A DNA stretch of 63,809 nucleotides, the filler included, from Dicyema japonicum (taxonomy: Eukaryota; Animalia; Dicyemida): the NCBI GenBank assembly GCA_011109175.1. It is 6 parts of 6 records of this genome, joined end to end, with 100 filler letters (N's around TTAATTAATTAA, not from the genome) between each part and the next. Parts side by side here need not be neighbours in the genome. Positions count along the whole stretch, not along the records: positions 1 to 14,002 come from RDEW01000109.1; positions 14,103 to 26,386 come from RDEW01000165.1; positions 26,487 to 54,826 come from RDEW01000080.1; 3 more parts are not named here. One strand, written 5' to 3'. How positions within the stretch are numbered: position 1 is the stretch's first letter; each line of letters starts with the position of its first letter. The translations under genes were made by a program, and so were the position numbers. The notes under the pieces are model-generated. The model saw only the letters and a list, made by a program, of their open reading frames with translations. It had not been told where the DNA came from and ran no database searches. Below, piece by piece: positions 1-63,809 of the stretch.

Positions 1-1282
1 AACTTCGCTTCGACCTAATTAAATATTCCCAAGAAATTAACTGTAGAATGATAGAACGCTCCAAGATTCATGTATTCTAATACTTCTTTTCGACCTAATT
101 TAATAATCTCTAGAAATTAACTAAGAATAATAGACCACTCCATGATTCATGTATTCTGTAACGTCAAGTCGACCTATTTTAGATTTCCCAAGAACTTAAC
201 TGAAGAATAATTAACTGTTTCAAGATTTATGTATTTTGTAATTTCTTTTGTACCTATTTTAGTTTTCACGAAATTAATTAAAGAATAAGTAACTGATTCA
301 AGATTTATGTTTTCTGTACCTTCGATTCGACCTATTTTAGTTTTTCACGGAATTAACTGAAAAATAAAAGATCGCTTCAAGATTCATGTTTTTTTTAACT
401 TCGATTCGAGCTACTTAGTTTTCCCAAAGAATAAAGTGAAGAATAAAAGATCGCTTCAAGATTCATGTTTTCTGTAACTTCGATTCGAGCTACTTAGTTT
501 TCCCAAAGAATAAAGTGAAGAATAAAAGACCGCTTCAATATTCATGTATTCTGTAACTCGATTCGACCTATTTTAGTTATCTCTATAAATTTACTAAGAA
601 TAATAGATTGCTTTAAGATTCATGTATTCTGTAACATGGATTCGTCCTATTTTAGTTTCCTAAGAAATAAACGAAAGAATAAAAGACCGCTTCAAGATTC
701 ATGTATTCTTAAATTCGTTTCGACCTATTTTAGTTATTCCAAAAAATTTACTAAGAATAATAGACCGCTCCAAGATTCATGTATTCTGTAACTTTGATTC
801 GACCTATTTTTCTTTCCAAGGAATTAACTGAACAATAAAAGATCGCTTCAAGATTTATGTCTTCTGTTACTTCGAATCGACCTATTTTTGTTATCCTAGA
901 AATTATCTGAAGATTAATAAACCGCTCCATTTTCATGTATTCTGTATTTTCGATTCGACCTTTTTAGTTATTCCAAGGAATTAACTGAAAAATAAAAGAT
1001 CGCTTCAAGATTTATGTCTTCTGTTACTTCGAATCGACCTATTTATTTTTCCACAGAAATTAACTCAAAAATAATAGACCGCTCCAAAATTCATGTTTCT
1101 AAAATTTTTTTGACGTATTTTTGTTATCCCAAAAAATTAACTGAAGAATAAAAGACCGCTTCAAGATTCATGTTTTCTGTAACTTCGATTCGAGCTATTT
1201 TAGTTATCCCAAGAAAATAACTAAAGAATAATAGGCCGCTCAAAGATTCATGTTTTCTGTAATTTCGTTTCGACCTATTTTA
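1..1282. repeat. Diverged tandem satellite, ~79-80 bp unit, ~16 copies (runs off window start)
   Basis: Unit like AACTTCGATTCGACCTATTTTAGTTTTCCCAAGAAATTAACTGAAGAATAAAAGACCGCTTCAAGATTCATGTATTCTGT recurs at ~1, 80, 160, 240, 318, 397, 476 onward; variable unit length and frequent stops argue against coding. Confidence 0.92.
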
Positions 1283-2440
1283 GCCGCCTACGTTAATGGA
1301 TAACTGGTTGAACTACTCAACTCTATGTATATAAAAAAGAATACCCCGCTCTTGGATCCGGACTATTAATACCAATACAAAATCGATGGGCCTGTTGAAA
1401 ACCTATGTCCAATAATCCTGCTAAACTTTTTACGGAAACTTCTGGCATTAGTTACGTTGAACCAAATCAGAGAACAATGGACAACTATCTATTTCCTAGT
1501 CACAGTAGATTCAGGACAAAAAGATCCACTGCGGATGTAATATGAGCAACAAGTGGTGCTGCGCTATCAACCAGAAATTTGAAAGTACAACAACAGTACT
1601 GGGAATAGACTTCTCTAGGGCTTTTGACACGGTCTGTCGTGGTCTACTTCTCAGGATACTGAAACAATTCTTGGACCCTGATTCTGTCAGTATGATCAGA
1701 GTGTCGCTAGCTAGCACGAAGCTCAGAGTGCGGGTCGGTAAGACGTTTTCCCGTGAATTTACGTGCAATGTTGGTACTCATTACAAGATCTTCAGTTCTA
1801 TGATGGCAGCATCTTCGAAATTGCTTACACAGACGACGTCGCCTTTGTGTCAGGAGACAAATCGGCCCTACTTCGAATCCTCGAGATTGCACCTGCTGAG
1901 CTGCACCGATGATTCCTTGGAATGAACACCCAAAAAACCGATATTGTGGAAATATGGAGAATGAATAGCAGATCAAGTGAAACATGCCGAAAAACGAACA
2001 AACTTGGCTCTTTACCTGGAGACAATCAAAATATTGTCATAAGGAAGGCCCTCGCTTGGGTAAAGATGAACAAATTGAAGAAAGAGATGATTGGCAAACG
2101 ACGATCCTGCACATCACTTCGTTTGAGATTGTATGAATCCTTTGTCAAGCCGATCCTAATATACAATTCATCGACCTGAGGGACGTCAAAAACCGAACAA
2201 CTTGGAGTAGACTCTTTCCATTGTAGACAACTTAGATCCTTACTATGACTGAAATGGCCAGCAAGAATAAACAAAGAATCACTATATAAGAGTTTTACGG
2301 GTCCACTGAGTCTCGAAATTGTTGACATGCGGTTGTGGCTATTTTGACATATCTTAAGTATGGACTTGGGTGCTTTAGCCAACATAGCAATGGAGGATTA
2401 CTTTATGAGACAGGGACCGTGTTTTCGTGGAAGCTGGCGT
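1283..2440 (+). mobile_element. Degenerate RTE-like non-LTR retrotransposon (RT and C-terminal region)
   Basis: GIDFSRAFDTV, LRLRLYESFVKPILIYNSST and KWPARI motifs, broken by stops and frameshifts; homologous to 45540-46290. Confidence 0.8.
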
Positions 2441-2799
2441 ATTACAAAACTTTTTTTGCGTTCCCTCCTTGGATTAATTACCAATGACTATTTTTGCTAA
2501 GGCTTACCAAAAATTGTACACTTGTGGCTAACAAATAATAAAATAAATAACTCTGTCAGTATTCATCTATATACGACGATTGACCATAAAATTGGCCAGT
2601 TTTCTTTAATGCTGAGGACAGTATTCGTCTCTATCTTAAACACAAGAGTAATGGTTGCATGTAATTGTGTTTCTTTTAACTGATAAAGTAGCTTATAATC
2701 TGGTGATAATGCCCTTGAATTCTTTTTTCTTTATCGTCATTATTATGATTGATTACTACAAAGTGATGTTCTTTCGCTAATTTCTTATATCTTGACAGC

Positions 2800-4130
2800 A
2801 TGGCTCTGCAATTTGTAATGAGTGATAGAAGTAAGAGAATATTTTCTGAAGATGGATACATTTACTGTTTTGAAAAATTTAATGGCGAAGCCACATTCTG
2901 GAAATGTGAATCCTACTATAAAATTAATTTTAATTCGAGAGTACATACCAAGGGAGACATCATTATCAAAAGAGTCAACAAACACAATCATGTTGGTGAT
3001 TCTGCATAGTTGAATCAAAGATAATTACTCAAGAAATAAAAAGAGGAGCTCTTGCATCACAAGATAATCCACATATTATTGCAACTGAATTGTGTGTGGG
3101 TTTGACACTGGAGGTGTCTGCCCGACTACCCATAGCTTCTTTAATTAAAAGAAACACTAGAAATTCAAAAAATATAAAAGATCAAGCTCCTCCTAATCCA
3201 TTAACATAGACCAGTTGATAATACTTCCAGAATACAGATACTCTATGCCAATGAACTTTTTNNNNNNNNNNNNNNNNNNNNNNNNNNNNNNNNNNNNNNN
3301 NNNNNNNNNNNNNNNNNNNNNNNNNNNNNNNNNNNNNNNNNNNNNNNNNNNNNNNNNNNNNNNNNNNNNNNNNNNNNNNNNNNNNNNNNTAGAGAATATT
3401 TTCTGAAGATGGATACATTTACTGTTTTGAAAAATTTAATGGCGAAGCCACATTCTGGAAATGTGAATCCTACTATAAAATTAATTTTAATTCGAGAGTA
3501 CATACCAAGGGAGACATCATTATCAAAAGAGTCAACAAACACAATCATGTTGGTGATTCTGCATAGTTGAATCAAAGATAATTACTCAAGAAATAAAAAG
3601 AGGAGCTCTTGCATCACAAGATAATCCACATATTATTGCAACTAAATTGTGTGTGGGTTTGACACTGGAGGTGTCTGCCCGACTACTCATAGCTTCTTTA
3701 ATAAAAAGATACACTAGAAATTCAAAAAATATAAAAGATCAAACTCCTCCTAATCCATTAACATAGACCAGTTGATAATACTTCCAGAATACAGATACTC
3801 TATGCCAATGAACTTTTTTACTGTTTGATAGTGAAGACAGTGTTAGCAGAACAATAATTTTTACAACGAAAAAAATCTGAATTTGCTTTCTACTTCAAAT
3901 TTTTTTCAAACTTTTTTTCCAGAAGAAGCTCAAACATGTACCCGTTGTTGTCCACGTTTTGCCCATGAATCGTGGAATTGTTTTGAAGCAGCGAGAGTTG
4001 CTGGGCCTAAAACAAATAACTTTTGCGAAGGATGGCATCATTCTTTTAATTCTTTAATTGGAGCGTGTCATCCTACGATTTGAAAGTTTATTTATGTTTT
4101 GAAAAAAGAACAAGCAAGAAATGAAATTTC
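2800..4130 (+). mobile_element. Mutator-like (MULE) transposase remnant with FLYWCH-type zinc finger; partly duplicated across the N gap
   Basis: DGYIY...FWKC...RVHT...KHNH (FLYWCH-like) and TNNFCEGWHHSFNSLIGACHPTI (MULE C-terminal motif); premature stops. Confidence 0.7.
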
Positions 4131-4900
4131 TGAAATTTCAGCCATAGCTTGATGTTCGTATGTAAGTTGGAATTAAAAATCTTTTGCGTTAGGAGTTTCC
4201 TCGGAACAGAATCAAAGGCCTTCTGTACATCGATGGATACTAAGGTCCGTAAGTGTGTTCTCATGTTGAAGCCGTCAGTAATAAACTGGAAGATAGAACC
4301 AAAATGAGTTGTTGTAGAACGGTCTGCCCTGAAGCCATGTTGAAATTCTGGTATTTGAGAACAGGAGAGATACGCATTAATACAAGCTTTTCCACCCCTT
4401 ATGATAAAACACAAGTTATTGAGACGGGGCGGTAAGAGAGGGAACGTCTTTTGGTTTTCCATGCTTTAGAATTGGTGTAATAAAGAAGTTCTTCCATATA
4501 TTATGTAGCGTATAGTAGTTGATAGAGTCGTTGTACAGTCTTGATAGTATGGCCCGTGCCTGAGGTCCAAGGTGTATGAGATGAATAGTGCAAATACCGT
4601 CGGGACCACAAGCGCGAGTGGGACGTAGCAATTGAATAGGCTTGTCAACATCATGGGGGGTGAAGAAGTGGAATACGGTTCTTGTTGCGGCCCGCGCCGT
4701 CCACATGAGTAGAGCGAGAAAAATCTTTATGGCTGATCGATACGTAGTACTTCATAAGCTTGTTTGCAAGTTTGCGAGCGGGTTCCGAAGCGATGCGGGT
4801 AACGCCCTCAGTACCGCTATCCTCCTCATTGATAAGGCTATTGATCCTTCTTAGCGTTTTTCAAAATGCGGCGCAAGAGTTTTTGTGACATAGTCGTAGG
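4128..4900 (-). mobile_element. Non-LTR RT fragment (Jockey/I-like group), N-terminal part of RT
   Basis: GPDGI, ITPILKHGK, FQHGFRADRST, IDVQKAFDSVP; overlaps in sequence with the 11281-12262 family. Confidence 0.8.
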
Positions 4901-5145
4901 TAATGTCTGATTAGTTGAAAAAAAAGGTTAATCACCACAAGAATTAATTATATTAATAATAAAATTAACAGTGATTTAGTAATCTGATTTTAAAATACTG
5001 GTTTGTCATACTAAAATTATACTTTTGGATCATAAAATGGGATATATCGATGGGTGATCATTCTGTTGGATTAAAAGGACTAATAATCGAGTTATGATGC
5101 CAAAAATCAATAATTTAAAATAATGTGCAAAACCTTGCCCAAACC

Positions 5146-5772
5146 TAGGGATTCTTTTGGACGACGAATCTTTGAGGATTGGAATCGGACAAAAGCTAGG
5201 ATTAGACATTTGCCAGGAGCACCGATGCCGATGCGGGAAAATAATCTATGCGAAGGGATACACCCGCTGTCCTGCAGAAGAAGCGCCGGAAGAGGACCAC
5301 GTCACGCTGCTCTGAACAATGTGATCGTCAGAGTTCTGAAGGCTACAGGCTTCCCGCACAGCTTGAACCAGTGGGATTCGATCAAGGAGATGGAAAGAGA
5401 CCTGATGGGATGACCCTTTTCCCTTACACATCCGGAAGATCTTTGCTCTGGGATGCAACTTTTGTTGACACATATTCAAGAACGAACCACTACAAATCGG
5501 TTCAGACATTTGGAGCAGCTGCTTCAACCGCGGAAAACCTAAAAATCAAAAAATATTTTTGCCTCGGGGACCGGTACCGATTTACTGTTGTTGCGGTAGA
5601 GACATCAGGAGCCGTTGGTCCAATGACGGCTGAGTTCTTGCGCGAAATCGGAGGAATGTTCGTCAGAAAGAAAAGGGATCAACGAGAAGGGTTTTTGCTG
5701 AGACAAAAGATTGGAATGGCCATACTCCGAAGGAAATCGTTTGCGATCCACGCAGCCGGCTTCCTCAACTAA
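5146..5772 (+). mobile_element. CRE-clade non-LTR retrotransposon 3' end (zinc finger plus restriction-like endonuclease)
   Basis: HPLSCRRSAGRGPRH, LEPVG...DGKRPDG...WDATFVD...VETSG...LRQKIGMAILR. Confidence 0.8.
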
Positions 5773-8049
5773 AATTTGTTTCATTGTTGAATAATTATCT
5801 TTTATAAAAAAATAAACTATAAATGATATTTTCGGAATAAACGAGATCCACGGGAGAAATCAGAAATTTCTGCATCATGCCCAACTTTATCAGAATACCA
5901 GCAAGAGTCTCACTCACAATGAATGTATTACCTGATCCACTACCTATTTTTGAGCTCAGACGTACAAACAGTTTATATTCCTCGATCTCCAATAATAATT
6001 AATTCTAAAATATTTAACAAAACCACGTATTCATTTGCTTCTAATTTTATAAGCTCAACGTAATTATTTGGGAGATAAATTGATTTCTCATTTAATGCTC
6101 ATAATAAATTTTTTCCATTCAGATCTGTTTTGAAAATTAGACCTGTTATTTTAGCATTTTTCTATTATTGAATAATTAGTTTCATTTACAACGTGTAACT
6201 TTGACATTTCCAATATACCGAAGTGGTTTATGCTTTGTATTCCCTAAGCACTCTTACTAAATCACCACATACTATATCAGTAGTGGAAGGCTATAACTTA
6301 TATCATATAAGATTTTTATGAAACCAAATAGCATTTACTTTGTGATGGTTCTGAATAAGTAATCCAATAGAGACTATTTACATTTATATAATAAATATTT
6401 AATTTTNATTAAATTTTTTCCATTCAGATCTGTTTTGAAAATTAGACCTGTTATTTTAGCATTTTTCTATTATTGAATAATTAGTTTCATTTACAACTTG
6501 TTACTTTGACATTTCCAATATACCGAGGTGGTTTATGCTTTGTATTCCCTAAGCACTCTTACTAAATCACCACATACTATATCAGTAGTGGAAGGCTATA
6601 ACTTATATCATATAAGATTTTTATGAAACCAAATAGCATTTACTTTGTGATGGTTCTGAATAAGTAATCCAATAGAGACTATTTACATTTATATAATAAA
6701 TATTTAATTTTATAGAATCATGTGCACTCTCGTATGCTTGTGGGATCACGCGCAGTCTCTTAACAATGATTTGAGATATCTAGGTAATTTTCGAAATATA
6801 AAATTGTGTTAATTAATTCAGAATATTCAACTAAGCATCAAATTTCCTTATTGTCAACCTTAATTAAAATAGTCCTTCCAATAAGAAGTAGGTAATATTT
6901 CCATTACTTGAACCATCAATTGAATGGAAATAATATTATTATCATTATTAACCCCAGATACACCGAGAAAGAAGTTAAAGTAAACAACTAATTAAGTGTA
7001 TCCAGTTTCCACTTCCACAGAAACAGAGTCCTTCCGGAATCAACATAAAGGGTAAAAGACTCTATATTTGCAGTTGTGGCAACCCCTCCAGTGGAGTGGG
7101 GGAGAGCAAATGATCCTTTTTCGTGCCGGCTTGATACTGGGCGCCANNNNNNNNNNNNNNNNNNNNNNNNNNNNNNNNNNNNNNNNNNNNNNNNNNNNNN
7201 NNNNNNNNNNNNNNNNNNNNNNNNNNNNNNNNNNNNNNNNNNNNNNNNNNNNNNNNNNNNNNNNNNNNNNNNNNNNNNNNNNNNNNNNNNNNNNNNNNNN
7301 NNNNNNNNNNNNNNNNNNNNNNNNNNNNNNNNNNNNNNNNNNNNNNNNNNNNNNNNNNNNNNNNNNNNNNNNNNNNNNNNNNNNNNNNNNNNNNNNNNNN
7401 NNNNNNNNNNNNNNNNNNNNNNNNNNNNNNNNNNNNNNNNNNNNNNNNNNNNNNNNNNNNNNNNNNNNNNNNNNNNNNNNNNNNNNNNNNNNNNNNNNNN
7501 NNNNNNNNNNNNNNNNNNNNNNNNNNNNNNNNNNNNNNNNNNNNNNNNNNNNNNNNNNNNNNNNNNNNNNNNNNNNNNNNNNNNNNNNNNNNNNNNNNNN
7601 NNNNNNNNNNNNNNNNNNNNNNNNNNNNNNNNNNNNNNNNNNNNNNNNNNNNNNNNNNNNNNNNNNNNNNNNNNNNNNNNNNNNNNNNNNNNNNNNNNNN
7701 NNNNNNAAAAAAAAAAAAAAAAATTTAAATTGTTAGTCACACATGATTTCTAAGAAATTTTTTTATATAAATGTCCTAGTAGTCCTCGTCAAACTCATTT
7801 ATAAGATTCATCGATTTTATTTGAATCCAGGAAAATGTAAAATTGCACAAAAACGTGCTTTGAGATTATAGATGAGACATTACAAGATATTAGGAAACTG
7901 ATAAGCTGTTGGGAAAGTTATATTGGAAAAATATTTTTCTAATTTATGTGTCAGCGCGTTGTCGTGTCAGCGCATTGTCGACGCTATGGACGGTAAAATA
8001 TGAATTAATTAATAGGTTTATAAATCAAATCCGTAAATTGATGTAATAA

Positions 8050-9000
8050 TTCTAATGTACAATTCCGTTATCTTTACAGCATTGTTTTATTACACTACTA
8101 TGATAAGGAAATGTAACGATCAAAGACTCGTTGGTAACAGAGTGTAATATTTAAAATCATTTATTATCACAGATATTGGATTAACTGTCAATTAGACAGT
8201 AATCCTGAACTTATCTACGATTCAGAGATATCACTTTATGCAGGAAACATTACTCTACTTAGCGGAGATATTCTATCATTTGAGAGAATGAATCTTCTTG
8301 ATTTGTATTNATTAACTGTCAATTTGGCAATAATCCTGAACTTTCTACGATTCAGAGATAACACTTTATGCAGGAAACATTACTCTACTTATCGGAGATA
8401 TTCTATCATTTAAAAGAATGAATCTTAAATATTTGTATTATAATAAAAATCATTTATAGTCACTGCGTGGAAGATCGTAATATTACAACTATTCATTCAA
8501 ATTTTTCACCTATTACAATTATAGGATTGTATTATATATTTTAATTTGATAGAGATTTCATAACTTGTTACGCACTTATATTTATAGATATCGATTTTGC
8601 AGTAACCCTGATAAATCTCCGATCTGTGTAAGTTATGTTATTAATTTATAGTAATTTTCCTACTGATTCGATTATACAATCTTTTAGGCTAGCTGTTTCT
8701 AATAATGTTCGATTAAGAGGGTATTTTCAATATTAAATTAGTATTCTTGCATTGATCCATTTAACAAAACACGAGCGTTTAGAATTATATTTAATTTAGA
8801 TATAAATCTGAGATTAAACATATATTTATAAATAATGATGGAATGTATTTGTTTGATATTAATATAATTAGAGCATACAACAAATCAACATATCGAATAT
8901 GTAATTATAAATATTATTTCAGTCTGTAGTGCAATAAGGAACCCAAACAACGTCCTTGGCATGTGTGGCAAGCGTAATAAATTAATGCTAACATGACTAT
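8050..9000 (+). pseudogene. Damaged copy of a micro-intron-rich LRR gene family (see 41766-42640)
   Basis: Same exon order as the 42-kb copy (YWINC exon, ~72-75 nt exons, terminal CSAIRNPNNVLGMCG), with short AT-rich GT-AG introns; frameshifts present. Confidence 0.5.
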
Positions 9001-10559
9001 GGAATATAACGATTTTGGTTAGAAATAAAAATTAGTTAATTTATTCAATTTAAAATTATACAAAGACCAAGGGTAACCAAACTAACAAAGTCCTTGATCC
9101 TCACTCGTTCCAGCGTCCCAGAACTTATTTCCACGTAAAGAAATTCTCTTACGAAGAAAAAATAGTTGAATCCTCTTTATGTCCGCCAAGCATTAGGCGT
9201 CTTCTCAGTAAGGTCGATTCAATGACGCCGTCGGAGAGAAGAAAAATTTTTTTTACCAACTAGCCACATAGCACCAAACAGCGTCACGAGGCCAACACAT
9301 TTATTTATTCAATTTTATTGAATAATATATTAATTCTATTCCTTATTGGTTTTAAATATAAAAAAATGATTTACAGAACCAGTTACAATGACAACAAAGG
9401 ATAATAGGTAGGCATAGGGAGGTTTAAATAATGATTATAAGATCTTGAGTTATTTCAGGTGCATCATCATTAATATTTCAAAATGGTTTGATCTTAATAA
9501 TAAATTATTGACAAGTGACCCAATTATGTAGTTTATCGAAGAGGTGGTGAAAAAAATGGAAATTTATGTTTAAAGGAATTAAAAACTCGAATAAAAGCTA
9601 TTTTGCGCTGCAATGTTTTTGTTATCTGCCAATCCCGACAAGAGGATGTCAAAAGCCAATTTACTGCTCACATAAACTAGCTTATGCACTCTTATAACGT
9701 TTTCCACTTATTAATCATAAAGCAAGGATTCATTTGCAAGATAGAAATTTCATTCGATGTTCCAGACCGATGTCTCTGGATAAAAATATTAAAGTTGAGG
9801 CATAAAATGTTGTTCCGTGGGTCCTCAAGAATAGCAAACTGAATTTTAGGCGAAAGGATGAAGTTTCATCCAATCTCGGTCGAAATCACAAATTTTAGAG
9901 AATGGATTTTGAGGTAACAGTTAAAGTGACCAGGAAAAATTTTTCATCTTTAACGCTCCTCGATTCCGTGACGACCTGCCTCCAGCCTTTCTTGGAGACC
10001 TCTAAACGATTGTGAGACGCCTAAGAGTGGGATAGGATCCCGATAGACTACTAGATTGTCTTGGATTAGTTAACATGACTGCTGTTACTTTTTAACTAAA
10101 GTGTGAGTTCTGTCTAGCTGAGGTTTAACTAATAGAAACATTACTAATCTATTTTCTTGGATGCCCACTCGAGAATGCAGAATTATGGAAACACTTTCAG
10201 TCCAAAGATATATTCTATACTCCCACAAATCTTTTTTCCTCATGAGGAGAAGCTTATGTTTGCCGAAATTGGATACTTCTGCGGAGATCCCAGTCCATCG
10301 GCCATCGAGATTTGCTACCGAGCCTGGATCAGACGTTAAAGCAAACAGTCGAGTCACTACTTTGCTACTGAGCCTGGATCAATCTTTTTTAATGTAATAA
10401 AATGGCATTGTTGAGAATTCATTTTACGCAGAGTCTTGGTTGTCAGTTATTTAAGTATTTTTAATGGATGAGAAGATAAATATAAATATTATTTGCTGGG
10501 TCATTTTTTGAAATTTAGTATTATTTTGAATAAAATATTTTTTTTAAAAGAAACAAATG

Positions 10560-10945
10560 TCAGTTGAGGAAGCCTGCTGCGTGGATTGCGAACGAGTTTT
10601 CTCGGAGTATGGCCATTCTAATCTTTTGTCTCAACCATAACCCTTCTCGTTGATCCCTTTTCTTTCTGGCAAGCATTCCTCTGAGTACTTGCAAGAACTC
10701 AGCCGTTATTGGACCAACGGCTCTTGATGATTCGGTCGCAACAGGAGTACATCGGTAGCGGTCCTCGAGGCAAGAATATTTTTTGATTTTTAGGTTCTCC
10801 GCAGTCGAAGCATCTGCTCCAGGTGTCTAAACCGATTTGGAAATATTAGTGCTTGAGAACGTGTCTACACAAGTTGCGTCCCAGACCAAAAATCTTCCAG
10901 ACGTGAAGGGGAAAAAATCATCCCGTCAGGTCTCTTTCCATCAGT
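10560..10945 (-). mobile_element. CRE-clade retrotransposon 3' end
   Basis: RPDG, WDATCVD, ENLKIKKY, AAGFLN*; close relative of 5146-5772 and 58405-58665. Confidence 0.8.
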
Positions 10946-11280
10946 TTTAAAAAAATAATAACTTTAAAAATTATTTTATTAAAAAAATTTTTTTGAATAA
11001 ATGTAAAAAATGATATTTTTTCACTTAAAAAAACCTTTGAGTATTTTTCACTTAGTGAGCAGCTTCATTCGATCGCATCCTCGAACGAAGCCTTCGTCCG
11101 ATTGGAGAAAATGAATTCTTCATCTCTTTCATTATTAAAACAAAAAATGTCAACTAAGTGAACCCCCATTAATCCGAATTTTTTGATGAGTCAGCAAAAT
11201 TTTACTAAATTTCCGTACAAACAGGCTTTACTTTTATTATTTAACTTCAAGACCACAAAGAAAGCTAGGCTACTAACTAA

Positions 11281-12262
11281 TTAGGTGATCCCAGCCTCCA
11301 ACAACATCCGAACTCTCTTAGTCTTCTGATGACCCAACCGCATTCCGAAAGCGCCTTCTCTTCCTTCAGCATAGGGATTCAATCGGCGTGCATTATTTAT
11401 AACCGACCGAAATTCCTCTGCATGGGCTACCTTTTCCTTGAATGGGTTTCCCAGTTCCTTGCAAAACGTAAGAAACCCTGGCCAATTCTCCCCGTCGCTT
11501 CCTCTAAGCAGACTGGGGAAGGATATGGAGTCTAATTGTATGTGCCTCATGATCTTCCGTCTGAGACAATCACACGCTCCACCCCCGTAGAAGGAATAGC
11601 GAATCCCCAGGCAGAACAGGCATATTCAATCGTCGGAGCAATAACTTGGATATACTTTGCTGATGCAAGCAGTAGGAGGGGAAAGGCTCTTCTCTACGAT
11701 GGCTTTTAAGACGTTCCATTTTTTAAGCCCCTTGGCTAGCACCTCCGCCGTGTGACTGGCAAACGTCATAAGAGAGTCGAAAGTTACTCCAAGGATCTTC
11801 TGAATTCGTGTATAAGGGATAGGAATGCTTCCGAGGAAAATCTCAAGTCCACCATTAAATCTTCTGTCCGTAGTAAATAGGGTGAACTGAGACTTGGATG
11901 CAGACACAGACACCAAATTCATGGATAGCCAGTCACACACATGGTTGAGGTGTGACTGAACCACCGCCACAGCCCTGGTGGGAGATTTGTCCCTTGCAGC
12001 GATAATCAAGTCGTCCGCATAAGATAAAAACATGGTGTCCTGATCATTGATAGTAGGTAAATCGTGTAGAAATAAGTTAAATAAGAGAGGAGACAGAGGG
12101 GAGCCTTGCGGGACCCCATTGGGGAGTAGTCTTGATTTTGAAGTGGTTCTGTCAATCCGGACCCTTCCGCGTCGCCTAGTTAAGAAATTTTCCAGCCATC
12201 CCTTGATGTTCGTGTGTAAGTTGGAATTAAAAATCTTTTGAGTTATAAGTTTCCTCGGAATA
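11281..12262 (-). mobile_element. Non-LTR RT, C-terminal part and 3' end (Jockey/I-like group)
   Basis: NGVPQGSPLSPLLFN, YADDL, ILGVTFD; ends ...LLEAGIT*. Confidence 0.85.
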
Positions 12263-12289
12263 TCTGTGAAATAAAGATGAACCTTTATT

Positions 12290-13432
12290 AAATTTCGACA
12301 CTTTCAGAATTTCTTGAAAATGGGATAATTATGATAACAACTCAAGACAGTGGTAAACATCATCAACTTGATAATTCACTTATCGAATGGATTTCATGAT
12401 GCATGCTATCAATGGTTTTATAACTGAAGGTATCCTCATATTTAAACAATAAGATCAATTATTAACATCTTTAAAATTAGTCACCTTCTTGCTGTAAATA
12501 TGAAATCTTATTCTGATGAGAAATTATTAAACTGCTATTTCCATTTTTTGTGATGAATGTTGTCCATCAAATATTCAAAATATTGCAAAACGATTACCAT
12601 TAAGTAATGATTCTATTACAAGAAGGATAGAATCTGAGGACCTTACCCGTCAGCTAATCAAGTTCATTATTATTAAAAATATTTTTTTAGAACATCGAAA
12701 GATTTATATATTATTCTTTTGCTGTTGATGCGAGTAAAGATATCTCTGATAACGAACAAATAGTCATATGCACAAGAAGATGTCACTTCGATTTTAAATT
12801 TTATGAAGAATTTTATTTTCTTAGTTCATTAAAAGGTTTTACAAAATGAATTGATGTGCTTAACGAATTCCTTGAAAGTATTAATAATAAAGCCAGCGAT
12901 TCATTGAATAATTACTGCCTTTATCAGTCACCATTGTAGAATTTAAAAACGCTCTAAGGTTTATATAAGTTTATTTTAAGAATTTTGATGAAATTTTGAA
13001 ATTAACGAAAAATTTTTGCAGCACCATTTAACATAAATCCTGAGAATGCTTCACAATCACTCCAATTGGAGTTGATAGACCTTCAATCAGATGTGGAATT
13101 TACCTCAGTTCTCCACATTGGAAATTTGATGGAGTTTTATTGTTTTCCAAAGAAAATATCCTAATGTACTTACTAATGCTTATAAACACGATTCAATGTT
13201 TGGATCGACATATTTATGTGAATTAATTTTTGGCAAAATCACATAATAAATATCGAAATAAATTGACTGATAGTCACCAAGTCAGTTTTGCGATCTACTT
13301 GTGCCTCTTTTATTCCGTATCATGACAAGTTAGTTAACAATTAATTAAATTTTTGAATTAATTTTTTGTGGCTTCGAAGAGACGGGTAAACTATCGATTT
13401 GGCCCCGACGTTAAAAAGCTTGAGAAACCCTG
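12290..13432 (+). mobile_element. hAT (Buster/Charlie/GTF2IRD2-like) transposase remnant with right TIR and a 29-nt intron
   Basis: LPLSNDSITRRI, AVDASKDISDNEQ, LQLELIDLQSD, SMFGSTYLCE; terminus TTGAGAAACCCTG; GT-AG intron at 12662-12690. Confidence 0.75.
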
Positions 13433-13444
13433 GTTTGGAGAGTG

Positions 13445-13790
13445 GTTCCTGAAAATGAACGAACAAAAACCGAATTTATTACAATCAAGAAAACATACCA
13501 ATGTGATATGGAGGAGAGTAAAAAAGGTATGGTCTTTACTTGCTGAACTGGAAGATGTCCAACAAAAATAAATGTCGGCAACATAGCAGTGATGAGACTA
13601 AAACCGACATCACTGAGATATGTGATGTTTCAGGACAAGTAGAAATACGACTATGCAATGCTGTCGTCCTACCCATACTACTCTACAACTCGGGAACTCA
13701 AAAACTCGGACATTTGTTAATAACTTAAATCCTTTTACAGAAGACGAGTAAGGACTTTACTAAGGATCACTATGGTAATCAAACCCGACT
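13445..13790 (+). mobile_element. RTE-like non-LTR fragment
   Basis: WRRVKK, IRLCNAVVLPILLYNSGT. Confidence 0.6.
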
Positions 13791-14002
13791 GGAAGGATAC
13801 AACTTTCTTATTGTGAATGTTCATTATAATAATATGCCACATGGCTCACTACCTACGCATGGACAACTGTTAAATTTTTGTGGTTTCCTATCCGTGAACC
13901 TTCAAGATAGGGTTAGGCTAATTTCATTCTATTAATTTATCAAATCAAACTTCACTTTCAGACTTATAAACAGGTCTGATAAATTTATTAAAATAATTTT
14001 AA

Positions 14003-14102
14003 NNNNNNNNNNNNNNNNNNNNNNNNNNNNNNNNNNNNNNNNNNNNTTAATTAATTAANNNNNNNNNNNNNNNNNNNNNNNNNNNNNNNNNNNNNNNNNN
14101 NN
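14003..14102. other. Artificial contig linker N44-TTAATTAATTAA-N44 (also at 26387-26486, 54827-54926, 59136-59235, 61673-61772)
   Basis: Identical 100-nt structure occurs five times; the 12-mer has stops in all six frames. Confidence 0.95.
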
Positions 14103-14974
14103 AAAAACAGAGGTTGTTCCAAAAATAGAGGTTGCTTCAAAAATCGTATAAAAATTTGTTATTATTGTGTACATAACTATACTTTGTTGATTATAAACCT
14201 TAGAATTTAACGGAAAACTAACATTGTTTAAAATAATCCGTGATTTTTTGTCCATAACCACATTTTTTTTCTAAAATCATAAAAATCTTTGAGACAATCT
14301 GGAAACATCTTTAACACGTCTTCCTCAACTTTATTTATGTTTTCAATTGCTGTTCTTATTGTTACATGTTCAGTCTTGATTCCATCATAAAAAAATTTCT
14401 CTGAATCAGGGTCAATTTCATCCAAACACATATTCGATTGCTCTTTCTTAATAATAGTTTCTGACGAAACCTCCTTCCATGCATCAGAAATCAGTAATAT
14501 TACTTGACGCAAATTTATTTTTTTGAAGGACTCAATAAAAATTTCCTGATTGTCAGTGAAACATAAAAAATCTATTAAAGATGTAGAATAATGGTCCTTA
14601 AAAGATTTTATAATTCCACAATCCAGTGGCTGTAGTATAGCAGTTGTATTTTTTGGTAAAAAAGTAATTCTATGTTAGAGAATTCCAGATTATTATGCGG
14701 CCCAGCATTGTCCAATAGCAGAATAATTTTCCGATTTTGTGATACAAAATGTTCATTAATCATGTGAAGCCAACATCTAAAAACATCTTTTGTCATCCAT
14801 GCATTTTTGGATGAAGAATAGACAACATTATGGTTTGATGTTCAAAAACGAGGTCATTTTTTGTAAGGATTTTATTAATTTTCTAATCAAATTTTCGAAG
14901 TGTTCCAAAACCCGAGGGTGTACCAAAACAGAGGTGTTCCACCCCGAGGTCCGTTTCAAAAGAAGGTTAGACTG
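14103..14974 (-). mobile_element. Internally deleted Tigger/pogo element
   Basis: AWMTKDVF...RKIILLLDNAGPH...LQPLDCGII...AWKEVSSETI; terminus TA|CAGTCTAACC on the minus strand. Confidence 0.75.
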
Positions 14975-15849
14975 TATTTTTATAATTTTTAAAGAGCCGA
15001 ACCTAAATTGTGGTGGGTCGCTTGGCTGCGGTTGAGAATTCCTGGTCAGAAATCTAAATATAGAAATTGAGATGGTAATTTAATATAGATATATTAAGGT
15101 AATATATCTTAGTAAATTATATAAATAAACAGAATTTCTTAATTAAATAAAATCATGTTGTGCCGTGCTTGCTTTACTAGCCATGTGATGATGTTGGCAA
15201 ATAATAAAGAGGTTTAGAGTCATTATCGGGTCACAACATAATAGAGTTGTTGTGAAGTACAAGTGACTAACATAATTGTGGCTTATCTGTTTACATTTTA
15301 TAGCCAACAATTTCCTCTTTTGATTTAATTTTAGTAATCTGATGGCTAATTCTCCTTAATTTTTAAAATTAAAGTTTTTAATCTACTATATTTATCAAAT
15401 CCGTCTTCTTAGTAGTTTATTTTAGTTACACAATTTTATTCCATATTATTTATTCAATTCTTAATACTTGAGATTAGTATTTCCCACACTCTCCTGTTTG
15501 ATTCTAGGTTGTTGAGTTCTATTTGAGTTCTATACCCACCTTTGCTGTTTTTATTGGCCTTAGGTAATTGTTTAGGTCTTTGTAGAATTAACATTATTGT
15601 CCTGGTAGTTCCCTTTTTTAAACCGTTTTTTTACCAGGACCTTTTTGATTTTTTATTCTATTTGTCCATGCACGTAAATACATCTACAACTCTTTTATAT
15701 CTTCTTAAATTTTTCTTCGACCACAGCTGTAGCCAAATGGTCAACGGTTTTCTTCGCTGAGTTCAGTGAGTACACATTTCTTCGGCCGTATCCATAAATA
15801 AATTCCGATCTTGAGTAAAGCATAGCACTCCTTCACTTCGAAGAGAATT

Positions 15850-18010
15850 GTTTTCATTTAGAAGCTTCCCGGAAATCTCTGTGTTACGGGCTATCACCGA
15901 TCAAGTAACGCAGACGGACATCAAGTGGGCGAATCAAGTGGTTAATGTCTCTCGAGAAAGATTCAAAAGGATACCACGTGGTGGATGGCCTATGATCACC
16001 CGGGCTTTTAACGAAAAGTTCCTTACGTCAAAGTCTGTGGCGAACTTGAAGCGTCTGACTAAGATATCGGGAACTAAGTCTAACTTTCCAATGGATCAAG
16101 GAAAGAGTCGCACTGCTGAAATCTCTAATTTTAGAGAATGCTCAAATGAATTTTCCTTCCAGATTAAGGAAGTAAAGTCTATTCCTCGAAATATGAGGAA
16201 GCCGACCCCAAAGTCCCATACCAACTACTCAAAAAAGAGATATTGTCTGGAATAAATGGAGTGATTAGCGAATACATAAAGACTACCATTCCTCTCAATT
16301 TAAATGATATCACCGACGTGATCTATGCCGCACAGTTGACATACCAAGCTCTTACAAAATACTCTTCTAAGAATAACAACTGGAAAGGGGACATGGAAGC
16401 AAAACTGAGTAAACTTAAAGCACAGTACGAACAGACTAATACGCTTATTGACCAAATGGGAATTCGAAGTTCGATGAGGCAACGAGGGATACCCTGAGTG
16501 AATATGGATTTCAAAAGTCAAAGAGAGGAGAACTTGGAAGGATATTTGCTTGCATTGGAGATGAAATAAAAATTGTCGAAAAAAACTACGATTCAGTGAA
16601 GCATGAAGAGAATTCCGTAAGCAAAATTGGTCCTTTGAACTGAACCGGCGACGTTTCTACCGGACTTTGAACGTTGGAAAAACGACTGCAAAGCTAATGT
16701 TTAACGAGAGTGAATTCCTTTCGTATTGGGAGAAAATATGGAGTGAACACGAGAGGGATGGTAGTACAGTGGCGATTAGCAAGAGAGTCACCGGGGCAGA
16801 GGACACATTTGCAGACTTTAACAAAGAAGCAATTCTTGAAGTAATTAAACAACTCCCAAACTGGAGAGCTAGTGGATACGACGGGGGTGTACAACTTCTT
16901 TCTGAAAAAATAACCCCAATTCATGATCGCTTGTGTGATGAACTCGCCAAAATAATACATGGAGAGTATGCACCAACTGAGTGGTTATACACCGGAATCA
17001 CACATCTAACCCCGAAAAAAGATATTTTCCAAGTTCCGGAAGACCTGAGACCAATTTCGTGCGTGCCTAACTTATACAAACTCGCTACGAAATATGTTAA
17101 CAGGAAGATGGGAGATTATATTGAAGCATATAACTTGATTGCTGATAATCAGGTGGGAACTCGACGAATGTGCCAGGGTGCTAAGGAGCAGGCAATAATT
17201 AATCAGTGCATTCACAAGCAATTCGGAAATGATTTGTTTTCTACCTGGATTGATGTGAAAAAAGCGTTCGATTCGGTCGATCACGACTTTCTGTATCAGG
17301 TCCTTGAAAATTCTGAACTCCCCCATTGGATTGTAAATTTCGTGAATAACCTTGTTATGAAATGAAGAATTAAGCTAACCCTGAACCAGCACCTAATCGG
17401 AGAGGTCAAAATGGAAAGGGGTGTACTCCAGGGTGATTCCTTGTCACCCCAAATCTTTTGCACTTGTAATGGACCCCCTCAGTAGAATTCTGAACGCAAA
17501 GTACCCCAAAGGTATTATGGATAATCAAGAGCACGGTTTTATTACATATACAACAAACCACCTACTTATTATAAATGACCTAAAAATATTTTCACAAAAA
17601 GAAGACGTAATGATGATTATAATGAATGATGTAAATATTTTCTTCCGAGCCGCCGGGCTGGAAAAAATGTTGAAAAATTCGCAACTATAGTGTGGCTGAT
17701 TTAGGGTTGCAAGAGAAATCGTTTGATGAGATGGAAGAAGTGCTAGAAGATTCAAGAAGCGAAGTACTGAAGGCACTCTTTGGAGAATAAAAAAAGATCG
17801 ACAATCTTTCGAAGACAAAATTAAACTGGTTCAACATACACTAAGCGCAAAAAAACCGTTTTTTCTAAATATCAAAAATTTGTATGTAAAAGCATAAATG
17901 AAAGTGCATTATCCCTCTACAACTACTACACTGGGCTCGTCAATATTGAGCCACCGGGATTTAAACAGATTGACAAAAACGTGCGGAATATCCTTTTACA
18001 GCATCGAACT
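15850..18010 (+). mobile_element. R4/Dong-clade non-LTR retrotransposon, degenerate RT region
   Basis: LRPISCVPNLYK, NQVGTRRMCQGAKEQAIIN, WIDVKKAFDSVDH, GVLQGDSLSP, TNHLLIINDLKIF. Confidence 0.8.
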
Positions 18011-18609
18011 TTGAGAAATCGACACAAGCTTACATTTATTATTATTATTAACCCAAGATCACCGTCCAAAACCTAGAACTAATTAATCAGGTGACCCCGG
18101 CTTCTCTGAGGAGGGTCCTCATCTTTGCCCGGTGCTGCTCCCTAGTCCCGACACAATTTCTATGAGGGCGCGGTGGTGGAGTTTTAGGGCCTGTGNTGAA
18201 GAAAACATTAGTGAGGATGATGGTACAACTCTGCTAACTCAATTAACCAGATATATGCCAATGTAGAGACACAAGATCGATAATTGAAAGCAACTCATTC
18301 GATCAGACAGCATATATGAATCAATTTATTTCGATAATCCTAAACGATATTCAATACATTTTCCTTTTCAATAAATAGTTCTGATATAAGTAATGCATTC
18401 ATATTCAGGACAATTCTAGCGAACAAATACCCATTGATATTAAATATTCGCAATAATTAGCAGCCATTTAATTTAAGAATGATAGTGAAGAAGGAAATAA
18501 TGAGGGAAGGCACGTGAATTGGCGATCGTAAATCGACGCGACCGATAAGTATTTATACTTGATTGCCGATTCGTGTTCGATTTCTCTTCAGTTTTATATT
18601 TGAAATGTT

Positions 18610-19740
18610 CTCTTGTCAAAAAGAAGTCAGGGGTTGATATTCGCTCGGATTTAAAAGCTATGCAAAAATTGAGAAGAGAGGTAGAAAAGGCAAAAAGAAC
18701 ACTTTCCTCTCAACATCAAGCGACCCTGGAAATAGAGGACCTTTTCCAACAAACTGACTTTTCTGAAGTTCTGTCCAGAGCTCGATTTGAGCAGTTGAAC
18801 AATGAACTATTCAAGAAAACTTTAATTCCGGTCCAGACAGTACTCGATGATGCTGGACTTAAAGCCTCGGATGTCGACGAAGTCATTCTTGTTGGCGGAT
18901 CAACCAGAATTCCTCACATTCAAGCATTGGTCAAGAATTTCTTTAATGGAATGGAACCAGCCCGAGGAGTCAATCCAGACGAGGCAGTCGCATTTGGGGC
19001 TGCAATTCAAGCAGGAGTGCTTTCCGGTGAGGGATCAGACATGGTCCTGCTGGATGTGACTCCCCTTTCACTTGGAATTGAAACTATGGGTGGAGTGATG
19101 CACAAACTAATTCAAAAAAATACTGTCATTCCTACAAAACGTCAAAATACGTTTTCTACAGCCGTGGACAATCAGCCGGGTGTTGATATCCTCGTGTTTC
19201 AGGGAGAGAGAGAACAGACCAAGTTTAATAAGAAGATTGGGAATTTCCACCTTTCTGGAATCCCGCCGCCCCTCGAGGATCCCCACAAATCGAGGTCACT
19301 TTTGAAATTGACGTGAATGGGATTCTCACAGTCAGTGCTGTTGACAAGTCCTCAAAGTCTTCTCAGTCTCTTGTCATTGATTCAAATGCTGACCGTCTTT
19401 CTAAAGAGGAGATTGACAAAATGATCAAGGACGAGGTCGAATTCGCCGAGGAAGATCGTCTCTTCAAGGAAAAAACTGAATCGTTCCAAAGATTCGAGGC
19501 TGCTGCCTATCAGCTCAGCGCACAGTTGAAAGATGATTCAAAATTGGGAGGAAAATTGAGTGCTAAGAAAAAAAAGCTTTGGAAACTGAAGCCTCTAGTG
19601 CTTTGGATTGGCTCAACTCCAATAGAAATGCTTCTTCTGATGAAACCAAAAAACGTCTTTCTGAATTCGAGTCTGTGGTTCATCCTATCACTTCCAAATT
19701 TGCATCCGCTCAACCTAATCCGGCTTCTGAAGAACTTTAG
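18610..19740 (+). pseudogene. HSPA5: 5'-truncated, intronless ER Hsp70 (BiP/GRP78) with two frameshifts; ends in SEEL
   Basis: [76 protein letters not shown]; frameshifts at ~19270 and ~19570; corrected end HPITSKF...PASEEL* is a KDEL-like signal. Confidence 0.85.
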
Positions 19741-19930
19741 TTAGTTTTCTTGATTGTTTAAATATGGCTCTTAATTTGTTTTTTCTTATTTTATTCCACT
19801 TTTGATTTAGTTTTGTTACTATTTTCCAGGACTATATTGATGAAAGGACATGAGATAAGTTTTAAAATCAATTTATTTGTCAATTATTGGTTTTATTGAG
19901 TTGCCACAAATCTGTATAATTTCCAAAGTA

Positions 19931-22900
19931 CAGTAAAGTCTCTCTCGAATCCGCCATTTCTCGAATCCGCCAATTATAACTAATAAATTCTTTTATCCGC
20001 CATTGTCTCTAAGAAAATTTCTCGAATCCGCCAAATTCTCGAATTCGCCAGATTTTTGTTAACGAATCCGCCATGTTTCTCAATTTTAAATAATTTTTTA
20101 AATTAATTTTACAGGTAAATAATTAATTTATTAACACGTATTCATTGTTTATTGTTGTCTTCATGAAACGTAACTGTACACGATTAAAAAACAAACAAAA
20201 AATTGCCATTTTAAAGTTCATTGAATCGAATATTGAATTTCTTTCCATAAAAATTTCAGAAATTTTTTCCGAAAAATATAATGTACCTATTTCTCGTAGA
20301 TCTATTGATGATCTGAGAAATAAGAGGGGAAATGTGTTGAATAACTTAAGATCTGACATTTCTCGTAAAGATTTGGTACTTTTGTCGAAGTGGTCGCAGT
20401 TTTTTTAGGCCTTTTTAAGTGGATATCCTTTCAAAATCACGTATTGGAAAATTCTGTTGTGGACTTATGCGACATAAAATTCCGACAGCTCCCAATAAGT
20501 AAGGAGGATGCAGTGCATTTTCTGCAAAATGTGGATATCCTTTCAAAATCACGTATATGTCCGAAGGGACATCAGATGGAATTAGTCTTGGGACCGAAGC
20601 TCATTTGGAAATGCTCAAGAGTTGGTTGTAGAGTCCAATGTTCTATTAAAAAAGGTATAATTTCTCTCAAATAATTCTAGATACCTGGTTAGAGAATTGT
20701 AGATTGCCATTGAGGATGTCATCGCCTACATATACTTATGGAGTTACGATAGGCATACCTTCAAATGGCTTCACCACGAATACAATTGGGGTGAACATAC
20801 ATATGTCGATTGGGCTATGTTTTTACGTGAAGTCTGTGTGGACGCACTTGTTAACAGATCTGACGGCAAAATTGGTATTATTAATGTTTATTTCAGGTGG
20901 TCCTGGTATGATTGTGGAGGTAGACGAGAGTATGTTTTCCAAACGGAAAAACAACTCTGGAAGAGTTTTACCAAAACAGTGGGTCTTCGGTGGTATTTGT
21001 CGAGCCACCAAACAGTGTTTTCTGCAACCAGTCGCGGATAGGAGCAGAGAAACACTGCTCAGTCTAGTAATTCGATATGTCGAGGTGGGAAGCATTATTT
21101 ATAGTGACTGCTGGAAAGGTTAGCATTATTTGATTAACATTTAGGGTATTCAACTGATCAATTGGTTGAAAACGGCTACACACACGAAACCGTTAACCAT
21201 AAGTAAGGAAATATAATATTTTCAGAAAATTATTTGTGGATCCAACGACGGGAGTGCACACCCAGACAGTAGAACGAATGTGGTGAAGTGCAAAATGCAA
21301 GAATAAAGCTCAAAGAGGAGCTGTAAGACATCATCTGGGATCTTATTTCGCAGGTTTTTTTAGTTAGTTATTTTTTCAGAATTTATGTGGCGAAAACAAA
21401 TACAGAACTATAAGGAATCTTTTGCACAAATTGTAAAAGACATAAATTCCTTCTACAGTCCTGGAATTTGGATGCCGCGTACTAAAAATGACTAAATTGG
21501 TTAAATAAATTTTTAAATAATTTTAATAACCATTTAAATTATTGATAGAGGGTTATAAATTAAATAATCTATTTTTCACTAAAAAAATTAATTTTAATTA
21601 TCTTCTAAAAAAACTGCGACCACTTCGACAAAAGTACCGAATATTTAAAGTTTAGTGAAATCGATAATGATAGATTTCTTGGATTAATTCAATGGATGCT
21701 AAAGGAGCCATTTTGAACGATAAATTATTACTGAGAAAGCCAAAATATTTGCTTCGAAACGAGGATTCAATGATTTTAAAGGAAACAAGGGGTGGCTTGT
21801 TAAATTCAAAAAGAGGAATGGTTTGAAGTTACGAAATATGCATGGAGAATCTGCAACTTTAAATTTTGACCCTAATGTGGTATCAAATTTTATTGAATTA
21901 ATCAAAAATAAAATCGATCTCTAGGTGTCAAAATGTTTATAATGCCGACGAAACTGTTTATTTTACAAAATGATGTTTGTAAAACCTTAAATCGGGTTAT
22001 AAAGTATTAAAAGACAGAGTTTCAGTCATGTTATGTACAAATGCGGATGGTACAGATAAACGAGCACCATTATTAATCAGGATGTTTAAAAATCCTAGAT
22101 GTTTTAAAAGTTTTATATTAAAAAATATGTCACATATTCTAATTCAAAAAGCATGGATGGATAGCCGAATTTTTAATCAATTTCTTTTGAAATGGAAAAT
22201 AGAATTGGGGAAGCATAATAGAAAAATTTTGCTTGTTGTAGATAAATGCCCTGCACATAAGTGAATTTTATAACATTTACATTAGGTTTTGATTGAATTA
22301 AACCAAATTGAAATAATATTTTTACCACCGAATACAACGTCGTTTTGCAACCACTGGACCATGGTATAATTAAATCGTACAAATGCAATTTCAATTCTCT
22401 TAATTTTCCAATATTATTCAGAAAATTGAAGCTGGGATAAATCTTTATATTGCATACAAAAAATTAAACTTGAAAAATGCAATATTATTCACACATTATG
22501 CATGGAACAAGATTGATAGTTCCTTAATATTCGAATGCTTCACACACGCAAAATGGATTCAAAACATTGAAAATATAAATAATGAAAACCCAGTTATTAG
22601 AAATTACGGATATATTCTAGACAAAATAAACATAAGTGATCCATCAGAAGAGAGACTTTATATCGAAATTGACTACAATGAAGATGAAGAACTTGATTTG
22701 ATTGATTCGAGAAATTAGAACAAGAAATTGATAGTGATGAGCCACTTGAACAAAGTCAGAAAAGTGAAACTATTAAGCGTGGCTTTGCTAGCCTTAATAA
22801 ATTAAACGAATTTTATAATTAAAAAGAATTCTTAATGTCGAAATCTTGAGTCTATTGAAAGCTTGGATCTTCAATGATCCGAACTAAAAAAAAAACAAAT

Positions 22901-23034
22901 CAAACTTACTGAATTTTTTGCATATAAGTAATTTTTTTGATTTACATTATTAATGGATGTAAAAATCAATAAGTCTCTTGAATCCGCCAGATTTTGCCGA
23001 TCCTCGAAATTGGCGGATTCGAGAGACTTTACTG
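19931..23034 (+). mobile_element. Full-length degenerate Tigger/pogo DNA transposon, interrupted by a Merlin element
   Basis: TA|CAGTAAAGTCTCTC...GAGAGACTTTACTG|TA termini; CENP-B-like GWLVKFKKRNG...HGES; DDE_1 motifs NADET, KILLVVDKCPAH, FLPPNTTS, LQPLD. Confidence 0.9.
20375..21638 (+). mobile_element. Merlin (IS1595/ISXO2-type) DNA transposon; transposase split by five 22-26 nt introns
   Basis: ~33-bp TIR GGTACTTTTGTCGAAGTGGTCGCAGTTTTTTT; imperfect 8-bp TSD AAAGATTT/GAATATTT; spliced motifs GGPGMIVEVDES, WVFGG, IYSDCWKGY, VNH..FVDP.TGVHTQTVE.MW, EFMWR; one frameshift (~20710) and one TGA (~21284). Confidence 0.92.
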
Positions 23035-23242
23035 TATTGAAAATGTTCAGATTCAATCAATTTTATAGTAAAACTAAAAACTATGATCGTGTACATATTT
23101 TTATTTTTGACCATCTTAGTTTTGATTGATTTTAGTTCTAGGAAAATTTTTTTAATTGTTTTAATTTGATTTTTTGTTATCAATAAAGCTAAAAAGATAG
23201 TCGAGTGCCCAAGGGTCAGCTCAACGACGCCGCGTTTTAATA

Positions 23243-24936
23243 CAGTAAAGTCTCTCATATCCATCAACTCTTTTGATAACCGCCACAAAAATATATTTTA
23301 AATGGAAAAATTCTGATATCCGCCATTTCCATATTCTAATAACCGCCACTTTTTATTTGGTTTTCATTGATTTGTTTAATCAATCCGGAAATTTTTACCT
23401 TAATGGAGCGCTATTGGCTTAAATGATAAGTAAGGCCTTCAAGAAAGTCGAAAAAACTACATAATTTAGATCAGCGGTTCTCAACATTTGGGTTGTGGGG
23501 CCAAATCAATATTTAAATTTCCTTACCGGGGCCGCCATAATTTTTAACAATAATTTTGGCGGCGGCCAGCATTCTCCCTCTCTTACGGATCGCTAAGGAG
23601 TTCGCAATTTTTATCGTCATGTTCTTCGAAAATGACTTTGTCTTTTGGTAAATTCCTTACTTTCTGGAAATAATTTATAGAACCTTTACGTAATAAAGTT
23701 ATATACTGTACCTATTAAGGCATTTAAAACGACATAACAACCTCACAGCAGTATGAAGAATCACTTCTCGATATTCAACATCAACTTGTTACCAAAAAAG
23801 ATTTAAAATATCGATGATTGAGTGCTTATGAGCGTATCCAGTTCACGATATTAACAACTTTTTTAGAAACATAATCCATTTTAATGGATTTGACGATAAG
23901 ATTTTCCTGGTGAATTATGCAATGATGCCAAATTAATGGATATAAATTATTTTCGATAGAACCCCTCTAACAAAAACAACTATATGTTGTTCTGTATCGG
24001 TTATATCTTTGGAACAATCAAGATCCAAGGAATAAAAAACAAATTCTTTTGCAGCACTAATAATAATTTACTTTAACAAATTACGATATAAGCTGATTCT
24101 CGATATCATCTGATATTAATTGTATTTTTCTCGTAACAGTATCATTGCTAAGTGTTAATTTTCTAGCAATGTCTTGTTGTATTGTGCTAGGACAACATTC
24201 ATTGGCAAATATCTGAATTGCCTCCTTGAATATTTCCCCATCAGTATACGGCTTCATATGTGCTCCAATCAAATGGCATATTTTCAACGAAGCCATTGTT
24301 GTATCATTGTTGGTTGCTCCACTTTTGAAATATGACGTTTTTTTAATATATTCTGATTTAAGAAAGTTCAGTTTTCTTTTTCTTGACTCGCCTAAAATAC
24401 TATTAATCAATGAGGTTTTCACATAAATAGGAGTCGAATTTGGAAGAGTGCCGCCGATAATGTCGTTCAATGGTATACGTTTTTAATGTATTTAGCGTCG
24501 CATAGCATATAAGGCACTGTGCTTTTCCTTTACATTCAACTACAAAAAATTTTTCTTCCCAGTCTTTTTGAAATACACGATTTTCTTGAGTGATATTTCG
24601 ATTTCGCTTAATACAACCAGACATACGCTTAATACAACCAGACATAAAGATAAAAAATGGCACGCTAAAATAATTTATTTTAAACTTAAAGTTTGATATA
24701 AGAGTAAATAATTAAATTTTAACATTATAAAAAAAATTAACAAAAAAAGTTAGTTGCTCTCCAGGGGCCGCAAAAAACATCCTGGGGCCGCATTTGAGAA
24801 CCGCTGATTTAGATAATTGGATGATTAAAAATAAATCTTGTTTTGAAATTTTTTTATGGATTCTGTTATCCGCCATTTCTAATAACTGCCACATTTTTAG
24901 AAATCCCATTTTTTGCAGATATGAAAGACTTTACTG
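23243..24936. mobile_element. Tigger-family MITE (~350 bp) interrupted by a hAT element
   Basis: TA|CAGTAAAGTCTCTCATATC...GATATGAAAGACTTTACTG|TA; terminal bases and ATCCGCCA internal motifs shared with the Tigger at 19931-23034. Confidence 0.85.
23472..24806 (-). mobile_element. hAT Buster/Charlie-type element, internally deleted, with a 28-nt intron
   Basis: TIR CAGCGGTTCTCAA; perfect 8-bp TSD ATTTAGAT (23464-71 and 24807-14, nnnTAnnn pattern); BED-like finger AQCLIC...ERHY; intron at 24057-24084. Confidence 0.92.
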
Positions 24937-25182
24937 TAATTATATTTCTATTAAATTTTGAATTGTTTGATTTAATGAAAAATTATTTTTATAGAAAATT
25001 TGCGTTTGACAACTTATTTTAACATTGGATTTTTTTAAAAAGAATTTTTCTGGGATCAAAAAAATTTTTAAAAATGAATTTATTTGATTTTATTAGTTTA
25101 TGATTTATTACCTTAAATATAACATCACCGCCAAAAAAGAAAAACAATTTATTGTCATAGTGATTATAAACCAAATTAATAG

Positions 25183-25954
25183 CAATGACAAATCCAACTT
25201 CAGTTACAAAAGAATTACCGTCTACAGAAATGGCGATCCCTTCTATAAACATAAATTCGTTGTCAATCCAAGACAGATCAGGAACATGGATATACTTTTA
25301 AATCATCTTACAGAACGGATTTTGCCTATCTGGGGATGTGTTCGAAAAATAATGACCCCGATCAACGGTCACAGAGTAAAAAAACTTTCTCAAATTGAAA
25401 ATGGCAAAGTTTATGTTGCAGGAAATATGTCTAAGTTTATTAAAATTGAGTTATAACATATGTCATCGTAATTATAGATACCATATTGAAGACCAAAAAT
25501 CCCAGCCCATCAATCCTGTCAGAATTCAAAAAACTACCAAAAGTAAAGTTGATTTATTCATGACCAGATTCCTAAACAATACCAAACCATAAAAAGTCGA
25601 ATCAACGTACCAGAACAATTTCCAATTTTGATTTAGTAAATTAAACATGAAAATGGAAACAGTATCCGGACACCTTCAAAAGTCATTTTACGCGGAAATT
25701 CACAAAAAAGCCTTGAATTGTGTCTTGATGCAATTAATGAAGAAATAAAAATGAGGACCGGGCTGTCAGAAAGTATATTATTTATGTTATTTCAAGAATT
25801 TATTCTTTGTCAGGAGAGATTAATAAATAATGTGGATAAACTAACTTCAAACAGTCATTATGTGGCCGCAGGCTCAGAAAAAAAATTTATAAGTTGTAAC
25901 TACAGAACTGAGAAGACACAAATAAATTTTTCTACATTCATAGCCAAAACGTGA
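25183..25954 (+). pseudogene. DCDC2: Tandem doublecortin-domain gene (DCDC2-like) with micro-introns and several lesions
   Basis: ITVYRNGDPF...WGCVRKIMTPINGHRVKKL...YVAG...FIKIE|Y; linker SRINV; second DCX ENGN...MRTG...HYVAAG; introns 25450-25477, ~25548-25567, 25773-25796; frameshifts in the second domain; 5' end uncertain. Confidence 0.7.
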
Positions 25955-26489
25955 TAAAATATTTATTTATGAGTTGACCTAACTATACTCATTTATTGTA
26001 ATGTTTTAATTAATGCAATGATGCAATTCCTTTATATTATGGATAAAGAATAGATTTATAACATTTATCCGGATTTTAAATATTACCTTTAATGACGTCA
26101 GTTGATTAAACAAATGAGGAATGTGATTAAATTTAAGTAGTTATGGGGTTTTGCAGTCAACAGCGCTAAGGAAATAATATTTTTTCCTTGGAGACGTTTA
26201 TAGATCGAGCTAGTCGCTTTCGAGACATCCATGTGCTGGGAAACGACCCATCGGTTGTTGATCAAAGCAAAAGAAATGGATGAGCTATTCTGCTTGTGGC
26301 AAAAACTAGCTCGACTTTTTTCGCTATCCGCGCTGGGTAGTTTAACGCGTTTACCTATGATTTTTTTCAAGTGGGATGTGGTTATTNNNNNNNNNNNNNN
26401 NNNNNNNNNNNNNNNNNNNNNNNNNNNNNNTTAATTAATTAANNNNNNNNNNNNNNNNNNNNNNNNNNNNNNNNNNNNNNNNNNNNTTT

Positions 26490-27160
26490 TTTTGTATAAT
26501 TTATTGTTTGAGATTTTTTTTGGCCAAGAATATCCAAGGAGTTTTCTTATTTGTTCTGTGTGAAATGAGTCGAGTTGTTCTATATCTTTCTTTGATGTTC
26601 CCTAAGTACCAGCGTTGTACATGAAAACTGGTTAGCTTCCGCAATAGACGGAATAAAAATTTATAGATTTAAGCCAACTCCCCTATCTTCAAATAAAATA
26701 GTCAGACAAACTTAATGATGATTACACTTGGTTAATGGCCAACATCAGTAAACATTTTTCAAGTTGTTTTTCGAAGTAGCCTTTTTCACAGTTCCTATTA
26801 GTTTATCAACATAAGCGAGTAATATAATTTAAAATGAAAATGAGAACTACATTATGGTATGCAGACATTGAGCATGGCATGGGAATTGCTCCCGATGTTT
26901 TGGAAGAGCAATCGGGCCTTTCCGGGCTCTCCATTTAGCAGTACTGCAAGAAACTGAATCAAACTGATGAAATTTACGTGCTAGGGCTAAGCACGCCATA
27001 TGGCTTAAAGAAAATCGGATGGTTCTTCGATTCTAAGGTTCATTGAATGATCGGGTAGAACCAAAATGTAAGGATAATTCGAAAAACATATCTAAAAAAT
27101 AATAAAGATATTGGAAAAAAAGGAAGGCATTATTACGTCAATGAGTGAAAGTCAATGTGT
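26490..27160. repeat. ~670-bp dispersed duplication (second copy ~47270-47976) containing an antisense RTE fragment and a short ORF
   Basis: Colinear similarity, e.g. ATTATGGTATGCAGACATTGAGCA and TAAGGTTCATTGAATGATCGGGTAGAACCAAAATGTAAGG in both copies. Confidence 0.85.
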
Positions 27161-27206
27161 TAAAAAGCTATGTGGATAATATTTAGGAATTTTTACAAAA
27201 AATCTA

Positions 27207-27325
27207 GTGTACGATCATACTCGGCCGTAGCACCCGTTCTCAGCCGACCACGGAAGTTAAGCGGTTATAGGCTGTGTAAGTACTTGGATGGGTGACCGCC
27301 TGGGAACTCACAGTGTCGTACTATT
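27207..27325 (+). rRNA. 5S rRNA: 5S rRNA gene (solitary copy)
   Basis: GTGTACGATCATAC...GAAGTTAAGCGG (box A)...TACTTGGATGGGTGACCGCCTGGGAA (box C)...GTGTCGTAC followed by TTTTT; ~119 nt with pairing termini. Confidence 0.9.
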
Positions 27326-27409
27326 TTTAGTATAAATTACTTTTAAGGAAAAAGCTTGATTTTAACTGACATCTTTTCCCTGTTGAGACTTGCTGGTTCC
27401 GCGTCTTTT

Positions 27410-27537
27410 TTTTAAGATAGCTTGGGTAATTGATTTCGAAAGTTAGCAATGAGCGTCGGGAAACCGAATGGTTGTTCCAAAGGATTTATCTTGATTTGTC
27501 AGTGGAAACCGCCATTCCATTCTATTAGCTGGATAAT
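27410..27537 (+). mobile_element. CRE-clade extreme 3' end fragment
   Basis: ERRETEWLFQRI...GNRHSILLAG*, matching the end of 49740-50354. Confidence 0.6.
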
Positions 27538-27689
27538 TTTGATTGTCTTGTTTCGTAATACATTGTTTTTTTGCAAGTTACATTTTCAAAAACACAAAAA
27601 TCAAAGTTGAGTTTCCTTATTAGGCATGCAAGATTATTCTGAATTTGATAAATTCAAGTTGCCGAGGATGCAACCTATGGTACCATGAT

Positions 27690-27990
27690 ATTCAAAAAGC
27701 TAACGGTTGCCGGGCAAGAGGCCTGAAGGTTGCAAGTTCGAATCCCGATACTGTACATTTCGGTTCAAGGTTCCACGCATCTCTATGCTTTGCTTGACTA
27801 GTGGCGCCGTCATCATTTAACATTTCACTGCGGAACTGGATCGTCTATATAACATATACCCAACAGAAAGAAAACAAAAGAAGTAAAGACCATTCCTTGG
27901 TTCTCCATAATTAGTCATGATAACTGTTCTTTGCTCTTCTGGAATTGAAAGTTTGTTCAAAATAAAGTGTGTGTTCTGCCTGAGCGATAG
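27690..27990 (+). mobile_element. tRNA-derived SINE (related copies ~30315-30480 and ~52865-52990; tail shared with 43670-43845)
   Basis: B-box GTTCGAATCC at 27736-45; second copy has A-box-like TAGCTCAGTT and GTTAGAATC; shared body AAGGTTCCACGCATCT...TTGAC.AGTGGCGCCGT. Confidence 0.65.
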
Positions 27991-28239
27991 CTGATATGGC
28001 TTCTCGAAAAGTGCATTGTTTTTTTACCGCCTTGCTATATTTAACTTAACAATAATTTGAGCGCGCCTAAGACAAGTTGGATGAAAGCCCTAAATGAATA
28101 ATTTTTAAATTTTTCATTTAATTACTTCATTTAACGCATCTGCCTAGGCTATATTTAGAAGTTTCGGCAAAACTCATATGTGAACTTTAAAATTATCACG
28201 CAGGTAAAACTCATGTGTGAACTATAAAATTTAAGTATC

Positions 28240-29130
28240 TACGAAAGAGGGGACATCAGAGTAGCTTTACAAAGAATCGTGTTGAATCCAAAGCAAGATA
28301 CCCCCCTCGACTCCACGGCATAGTTTTCTGGCCTCTTGCCATTATCTTGTCAAGACCGACGGGTTCCATACGAAAGAGGGGACATCAGAGTAGCGTTACA
28401 AAGAATCATGTTGAATCCAAAGCAAGATACCCCCCTCGACTCCGTAGCATAGTTTTCTGGCCTCTTGCCATTATCTTGTCAATACCGACGGGTTCCAAAA
28501 TGCAAGTATACCAGGCGTCTTCTATAGCTCTCATGACTGTCAAGTTTAACATGGTATGACGAGGGAATCTCCTGGAGCTCAATCTGGATGACAGCAGGTG
28601 AGTCCTTTCCAGTCAAAAATGCCACCACATTGGCATCGATGTTAAAGGGAGACGTCAAGACCTAGCCAAAGAGCAGCTCCAACACGGATTGTATTCCCGC
28701 CAAGCAGAGCCATGGAAGGCATTGAGCCAGGACTCTGAATTCTCAGCAGACGCTGTATTCAGACATGTGTGACGAAGCGTATCTGCTGACCTTCCAAGTT
28801 AATCTAGCTTTTTTAAACAAAGGATTTCATCCCAGTTCTTTTGAGAGATAAAGTTCTTCGGAACACCAAAACCGTTTGCAGTCCACTGCTGGACAACCGC
28901 TTCAAATAGAGGCCAGACTCAATCCGTGGCAGGAACATAAAATTGAGTTGGCCAAGACATGGTAGCTTGCGAAAGACGACAGGTAGCATGGAATGGCCAA
29001 ATTGGCAGGAGACCTCAGACCTATTCACCCAACTCTTATCTGTAGCTTTCCTTGGTAACTGACCTTCAGTCGTCTGTTTGATAAGATCCTCCTGAGATTT
29101 AAGAGAATCAGACTCATGGAAACAAGTGGA
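28240..29130 (-). mobile_element. Degenerate CRE-clade element C-terminal region with an internal ~130-bp tandem duplication
   Basis: SQKNWDE, SESWLNA, DNGKRPE motifs on the minus strand. Confidence 0.55.
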
Positions 29131-29949
29131 AGAAGATAAAATTAATCACAAAATTCATTAAAAATTAAAAAATAGTCATAAATTAGCATATATATTTGAA
29201 AATTAATTTGAATAAGGTCAACGATTAAAATAAATGAAATTATTAAAAATTTAAAAAATGAAAAAAATTAACCTCGATTTACTACAAGCTGAAATTAAAT
29301 TATTAACCCCAGTTTCGCTAACATATAAGAAACTGGCGACCTGATGTTCATTTATTATCTACATAAAAATTTAATTGAATAAATATTATAAAAATTATTT
29401 TTATAATATTAAAATTATAATATTTTTTTTATTGGCGAACAAAACTAAATGATTCGATATAACATCACAATTATGTTAGTAAGTGCTCATTTACCTGAAT
29501 GACGGAAGAGGAGAAGGAACTAAGGAAATCGATAATGATATATAGGTTTGGGGGCTTTACAGGTGCTGGTGATGATCAATCTCGGGAATTGTTAGAGAGA
29601 TCAAATTGGAATCATGAAGTACCATTTTATTTCAAAAACCTAGAAAGCCCTCTCTGAATTTATAAAGGGAAGAGAATCAACCGATGACTTATTTCGTTAT
29701 TCTAGCCTTCTCCACGAGGAAGGCGTTCATAACAACAGCCCAGTTTCTCCTTCCAGTTTGTCTGAAGCGTTAAAAAATAGGACACGTTAACCTTTAAATT
29801 TGTTATTAATTATATGAATTCATTTGTGTACACGTGTCTCTTATGTAATGTTATATAATTAGCCGCGTGGCGCCATGTGGTGCTTCGTGGCTTTCCCTTC
29901 TCACTGAGAAATGCTTGATTTGGATGGGACCTGCACCGAAACCTTTTCC

Positions 29950-30170
29950 CAGTCGAGATTTACTGGTTCCACGTTGAAAGCTGGAAAGACTGCTCGGACT
30001 TTCAAGAATTTCAAGATAAAAAATGCGACAGTCTCGCCACCAGATTCCATGTACAACCCGTTGTCGTAGAGAAGAGCGGAGTCTTTGGGTACAAGACGGT
30101 CTTTTTTCTAAGATCGCTTGGGTCAATGATATCGAAAGTGACTAATGAGTAGGGCAACTTTTGCCATAAA
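29950..30170 (+). mobile_element. CRE-clade 3' end fragment (similar fragments ~36400-36480, ~53460-53660, ~54575-54826)
   Basis: RFHVQPVVVEKSGVFG.KTVFFLRSLG. Confidence 0.6.
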
Positions 30171-33100
30171 ATGCCATTTTCATTACCAACTCGAGAGACA
30201 AAGGTCATTTTTATTAATGAGAAGGGGTCGCCCATCCATCATTGTCGGGAGCGCAATAGACACACTGTATGCCGCGGAAAAAACAATGAAAGTATTACTA
30301 TCAGCAGTTTTAAAGTATAGCTCAGTTTAATAAGTTCCGGACCAAAATATAAGAGGTTCCGTGTTAGAATCTCGCTGCTGTCTATTCAATTGAAGGTTCC
30401 ACGCATCTACGATGCTTCTGGGTTGACGAGTGGCGCCGTTTGAAGGTTCCGTCATCATTGATTCATCACTGAGAAGCAGGATTTTAAATATCAAAGAAAC
30501 CCAATATTATATATTTAGTCAATCCACACAATAAAAAGAGTAAGTTTTTCACAAGACCAATAGACTACGTCATCATGAATTAGAACGAAATAAGCAGGCT
30601 ACCACCACGTCTTTTTGATTAGTCAGTCCCCAGTAATAAGATAATAGAGTCAATTATGAGCTTTAAGTCTTGAAACATGTCAAGCATACGTTTATTAGAT
30701 AAGCACGTAGATCGAGGACCCTACTATTGATCCCGTTTTCTTTTTTTCTTTGGTATGATGGTATTTTCAAAGAAGCTGAGGAAAAAATGGAATACGTCCC
30801 CAGTGAGTTGTCTCTAGGTGGTGATGAGAGAATGGTCCTTTTTCTAAGTACATTGGAGCCCTTCTGACGATACCATAACTTAGAGCCGGTGAACCATATT
30901 ATTAATGAACTTTCGCTATGTCACGGTCATAGCAAAGCACGTATAAAAAGAGAAACTAACAGCAGCTTTTCCTCCTCCAGTTACTCTAGTCGCACATAAT
31001 CCACTTGGTACATGCAGGCAGTATTGCAGATGAATAAATCATTCGCTTGGCAGAATTTAGCAAGTATGGTTCATTGTATGTTGTTTCTCACTTACCTTCC
31101 TTCCTATGAAGGTTTTCTCCACGCAATCCGAGTGCGACTTTGGCATTAAGAACTATTAAAATAAATACTAAGGAATGTATCCGATCTCGACTTTATATTT
31201 TTTTAGTTTTTATCTTCCAAATTTTTTCTAGTCATCTAACATTGAACGTAAGGACATTAATGCTAGTTGCAGCTAGTTTCTTGGGTTTTACAGACATTTT
31301 TATTAGCCACGTCACTAGCTCAACCAAAAAATAAACTACCACCTAAAAATTAAAATTTTGTAACAACATCGTCAGAAAATATATTTGATTCATTTTAATA
31401 AAACCACAGAAATCAATAAAAAATGATTTGATTTAAATCCGTAAAAATAAAACAGGGTTATTCTAGAATTATTAATAATTTAGTAAAAATTACTATTCTA
31501 AATGTTTCAGTAATTTTTAAAAAATTAAAATATGACTATTTTCAGTTATTGGCTGAGGTGGTGACGTTCCTCAATTAGATGTATTTGTAAAACACACCAA
31601 TGAGAAATCGTACTTATCAAAAAACAAGACCTATACACAATTTGTAAATCGAAGCACATATATAAAATTATTACTAAGACCCGATGGGGATTATTTGGGC
31701 ACATATTATGGATGAATCATGCCATCCCTGCTTACGATGTTATGCAATCATATTTCTGCTCGGCTGGCTTTAGAGGGAAACCACGAACAATGAACATCGA
31801 TCTAAAACATGTTAAAATAGCATTAGAAGACGCAAATGATCTAGACAGCTCGAGAGCATGGAGAAGTCTAACAGAGCGAATCATCTGGGGGTTGCACAAG
31901 CGACGGCAGGGTATAACTGTTTTATTGGGAATGTTAATTGCTTAGAAAGATGAGATGGTCACGTACCTTGATTTCACAGAATGTCTAATAGCTTCATGAC
32001 TGATAAATAGCATTGTCTTCCTCCTCATCAGAATAGATAAAGAAACGGAGCCAGAGGACATCGAAATCCCAATATGTTGAATCAAGGAAGTGCTGGAAAC
32101 ATCGAATATTTGGATTCAAATTCCTTTGATGCTTAATTAAAGTATCTTAGAGAATCATCTGTCAAAAGCAGCACGTGTACAGTCAAGCGAGCAATTTAAA
32201 AATTTAATTACTAGTCGAATGCTAAAGAAGCAAGTTAATTCCAAATTACATCGGAGAATTTCACCAAACACATCAGCGAATGTTATCACGGAAAACTATA
32301 CTTCTCGGACGTCCATGTACAATGCTTCCTGAAATTCTTAATGCCGATCTTAGCCTTGTAAATAAAGCACTACTGGACACAAAGATATTTGAACTGTTTG
32401 GCGTCGAATAAAAAAAGTTGTTATGACGTCTCCAGTGGGAGATACCTTTCAGTTGGGAGATACCTTTCATAATCTTGATCCCAATGTTCTGGAAAAGCCA
32501 TTATGTGACAAGCAATGCTTATTTTAGATTATTTATATTCAACTTTCACGCCTCACTATTTCTCATGAGGAGCAGTCTCACTATACAGGTGCTTGCATAA
32601 ATTCTTAAAGCGGTTCCCTATTTTTACAAACAGACGTACCTACGGTGTCCTTGGCTTGCCCGTTTCTGGAGCTTTACCAGCCCAAACGGATCACTGGAAG
32701 AGTTTCTAAACGACGATTTTGTTAGAATTGGATTTTCATTACTCCTTAGACTTAATTAAACCATATTCTGTCGATGCGGTGATCAGATCGATAGTTTTGG
32801 TCAACGTCCACTCGCTTGTAAAGAGTGCTGGAAGGTCTCTAAGATACTAAGCCCTAACGAAGTCGCCAAAGGGGCTATAGATGCTGCCGGATATCCGTCT
32901 TTGCTCGAACTTGTCGGTTTGTGTAGGAAGATGTCTATCTTTCAGTTTGAATCTGGAAAGCTTCTGGTCAGAGACATTACCTGCACGGATACCTTCCCCG
33001 CAAACCACATTCACCAAAGCGCACTTGGGTAACTGAGAAGCCAAAATGTTGCGAAAAAAAAGTATTCTAGCATGCTAAGTGACTGATGTTCGCTCCTATT

Positions 33101-33539
33101 GCTTATTTTAACATAAACAATCAATGATAGGAGCGGGAATAATAGTTAATATGCTAATATGTCTTCGTTCTTACATCTAATTCTCAAGGTCTCAGAGACC
33201 TCAGTCTACATCTTGAAGTCTTTGGCGATCGTTGAAGAACTTATTTTCAACACCAAAAATAATCCCAGTACTTCGTGACAGCTTTGTGTCTTGAGAATCC
33301 AAAAGTTCGATTTCTATTCCACCACCGAATGTCTCACGAACGTCAAATTAGATGACCGAGGGGAGACAAAACAAATTCCATTCGCTTAGGCAGCAATGTA
33401 TGAGATTAATTTACAAACCTTAAAAAATAGTAGAAATTCCATCAAACACTAAATCGAAACCGACACAAAAGCATCCATCATGGTATTTTTCACCGAAAGA
33501 TGTAGCGTCGGAAATTTCTCGATTAAAGAACACACATTC

Positions 33540-34300
33540 CTGAATGTTAAACGGGATCTCAGCAATCCTGTTGAAAAATTGGTCACTGTGGCTGATTCTT
33601 CACTAACGAGCATTTTCAATTCAATCTTCGCTATATGAAAACAATCTATTATTCATCCAATCCTGAAGCCTGGGAAACCAAAGGAAGACCCCTGCTCCTA
33701 GAGACCGATGTCGCTTTTGTGTGTGCAGACAAGAATCCCAGAAAGATTGGTTATGACACTCATCCGCCCTTCCCTCCCAGACGCATGGCTTGAAAGAGTG
33801 AGCGTCGACTGTCTTTGACACCTAAATACATTAAAGGAATTCATAACAGATTACCTAAACAAAAGACGATTGTCTGCTCGGTTGACATATTTTACTCTGT
33901 TCCGAGGAAGATCACCACAAACAAAATTAATTCAAATTTGAAGTTATGGGGAATTTCTTGAGTACGTCACGGTAATCAAAGTTTTTCAACCTGACTATTA
34001 TTACCAAATGGGATTCCTCAGAGTTCCCCATTATCTCCCGTCATATACAATCTTATTACGAATGACCTAACAATTCCACAAGATGACGACAAATTACGGT
34101 CTTACGCGGATGATAAAGTTGTTGCATCAAGGAATGTGAGTATTATTGACGCTAAGATTACAGGAGAGCCTGAATACTCTAAGTTTGTAGCTTTATGGAA
34201 AAAAATAGAAAGCGAGTCCTTAAAAGTCTGTTTTACCCTTTTCACGTCAAACAGAAGACCGAATATAAATCTTTCATATTGGAAATACGAATAGTGTTTG
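33540..34300 (+). mobile_element. Highly degenerate non-LTR RT fragment
   Basis: ILKPGKP, NGIPQSSPLSP, YADDKVVASR across shifting frames. Confidence 0.6.
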
Positions 34301-36559
34301 TCTTTCTAATGCATTCTTAAAGCATTTTTTTAACGAAAGCTCCCGTTTTTCAATCTCAAGTGCAGGGAGTCCACCATAAAAATGTTAAAATGCAGACTAA
34401 GGGCGAGTTTTAGAGAAAGTCCTTTATTTCAAAACAATCTTTTGAGAGATATAAAGTACATTCTTCAAGAGCGATTTTCTCCGTATAAGGATGTTTGAGA
34501 AAGAATTTCAGTGTCCTTCCTGAGATATATTTGATTCTGTTAGCAAATTTTAGAAAATTATGTCCACGATGTCGACATCCTGTGTCTAGTTTAAAAGGTA
34601 GAGGTAATTAGTATTTCTTGTTGCGTGAACAATCACCACCAGGTTTTAACACGATGACGTTTGATCCATCACAGCCACACCATGCCTGCGCATCAGACAT
34701 TGGTTTGCAATATTTGAGTTCTTGAGTCACTTTTTATGGAGGTCTGCTAAATTTAGAACCAGATCCACCAATTCCGTTAAATTTGAATGTCTCTGTAATT
34801 CAATATGAGACTCCGACAATGTAGGTAAGTTCTTTGAATGACTGATGAATCAGGCCAGGTATTGGTGACCAATCTCGTCTTTTTTACACTCGACTGTGGG
34901 TGGTCTCTCAGCAGTATTGTCCGAATTTACTAGTCGTTAGGACTGCGATCTGTGCAGGTAGTGTAGAGACGACCTCAATAACGCGTTATTACGTTCAAGA
35001 TTTTCCTGTGCGATAGAGGGGAGCTAAGTAGATGGCATCCTCAGCAATGATAATAATTTTCAGGGGGAGAAAAGCAGATATCGTCGGTAGCGCTTAAGAA
35101 GAGTCTTCTTTATGATCTCGCATTTGCAAGGATTTGACTCCAGTCAATGTCCAGAAAGAGTTAACCGGACCTCTGTCGTCACAGTTTTCTATTTTCGTCC
35201 AATGGTAGGTACTTATTATCTTATCCCGAAAATAGGACCACTAAGAAAAAAAGAGTTAAACCATCTAATTAAGTGATCCCGGTAGACCTCAACAGGATCT
35301 AGAGTTTTTTTCTGTGCTTTTCCATATAACCACAGCTTTTCTGAATCCACGACGTTCCTATTTAATGAGAATTTGGGGAGGCGTGGGTTTTTTTCTCAAT
35401 TTACGTGTACCACCGTGCGAAACATTACTTTTCAAAAATTCTTGAGCAAGATTTTCCATTTCATTTTTAAAATATGTCGTGTATATACAAATTAAAAAGT
35501 TTTGGTTGGGATCCTTGAGACACCCGATTTGAGTGAAAGCGTGTCCTTGATTTGAGAGGAAGTGCATAGATGTTAACAAGAGACAATTTTCCTTAAGGAA
35601 GTTATAGTCCAATAAACTTTTTATTGTTGATTAAAATTTTGTCATTTTCCTAATACATCACGATTGTCACAGGTGAATTTATCATTTCCAATGAATTTAC
35701 TTGTAGATAATTATCTTCAGGCTTTTCCTGATTAATGTGAGAAGAATTCCTCCACCATATTATGTTAAACCAATGAAAAAGGGGCGTCATTAGCTGATAG
35801 GTGGATTGTGTGACTTAACATGTGTGGAAGTAGATAAGTCCGTATGAACCCGCATCCGTTTAGTTCTCTGTATTTCGACGTGAACTTTACCCTCTTGACA
35901 AAGCGGCCGTTTTTATTAACAACATTATCCTGGAATCTATGACTTTCTAAAAAAGAAAGCCAGTTATACCAATGGACACGGAATTATGGCTCTAGTCAAA
36001 TAAAGAAATCGTCTCAAAATTGGGGAAGACTTTCTTTCGATGCAAGGCTTCATCTAAAATCTTATAGCAATGAAATAAAAGCGAGTGAATTTCAAAATAC
36101 AGACAACAAAATTAAAGCAAATTCTTCTCCAATGAAAGTGCTAATGCAATAATTATAAATTCTAAATTTGATTAATTTTTTAATTTTTTTATTCAAATAA
36201 AATAAATTTTAACTATAAGTTATCGTCTCAAATATGTTTCTACTCCTAGATAGCTGACTCATTGAGCGTATTTCTTAGCAAATAGTAAGCGGGAATGTGC
36301 TCTCATTCATGAGTGCAGCCACTTAGATCATTTTAATTAGTTTTTTTAATTAACGTTTATTTAAAAGTAGCAATTAATAATTTATTAACACAGCCATCCA
36401 CCAAAGTGGTCCCCGCCGAGATATTCGACGTGGCGTTGCCTCTCACGATTGTAACAGAGATCATCTGGAAAAGCCATTAGCTGTTTTGTTTTTTGATGCC
36501 GAGGGTGGACGGCAAAAATCAGGTTGGGGTAGGACTAACTAACTACACTAGTTCTTCTG

Positions 36560-38712
36560 GAGGTGCCGAAGGTGGGAGTTTTCAAACTCTTATGCGGCAT
36601 AGGACTTCGGAGATGCTATGCCAAAGGAAGGATCGTCAAACGAGGAGAATCCCACTTGTTGGTGGGATTCAGGAACGAGGTGGACACCTCAGCTTTTGAA
36701 CCTGAGGTTAATGATAAGGTACCTTTTTGGCCCGGGGCAGATAACATGTTTCGGGTCATCCTCAAGGAAACTGACTCAGTAGTGCTAGTCTTCGGGATCC
36801 CCCTGGACTTCGGAGATGATGATGTACTAGATCACATCAAGAAAGACTACCCCACGGCACACAAGATCGAGCGCTTCAAGAGTGGGAGCAGGAGGCTTTA
36901 GACTTTGAAGGTTTGGCTTCGATCAGGAGCAGAGGCAGAGAGGATCTGCCTAGAGAAGGTACGAATTGGTTACTTTAGGTTCGGTGTGGCCCGAGAGCGA
37001 CCGGTAGCAATCTAATGCTACAGATGCCAGGGATTCGGCCACACCAGCCCTCGGCACTATAAAGAGAAGTGACTAAATTGCTGGGTCACACGTTTACAGA
37101 AGGCCTGTCAATCCAAAATCAGGTCTCTCAAGTGCGTGAACTGTGGAGAGGAAGGACACAGAACGAGTCACTCGAAATGCTCCCTGATTCATAAGGCTAC
37201 AGAGAAGGTACTACAGGGGAGAAGGCAGACGCCCTTCTCTGAAGTGGCCAGCGATGTAAGCGCTGTCCACCGTGTGGTAAGTCTAGCAGCAGTCGTCCAA
37301 GGTATATCCCAGTGCCCTCATTGCGAGCTTATATTATTACGCGTTAGGCTTCTTAGTTTTACTATTGTTATTGGGGCAATGTATGCCAAGCAGTTGTGGT
37401 TGTGTAAGAATCACATTAAAACTGCCTTCGACATATATCCCAATTGAGTTATTTTTGGCGATCTAAATGCTAAGCATTTGGATTTTGCCTGCTTTACTAA
37501 TAACAGAGGGGGATCGGCACTGCGGAACCTAGCGGAGGATCTTGGGTTCTCCGTTACTACATCAACGGATCCTAACCACAAGTATTCAAGAGGAGGAGAG
37601 GATTACCTGGGAATGGCAGTAGCCTCTCCATCGTTAATTGGTATGCTTTCTGTACCTCGTGTTCTTAGGGACATCGGAATCGATTACCGTACCCTACTCA
37701 CCGAGCTTCACGAACCTGTTCGATCTCAGGCCCCAATTGGCTACGACTTGGGCTCTGGCACTTGGGATAACCTGGAGACGTTCATGGATAGAAAACTCCC
37801 TTCTCTCAAAGGGCAAGTTTGCAATGAAGAAGACGTGGAGGAAATGGATGCCACCCTGCGTGATATCCTTGAGGAATACATGCGGACTAACTTCCGGTTA
37901 ACTCCGCATGATGAAAGCTTCTCGCGGATTACAGGCCTGATTTTAAGTAAAATAATACTTAGAAAGAGGTACTTGAGATTCCGCTCGAAGTGCGTGTTCG
38001 AAGAAGATAGGACCTACTACAAGAATAGAGCGAACATTCTGAAGAGGGAAATCAAGAAGGGTCTTTTGACTTCCAGAGTAATAAATGGAGGATGGCATGC
38101 GAGAGGGTGAACCCCGCATGGCCGGACTTCTGGAGTCAACTCAAGCGACTATCGGGCAGAGGGTAAGCGTCGTCTGCATGTACCTTGAGTCGTGCGGATA
38201 AATCTAAAACCTCGGACCCGACCGAAATTGCATAATGAGAGACACCCTCTCGGACCTTCAGATGGGATTCCGTAAGGGGTGTTCCTTTGGGGACTGCCTC
38301 TGGAGGTTGAGCTCTCATCCGCAACCACTGGAATCTGAGGCAGTGCACAGCCGCTGATCCTGGATGTGGAGAGGGCGTTCGACTCGGTCTGGCATGACGG
38401 CTTTGTTGAAGGAGGAATTCCCCTGGAACTAAGGAGTTGGTTATCAAGCTTCTTAGAGGATCAAACAAACTACGTGAGACATAAAGGTTGCCGATCCAGT
38501 TTGTTTAGATCTAACCGGGAAGTTCCACAAGGGTCGGTTTTGACCTCAACCTTTTTTAACAGATACTTGTCGACATTCTTTCACCCAGCCAATGTTAGGA
38601 TGGAGATGGATGTCCATGCTGATGACATAGTACTCTGAGATCACTCGTGGAGACCAGATGTGGCGTGTGGGAGGATGTAAGTCTCCGTTGATGAAATCAT
38701 AGGCTGGTGTTA
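36560..38712 (+). mobile_element. Jockey/I/R1-group LINE: ORF1 with CCHC knuckles, ORF2 APE endonuclease and RT (degenerate, deleted)
   Basis: CYRCQGFGH, CVNCGEEGH; IFGDLNAKH; LDVERAFDSVWH, VPQGSVL, HADD. Confidence 0.8.
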
Positions 38713-38714
38713 AA

Positions 38715-39095
38715 CAATTGTAATCAAGTTGCTATTCAAAACTATAAGTGGAGAAAAGAATTCGTCTGACTTTTCTTCTGTATCCAATTTTTTCTCTGAT
38801 TATGATAACTGTTTGGAAACTGTAGGAAGTGAAAATATTTTCAACTGTGATGAAACAGTTTTATACATAAAGCGAACGCCGTCGAAATCTTTTGTTCAAT
38901 TTAATGACAAATGTAATGGAATTAAAAAGAGTAAAGAGAAGGTTTCTCTTCTCCTTTGTTGTAATGCACTTGGTGAAAAGTTAAAACCTCTATTAATTGG
39001 AAAATTCAAATCTCCTCGGTGTTTAAAAAATTTTAACACCTAGGATCACGGAGTATTATATGCTGCCTCAAAAAATTCGTGGATGACTAGTGAGA
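38715..39095 (+). mobile_element. Tigger/pogo DDE transposase fragment
   Basis: IFNCDET, KKSKEKVSLLLCCNALGEKLKPLLIGKFKSPRC, SWMT. Confidence 0.85.
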
Positions 39096-41765
39096 AAATG
39101 ATGCTAGGGACAACAATAATTAATTGCTGGAAACTGTCTTGCGATCGAAGAGTTTGGAAGAAGTTAGTTAGGAAGATTGTTTCTAGTGCTGCACGAGTGA
39201 AATTATTACTATTATGATTTTACGCATGTTGCTAATAATAATAATCGCACCGGCAATGGAATATGTCTCTGTTGCATGGAAATAGCGATATCAGGGCCAC
39301 TATTCAATAACTAACTTACAGCAGATAAAAACTATACGTATGCTGGGACCAAAATGTTGAACAAAAATACCTCCAATGCTGACGCAATCTACAACTCATC
39401 CATGTGGATCCGGATTATTCTGCATTTGCGAGGAAGATGAACACCTACTCGGTTTCTCACTGTTTCACTCAAAAAAAAATCGGTTGGAAAAAAATTTCCG
39501 TCGCCAATCGCTTCTTCTGCAATAATCAATGAAGACTCTTCTGTTTGCAGTGGGAACAATGGAGACGCACACGCTTTGGATTGCACGTTTGCATCCGGGA
39601 ACTAGGATCACCTAAATAGTTGACAATTCTTTTGTCTTTCTTTCTCTGTGGTCCCGGGGTTAATGAATAATAATAATCAGCTGATTAATTAAAAAGACTG
39701 TGACATAAAATATATATAGAAGCTTATGATAACCGAAATTGCTATACGCTCTGCGTAGATTCACCGTGCATTGGAAATCGAGAATTTCTACTATGCTTGG
39801 ATCAGACGCTAAGGCAAAGAGTCGAGTCACTATAGAATTTACGTTTTGACGATCTGAGTTGGTTACATATACTAGATTCAAAAAAATTATTATTTCTGGA
39901 CAAATTAAAGGCATTGTGTAAATCAAAAAAGTAGAGTCCGTCTTCATTTTCGAAAAAGATGCAGCTTGAAAATTATCTTTAACATGTTTCCCTGCAACAG
40001 TCGCAATTGACCGAAACTCTCAACTGTGAAGGATACAAATTGGTTCAATGTTTTCGATCACAAGTTGACAGCAATCTTCAATGAAATTCAACCAAAAAAG
40101 CTGTCCATAGAATAGGTCACATTCCACAGTTTCTTCCCAGTACGTATAGATTAACTGAAAGCATCAAGCTTACGAGATGAAAGATTGAGCGACTTTAATG
40201 GCCAGGTATTTTACCTTACAAGATAATCAGTCCCGCTAGATCCTAGGCTATATTAATGATCCTCATCGTCATAAACTAAATATCAGCCAAAATTGTTGGA
40301 GAATATTTTTTAACACGTGTTCGCCCCAAGTCATGGTTCGACCATTGGCGAATGGGATTATTGTTTCCGCTTCTGGGCGTTGCCATCGCAAAAAACTAGT
40401 GACCAGCAGAGAAAGTGCATTTTTTAATGTCAAGTAGTGACCTCATGTCGGGGATCTGCAATAAATCAGCTTAAAGGATGATAACCATCGATCCAGCATC
40501 CACAAATCCATTTTTATTTAACACAAAATTAAGTTCAAGAAGGAGCGAGACAACTATTCTCACTGCCTCGTCGTCAGAAAATTGCCAATTTTACCACATG
40601 GATAAACATTCAAATAACATTTGTTGAATAATTTCTAGTCGTCTTGAAGCTGATTTTCTAGCATCATATTGCGTTAGAGGAACTCTTTCTTATTCAAATT
40701 TTCAAAAACATATCTTAATGTGATTTCAAATTAATTTGGTCATTTAGATGATTAAGAGAATGCCCTCCTATACGTCCACGAATCAAGAAATAAGAAAAGG
40801 GTGCAAGGTCAGAATAAACAATTGCATCCACATTTGGTTGCGAATAATAGTAAGAGTACTAATATCATCTATTGTCATCAAATGTATATTTAAAATTACT
40901 TTAACGGTTGACCTAATTTTACTGTCAATGAGAAATATGACCTATTTTTTACTATCAAGTAGAAAAGAACATCGGAGGTTGAAAAGCTTTTAGTCCTGAT
41001 CGCACAAATTCGCCAAAATCGCACAAAAAAGTTATTTTGTCATCAAACGATTACCTGATTCGATTTTTTAATATTTCACATAAAATCAAATCGAAAGAAC
41101 GAATGTTGGTCATTCGTTACTTGGAACAATATCATCTATTTGATTCTAAAGAAGGCAAAAGATTCTCTTATCATTCTCAGGCTAACTACTTCATACTGCT
41201 TTGTGTTGACTTCACGTCTAATTCTCCAAAATTAGACTAATTTAATTAACTTGCAGTACTCTTGTCTGAAAAAAATAATTTCATATACCTTGCAGTACTC
41301 TTGTTAGAAAAAGAAATAGATATAATCATACTTAAAAACCAAAATCCAGGTCATCCGCATATCTTAATTCCTAGATAGAAGTAGGACAATCTTTAGCTCT
41401 CAAATTACGAAGAGCAGCTTCCAGATAGACAACAAACGGATTGGTTATTGTGAGTCAACTTCTGAAGTGTCAATTGTGTGTAGCCTCTCTTCAGATTCAC
41501 TTAAAATTTTATTTTCGCGCAAATTGACCTGTAATTAAACATTATTCAAAAGGTATTAAACTTTTTGACACAATTTTTAAACATTTTGATAAAGTTACTA
41601 AACATTAAGGCAAAGTTATTAGACATTTTTGACAAATTTATTAAATTTTATGGTAAAATTATTAAACAAATCGGAAAACCATGTAAATTGTGTGAATTTA
41701 ATTAAATTATTTTTTAATTTTATTTTTTTAATCCAACACTTTATTTAATAAAATTATAATTAATT

Positions 41766-42640
41766 ATGACGACTGTATTTCATGTAGTAATTTTTATTTC
41801 TTGTGGTTATCGTATATTCATTATTTTGGTATTTAATCTCATAGATGTTCACTTTTCTTGTGTTAAACTTGTCATTCGATATATTGACATCACAGAATAT
41901 TTGCAAAGACGAATTAATAATGAATAGAACTCTGTATTAAATATAATTTATTAAGATATTGGATTAATTGTACATATTCGATAACTGGCCTACCTGATTT
42001 TAAAGTAGTTGCATTGTAGGTTAAAAATATTAAAATTGAACCTGATGTCAACTTTTCATTATTGGGAATGAAGTTAGATGCTTTGTAATTATTATTAAAT
42101 ATTCATAGTCGATGTGGTAATCATGATGAAAGTTTAAAATCTGTAGAAAACCAAACATTCCCACCCACCATTAAGGAATTGTTATATATATTTTTTAAAT
42201 TTATAGATATTTTACTGAATGTAATTCCCTCAGATTTATATCGATCGAATTTGCGGAAAATTTATCAATGCTTTTCGAAATGTAGTTTTTTTGTAATTAA
42301 TCTAGATGGTTTCCTAGAGGAATATATGTTATTCAAGTTTTTAGAGTTATTTCCAACTTTGTTTATTTATATAAGTTTTTTTAATGATAATAATATAGAG
42401 TTATCGTGTGCATTAATCCATTCGATAATCTAGAGGCGTATGATATTATATTTAGTATAGATATGAAGGAATAACTAATATACAATTAGCAATCATAGAT
42501 AATAAATTGTATATGTTAGAAAATAATATATTTAGAGGAAACAGCAGGCCGACAAGTGAATATTTCAGTCTAATAATCTGCAGTGCCATTAAAAACAAGT
42601 ATAATGTACTTGGAAATTGAGGAGTTCAATTAAACATTTA
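41766..42640 (+). pseudogene. Short LRR protein gene, one repeat per exon, with micro-introns and an in-frame TAG
   Basis: Introns 41934-55, 42085-108, 42181-206 and 42282-305 are all phase 2; 72- and 75-nt exons splice to LKSVENQTFPPTIKEL-YFTECNSLRFISIEFAENLSMLFEI-WF; hydrophobic N-terminus MTTVFHVVIFISCG. Confidence 0.6.
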
Positions 42641-43049
42641 ACTAACTTAATCGTTCATTTTTCTGGAATATAAAATTGGTGTTAATTAATTCAAATTTAT
42701 TATGATTTAATTATTATCCTGGTTGGATAACAGAATCACACAGCTATACTTTTGTCTCTAAAAGAATAATTTCACTTAAAAAGACGATTACAGAAGGAAT
42801 CGACTCTGATAGGTGTTAAAGAACTACGGTTTTCTTCTGATTTATGCAGAACAGCGTATGCATTATCTTAATTAATCATATAAGGACTTAAACTATTAGT
42901 TTTACTCACACACAATTATTCTCAATGAAGAGGAATATGTTCAAACAGTTGTGAACGATGATGGGAGTATTGACTATATAAGGAGCATCGTCATTTTACT
43001 TCGAATACTGCAATGTAAACCAAAATGGTGACATATAATGAAATATTTA

Positions 43050-43845
43050 GACCAGGTGAGTTAATACAACTCCCTTTGAAAGATTCCGAAACTGATCAAA
43101 ACACTCCATGAAGACGAGGACGTTTATCTTCCCTACCCATAAAGAACACAGTAAAACGAAGCACAAAATTAATAAAAACGAACCATACCCCCTTTCTAGA
43201 ACACCAATTGGGGTGACCTTTATCAAATAATACATAACAACACCAAACAGAACTGGATCCTTCTCCACAAGCTTTAAGGTACAGAGACAGCTTGAATCAC
43301 ACCAAGTTCAACTTGAGAATGAAATGCGCACAACATCTACGCTACGAGTTTGAGCACCCCATTGAAGGTCCGTCTTACACGAACCTGGATCTGCCAAATC
43401 GTAACTAAAGCGGAGTTCAGCATGCATTTCAGCTGGGAGGTTCTCAGAGAGATAATCTTTGAGAAATTATTTTGAATAATTAACTCCAAGTTGTTCCGTT
43501 CACTCAAATCCTTGAAATCCAGTATAAAAAAGACACTCCTTGCGGCTAGGCTTGACATGTGACGCCGTCATCAGTGGAGTGAGAAATTATTTTGAATAAT
43601 TAACTCCAGGTTGTTCCGTTCACTCAAATCTTTGAAATCCAGTATAAAAAAGACACTCCTTGCGGCTAGGCTTGACAAGTGACGCCGTCATCAGTGGAGA
43701 TTCACTGCGGAACTGATAGTCAAAAGGACATACACACAAGAAAAAGAAAAAGCAAAGAAGTAAGAGCATTCCTTAGTTCTTCCTTTACGAATAGTTATAA
43801 TAACTGTTCTTTTCTTAAATAAAGTGTGTGTTCTGCAAGAGCGAA
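43050..43845 (+). mobile_element. Probable LINE 3' end (with ~119-bp tandem duplication) whose tail matches the SINE
   Basis: ORF-like end ...SIKKTLLAARLDK* runs directly into GACGCCGTCATC...TTCACTGCGGAACTG...AAATAAAGTGTGTGTTCTGC. Confidence 0.45.
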
Positions 43846-45539
43846 ACCCTAAGCATCTTACGTGCTTATGGCAACGCGGTAGTGTTAATTATTATTGCTG
43901 CTAGTCACGAAGGAAGCTTTATTTCTACATTCTACCTAACATAGTTTCACTAGTGATCGTGCTATTTTTTTCAAGTGTTGTTAAAACAAAAGTGGACATT
44001 TTTTATTTGGATTTTATTTGAGGTTACCAATTTTTCTAAACTTTTCTATATAAAATAGCAAAAACCATGTTCATGTCTCAAAATAATGCAAGTTTCCAAA
44101 TAAAAAAGGGACAAACCTTAGGTTTAGAAAAGAATTGGGTTGTGAAAAAATAACCCAAGGGATGACTTTATTGTACCATAATGAACCCACTAGTAGGAAC
44201 ATTATATTTGAAGGGGAGACCATGATGCGTACCACATGGAAAAAATGCAAATCATTTTAAAATACCGTTATGACGCATGCCACTAGGAGAAACATGCAAA
44301 TCTTCGTTCCCATAGATTGTCAATCCCGACATTGTAGACGAACGTTGTGCTAATTCATGACATTCAAGTAGGTGATTCGTTATCAACACGTAGAGGTACT
44401 TTGCAGTCGCTTATGAGTTGAATGCGTTCTGGGCCTGTTGGAACTGATTTTGGCTGACGATTGCTTAGAATTCCTACTAACAAAGCGAATTTGGGTTGAT
44501 TGATGGGAAACATATGTTATTCGATTTCCTATGAAGTCTGTTTCATGTTGCTTCCTCGCTGTTATGATTTTTGTCAAGTCTTCCTATAATGTCAAAAAGA
44601 TGTAAAAGGGCAGTCAAGAGACCACGTAAGTGGGTTCTTGGTTTTGACATTTTATATTATTGCTAAAATTTGATTTGGAGATTAATTCGACGATATGAGT
44701 CTCTAAAGGCAATACTTCTAATACCCAATGAAAATGAATATTGTCTACGGTCGGTTAAAAGCGAAACGCTTTATGATTTCTACCAAAAAGTCGATATGTA
44801 CTTTATTCACCTCAGACCGGTAACAAGGCCTCTCTCACTTCTTGGATTAATGTACTACAGACTGCTGAATTTCAACTCCCATGCGAAACAAATCTTCACC
44901 AAAAGCAACCAGAAGAATAATTTTGTACGTACACTTGTTCAGAGGACCGTTTTAAATTTGCGCTGCCTGTAGAGTATACATATGTTTTGAGAAGATATAC
45001 GCTATTGGAAACTTTGGTCGACAGACCAAACTCAATTTACTAAAAAACCTTTCTTATAATCATTCACTCCCTTACTCACGATTGCTACTATTGTCGTCGT
45101 GGGTCTCGATTCCTCCGCGTCTGTAAGGAAGATAGAAACCCTGTTCGCCTACCTACATCAAAGGCAAAAAACTGATTTGTTCAAAAGTACTCTTCTCCAA
45201 TCCGATTCCTCTGCATGAATGAGAAAAGGCTCTTTTATACAGTAGTAGAGACGATGGAAGACGACATGGTTAGAATCGTACAGTTGATTGCGGGAACTGT
45301 GTTCACTATCTGTTTGACATTATTATGTCTTTTTCCCGGTTATCCCGGGGTTCTAAGTAAATAAATAATTCTTATCTTAGTGACATCCTAACTTCTTTTT
45401 TTTTGAGTGCATTTTATTAATTCAATAAAAAAACGCTTCTTATCAAATAATTCAATTAAATTGATTACTTTACTAAAAATATTTTATTAATTTAAAAATG
45501 TTTAAAATATACTTTCGTGTTTTAAAACTCACACATCTG

Positions 45540-46290
45540 CTGGAAAATGCACCGGACAAACTGGGGGAATGGTTCCTCATCGTTAACCGGGCCAAAACGG
45601 AAATCACGGAAATCAAAAGAATGGACAACATCCTTAATGAACGTTGGCGACATGTTAATAAGCTTGGATCCCTACTGGGGGACACAGAAGACATCATCAA
45701 AAGGAAAACACTTGCAGGAGTAGCAATGCGAAAACTCAAAAAGGGATGGCTGAAAGGACTAGATGTCAATCTGCGGATACGCATGTACAATGCATTTGTG
45801 AAACCGATACTGACATACAATGCTGGTACTTGGGCCTGTACAGGTGCGGAATCAATGGCTCTCGATGGGTTCCACAGAAAACAGCTTAGAGTATTATTTG
45901 GCATGCAGTGGCCAGCCAGAATCTCGAATACCGGTATTTACAAAAAATGCAAGAGTAGGCCTCTAAGCCTGGAAATCACTGACGCCCGGTGGAGACTGTT
46001 TGGTCACGTACTACGCATGGATCTTGCTGCCCCGGCTAATGTGGCGATGGAGGACCATTTCATGTTCGAGGGCAAATGCTTCCGTGGCAGACCAAGGATG
46101 ACCCTACCTATCATGTTGCACAAAGACCTCCAAAGGATGAAGAAATGCCTAAAGACGGGAGACGATCTGGACATGCTGAGATCGACTGCGTGTAACCGTG
46201 GAGGATGGAAGAGGCTAACTAATAACATTGTTTCTTGTATTGCACATGCTTTGCTATAACTATTATGGCAAGGCGATAAGTGCTGTAATA
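45540..46290 (+). mobile_element. RTE-clade non-LTR retrotransposon 3' end, ORF open
   Basis: LRIRMYNAFVKPILTYNAGTW, WPARISN, RWRLFGHVLRMD, RGRPRMT; (TAA)n tail. Confidence 0.85.
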
Positions 46291-48085
46291 ATAATAATTA
46301 AAACTATTCTATAATGGCCAGACATCTCAACGTAGATATGCTGGAAAACTAACGGGTTTATGATGCCGTGGTACGTCTTCCATTTCAAATCATCAGCAGT
46401 GCTCGCTGTGGAAGACTCGAGTAGTCTCTGAGTATATAACAATTTAAAAAAATTAGTGATCCTAATTGAGTATTAAACTGAGTTGTCTGGCTGAATTTGA
46501 CAAACACAAATCATTTTATTGACAACTAAAATTTATTTTTACGTTTCTTAATTTAAAAATATTACTAATTGATTTTTTATTTTTTCAATTTAACATTTGT
46601 AAGACTATCGGTAGTGGTATTGAACTGTTGCATTTTAAAGTATCACGGTTCCCCTTACCACTTTGCCATCTTCATCCTGTGCTCATCGAGGGACCCAACC
46701 TCTTACCGAAAGTGTCTGGATTTTTGCCTATCGCAGGAAGTTGACGGGGGACTAATGTCTGAGTATAGGTCTTACATTTTCAGATTGCGCCAAGGAGAAA
46801 CATAGTGGATTCCGTGTTCTTACAGAACCGGAGTAACCCGCAGCCATTCCTTCGTATTGACGGCTACGACAGTTGAGTTACAAGAGTAGAATCTGTTTGA
46901 CTCATTATAAAAGCTTAGTCCTTTCTCGTATGGAGGTAATTTTGTCTAGGAACGACGGCTAAGATTACGTACTTACATAAAGCAAAGGGATCTTAGAATG
47001 TGATTTTTCACATATGTTAGCATATTGTCATGCGGTTCTCCTATTTTGGGGGCACTCGGTGCCAATGGGCATGAAGAAAAACTATTTTCTTTTCCTACTT
47101 TGTCAGATCGCTTCATGGGGTGGCTCATTTTTCTCCTAATTTTCTCGAGATAAATTATGGGTTTAATTCTCACATCGATACTCTTCGTTAATTTACTGAG
47201 AACCACTCTCCAAACACACCAGAAAGATGAATAAAAAGATTATGATAATCGTCTGCCAACGTATTTAGTGTAATTAATTGTTGAGATATTCATTGACCAA
47301 GAATATCCACGAGTTTTCTTATTTGTTCTTCGTGAAATCAGTCGAGTTGTTCAATATTTTTCTTTGATGTTCCCCAAGTACATGCGTTGAACATGATAAC
47401 TGGTCGGCTTCCGTAATAAACAAAATAAAAATTTATAGATTTAAGCAAACTCCTTTATCTTTAAATAAAAGTCAGATAAGGTTATGATGATTAAACTTGG
47501 TTAAGGCCAACATCAGTAAACATATTTCGAGTTGTTTTTCGAAGTAGCCTTTTTCACAGTTCCGATTAGTTTATCAACATAAACAAGTAATTTAAATGAA
47601 AATGAAAACTCCATTATGGTATGCAGACATTGAGCACGGCATGGGAATTACTCCCAATGCTTTGGAAGAGCAATTGGGCTTTTCCGGGATCTCCCCTGAG
47701 CAGTACAGCAAGATACCGAATCAAACTGATAAAATTTACGTTCTAAGGCCAACCACGCCAAATTTCTTAAAGAAGATCGGCTGGTTTCTCAATTCTAAGG
47801 TTCATTGAATGATCGGGTAGAACCAAAATGTAAGGGGATCAATTCGTAGACCTTAAAAAAATTCCGTGTAGAACCAAAATGTAAGGGATAATTCGAAAAA
47901 CTTATATCTAAAAAATAATAAACATATTGGAGAAAAAAGGAAAGCATTATTCACGTCAATGAGGCAAAGTAAATGTGGCGCGCCATCCGCGTTACAAATT
48001 CTATCGTGTTACATTTTGACCTTGAAATTTTATTTTTTTGACACGAATCAACCTTGATATTCAGATGTTGCCGTTTTTATCAAAA

Positions 48086-49414
48086 ATGCTACTTAAAAAT
48101 TTAGTACTAACTATTGAAGAGTACAAAAATATTGTTGCTTATTTGGAAAACAATAAGATTGATGGAAGTTTAACTGGAATGAAGAAGTCCCGATTTCTAA
48201 ATAAGACAAAATGTTTCTTACTAGAAGACTCTAGGCTAATAACCAATGATGGAACAAAAAAAATTGTAATTGCTCAAGATGATTTGGAAACTATGAAGTC
48301 TGAATGTCTGAATTTACATTTGAAAACGCATTATGGAGTAAACAAAATGAAAGAATACTCTGACAACTATTTTTTTACTATTAAGAGATCTATCATCCGA
48401 AAAGTTTGTGCTGAATGTATGGCGTGTGCACAAAGTCAGCCGCTAAAAGCACATATTCCTTTAATAAACATTAAAGCGAAAGCTCCAAGAGAGCGTTATC
48501 AAATGGATATGGTAGATTTGAGTCGCTGGTCTGAAGAAAATCATGGTCTCAAATATATTTTTAACGTAATTGATATTTATTCAAAATTTTGCTTTGCCCG
48601 AGCTACTAATTCGAAAGAAGCATTTCTAATTGCTTCTATTTTAAAAAACATTTTTTATAATTTTGGACCTCCTCAAATATTACAATCAGACAACGGAAAA
48701 GAATTCAAAAATGAAATAGTTACTTCATTATGCCAAGAATGCAACGTTTTACAGAAGTTTAGTCGCCCAAGGCACCCTCAATCACAGGGTCAAGTTGAAA
48801 GGTGTAACCAAACGTTAACGCGTTGGTTACAAAAAAGACTATTTGTAAAAGGAAATCACGAATGGTCTACGAGCCTCGATTCAATTGTCTATAATTATAA
48901 TATAAGTGTTCATTCAGCAACAAAAAAGTCACCGTTTAGCCTATTTCACCGTATTAAAAGGTATAATACATTTATGCGGAATGAAAGTGACTTTAAACTT
49001 TATAATGTTTAGATATTGATAAGGATAATGAGGAAGAAATATCATGTTTGAATAATGAGGATGACTGTGAAATAAAATCAAATGAAGGTATATAGAAAAC
49101 ATTTTTAATTTAGATGTATTATCAGACATAATTAGAGAATGAAAAGAAACAGTATTATCAGAGAATGAAAAGAAAACGAAATTTAAATAATGGATCAATG
49201 GAAATTGGAGATTCGGTCTTAGTACCGAAAGACTTTAGTAACGATCCAAAATATAAAAAAAATGAAATTGAATTCATTTTATGAAGGTTTTTTAAATTTG
49301 GTTACAATAGGACCCTTTACGGTTGATGAAATAATATCGGAAAACAAAGTTAGAATTAAAAATTTTGAACAAGAAAAAGAAGTGCTAAAATCCTTAATTA
49401 GAGTAATTCGTTAA
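48086..49414 (+). mobile_element. Ginger/Gypsy-like DDE integrase gene with three micro-introns
   Basis: HHCC (HLKTHYG...CMAC), QMDMVD, VIDIYSKF, LQSDNGKEF, HPQSQGQVERCNQT; introns 48987-49012, 49088-49113 and 49287-49310 restore ...FYEG-PFTVDE (GPY/F module); small lesions in the C-terminal part. Confidence 0.85.
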
Positions 49415-49460
49415 ACTTTTGTAATAAAATTGAATTTCTTTATGTTTATTTATATTAGTG

Positions 49461-49545
49461 TCTATCAAAAAAACAGCGGCCAAAAGACAGGGATATAGTA
49501 TCTATTAGAAGAAGAGCAGCGGCCGAAGGCCGCATAGGGATCTAG
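49461..49545 (+). mobile_element. Tandem Helitron-like terminal units (TC...GC hairpin...CTAG)
   Basis: 49501-49545: A|TCTATT...GCGGCC-GAA-GGCCGC-8nt-CTAG|T, preceded by a degenerate copy at 49461-49498. Confidence 0.55.
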
Positions 49546-49739
49546 TATCTATTGCGATTTTAAGGGTTGAATAGATTTATTTTTATTAATAATAACTTAA
49601 TTATAAAATTAAATATTACATTAATAATTTTAATAAAACAACAGTTATTTAGCCTAGTGGTGATTTAATTTTTCAAGCTGTGAATTTTTTTTTTTTTTTT
49701 TAAATTCAGCAAGTATTTATTTATAACAATAAAATCGTT

Positions 49740-50354
49740 CTAAAGTCCAGCGGATATGATCGAGTGGCTGTTACCTCTGACTACTGCCAGGGATATCCTT
49801 TGGAAAAGCCACTCGGTTTCCCGACGCTGCCTCGAGGCTTTGGTCAATAGACACCCAAGTGCTCTAAGGAAAGAGACCGTCTTGGGGCCAAAGACTCCGC
49901 TCGTCTCGACAACCACTGGCTGTACATGGAAACGGTTTAGGAGGCTGCTGTATTTCTTTATTTTTGAGTTTTCATATAAACGGGCGACCTCTTCCGCTTT
50001 CATTGCCGACCTCAAAAGTTTCGACTGGGAAAAACTGTCAGTACAGGCAGCATCCCAAATTAAGTATTTGCCCCGATAGAAGGGGAAGACAGTAATTCCA
50101 TCGGGTCGCTTCCCATCATCCCTACTCAAGCCCGTTGGCTCTAGAATGGATGGATATCCCGCCAACTCGAGGGCGCGCTTCACCACTTCATTTATAGCCT
50201 TGTGTCTAGCGAATCGACCTGCGCTTTTTCGACAAGAAAGGGAATGATGTCCATAGCAGTCGACCTTCCGTCCGCATCGGCACTCATGGGGTTGACAAAC
50301 TTTCAATCCAAGTCTGATGGAAACTCCGGTGCGGACCGTTTCATCGTCTAGGTG
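49740..50354 (-). mobile_element. CRE-clade retrotransposon 3' end, ORF open, poly(A) downstream
   Basis: CRCG...GHHSLSC...RH, DDGKRPDG, WDAACTD, VETSG, FQRISLAVVRGN; A-tail (poly-T at 49685-49701). Confidence 0.88.
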
Positions 50355-50597
50355 NNNNNNNNNNNNNNNNNNNNNNNNNNNNNNNNNNNNNNNNNNNNNN
50401 NNNNNNNNNNNNNNNNNNNNNNNNNNNNNNNNNNNNNNNNNNNNNNNNNNNNNNNNNNNNNNNNNNNNNNNNNNNNNNNNNNNNNNNNNNNNNNNNNNNN
50501 NNNNNNNNNNNNNNNNNNNNNNNNNNNNNNNNNNNNNNNNNNNNNNNNNNNNNNNNNNNNNNNNNNNNNNNNNNNNNNNNNNNNNNNNNNNNNNNNN

Positions 50598-51370
50598 TTC
50601 CCTCAACGTTGGTTCTATAATAAATTGTACAGGAATTAGCACGACGTCAATTTGGGGGAAATAACATTGTCGATCTCAAGTTTAGCAACGACGATTCCTC
50701 GATTTACTTGGCCTTTGAAAGTAAGAAAAGAACACTTCAAATATGCGACGTGGAAGAAGGACTTGGGAGGGTTATATCATGCGATTCTCATTTCCTATTT
50801 TTAAACTTGTTCATCATCCGTTTATTGTAGTCCTCAGTTTTATTTAAGAATTTGTGGATTGGTGGAGATTCAGCCGGTAGAATACATCTTGTTGACATAG
50901 GAGGTTCCAGGGATATCTTTCTGACTACTTCTTATAATGAAATTTCTACCTTAGCCGTTGATCCCTCAAAATACCATTTACTTGTTGGAAATATTAAAGG
51001 AAATTGTCACGTGTACGGAATCTCTATGATGGAAGGGGACTTGCGAGTTTAACGAGGAAATGGATGTCTGCTTTCCTGTAGAATATTAGGTGATCAGATT
51101 TTTACTTCATCAACTGGGACTATTTCTGTGTTTGAATCATGGATCTTTAAGCCATGTTATACCATAAAGGATGTTAATGATGACATTGAAATCAGTAGTT
51201 GTATATTTGATTGTATCCCGATTTACCACAAGAATGGAATTAGGTTAATATCCATAAACTCAGAGAACCTCAAAATATGGGACTGAAACACTCTGGACTG
51301 TAACAGGCTTTTATTGTTGTTGAAAGTTCATAATATGCCCACTACTTGCATGGAGTTGATTAAATATTGA
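50598..51370 (+). pseudogene. Divergent WD40 protein, most similar to LST8/GbetaL, with stops
   Basis: NIVDLKFSNDDSSIY, VHHP-[22-nt intron 50827-48]-LWIGGDSAGRIHLVDI, ISTLAVDPSKYHLLVGNIKGNCHVY (cf. LST8 GDQSG.[29 protein letters not shown]); in-frame TAA at 51050. Confidence 0.5.
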
Positions 51371-54300
51371 TAAATTACCGAAGTTGATTATATTAAATGC
51401 ATTAACGGTAAGGATTTGCTGCGCTAATTGGGTTCGATTCCCCGTCGATATTTGTGATAAGTACTTGTGATAGTATTTTGACAGCTCGACACATTCCAGG
51501 AAGAATAACAAGGAAAAATCAAACAACAGATCGTTTTTTATTCCGGGAACAAACGTTGCAGTTAAAATCTTCCATAATGATAAAGTCACCCAAAAAACAG
51601 CATCGTACCCCGATTAATAAACTTCTGTAGACAGAAAATCTTATGTAGCAGAATTAAACCGAAAATACAACAGGTCGATTCCGATTGTACCGAAATATTA
51701 CACAAAACTGTAAAATAGATTCAAATCAGCCTAGTTAGACCAATAGGCAAATTTGTTATATTAAGACGGAGAATTGTTTTTTATTAAAATTTGGTAAAAT
51801 ATGGAATATTATTAGAAATTAGTTGGTATATTTTGACAACTCGGAGAGGTTACACTATGAAAATAAGAAATAATCCAGTTTATATTAGTGTGTGGCACAG
51901 CGGGGACAAGTCATGTTTACCCGGATGCGTGGATTGCGGTCTCTATTTTGTATCGTCTGAACACTACGTTAGGTCTTGAGAAGCTACTTGATTTGTACGG
52001 TAGTTCTTTTTGGAGATGAATTTGTTGTATTTAATATTACGGAGTATGATTTTCTCATTCTGGCTAACAATTGAGAAGTCTATAAATTTGTGAAAGGTAT
52101 ATAAGGGGGAGCTTACAAGAGTCAAGACAGAATCAGGATATTGGAGAAAATAATGTTCTTTTTTCAATACAAGCTTCACGAAATAAGGCCCTAAATGAAT
52201 TAATGAAATTTTTTTGAATATTATATCTAAAAATATTTAATCATATATATGAAGCCCATAACGGTTTCTTCTTAGGTAGGGGGTAGTTAGTAGCTCAACT
52301 TTGAGTTTGTCGGTATCGTTTTAACACCACTATGTCGTAAAGATTCAGCAATTAATTTAAAAAATTTTACACTCTCAAATTACTTTATTTGAAAAGCCGG
52401 GGGGAACCATATGAATACTTTAAATTCATAACCCAATTCCTGGTTTTCTAATGGTATGTGTATAGCCTGACGAATAGTCCTTTCTCTCACCCTCCAAAAG
52501 AATATTGTGTAACCCCCAATCTTCTACATATGATAATTTTTGAAAACAACAAGACTCACATCCATAAGATCTTTCAAACACTAGAAATTGGCAGTAAAAA
52601 TCTATCAACTAATGTAGGTCCATTTAAAATTAAGTTTATATATTTTAGTAATAACAGGTATAATTCAATTTAATAATACAAATAAAAGTAATATTGAAAG
52701 TTTTCCGAATAAAAATTAAAATATCTTTTTTAGGAAACATGAGTTTGACATGAAATCAATAAATTTGAACGAAAATTAAAAATAATTATAAAAAAAATAT
52801 TTTATTTAATTTAAAAATCAGATATTTGAATGGTATTTTTAATTTGACAAGTAAATAAATAAATTCGACAAGCAACGCAGCCACCTGTTAATATTCACTG
52901 CAGAACAGGTTCGTCTACATGAGCCAGCGCACAAAAGAAAAAAATTAGTTGAGGACTCCCTTTCATCGATTAGTTAGCATTACAGTTCTTTAATTTATTG
53001 ATGTGGTTCACCTTCACGCGGACAAAATTGCATTAACTAACTGACAGTTCTTTACAATAAAATAACGTGAGCGTTTTGCCCAAGAGGAGCTATGAAGATT
53101 GTGAATTTCGGAAAGTTCCTTATATTATTATTATTTACCCTTATATAGTAAGAGATGTCGTGAATTTTATAAGAACAACAACTCTCAAGGATCTGGTTGG
53201 ATTCCAATATTCTTCCTAAAAATTTAGAGAACAGGAAGTCGCTCCTCTCACGTATATCAACAACCAATCAATTAACTCGAATTTATCCGAAAAATTGGAA
53301 ACTTGCGCATATACGTCGTATTATAAAACCTGGGAACGACCCAGGTCATATTGATCGGTCCCATTGCTTTGCTCAATAACTAAAGTTATCGAGAGGCTTG
53401 TCATTTTGAAAATATAAATGTTATGTTTACCTTTCTAGCAAAAATAAGAAATTATGACAGCCTCTCCACCAGATTACGTACAGGTCGCTGTCGTCAAAAC
53501 GAACGGACTCTATGGGCCAAGAAGGTACTTTTTATAAGATCGCTTGGGTGTATGATTTCGAAAACAGGTAACGAACGTTGAGAAACCAAGTGACTGTTCC
53601 AAAGGATTTTTCTGGAAGTTGTAAGGAAAAACAGCCATTTAATTCTTTCTGCTGGATTATTTTTATTCTTTTGTTACGTAATAAATTGCTTTATTTAATA
53701 AAAAATATTTCAAAATTGTATTCTTTCCAAATAGCGTCTTAGATCAATCGAATCGCGAGATACGTGTTTCGTGGTTTAGTAGACAACACGGAAGGCCTCA
53801 TTCATGCTATAATAAATCATAATTTATTATAAACAATCGCAATGTGAAAGCTAAATTCTTCCCGTTGTTTGTGCCATCTAAATGATCCATTCTGTTAGAC
53901 TCCGCCACGCTCTTCTAGAGATTCAGATTTTTTGGATGCTGTCTGAGTCCTTTGTTGTTTTCAATGTCTGGGTTAGTCCTCACGTTCCCGAGTTGTATAG
54001 CAGTATGGGTAGGACGATGCAGTTTCTATCAAACGAAAAACTTTGGCGAAAATTTATAAATTACAATGGATTTTGTTAAGCAAACTTCAATAGGAGACAA
54101 AACTTGCCCAAGGTTGTAAATGGACTCATATTTTCAATTTTAAGGTACAATGTTCCTACTTGGAAAAACCCATAATCAAACTTACTTAATTGACGCGTTC
54201 CATAGAAGGCAAATGCTAGATGTTATCAGGAAGCCGTTATCCGAGAAGCTGAGGTCGATCCAGAATTTTTTGCTAGGGAGCAAAGTTGTATCTCTGAGGA

Positions 54301-55052
54301 ATGGATGAATCCTTTTGAATGCTGGCCAGGCATTGGTGGATCCAATGACGCCACCAGAGGGATGGAAGAGAAATCTTCAATCAAGTAGCCACGTGGAACC
54401 ACACGGCACTATGCGCCCATTTATATATCTTGCATAAATAATATATTATTTTTCGAATGCATAATAATTATAAATATTTTTAAAATTAATCAACAGGAAC
54501 AAAAAATGGGATAGAAATTAAATTTAAATTAACAAAATTTATTCTTTTATTTAAAACTGCCATCTATCCGAAATGGACCCCGCCGACATTATGACGTTGC
54601 GTTGCCTTTCACGATTGCAACAAAGATCAACTGGAGTAGCCACCGGTTCTCACGTGCGTCGTGGATAGAAATTATATTTGAATGGGAAATCCCAATTTTT
54701 AAACAAATTTTCAAACTTTTTCTAATGTCTTTCCACTGTGACCTTCTGGAAGCCGACGGACATGACAAAGGTGATGAAAAGAGGCCGGATGGCGTAACGA
54801 CCATGCCATGGAGCCAATTGAGATGTNNNNNNNNNNNNNNNNNNNNNNNNNNNNNNNNNNNNNNNNNNNNTTAATTAATTAANNNNNNNNNNNNNNNNNN
54901 NNNNNNNNNNNNNNNNNNNNNNNNNNGATTTTTATTCGATAAAATTTAGTACTACATTTTTTAAATAAATTTTTTTTCGTAATAAAATCAAATTTAGTTT
55001 TTTTCACCGATGAGAAGTTTCCCAATAACTATTTTAAAATTAATGATTAAAT

Positions 55053-55990
55053 TCCCAAATTTGCCGCAAAAATGATGGAACCAAACATGGCAAATTTGAA
55101 AAAGTTTGCTGTATTTAATTTATTAATTCAGAATTTACTAATATTAAATATTTTAATTGCAATACAATCAATTAAATTTTTTGTGGATTCTTTAATTTTT
55201 TACCAAGACAATTAACATACTTGTTTTTTCCAACATCAGTTTCGTTGATCATTAAAACAATTTGTTCACTTGAAATTGTGTTAATAATTTGTGAAACCAT
55301 CCTTTCAGCAAGAACTGTAACAATGTCTCTGCATTTGGTTTCCGAAGGAACAGAAATATTTGCTGATAAAAATGCATTTGCAGATCCACGGCGAAACAAT
55401 CAGTAGTAACCTCATTTNCCCAAATTTGCCGCAAAAATGATGGAACCAAACATGGCAAATTTGAAAAAGTTTGCTGTATTTAATTTATTAATTCAGAATT
55501 TACTAATATTAAATATTTTAATTGCAATACAATCAATTAAATTTTTTGTGGATTCTTTAATTTTTTACAAAGACAATTAACATACTTGTTTTTTCCAACA
55601 TCAGTTTCGTAAAAACAATTTGTTCACTTGAAATTGTGTTAATAATTTGTGAAACCATCCTTTCAGCAAGAACTGTAACAATGTCTCTGCATTTGGTTTC
55701 CGAAGGAACAGAAATATTTGCTGATAAAAATGCATTTGCAGATCCACGGCGAAACAATCAGTAGTAACCTCATTTTTAATATGAGTTTCCAAATTATTAT
55801 TCGTATTTGGGATTCTCAGAATATGCTATTTAGAATTCCGGTGCTTTTCATAAACCATTGCTTTAGCGGTTACGTGAGAATTGTATAATTTGCAGAATAA
55901 TTTTCCATCAAATGAAAACTCTTTAGGATATTTATTAACAATAGAAAATATTCGCTTAGTGTTGGAAATTTTGTTTTTATGAATTATAAA
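55053..55990 (-). mobile_element. hAT-related (CGGBP1-like) transposase remnant, 3' part duplicated
   Basis: YPKEFSFDGKLFCKL...KH...H zinc-finger-like motif, AFLSANI, NETDVGKNKYVN. Confidence 0.55.
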
Positions 55991-56269
55991 AAAACAGTCA
56001 ACAAGAACCGAAGACACATGCAGTTTGAAATTATATCAATATTTAAAATTGCTATAATAATTTATAATAATTTTTTATTATTAATAAATTTTTATTAATA
56101 AATAAAAAGTTGCTCAATAAAATAAAAGTTGACCGTAAAAGTAAAAAATTGACTTTGTTGCATTTATAACTTTTTATATAAACAAAATAATTTGATTAAT
56201 AGCATTTTAACACTAAAAATAAAAAAGAGCTCAAGTTGACTTGGTTGACTTTCGGTTGCCCTAGCTATA

Positions 56270-56820
56270 TTACTTGGGCTCTGGCATCTGGGACAACCTG
56301 GAGGCGTTCATGGATAGAAAACTCTTTTCTCTTAAAGGGAAATTTAGTTAGTGAACCTGGAGGAGATGGATGCTTCTTGAGGACAAACTTTGTGAGGAAA
56401 GCTTGGGCTCTGGCATCTGGGACAACCTGGAGGCGTTCATGGATAGAAAACTCTTTTCTCTTAAAGGGAAATTTAGTTAGTGAACCTGGAGGAGATGGAT
56501 GCTTCTTGAAGACAAACTTTGTGGGAAAATAGCCCGCGCATACCAGGCCTGATTTTGAGTAAAATAATACTTAGAAAAAAGTTTATGCGAAATCGAACGA
56601 AGTGTAGGTACGTGGAAAATCTTACCTATTACTACAATAGCCATGGAATAGGTCCTAGCTGTTATACGGAAGTAGAAGAACAAGCAGCCGGGCCAGGGCA
56701 AGATTTCGATCGACCTTTTGAAGCACCTTCGATAAGTCTACTCGGGGGACTGGTAAGACTGTATAACGGTAGCCTCATGCTGGGTAACGTTCCTAGGCGT
56801 TGGAATGGTTTTTGTAAAAA
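56270..56820 (+). mobile_element. Fragment of the 36560-38712 LINE family with a ~130-bp tandem duplication
   Basis: Shares CTTGGGCTCTGGCA.CTGGGA.AACCTGGAG and GLILSKIILRK with ~37750-37970. Confidence 0.7.
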
Positions 56821-58404
56821 AAACNNNNNNNNNNNNNNNNNNNNNNNNNNNNNNNNNNNNNNNNNNNNNNNNNNNNNNNNNNNNNNNNNNNNNNNNNNNN
56901 NNNNNNNNNNNNNNNNNNNNNNNNNNNNNNNNNNNNNNNNNNNNNNNNNNNNNNNNNNNNNNNNNNNNNNNNNNNNNNNNNNNNNNNNNNNNNNNNNNNN
57001 NNNNNNNNNNNNNNNNNNNNNNNNNNNNNNNNNNNNNNNNNNNNNNNNNNNNNNNNNNNNNNNNNNNNNNNNNNNNNNNNNNNNNNNNNNNNNNNNNNNN
57101 NNNNNNNNNNNNNNNNNNNNNNNNNNNNNNNNNNNNNNNNNNNNNNNNNNNNNNNNNNNNNNNNNNNNNNNNNNNNNNNNNNNNNNNNNNNNNNNNNNNN
57201 NNNNNNNNNNNNNNNNNNNNNNNNNNNNNNNNNNNNNNNNNNNNNNNNNNNNNNNNNNNNNNNNNNNNNNNNNNNNNNNNNNNNNNNNNNNNNNNNNNNN
57301 NNNNNNNNNNNNNNNNNNNNNNNNNNNNNNNNNNNNNNNNNNNNNNNNNNNNNNNNNNNNNNNNNNNNNNNNNNNNNNNNNNNNNNNNNNNNNNNNNNNN
57401 NNNNNNNNNNNNNNNNNNNNNNNNNNNNNNNNNAAGAAATATCTGTATATTGGCATAACTAAGTTGCATTTTTGACTACAAATAGATATAATAAATATTT
57501 AAAAACTGTATTACTTAATGTGTTAGATGACATCAATTATATTAATATATGTAATAGGATTGTTAATTAATGGGAATATTACCAATGGAACAAATTCGTA
57601 CTAGGGAATTTATTCTATATTTTTCAACTCATGAAATGACCACAGTGCAATTCTTCTGAAGATCAAGAGAGAACTTTAACTGGGATGAAATTCAAGAGTA
57701 ATTCAACAATTGCTAACTACTTAATAGGATCGTATTTTCTCAGTAAACACTCAATCCCAGTCGGCATTCAAAAGGATCCATATCTTAATTACACCGGCAA
57801 TTTTTGCTCCTTGGCACAAAGTTCTGCCATCTTCCTCAGCTTCCGAAAATATCCCAAGATAACTGTGTTGGATGAGGAATGACTCAAGATCAACCAATAA
57901 GACTGTTTAGTTTGGTATTTAAGAATTTTCTAATAATGATACCAATGTAGGCACAAAAAGTTACGAAAGTTAAAGAAATTCACTCTATTGAATTTCCTGA
58001 TAATAATAAATCAAGCTTGACTTAAAATTCTCAGAATTGACAATTACAAATTATTTCACTAAAGCTTTTGAAAATGCGTTAACACAGAACCTGACAGAAA
58101 TAGAAGAAGAAGATGATGAAAATTTTATGATTCATGAAAATAATCAAATTGATGATGAAAACTTCATACATAACTTTTAGAGAAAACTAAAACAGCACGA
58201 CGAAGTTGAAGAGGAAGAGAAAGATGAAAAAATTCATGTTCCGACTGAAGTTGATGAATATACCGAGGCGCTCGAATTAGGGTTTCTTGAGAATGATTAT
58301 GAAAGAAGAATAAAAGTTTACGAAATAGAAAAAATTTTAAGAAATTATCATACTAATCATTCAAAAAAATCTGATTACATGAAAAAAGTATCTAATTTAT
58401 CTTT

Positions 58405-58665
58405 AGAGCAGCTGCTTCGACTGCGGAGAACCTAAAAATCAAGAAATATTCTTGCCTCGGAGATCGTTACCGATTTACTCCTGTTGCGACCGAATCATCG
58501 GGAGCTGTTGGTCTAATGACGGCTGAGTTCTTGCGAGAAGTCGGAGGATTGCTTACCAGTAAGAAAAGGGATCAACGAGAAGGGTTATGTCTAAGACAAA
58601 AGATTGAAATAGCCATCCTCCGAGGGAACTCGTTCGCAATCCACGCAGCAGGCTTCCTCAACTAA
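58405..58665 (+). mobile_element. CRE-clade 3' end
   Basis: AASTAENLKIKKYSCLGDRYRFTPVATESSG...AAGFLN*. Confidence 0.8.
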
Positions 58666-58879
58666 CATTTGTTTAATTGTTAAAAAAAATTTTGTTTAAA
58701 AAAAAATTTATCTTTGTAATTACTTTATTATTGTTTATTGTGTCTGGGATCACTTAATTTACCGATAACTCTTTTTTTTAAAAGCAACAAGGAATATAAT
58801 TAATGTATTATTCAAAATACGTAATAAAATCGAATAAATGACTTAAATTGAATAAATTTACCAAATCTAATTTCTAACC

Positions 58880-59135
58880 AAAAACCCCTATATCCCATAG
58901 TCATGTTAGCATTTATTAATTACGATTGCCACACCAGTCAAGCACGTTGGTTATGATCCTTATTGCACTACATACTGAAATAATATTTATAATTACAAAT
59001 GCGATTTGCTGATTCGTGGGATGTTTTAATAATATTAATATCAAAAATTACATTCCATCATTATTAATTTTTATATAACTATTAAGCTTAGGTTTATACC
59101 TAAACTAAATATAATTCTTTACGCTTTTGGATTGT
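58880..59135 (-). pseudogene. 3' part of a third copy of the LRR micro-intron gene family
   Basis: Reverse complement aligns with ~8760-9030 (AATAATGATGGAATGTA...GTAATTATAAATATTATTTCAGT.TGTAGTGCAATAAGGA...TGCTAACATGACTATGG). Confidence 0.55.
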
Positions 59136-59607
59136 NNNNNNNNNNNNNNNNNNNNNNNNNNNNNNNNNNNNNNNNNNNNTTAATTAATTAANNNNNNNNN
59201 NNNNNNNNNNNNNNNNNNNNNNNNNNNNNNNNNNNGAACTGGGAACGTTCTTTTCAGGTGCTTTTCTCACAACAGGCATGATTACAACAACGACCGTCCA
59301 CAACTATCGAAATATCTACAAACATGTAAAAAGTTTGAGCCGATGCCATGTCCGATGAAAAGAGCTGTACAGGATTCTCGAACCCGCCGGACTCGTCCTC
59401 CCACTTGTCGTTCTGGGATCACTAGTTATTTAAGAATTTTTATTTCTTTCTCTTTAACCTCCAGTGATCCTGGAGGTATTAATAATGGAGAGCAAGATTC
59501 GCTCAAAAAACCAGCAGCGCTTACGGGGATCTCCTGTTGGTGCATAAATCCGATTCCCTAGACAACTCAAAAATTGCAGCGTGGCATAAGAAATATAAAA
59601 AAACAAA

Positions 59608-60941
59608 TTATGTATGATAATTAATATTATCAGAATTATTGGTTTTAAACATAAAAGGGGGACATGGCATCTTCTTCTGGTACAATACATATGGAGTAGT
59701 CATGGGTGGCACATTCACAACAGTACTATCTGAAAATAAAATCATCCTGACCTCCCACAAGTTCAGCAAGATTCCCAATGTGAGACAGAGAATAAGATTG
59801 AAATCCATCCCTAACCAGCACACGTGGGAGTGATTGTTCGTCTTGTAGAACAGTGTCATGGGAGACGACCGAGTCACAATCGGACAGAAGATCATTTTTA
59901 TCATTTTCATTACAGTAATCCATCACCAATTCGTCGTACAACAACTCTACATGAGGTTTGGGAATATTTTCTTGTATTTGTTGGACTGTCGGGGTCACAG
60001 ATTTAGTGGGTCGACTTAAATTCCCAATGATCTTCTTAAAAGGCTCACCGATCGTGTCTAATATAGAATTTAACGACCCAGTCTTCTGTATTTTTGCCTT
60101 ATTCAAAGCTATGGGGAACTCTGGGTACTCGGGGTCATAGGGGGAGTCCTCATTATCGTCATCCATCTGGGGTGTTTGCTTCTCGTCGACTTCTTCTATT
60201 AGTTGTGGGCTGTGGCGGAGATTATTGTAGTGATGGAGTCTCTTCTCTAGCATGGCTACAAAAAGTCCTCTCTTTCTACAATCCTCTTCCAGTATCTGAA
60301 TCATATTTACTGCCTCTCTGTGAGCTTCTTGCATATTCTTCCTGGTAGATATGGCATTGTTCAAATTACTCAGCACGTGCTCAGCCTGGATTGGGGACTC
60401 ATCCTTAATGGTGTCATACTGCTTCGCAATTTGGTCAATCTGTCGTAATAAAAATGAATACAGAGGGTAATTCGTTTATGGGAGTAATGGGTACGGGATC
60501 ATCACAGATTCCTAACTTGAATTTGAGGAGATCAACAAACTGAGAAGGGTAGACTGACCGTTCACTCCAGACAGTGAGGACCCTCTCAAGACGACCACTT
60601 ATTCCCTCAGTCTTTTGCTGTGCAGACAAGGTTGCCATCGAGGCCACAGCGGATGGGAGCACACTAGAGAAGGCAGTTCTGAACACGTGGGCGTTCTGTC
60701 TGTGGGATGTCTGAATTAGTTCATTGCATACGTAAAACAGAGGGAGTTTTTTAGCTTCCTCTAATGTTGAATATTAAATAATACCGAATTCTTTGACTGC
60801 TCTGAGCCATGATTTTACAATCAGACTGTCAAATTTCTTATAATGCATAAGCCATAGTGACACTTTCTGAACGTCATCTGAGCTGCAACTGATTTCATTT
60901 AATCTTCGTAAGACTTGTGCCTCAGTTAGAGTAAACGACAT
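59608..60941 (-). CDS. CID-domain Pol II CTD-binding protein, RPRD1/RPRD2 (Rtt103-like), 421 aa, intact
   Basis: Introns 60761-84 (24 nt), 60440-61 (22 nt) and 59730-51 (22 nt) give a 1266-nt open frame: MSFTLTE...VQKVSLWLMHY...KKLPLFYVCNELIQ...RLERVLTVWSERSVY, followed by a coiled coil. Confidence 0.85.
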
Positions 60942-61772
60942 TTTGAAATTCAAATATTAATTTATTTTAATATTAATGTAGTTTATTTCAATAATTTAAA
61001 AAAAAAGTTCAACTTCGATGTATCCGCATTATTATACCAATTTTTTGGGGTCCATCGTGTTTGGAGGATAAGAGAAGTGTGATTTTGTTTCCTTCAAATG
61101 ACACCACGTGGGTGATTGCATAAAATTTGTTTATTAAGAATTTTCGATGCTGAATAATCTCGCAATGATCCAAACTTATTGTAACGATGACGCTTCTCGA
61201 AAGACCGCCTAAAAGTCGGATCCATAAGGCATTCAGGTTAAAAACCTATTGGTCCAAAATTAAAAAGGATCATCTGGTAGAAGTTAATATGGATCTACGT
61301 ATGTTTTAACTCTTGGAGTGACTACAAAGAAATTATCGAAGAGAATACAGGTGAAGTACTAGGTGACCGTTGACTTCATAATTATTTAAAATTAAGAAAC
61401 ACCATTCGATGATTCCTGATTCTCTTAACAACCATCCCTTCTTTGCTAGTTGTTTTTCTCGGGAACCCATTTGCTTTCCATAAGTTTGATAGTCATTCAC
61501 CTCACATAATTACCTTGTTTTTTCTTAATTTAAATGTGATCCTTGGTCTTTAAATTAGTAAGACCTATTAAGGTCTTATGTTATGTAAAATCATGTTCTC
61601 GGTCATTTCAACTAATATCAATAAGCAACACTCATATGTCCCACCAGAACTTGACGAATAACCCTCAGTTTGNNNNNNNNNNNNNNNNNNNNNNNNNNNN
61701 NNNNNNNNNNNNNNNNTTAATTAATTAANNNNNNNNNNNNNNNNNNNNNNNNNNNNNNNNNNNNNNNNNNNN

Positions 61773-62135
61773 ATCTTTCCGTTCACTGAGGGAAAATCGC
61801 TCGTATGGGACTGCACTGTTGTGGACTCTTTCTCGAACTCGATGATGCTCAGCTCGGCGCAGTCTGCTGGATCGGCAGCCGATCTGGCCGAGAAAATCAA
61901 GATTAAAAAATATGGCGAAATTAGAGACCGCTACCGTTTTGTACCGGTAGCAATCGAGACGTCTGGTGCGGCCGGAAGTATTACAGCCTCTTTCCTAAAG
62001 GAAATCGGAGGAAAATTGGCCCACCGCAAGAAAGACGTGCGGGAAGCGGTCTGGCTGAGGCAAAGAATTGGTATCGCAGTTGTTCGCGGAAACGCTTACT
62101 CCGTGATGTCAGCATCCGCTCTCCCCCATAGTTAA
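61773..62135 (+). mobile_element. CRE-clade 3' end
   Basis: FPFTEGKSLVWDCTVVD...IETSG...LRQRIGIAVVRGNA. Confidence 0.85.
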
Positions 62136-63288
62136 TGAATAATATTTTATTGTTAATAAATTTTTATCATGAAAAAAAATAAAAAAAAATAAACTAAAAA
62201 TTTGGAAATCTGGAAAAAATGGTATCTATGTCTTCTTAAAATAATATAATTTAACTCATGACATTTTAGGCTAAAAATGCCAAAAATTATCATCTATAAG
62301 CAGAACATAAGGAATAAACTAAAAATTTGGAAATCTGGAAAAAATGGTATCTATGTCTTCTTAAAATAATATAATTTAACTCATGACATTTTAGGCTAAA
62401 AATGCCAAAAATTATCATCTATAAGCAGAACATAAGGATTTCCATTAACTATGAGCTAAAATCTTGATAGTGGAATAATTTTTTGTGTGCAGTGAGAATC
62501 CAGAGTAATTTATTTAACTACAAAATCTGTTTGTGGCAGTTCAACTGTCGAATTTGACATACCAGCTTAAGGAAAACAACGGGACTGACTGGGATGTTAT
62601 AGAAAACTCAGAGTTTGGACTCCATCGATTTTTAGTTGAACATTTGTTAATTGCCATGGGTTCAATTCAACATCCGCACATAGGCCTAAACAGTCCTTGA
62701 TGGTACACACTTTTCGGTGATATTGATTATTTTTTAAATACTAATACGTGACAATAAATCAAATTCACAGGAATAATGAAACAAATTAAATGTAAACAAA
62801 GATGCTCTACTATTAATGGTCGATTGCACGAAACTAATTTGTGCATCAAATGTCATTAAATGATAACTGATCATCACCAATATAGGAAAAGTATTAGGTG
62901 ATCCCTGACTTTCTCTTTAACATCCAAACTTTACTATAATGCGGTTCATGTGATTTTGTTGAGTCATCTCATGTCGTTGGTACGTGGGTTAAGAATTGTG
63001 CCCTTTTACCTGAAAAGACCTCGAAAGTGGTTGGTCCCTTCACAGAAGAAGTTATTAATTTTAACTCATTCAATCGGTAAATATCATTTAGGAAGGTTCA
63101 CCGACTAAGTTATTCAGAAAATGTAATAATAATGAAATACCAAATATTCTAAAGATTTGAAAATCACCAATACATCTTTATTATAACCCAATAAATCCCT
63201 GTTAGTAGATTAGTAAGTTAATGAATTCAAGAGTTCAAAGTGGGGGGACATTCTCCATTATTAACGCAGTACTGTTCGGCAAGTCTCT

Positions 63289-63809
63289 TCACGTCGATAT
63301 CCTCATTCGTTCAATAAGCCTGAATTATTAAACTAACTACTCTATATTGGAGTCCATTGCTTTTATAGTAAATGCAATATTTACAGGAAGAATAATCACG
63401 TGACTTTAATTAAAATTGACTTTACATTGTGGTGGTTCTAAAATAAAGTTACATTAATACATTGCGATTGTTATGGTGGTGGTCGTTCTAAATAAATAAA
63501 ATCACTAATATATGCATTGTTATGGTTTTGCCGATCTTTAGTATGATTTTTATTGGCATCATCATTGTGATGGTTTCTATGTTCGGTGTGCTCATTATGA
63601 TGGCGATTGTCATGATGGTCTCGATCTTGGTTGTGCTCATTGTTGTCTTTATTATGGTGATTATCATGATGGTTTCGATCTTGGTTGTGCTCATTGTTGT
63701 CCCTATTATGGCGATTGTCATGATGGTCTCGATCTTGGTTGTGCTCATTGTTGTCCCTATTATGGTGATTGTCATGATGGTCTCGATCTTGGTTGTGCTC
63801 ATTGTTGTC
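63289..63809 (-). CDS. 3' end of a His/Asn/Asp-rich repeat protein gene with micro-exons (continues beyond window)
   Basis: 54-bp repeat reads DNNEHNQDRDHHDNHHNR; followed by exons of 27, 12, 19 and 19 nt between 21-28-nt introns, splicing to an open frame ending LIERMRIST*. Confidence 0.6.

What the first reader, a model, noticed from the sequence alone, without database searches (positions are those of the whole stretch)
12290..49414. Four unrelated DNA-transposon superfamilies carry host-sized micro-introns
Seen: besides Merlin, two diverged hAT copies have an intron at the same codon (QLI-x, phase 2; 12662-12690, 29 nt, and 24057-24084, 28 nt). The Ginger-like integrase has three (26, 26 and 24 nt), and the Tigger has a probable one at 22261-22285 (25 nt, after CPAH). 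The non-LTR elements show none, as expected for RNA-mediated copying. Inference: a genome-wide intron-length constraint, or an intron-creating process, acts even on mobile DNA. It could limit horizontal transfer or give the host a splicing-level control on transposition.
Basis: partly seen in the sequence, partly recalled or inferred. Interest (0 to 1): 0.75.

Follow-up and report, generated by a model that had tools for sequence, protein, structure and literature searches.

The report
Parasite transposons carry host-sized tiny introns
Four kinds of cut-and-paste jumping genes in DNA that likely comes from a dicyemid (a tiny kidney parasite of octopuses) are interrupted by thirteen 22-31-base segments, several of which are missing from assembled sequencing contigs, so they are likely ordinary introns of the host's known tiny size, which would make these jumping genes hard to express in most other animals.

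Summary
Largely confirmed. All six named segments are GT..AG, AT-rich and at the stated coordinates. With five Merlin introns and two further hAT introns the window holds 13 (22-31 nt, median 26). Ginger introns 1-2 and Merlin intron 1 are absent from contigs of runs X6/X7 (run type not on record) but present in X1/X5. A blind spliced aligner recovers the Merlin and second-hAT introns above controls; the first-hAT and Tigger introns are weaker. Non-LTR copies gave no such call in 6.4 kb. The host is probably a dicyemid, whose introns are known to be about 27 nt, so the size match is expected. Merlins from another assembly carry equally uniform 48-59-nt introns, two at the same positions. The shared hAT position is one inherited event, and the introns share no sequence (no introner). 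What stays notable is the density: five introns in a Merlin whose relatives mostly have none, which points to intron gain in long-resident transposons. The horizontal-transfer barrier and host-control ideas are untested. The scan noted this before on other, probably dicyemid, DNA (e1-10334357, e1-10356362). Interest 0.4.

The parts
12290..13432 (+). hAT1: decayed, 5'-truncated and internally deleted hAT transposase copy; right TIR-like end at 13420-13432
   Evidence: same family as 'Octopus sinensis' models XP_029657494 and relatives
12662..12690 (+). hAT1 intron, 29 nt, phase 2 after QLI; weaker support (needs a 1-nt frameshift downstream)
   Evidence: family models carry a 10-residue read-through insert here
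14230..14860 (-). Second Tigger/pogo family fragment with no intron at the site matching 22261 (internal control)
19931..23034 (+). Tigger/pogo-like (Tc1/mariner) element with TIRs and TA flanks, interrupted by Merlin
   Evidence: PF03184; ends; contigs that skip the Merlin
20375..21638 (+). Merlin element (TIRs beginning GG) inserted in the Tigger; about 300-residue transposase after splicing, with one frameshift and one stop
20655..20680 (+). Merlin intron 1, 26 nt, phase 1
   Evidence: 18 of 21 homologs; X6 record 30 is 25 letters short with 27 gaps
20875..20896 (+). Merlin intron 2, 22 nt, phase 1; same position as 48- and 54-nt introns in L035 and L041
   Evidence: 20 of 21; X6 record 30 stops aligning at its donor
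21119..21144 (+). Merlin intron 3, 26 nt, phase 1
   Evidence: 21 of 21
21203..21225 (+). Merlin intron 4, 23 nt, phase 2; same position as 57- and 53-nt introns in L030 and L041
   Evidence: 20 of 21
21354..21379 (+). Merlin intron 5, 26 nt, phase 1
   Evidence: 17 of 21
22261..22285 (+). Tigger intron, 25 nt, after CPAH-K; probable
   Evidence: extra 25-27 nt against the second Tigger; other copies have one more G before the donor, which makes it phase 0 and in frame (X1 7 contigs, X5 2, X6 1)
23472..24806 (-). hAT2: internally deleted hAT element with TIRs and a perfect 8-bp target duplication, inserted in a Tigger-like non-autonomous element (23243-24936)
   Evidence: (PF18658)
   Evidence: 20 of 37 homologs
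24057..24084 (-). hAT2 intron b, 28 nt, phase 2 after QLI
   Evidence: 31 of 37 homologs
   Evidence: 16 of 37 homologs; 3 of 4 hAT1-family models end a few residues past this site
48062..49414 (+). Ginger-like integrase gene (integrase core, weak H2C2); termini not found
48987..49012 (+). Ginger-like intron 1, 26 nt, phase 1
   Evidence: X6 records 20 and 22 and X7 record 25 lack 26 nt; X1 records 5 and 7 and X5 record 16 span it with 0 gaps
49088..49113 (+). Ginger-like intron 2, 26 nt, phase 1
   Evidence: three joints after 49087 with a skipped part starting GT; X1 loose ends show the acceptor followed by the letters that X7 joins to
49287..49310 (+). Ginger-like intron 3, 24 nt, phase 1, in frame and stop-free
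   Evidence: 8 of 22 homologs; contigs of a diverged copy in X6 and X7 read from the donor straight into G-P-F
25773..25796 (+). Host-gene reference intron, 24 nt, in a doublecortin-domain gene
   Evidence: read by eye; X6 record 31 is 24 letters short with 24 gaps over 25701-26000

Best explanation
These segments are likely ordinary spliceosomal (GT-AG) introns in the transposase genes of DNA transposons that have likely lived for a long time in a dicyemid genome, and their 22-31-nt length is likely set by the host's splicing machinery. Shown: the segments, their GT..AG ends, their position as insertions against homologs, and the loss of three of them from run contigs. Inferred: (1) cut-and-paste elements copy as DNA, so an intron once gained is kept, whereas non-LTR elements copy through spliced RNA and lose it; (2) an intron outside the host's size class would splice poorly and stop the family from making transposase, so lengths converge on the host mode; (3) most positions were gained one at a time inside resident lineages, often after an exonic AG, from small AT-rich insertions, and were then passed to daughter families; a minority (Merlin introns 2 and 4) may be older positions that shrank. 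No special regulation is needed.
For: Contigs of X6/X7 lack exactly Ginger intron 1 (3 contigs) and join at the donor of intron 2, while X1/X5 retain intron 1; X6 likewise lacks 26 nt in Merlin and 24 nt in a host gene. Blind aligner results. 12 of 13 lengths are not multiples of three. Host: BiP 98% identical to an 'Octopus sinensis' record, next hits 69% or less, limpet 68%; D. japonicum was collected from O. sinensis (PMC6736024, passages); dicyemid median intron 27 bp (PMC6543705). TE introns (median 26, n=13) vs five host introns read by eye (median 24), p=0.11. 66 of 80 Merlin loci elsewhere have no supported intron; the other 14 carry 16 introns of 41-59 nt. Exon ends in AG before 6 of 13 introns against a 5.4% background (p=3e-5). 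The hAT QLI insert occurs in three diverged families with unrelated sequence; 63 of 65 hAT proteins with the motif lack it.
Against: X6/X7 are not on record as RNA, and two gap places are inferred from counts. X6 also holds intron-retaining pieces of Ginger intron 1 (record 21; place 48998), and its Tigger contig appears to retain that intron. hAT1, Tigger and Ginger as a whole do not beat the controls by homology. NCBI models of the hAT1 family encode the segment in frame, and Ginger intron 3 is in frame and stop-free. Two of five Merlin positions exist in another organism's Merlins, which fits inheritance as well as gain. The 80 loci are the best-scoring 80 of 140, which favours intronless ones. 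No named Dicyema sequence was matched.
Confidence: 0.7

Rival explanations
1. The introns are real but mostly inherited: ancestral elements carried normal-sized introns at these positions, which shrank with the rest of the dicyemid genome, and relatives elsewhere lost them.
For: Merlin positions 126 (phase 1) and 219 (phase 2) are matched exactly by 48-57-nt introns in L030, L035 and L041; L041 has both. By my estimate two matches among 5 x 8 positions are unlikely if any base can take an intron (about 0.05 expected). Intron loss prevails in CACTA transposases (PMC4158355, abstract and section 16). Ginger1 elements have 0-4 introns (PMC2836005, passages).
Against: The other three Merlin positions had no supported match in 64-77 spanning loci. 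A clade of the window Merlin with L016/L030/L035/L041 was rejected (p-AU 0.021, quick tree, long branch). Introns in other Merlins fall at 8 scattered positions, which suggests repeated gain.
Confidence: 0.17
2. A genome-wide intron-creating process (an introner, or a high rate of intronisation) is active now and hits any DNA, transposons included.
For: Merlin intron density 5.8 per kb of coding sequence, like the host average (6.2 introns per 1,155-bp coding sequence in D. japonicum, PMC6736024 Table 1). AG before the donor is enriched.
Against: No sequence likeness among the 13 introns (86 of 200 shuffles reach the best pair). hAT positions are shared across diverged families. No contig of X1 or X5 listed shows a clean loss of a Ginger intron (tables were cut). 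Long intron-free stretches exist in the second Tigger, the Mutator-like piece, the first 920 nt of the Ginger gene and BiP.
Confidence: 0.07
3. The introns are kept because the host uses them as a switch: retention in some cells or stages silences transposase, as with the P element third intron.
For: Spliced and retained forms both occur in X6; 12 of 13 introns shift the frame if retained; precedent in PMC7776569 (passages).
Against: Contigs give no levels, strands or stages; retention may come from dead copies, antisense read-through or DNA. Several introns of the same elements are spliced. No regulatory element was found or tested.
Confidence: 0.04
4. The segments are not introns: they are decay insertions in dead copies, or DNA pieces excised from somatic DNA.
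For: All window copies are decayed. Run types are not on record. One contig of X5 ('DNA?') has 25 gaps within 25726-26118, place unknown.
Against: Exact GT..AG ends at all 13; the same segments retained in many DNA contigs; exact removal in two runs and in a host gene; shared positions with unrelated sequence across hAT families.
Confidence: 0.02

Closest known systems
Dicyemid ultra-short spliceosomal introns (PMC6543705 passages; PMC6736024 passages; PMC13644364 parts 1-2 of 3)
   Same: GT..AG, about 22-31 nt, AT-rich, weak splice signals; median 27 bp in Dicyema sp.; about 5-6 introns per gene
   Different: Those papers treat host genes; the term 'transpos' had 0 occurrences in PMC6543705 and PMC6736024 and one unrelated mention in PMC13644364. 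Supplements were not read.
Intron-bearing DNA transposons: Ginger1 (0-4 introns, PMC2836005 passages), CACTA (1-6 exons) and plant mariner-like intron gain (PMC4158355 abstract and section 16), P element (PMC7776569 passages)
   Same: Transposase genes interrupted by spliceosomal introns that are gained, lost and inherited along element lineages
   Different: Here the introns are 22-31 nt, occur in four superfamilies side by side, and reach five per gene in a Merlin whose relatives mostly have none
Paramecium Tc1/mariner elements Sardine, Thon, Anchois (PMC3464196, supporting-information legend only)
   Same: DNA transposons with predicted introns in another host with tiny introns
   Different: Intron lengths were not given in the passage seen; a ciliate; one superfamily
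Merlin loci L002-L065 from metagenomes
   Same: Uniform short introns across unrelated Merlin clades within one assembly (14 introns, 48-59 nt, 12 of its 20 loci); two positions identical to the window's
   Different: About twice as long, at most two per element; that host's own intron size was not measured
Introners (PMC12130899, search listing only)
   Same: A link between transposons and new introns
   Different: Introners are the introns and form sequence families; here the introns sit inside transposons and share no sequence

Membership tests
U2-type spliceosomal intron | GT donor and AG acceptor | tested here: met
   13 of 13
U2-type spliceosomal intron | Removal restores frame and homology | tested here: met
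   Above controls for Merlin (5) and hAT2 (3); not above controls for hAT1, Tigger and the Ginger set
U2-type spliceosomal intron | Absent from mature transcripts, present in DNA | tested here: inconclusive
   Absent from X6/X7 contigs and present in X1/X5 for Ginger 1, 2 and Merlin 1, but X6/X7 are not on record as RNA; hAT introns not seen either way; Tigger appears retained
U2-type spliceosomal intron | Branch-point A and lariat | not testable with these tools
   A is commoner at -16/-17 (9 and 8 of 13), too few to judge
Merlin (IS1016-related) transposon | IS1595-type DDE transposase of about 300 residues | tested here: met
   PF12762 at 25.8 bits on one unspliced piece, just under the cut-off of 27; 47-53% identity to the top Merlin homologs after splicing
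Merlin (IS1016-related) transposon | TIRs starting GG and an 8-9-bp target duplication (feature recalled) | tested here: inconclusive
   TIRs met; left copy of the duplication is degraded; empty site seen in contigs
hAT (Buster/SPIN-like; label recalled) | Short TIRs and 8-bp target duplication | tested here: met
   hAT2: TIRs and a perfect 8-bp duplication
hAT (Buster/SPIN-like; label recalled) | Zinc finger plus DDE transposase of about 600 residues | tested here: inconclusive
   PF18658; aligns to 600-residue homologs over residues 1-370 (hAT2) and 94-240 plus 480-590 (hAT1); both copies are deleted
Tc1/mariner, pogo/Tigger group | DDE_1 transposase, TIRs, TA target duplication | tested here: met
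   PF03184; ends
Ginger (Bao et al. 2010) | Gypsy-like integrase with H2C2 finger and DDE core, no RT/gag | tested here: met
   PF00665 strong, PF17921 weak; no RT or gag family in flanking ORFs scanned
Ginger (Bao et al. 2010) | TIRs of 40-270 bp starting TGT, 4-bp target duplication | tested here: not met
   No TIR found; the copy may be truncated, so it is called 'Ginger-like' only
Ginger1 | YPYY motif and C-terminal OTU or Ulp1 domain | tested here: not met
   Neither is seen in the translation
Introner | Introns form a sequence family | tested here: not met
   Pairwise likeness equals shuffles
Dicyemida (host) | Sequence match to a named Dicyema gene | not tested
   Only indirect: BiP and hAT match 'Octopus sinensis' records and intron size fits

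The most novel reading that the evidence does not exclude
Dicyemid transposons have gained micro-introns de novo at a rate that brings them to host-like intron density, because 25-nt AT-rich insertions with GT..AG ends are enough to be spliced in this genome. The introns then act as a one-way lock: intronless elements can enter dicyemids, but resident ones cannot be expressed in the octopus host or other animals, whose spliceosomes do not remove introns this short. Dicyemids would be a sink for horizontal transposon transfer and a dated record of how new introns arise.
Probability: 0.3. Interest if true: 0.65.

Novelty: new variant of a known kind. Interest (0 to 1): 0.4.

Why it matters
How new spliceosomal introns arise outside introner bursts is an open question. 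Multi-copy transposon families with intronless relatives give dated before-and-after pairs, and a genome where 25 nt suffices should make gain easier to catch. The data also give a testable prediction for horizontal transfer (export blocked, import open) in a parasite that lives inside its host's kidney. Practically, gene and repeat annotation with a minimum intron of 30 nt or more will mis-read these elements, as public 'Octopus sinensis' models appear to. The size match itself is expected and is not surprising.

Tried and rejected
No whole genome is held, so family consensus sequences could not be built. No RNA holder listed among the 11 runs found. hAT1 was not covered by either lay, and no listed contig showed hAT2's introns spliced or retained in X6 (tables were cut). 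X11 gave only short, diverged pieces. Tigger homologs: none confirmed in metagenomes (150 pattern matches, 0 relatives) and none among solved structures, so the Tigger intron rests on the second Tigger copy and on other copies' extra G. Merlin in genome contigs: 22 pattern matches, 0 relatives. Ginger alignment in viral contigs: 8 distant loci, 25-34% identity, not analysed further. TIR searches for the Ginger-like element failed. The Merlin tree is unstable: in a 99-row quick tree the window copy sat in a 21-row clade whose five DNA loci are intronless; in a 39-row tree it was unresolved; loci with under 170 aligned residues were left out of the first tree. Two calls by a single query only (L037 341 nt, L079 220 nt) and L057, L077 were dropped from the intron count because fewer than 2 of 3 queries backed them. 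Pfam scans of 236 further ORFs found no additional DNA-transposon family. Contig depth was not used as copy number or expression. Cross-copy alignment cannot see an intron shared by both non-LTR copies. Literature: searches listed no paper on introns of dicyemid transposons; PMC9942856 and PMC5405496 had no passage on transposon intron size; PMC10125929 did not mention contamination of the octopus assembly. Ogino et al. 2010 and Feschotte 2004 were not read; supplements of the dicyemid papers were not read and may list repeat families.


Full report
Setting. The window is six short scaffolds joined by N-TTAATTAATTAA-N spacers at 14047, 26431, 54871, 59180 and 61717, so hAT1, the Tigger/Merlin/hAT2 cluster and the Ginger-like gene lie on three different scaffolds. 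No whole genome is held. The BiP fragment at 18621-19265 is 98% identical to XP_029654498, filed under Octopus sinensis, while every other listed hit is 69% or less, including limpet BiP at 68%. The hAT1 family likewise matches 'O. sinensis' models. D. japonicum was collected from O. sinensis kidney (PMC6736024, passages), and dicyemids are one of two animal groups with introns under 30 nt (PMC13644364, parts 1-2 of 3). I infer that the DNA is dicyemid. No named Dicyema sequence was matched, so this remains an inference.

The observation. All six named segments are GT..AG and AT-rich at the stated coordinates. That gives 13 introns of 22-31 nt, median 26; 12 of 13 are not multiples of three. 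Five host introns read by eye in the doublecortin and CID genes are 22-28 nt (p=0.11 against the transposon set). Dicyema sp. has a median of 27 bp, with about two thirds under 30 bp (PMC6543705, passages).

Chance test. I wrote a protein-to-DNA spliced aligner with no length preference (15-150 nt allowed) and ran it with GT..AG and with seven wrong dinucleotide pairs. Merlin: the five introns were found by 18, 20, 21, 20 and 17 of 21 homologs; 96 of 99 calls were 20-30 nt; mean gain 73.5 against at most 32.0. hAT2: three introns in 20, 31 and 16 of 37 homologs; gain 24.2 against at most 13.6. Three cases did not beat the controls: the Ginger set (20.8 vs 21.6, because introns 1-2 lie in a variable linker; intron 3 was picked by 8 of 22), hAT1 (2.3 vs 2.9) and Tigger (139 vs 143 with the second Tigger copy as probe). 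For hAT1, of 65 hAT proteins with the flanking motifs, 63 have a spacer of 22-26 residues and only two, both 'O. sinensis' models, have 33-34, with unrelated inserts at the QLI site. For Tigger, other copies have one more G before the donor (X1 7 contigs, X5 2, X6 1), which makes the 25-nt segment a phase-0 intron whose removal restores the frame.

Sequencing runs. Eleven runs were listed, none on record as RNA. On the Ginger-like gene, X6 records 20 and 22 and X7 record 25 each span intron 1 with exactly 26 gaps, while X1 records 5 and 7 and X5 record 16 span it with none. All three X6/X7 contigs then break at 49087 with a skipped part starting GT, and X1 loose ends show the acceptor directly before the letters that X7 joins to. 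Contigs of a diverged copy in both runs read from the intron 3 donor straight into G-P-F. On Merlin, X6 record 30 has 27 gaps over 20445-20875, which equals intron 1 plus the 1-nt insertion seen in X1, X5 and X6, and stops aligning at the intron 2 donor; X6 record 31 has 24 gaps over the host doublecortin intron. So X6 and X7 behave as spliced cDNA. Against: X6 also holds pieces that retain Ginger intron 1, its Tigger contig appears to retain that intron, and one X5 contig has 25 gaps of unknown place in the doublecortin region. The hAT introns were not seen spliced or retained in X6.

Controls within the window. Non-LTR copies aligned to each other over 6,398 bases gave no GT..AG call of 20-31 nt, and AT-rich GT..AG segments were 4 sense against 10 antisense in 9,874 nt. 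This supports 'none', with the limit that an intron shared by both copies would be invisible. Not all DNA-transposon pieces have introns: the second Tigger family lacks one at the matching site, and the Mutator-like piece at 2803-3260 reads without one.

Other genomes. Of 80 Merlin loci from metagenomes (the best 80 of 140), 66 have no supported intron and 14 carry 16 introns, all 41-59 nt. Twelve of the 20 loci from one assembly carry 14 introns of 48-59 nt at six positions across different Merlin clades. A uniform intron size in transposons is therefore not special to this genome. Two of the window's five positions (residue 126 phase 1, residue 219 phase 2) are matched exactly in L030, L035 and L041; the other three had no supported match in 64-77 spanning loci. 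The window Merlin has a long branch and an unstable place; grouping it with those loci was rejected at p-AU 0.021. Ancient inheritance and parallel gain at favoured sites both remain open for those two. The two hAT families share the QLI position and, judging by where the hAT1-family models end, also hAT2's third position, so the shared codon is one inherited event, not two gains. The 13 introns share no sequence beyond shuffles, and 6 of 13 follow an exonic AG (background 5.4%), as do 9 of 16 in the other Merlins.

How it most likely works. Transposase mRNA is made and spliced by the host (established knowledge). Cut-and-paste elements keep any intron they gain; non-LTR elements lose it by copying through spliced RNA (established knowledge). 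In a genome whose splice signals are reduced to little more than GT and AG (PMC13644364), a short AT-rich insertion after an AG can likely be spliced at once, and lengths outside the host class would likely be purged because the family needs its transposase (inference). Long residence would then bring families toward host density: Merlin has 5.8 introns per kb against about 5.4 for D. japonicum genes (6.2 introns, 1,155 bp; PMC6736024 Table 1). I give this 0.7, mostly-inherited-and-shrunk 0.17, an ongoing intron-making process 0.07, host control 0.04 and not introns 0.02.

Comparison and verdict. Introns in DNA transposons are known (Ginger1, PMC2836005; CACTA and plant mariners, PMC4158355; P element, PMC7776569; predicted introns in Paramecium Tc1/mariners, PMC3464196; passages in each case), and so are dicyemid micro-introns. 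My searches listed no paper joining the two; supplements were not read. This scan recorded the same thing twice on other, probably dicyemid, DNA; those notes are not independent support. The Merlin, hAT and Tigger labels hold; the integrase is only Ginger-like, since no TIRs were found. The residual interest is intron gain in resident transposons and a possible one-way barrier to horizontal transfer, both untested. Novelty: new variant of a known kind. Interest 0.4.

Noticed in passing
P0153, P0273, P0423-P0425, P0286 (XP_029654498, XP_029657494, XP_029655163 and others): Public models filed under Octopus sinensis look like dicyemid genes; the hAT ones read through a 27-30-nt segment as protein and end inside the next intron, and one fuses a hAT piece to squalene monooxygenase.
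   Followed up: partly
L002, L004, L023, L026, L030, L035, L036, L040, L041, L055, L062, L065: One metagenome assembly holds many Merlin families with 48-59-nt introns at six positions; seven loci share position 170. That host's own intron size was not measured.
   Followed up: partly
window 19931-24936: Nested insertions: Merlin inside a Tigger, and hAT2 inside a Tigger-like non-autonomous element with the same TIR type; contigs without the Merlin exist.
   Followed up: yes
window 18620-19744 (+): BiP/HSP70 fragment without its N-terminus, with a frameshift near 19290 and no intron over about 1.1 kb; X6 holds a 93%-alike contig that continues upstream. Probably a partial or dead copy.
   Followed up: partly
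window 25100-25954 (+) and 59700-60940 (-): Host genes: a two-domain doublecortin gene and a CID-domain gene, each with 22-28-nt introns read by eye.
   Followed up: partly
window 2803-4080 (+): Mutator-like fragment with a FLYWCH finger, duplicated on both sides of an N gap (2834-3261 and 3391-3818, 99% alike), probably an assembly artefact; no intron seen in the part present.
   Followed up: partly
window 26490-27159 and 47264-47977: A 700-bp repeat, 81% alike, the second copy ending just upstream of the Ginger-like gene; no protein family found in it.
   Followed up: partly
window 1-1283: Tandem repeat with a unit of about 79 nt, copies about 78% alike.
   Followed up: no
window 29499-29654 (+): Weak UBA-like domain match (PF14555, E 1.8e-4), possibly an exon of an unannotated host gene.
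   Followed up: no
window 49114-49148 (+): The window's Ginger-like copy differs from other copies just after intron 2 (other letters in X1, X6, X7 contigs) and has one extra A near 49255; both break its frame.
   Followed up: yes

Follow-up and report, generated by a model that had tools for sequence, protein, structure and literature searches.

Expression of the transposases of the P element, Ac, Tc3, pogo, and Minos requires host splicing of at least one intron. The introns of these elements are of ordinary size, approximately 50 nt or more, and differ in this respect from those described here; none of these elements is known for introns shorter than 30 nt, a length that the spliceosomes of most animals are not expected to handle. 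The Merlin superfamily, reportedly described by Feschotte in 2004, resembles the element analyzed in this study in its D, D, E catalytic triad, its terminal inverted repeats (TIRs) with GG ends, and probably also its AT-rich target-site duplication (TSD) of about 8 bp and its zinc-ribbon-like N terminus; however, a Merlin transposase is as a rule regarded as one open reading frame (ORF), whereas the gene described here is interrupted by five candidate introns of 22 to 26 nt. Introns are never mentioned in a 2021 survey of Merlin elements (PMC8101967). The bacterial IS1595/IS1016 elements have in common with this element a homologous PF12762 domain, short TIRs, and probably 8-bp target duplications; unlike it, they are prokaryotic and carry one uninterrupted transposase gene with no spliceosomal introns.

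Animal introns shorter than 30 nt have been accepted only recently and were previously described for host genes alone; they have been reported only in Dicyema japonicum and in myxobolid myxozoans (PMC13644364). The candidate introns of this study resemble the micro-introns of those lineages, which are GT-AG introns of approximately 20 to 30 nt with a 5' signal close to GTA, A residues upstream of the AG, and a high density (PMC6736024; PMC13644364). The difference is that the published reports concern host genes, whereas here the micro-introns lie in a mobile element. There are 6.2 introns per 1,155-bp coding sequence in D. japonicum (PMC6736024) and about one per 180 nt of coding sequence in the Merlin gene. 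This density fits that of D. japonicum genes, being the same, and the range of 22 to 26 nt fits lineages in which the median intron is shorter than 30 nt.

We conclude, with a probability of roughly 0.82, that the locus belongs to a young, multicopy Merlin transposon with six exons and five U2-type micro-introns, which resides in the genome of a micro-intron animal, probably D. japonicum and less likely a myxobolid. The Merlin-type element spans positions 20375 to 21638 (1,264 bp) of the window, by which we mean the whole stretch of 63,809 nt that was analyzed, and an IS1595/Merlin DDE transposase is encoded inside its TIRs. Its features are as follows.

19940 to 22720 (approximate), plus strand: decayed, very high-copy pogo/Tigger-like element around the Merlin copy, with PF03184 (DDE_1) at 22028 to 22261
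20367 to 20374, no strand: left flank, putative degenerate TSD copy AAAGATTT, from flank comparison and empty sites
20375 to 20408, plus strand: 5' TIR, 34 bp, starting with GG (GGTAC)
20419 to 20444, plus strand: 26-nt filler, an exact duplicate of 20531 to 20556, marking a copy-specific 5' internal deletion
20445 to 20654, plus strand: exon 1, 5' truncated in the window copy, profile positions 8 to 63
20655 to 20680, plus strand: candidate intron 1, 26 nt, GT..AG, phase 1, split codon D
20681 to 20874, plus strand: exon 2, with a 1-nt frameshift in the window copy, profile positions 65 to 73 and then 73 to 127 in the next frame
20875 to 20896, plus strand: candidate intron 2, 22 nt, GT..AG, phase 1, split codon G
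20897 to 21118, plus strand: exon 3, DDE_Tnp_IS1595 core with the first two catalytic Asp residues, from PF12762 and the profile
21119 to 21144, plus strand: candidate intron 3, 26 nt, GT..AG, phase 1, split codon G
21145 to 21202, plus strand: exon 4, ending in a ...VNH motif, profile positions 204 to 218
21203 to 21225, plus strand: candidate intron 4, 23 nt, GTAAGG..CAG, phase 2
21226 to 21353, plus strand: exon 5, encoding the catalytic Glu (VERMW) and interrupted by an in-frame TGA in the window copy, from the profile
21354 to 21379, plus strand: candidate intron 5, 26 nt, GT..AG, phase 1, split codon E
21380 to 21495, plus strand: exon 6, with the stop codon TAA at 21493 to 21495, profile positions 262 to 290
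21605 to 21638, plus strand: 3' TIR, 34 bp
21639 to 21646, no strand: putative right TSD copy GAATATTT, from flank comparison and empty sites

An AATAAA motif lies downstream of the exon 6 stop, at 21504 to 21509. All protein searches were conducted per exon, with separate queries for the pieces on the two sides of the frameshift and of the TGA. PF12762 (DDE_Tnp_IS1595) matched exon 3 alone (E value, 2e-6; 28.3 bits against a cutoff of 27). Exon 3 also matched a profile of 42 Merlin homologues (312 positions) with an E value of 2.5e-45, and the protein search with this exon returned 3,849 homologues, the best at 1.8e-30; the closest named homologues were from molluscs, arachnids, insects, and nematodes. 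The catalytic triad is complete, with D137 (VEVDES), D198 (SDCWK), and E235 (VERMW) in the numbering of the profile. Exon 1 had no Pfam match at an E value of ≤1; it matched the homologue profile at 3.8e-12 and contains a zinc-ribbon-like pattern, C-x3-H...C-x4-C, which is also found in two relatives, L001 (Logan SRR26324622) and L008 (Logan SRR14454025). These data support the identification of the gene as a Merlin/IS1595-type transposase in a TIR element, as had been proposed in a preliminary description of this DNA; the PF12762 match and the triad bear out that proposal.

Merlin elements are defined by a terminal GG and TIRs of 24 to 462 bp (PMC8101967); the TIRs found here begin with 5'-GG and, at 34 bp, fall within that range. 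The TIR arms extend over 20366 to 20408 and 21605 to 21647, and their inner 34 nt are complementary at 34 of 34 positions, in agreement with the earlier view that the TIRs are intact. The flanks AAAGATTT and GAATATTT are identical at six of eight positions and form no clean duplication. In read-derived contigs, the empty site in pogo paralogues reads TAAA followed directly by GAATATTTAAAG, with the joint running from 20369 to 21639/21640. From these empty-site joints it is evident that the Merlin copy was inserted into the pogo-like element, in which the word depth reaches approximately 88,000, versus approximately 40 to 100 in the single-copy flanks. The preliminary description had recorded a TSD with two mismatches; the count stands, and the empty sites fit an original 8-bp duplication of GAATATTT whose left copy seems to be 3 nt short.

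The neighbors of the element comprise the pogo DDE_1 domain, an RVT_1 LINE, a hAT-derived gene with a Spin-doc zinc finger, a doublecortin gene, and a BiP-like HSP70 gene. In the hAT-derived gene, on the minus strand, a 31-nt GT-AG phase 1 segment at 24392 to 24422 contains two stop codons and joins two ORFs, which accords with a host that has very short introns. Candidate GT-AG segments of 25 to 28 nt were also seen in the doublecortin gene (25100 to 25950), to which no consistent frame was fitted without homologues, and these are given no weight here.

These surroundings bear on the identity of the host. If the host were a ciliate or another protist, the segments could be ciliate-type introns or TA-bounded internal eliminated sequences (IESs) instead of animal micro-introns; Paramecium introns are about 25 nt long, the DNA is AT-rich, and Merlin relatives are present in ciliates (PMC8101967). 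Against such a host, the neighboring genes are of animal type, the Merlin relatives nearest to this element are those of protostome animals, and the exons and neighboring ORFs of 230 to 250 codons lack TAA and TAG, which is unexpected under a ciliate code at 30 to 40% GC. The reading frames use standard stop codons. As for IESs, the ends that restore the frame are GT and AG, not TA and TA, and TA-bounded excision fails to restore the frames. A protist host is therefore extremely improbable, and we retain the interpretation that the segments are micro-introns of an animal genome.

The boundaries of the five segments were examined by enumerating every frame-compatible GT-AG pair of 15 to 80 nt around each break in homology. 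Each of the five junctions has one pair, and no more, whose removal leaves just one split codon between the flanking blocks of homology, and this is the pair given in the preliminary description; with the other GT-AG pairs, conserved residues are lost or, at junction 5, 12 nt are gained. At introns 2 and 5, the residue encoded by the split codon is the consensus one (G, present in 93% of homologues, and E, 50%, respectively). It had been proposed previously that the gene contains five GT-AG segments of 26, 22, 26, 23, and 26 nt, four of them in phase 1, and that removal of each rejoins a Merlin motif. All five were recovered at the same positions and lengths, in phases 1, 1, 1, 2, and 1, and the exon peptides were colinear on the profile of 42 Merlin proteins, exactly so after each removal, with a 2-residue indel just after junction 3. 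The 5' ends of the segments are GTA in three cases and GTT in two, and all of the 3' ends are T-rich (...TTYAG), whereas the 3' signal of D. japonicum introns is weak according to the 2026 paper (PMC13644364). By every sequence test applied, then, the segments behave as U2-type spliceosomal micro-introns, and we infer that they are actually spliced. Four of the five contain in-frame stop codons and all five shift the frame, so that the host spliceosome would have to remove every one of them. No spliced protein of this Merlin family was found in the protein collections with the exon 3 ORF and the closest relative (P0004) as queries, in searches limited to matches of 0.55 to 1.75 times the query length; when the matches were compared back to each exon, none exceeded 68% identity over a whole exon.

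We propose that, in a host whose introns are almost all shorter than approximately 30 nt, removal of the five GT-AG micro-introns from the six-exon family gene would yield a transposase with a zinc ribbon and a DDE domain. The window copy is inactive, since a deletion patched by the 26-nt filler removed 5' sequence that presumably included the start codon, and the copy also carries the frameshift in exon 2 and the TGA in exon 5; intact copies elsewhere would have supplied transposase recently.

A search for RNA runs containing this stretch returned four runs of one sample, none of them recorded as RNA, and the contigs of the family derived from their reads are DNA-like. These contigs span 20445 to 21634 with the five introns unchanged and with five base and two indel differences from the window copy. 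In such contigs, copies are merged and rare variants are lost; what is described here as the intact family is a majority sequence and not one demonstrated copy. That majority sequence has neither the frameshift in exon 2 nor the TGA and diverges from the window copy by less than 1%. The word depth of the family is approximately 5 to 30 times that of the single-copy flanks, and an internal-deletion derivative is present, with a joint from 20526 to 21226. The contigs show the family to be young and multicopy, and its divergence of less than 1%, with the introns kept, implies that it was amplified while the gene already had five introns. The preliminary description had suggested a comparison of intron presence and absence across copies; in the read-derived contigs all five are kept, as a property of the majority sequence.

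The defects of the window copy, together with its pogo-like surroundings, had gone unremarked in that description. Agreement between the family contigs and the window is confined to the sequence from 20445 to the right, and on the left the contigs have a further 173 to 203 bases unlike those of the window; contigs that enter from the TIR side diverge from the window after 20418. No in-frame ATG is present in the window copy. Judging from homologues, the start should lie at 20467; the ATG found there is shifted by one base relative to the frame, likewise in the family contig, so that an intact ORF would depend on 5' sequence lying beyond what was seen. An extra 15-nt intron at 20499 to 20513 that would rescue this ATG gave no sensible protein. 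The 1-nt frameshift in exon 2 lies at 20709/20710, and an extra T behind 20709 in every family contig restores the frame. The in-frame TGA lies at 21284 to 21286; all family contigs have G in place of T at 21284, which gives GGA, a codon for Gly, the residue most often found at this position of the profile. Given the 5' deletion, the frameshift, and the stop codon, the window copy is unable to express a transposase, unless the frameshift arose in assembly. Among the differences between the window and the reads, some are indels in homopolymers, which may have been introduced by assembly and not by mutation.

This decay raises the question of whether the five segments are small insertions in a dead transposase pseudogene, in a family that spreads by means of the transposase of another element. 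The frameshift, the TGA, and the 5' deletion of the window copy would accord with that account, as would an expected start ATG that lies outside the reading frame in the family contig as well. It is difficult to reconcile with five segments that are all GT..AG, 22 to 26 nt long, and each the one colinear pair at its junction, with split codons that restore the consensus G and E, or with exons that are less than 1% removed from a family majority without the frameshift and the TGA. Furthermore, the relative L001 has an independent GT-AG intron of 43 nt at the site of segment 4. We regard insertions in a pseudogene as very unlikely and favor micro-introns in a family that was recently active.

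The relatives also bear on the origin of the introns. L001 and L008 evidently belong to the same Merlin clade as the Dicyema element, with identities of 64 to 67% in exon 3 and 88 to 94% in exon 5a. Since relatives carry introns, the possession of introns does not by itself set the Dicyema element apart; the difference is that L001 and L008 have one or two introns each, of 42 to 46 nt, versus five of 22 to 26 nt here. The intron of L001 (positions 987 to 1029) lies exactly at site 4, in phase 2, and L001 is uninterrupted at sites 1, 2, 3, and 5. L008 has two GT-AG introns of 42 and 46 nt, both in phase 0, one lying 7 nt upstream of site 2 and the other 11 nt upstream of site 4, and L005 has AAG/GTGAGC three codons after site 3. 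No introns were found at sites 2 to 4 in spider and sea slug (Elysia) genomic copies; L006 and L007 terminate or become degenerate around site 3 or 4, with no clear second exon. No TIRs were found in L001 and L002, whose contigs are short. Among ORF-called homologues, 18 of 170 stop near site 3 and 0 to 4 stop near the other junctions.

The counterpart in L001, at an identical site and phase, points to intron 4 being an inherited intron that has shrunk, while introns 1, 2, 3, and 5 are either lineage specific or have been lost elsewhere. The earlier statement that the introns were gained or had shrunk therefore has a mixed outcome, with likely shrinkage at intron 4 and absence of the other four from L001; the comparison of intron positions proposed with it likewise gave one shared site, in L001, and uninterrupted sites 2 to 4 in the spider and the sea slug. 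It is conceivable that all five were inherited from an intron-bearing ancestral Merlin element and merely shrank, the intronless relatives having lost theirs. The site and phase common to intron 4 and L001, the nearby introns of L008, the L005 junction, and the ORF calls that stop near site 3 all lend themselves to this history. However, the L008 and L005 introns differ from those of the Dicyema element in phase and position, and hence are not the same introns; L001 is continuous at four sites and the spider and Elysia copies at three, and the bacterial IS1595 relatives are without introns. Inheritance of all five is unlikely.

We advance only tentatively, as a possibility that remains doubtful, that the majority of the five introns originated within the transposon lineage after its entry into a host with ultrashort introns. 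If so, a Merlin element would have acquired a host-like intron density and size, and micro-introns would still be arising in a genome whose introns are supposed to undergo shrinkage alone. On this view, the intron sites in L008 and L005, which nearly coincide with those of the Dicyema element without being identical, would result from repeated gain at favored points in the Merlin gene. A further consequence would be that the element is host-locked: were it transferred horizontally, for instance to the cephalopod host, an ordinary animal spliceosome would be unable to process introns of 22 to 26 nt.

In conclusion, this is a mobile element built like the genes of its host, a finding that is neat and not revolutionary and that leaves knowledge of Merlin transposition and of splicing mechanisms unchanged. 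A young, multicopy transposon with five micro-introns offers natural replicates for intron recognition, gain, loss, and mutation rates. The orthologous intron at site 4, of 23 nt here versus 43 nt in L001, suggests that the length of introns in a mobile gene follows the regime of its host. Since a micro-intron gene should be unspliceable in other hosts, these results also suggest a simple barrier to horizontal transfer.

The Merlin element at 20375-21638 spans 1,264 bp; its terminal 34-bp inverted repeats begin with GG and are complementary at every position, in agreement with the preliminary description, which had called these repeats intact. Read in the three forward frames, the Merlin-like protein changes frame at five points, each of which holds a GT...AG segment; the five segments proposed in that description were exactly right in coordinates and length, and four of them are in phase 1, as it had stated.

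Inverted repeats and introns of the Merlin element
20375-20408: 5' inverted repeat, 34 bp, starts with GG
20655-20680: intron 1, 26 nt, phase 1
20875-20896: intron 2, 22 nt, phase 1
21119-21144: intron 3, 26 nt, phase 1
21203-21225: intron 4, 23 nt, phase 2
21354-21379: intron 5, 26 nt, phase 1
21605-21638: 3' inverted repeat, 34 bp, full complement of the 5' arm

All five segments shift the frame, and four contain stops in the incoming frame. Their 5' ends read GTA (three of five) or GTT (two of five), the 3' ends are uniformly T-rich (...TTYAG), and A residues occur 5' of the AG, broadly in line with what has been published for short animal introns.

Homology tests were conducted exon by exon, without a joined protein, and the pieces flanking a frameshift and an in-frame TGA were treated separately. 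Merlin membership was established: exon 3 by itself matched Pfam DDE_Tnp_IS1595 (PF12762; E = 2e-6) and gave 3,849 matches in a library of 1.84 billion proteins (best E = 1.8e-30). Every exon peptide was mapped onto a profile of 312 positions built from 42 full-length homologues.

Exon peptides on the Merlin profile
Exon 1: positions 8-63
Exon 2: positions 65-73 and 73-127
Exon 3: positions 129-201
Exon 4: positions 204-218
Exon 5: positions 222-238 and 241-260
Exon 6: positions 262-290

The single positions left between exons (64, 128, 202, 219, and 261) are supplied by the split codons, which encode G at 128 (G in 93% of homologues) and E, the commonest residue, at 261. A 2-residue insertion directly follows junction 3, inside a variable loop, and the catalytic residues D137, D198, and E235 are all kept. 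When all frame-compatible GT-AG pairs of 15 to 80 nt were enumerated around each junction, exactly one pair at each junction separated the homology anchors by one codon; in all five cases it was the pair already proposed. The claim that removal of the segments rejoins Merlin motifs is borne out by this unique pairing and by the colinearity of the peptides.

Animal introns of <30 nt have been reported only from Dicyema japonicum and myxobolid myxozoans (PMC13644364). The D. japonicum genome is 49% repeats and averages 6.2 introns per 1,155-bp coding sequence (PMC6736024), a density that the Merlin gene, with five introns in about 0.9 kb, equals. D. japonicum is probably the host: its deposit has the same make-up as the runs found here (a large library and several small ones, 2019), and its hybrid Illumina/PacBio scaffolded assembly agrees with a window that holds an n and departs from the reads by homopolymer indels; its repeat content and the Merlin relatives described below also favor it. 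The neighboring genes are of animal type (an RVT_1 LINE, a pogo DDE_1, a Spin-doc zinc-finger hAT-derived gene, doublecortin, and a BiP-like HSP70 fragment), with standard stop codons in their reading frames. The hAT-derived gene (minus strand, 24040-24663; Spin-doc zinc finger PF18658) carries a 31-nt GT-AG phase-1 segment at 24392-24422 that contains two stops and bridges two ORFs, and behind the second ORF, also on the minus strand, a further GT-AG segment of 28 nt is probable at about 24055-24082. Judged from their sequence, these putative introns provide independent support within the window for micro-introns outside Merlin.

Candidate 25- to 28-nt GT-AG segments also lie between the two domains of the doublecortin gene (25100-25950; PF03607 at 25205-25453), where attempted exon models were inconsistent. 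The LINE-type reverse transcriptase (16667-17690, two ORFs) lies directly upstream of a high-copy repeat (17830-18235). The HSP70 fragment (18573-19744) encodes the C-terminal ~390 residues, ending ...SEEL; no intron was found in its 1.2 kb, and no N-terminal half lies upstream, where there are repeats and an n at 18196.

A search for sequencing runs that contain this stretch found four DNA-like runs (one sample and study, 2019) and none of RNA; to examine other copies, read contigs from the four were compared with 17700-21700. Contigs spanning 20445-21634 kept all five segments intact and differed from the window by five substitutions and two indels. Merlin word depth was ~5 to 30 times that of the single-copy flanks; the family is therefore multicopy, with <1% divergence. 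The window copy has a frameshift in exon 2 after 20709, which an extra T in the family contigs, one of the two indels, repairs, and an in-frame TGA in exon 5 (21284-21286), which is GGA in the family (T>G at 21284), Gly being the residue seen most often there in the profile. The other coding differences were two synonymous and two missense changes, with none in the introns.

The family contigs cease to match the window at 20445, beyond which lie 173 to 203 unlike bases, and contigs entering from the inverted-repeat side diverge after 20418; thus, a 5' internal part has been lost from the window copy. Filler at this deletion is provided by 20419-20444, an exact 26-nt duplicate of 20531-20556. 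The window copy has no in-frame ATG; the ATG at 20467, where homologues start, is one base out of frame, and the start codon was probably within the deleted part. The frameshift, the TGA, the lack of an in-frame ATG, and the duplicate had all been overlooked. Some of these defects may be assembly errors, since several window-read differences are homopolymer indels; elsewhere, an extra C behind 19265 and an extra G behind 19564 produce two frameshifts in the HSP70 fragment relative to read contigs, and these look like homopolymer errors of assembly.

Furthermore, low-depth contigs from two runs join 20526 to 21226, skipping 699 nt with 3 nt of microhomology, which marks an internal-deletion derivative of the family. 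The doubled depth over 21184-21585 is consistent with shorter copies of this kind. On the right, the breakpoint falls on the first base of exon 5, a coincidence that is probably due to chance.

Very deep joints that link 20369 to 21639/21640 come from paralogues of the surrounding repeat in which the site is empty, proving that the Merlin copy is an insertion. That repeat is a decayed pogo/Tigger-like element (19940-22720, Merlin excluded) with several frameshifts, a CENP-B-type N terminus, and DDE_1 at 22028-22261. Its word depth reaches ~88,000, compared with ~40 to 100 in single-copy DNA, so parts of it must occur about a thousand times or more. The element's 5' region (19940-20080) has four to six copies of an 18-nt ATTTCTCGAATCCGCCAA-like motif, which may be transposase-binding repeats. 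The empty-site sequence, TAAA/GAATATTTAAAG, makes the 8-mer GAATATTT the most probable target site duplication, with 3 nt missing from the left copy; the earlier reading of a duplication with two mismatches was a fair account of the flanks.

The closest Merlin relatives are protostome; Merlin of Thelohanellus kitauei is distant (36% identity to P0004, the closest protein relative). Many homologues of ~290 aa are single ORFs, and in Trichonephila clavata (a spider) and Elysia marginata (a sea slug) the genomic DNA has no introns at sites 2, 3, and 4, the equivalents of exons 2 to 5 being contiguous in one frame. Homologous contig L001 (Logan SRR26324622), 64% identical over exon 3, has one intron only, a GT-AG phase-2 intron of 43 nt (987-1029) placed exactly at site 4, two bases beyond VNH, and none at sites 1, 2, 3, and 5. 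Contig L008 (Logan SRR14454025; 67% identity in exon 3 and 94% in exon 5a) has two phase-0 introns, of 42 nt (436-477) and 46 nt (754-799), located 7 nt upstream of site 2 and 11 nt upstream of site 4, respectively. Another homologue, L005, reads AAG/GTGAGC three codons past site 3, and 18 of 170 ORF-called homologues end near site 3, versus 0 to 4 near the other junctions.

L008 and L007, the closest relatives among the public contigs found, are both pseudogenes: L008 has TGA at 376-378 where a conserved Trp is expected, and L007 has an in-frame TAG at 700-702, its homology disappearing after the HFK motif, where GTCAGT follows.

Since L001 and L008 carry introns as well, the window element is not the only intron-bearing member of its Merlin clade. 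The simplest reading of intron 4 is that it was inherited and here has about half the length of its L001 counterpart; among the relatives compared, introns 1, 2, 3, and 5 were seen only in this family. The suggestion that introns were either gained or shrunk from existing ones therefore probably holds on both counts, at low resolution. The earlier interpretation was largely right but overstated what the defective window copy shows and how unique introns are in Merlin.

We postulate that the host U2-type spliceosome would excise all five micro-introns, yielding a transposase of at least ~300 aa. In the recent past this enzyme would have come from intact copies, given that amplification of the family took place with its introns already present, and the window copy would be a dead or nonautonomous passenger. 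DNA-transposon genes that carry introns are familiar, as is Merlin itself, and micro-introns have already been published for hosts of this type; what is new is the combination of Merlin with micro-introns and the contrast in intron size between hosts at a shared site.
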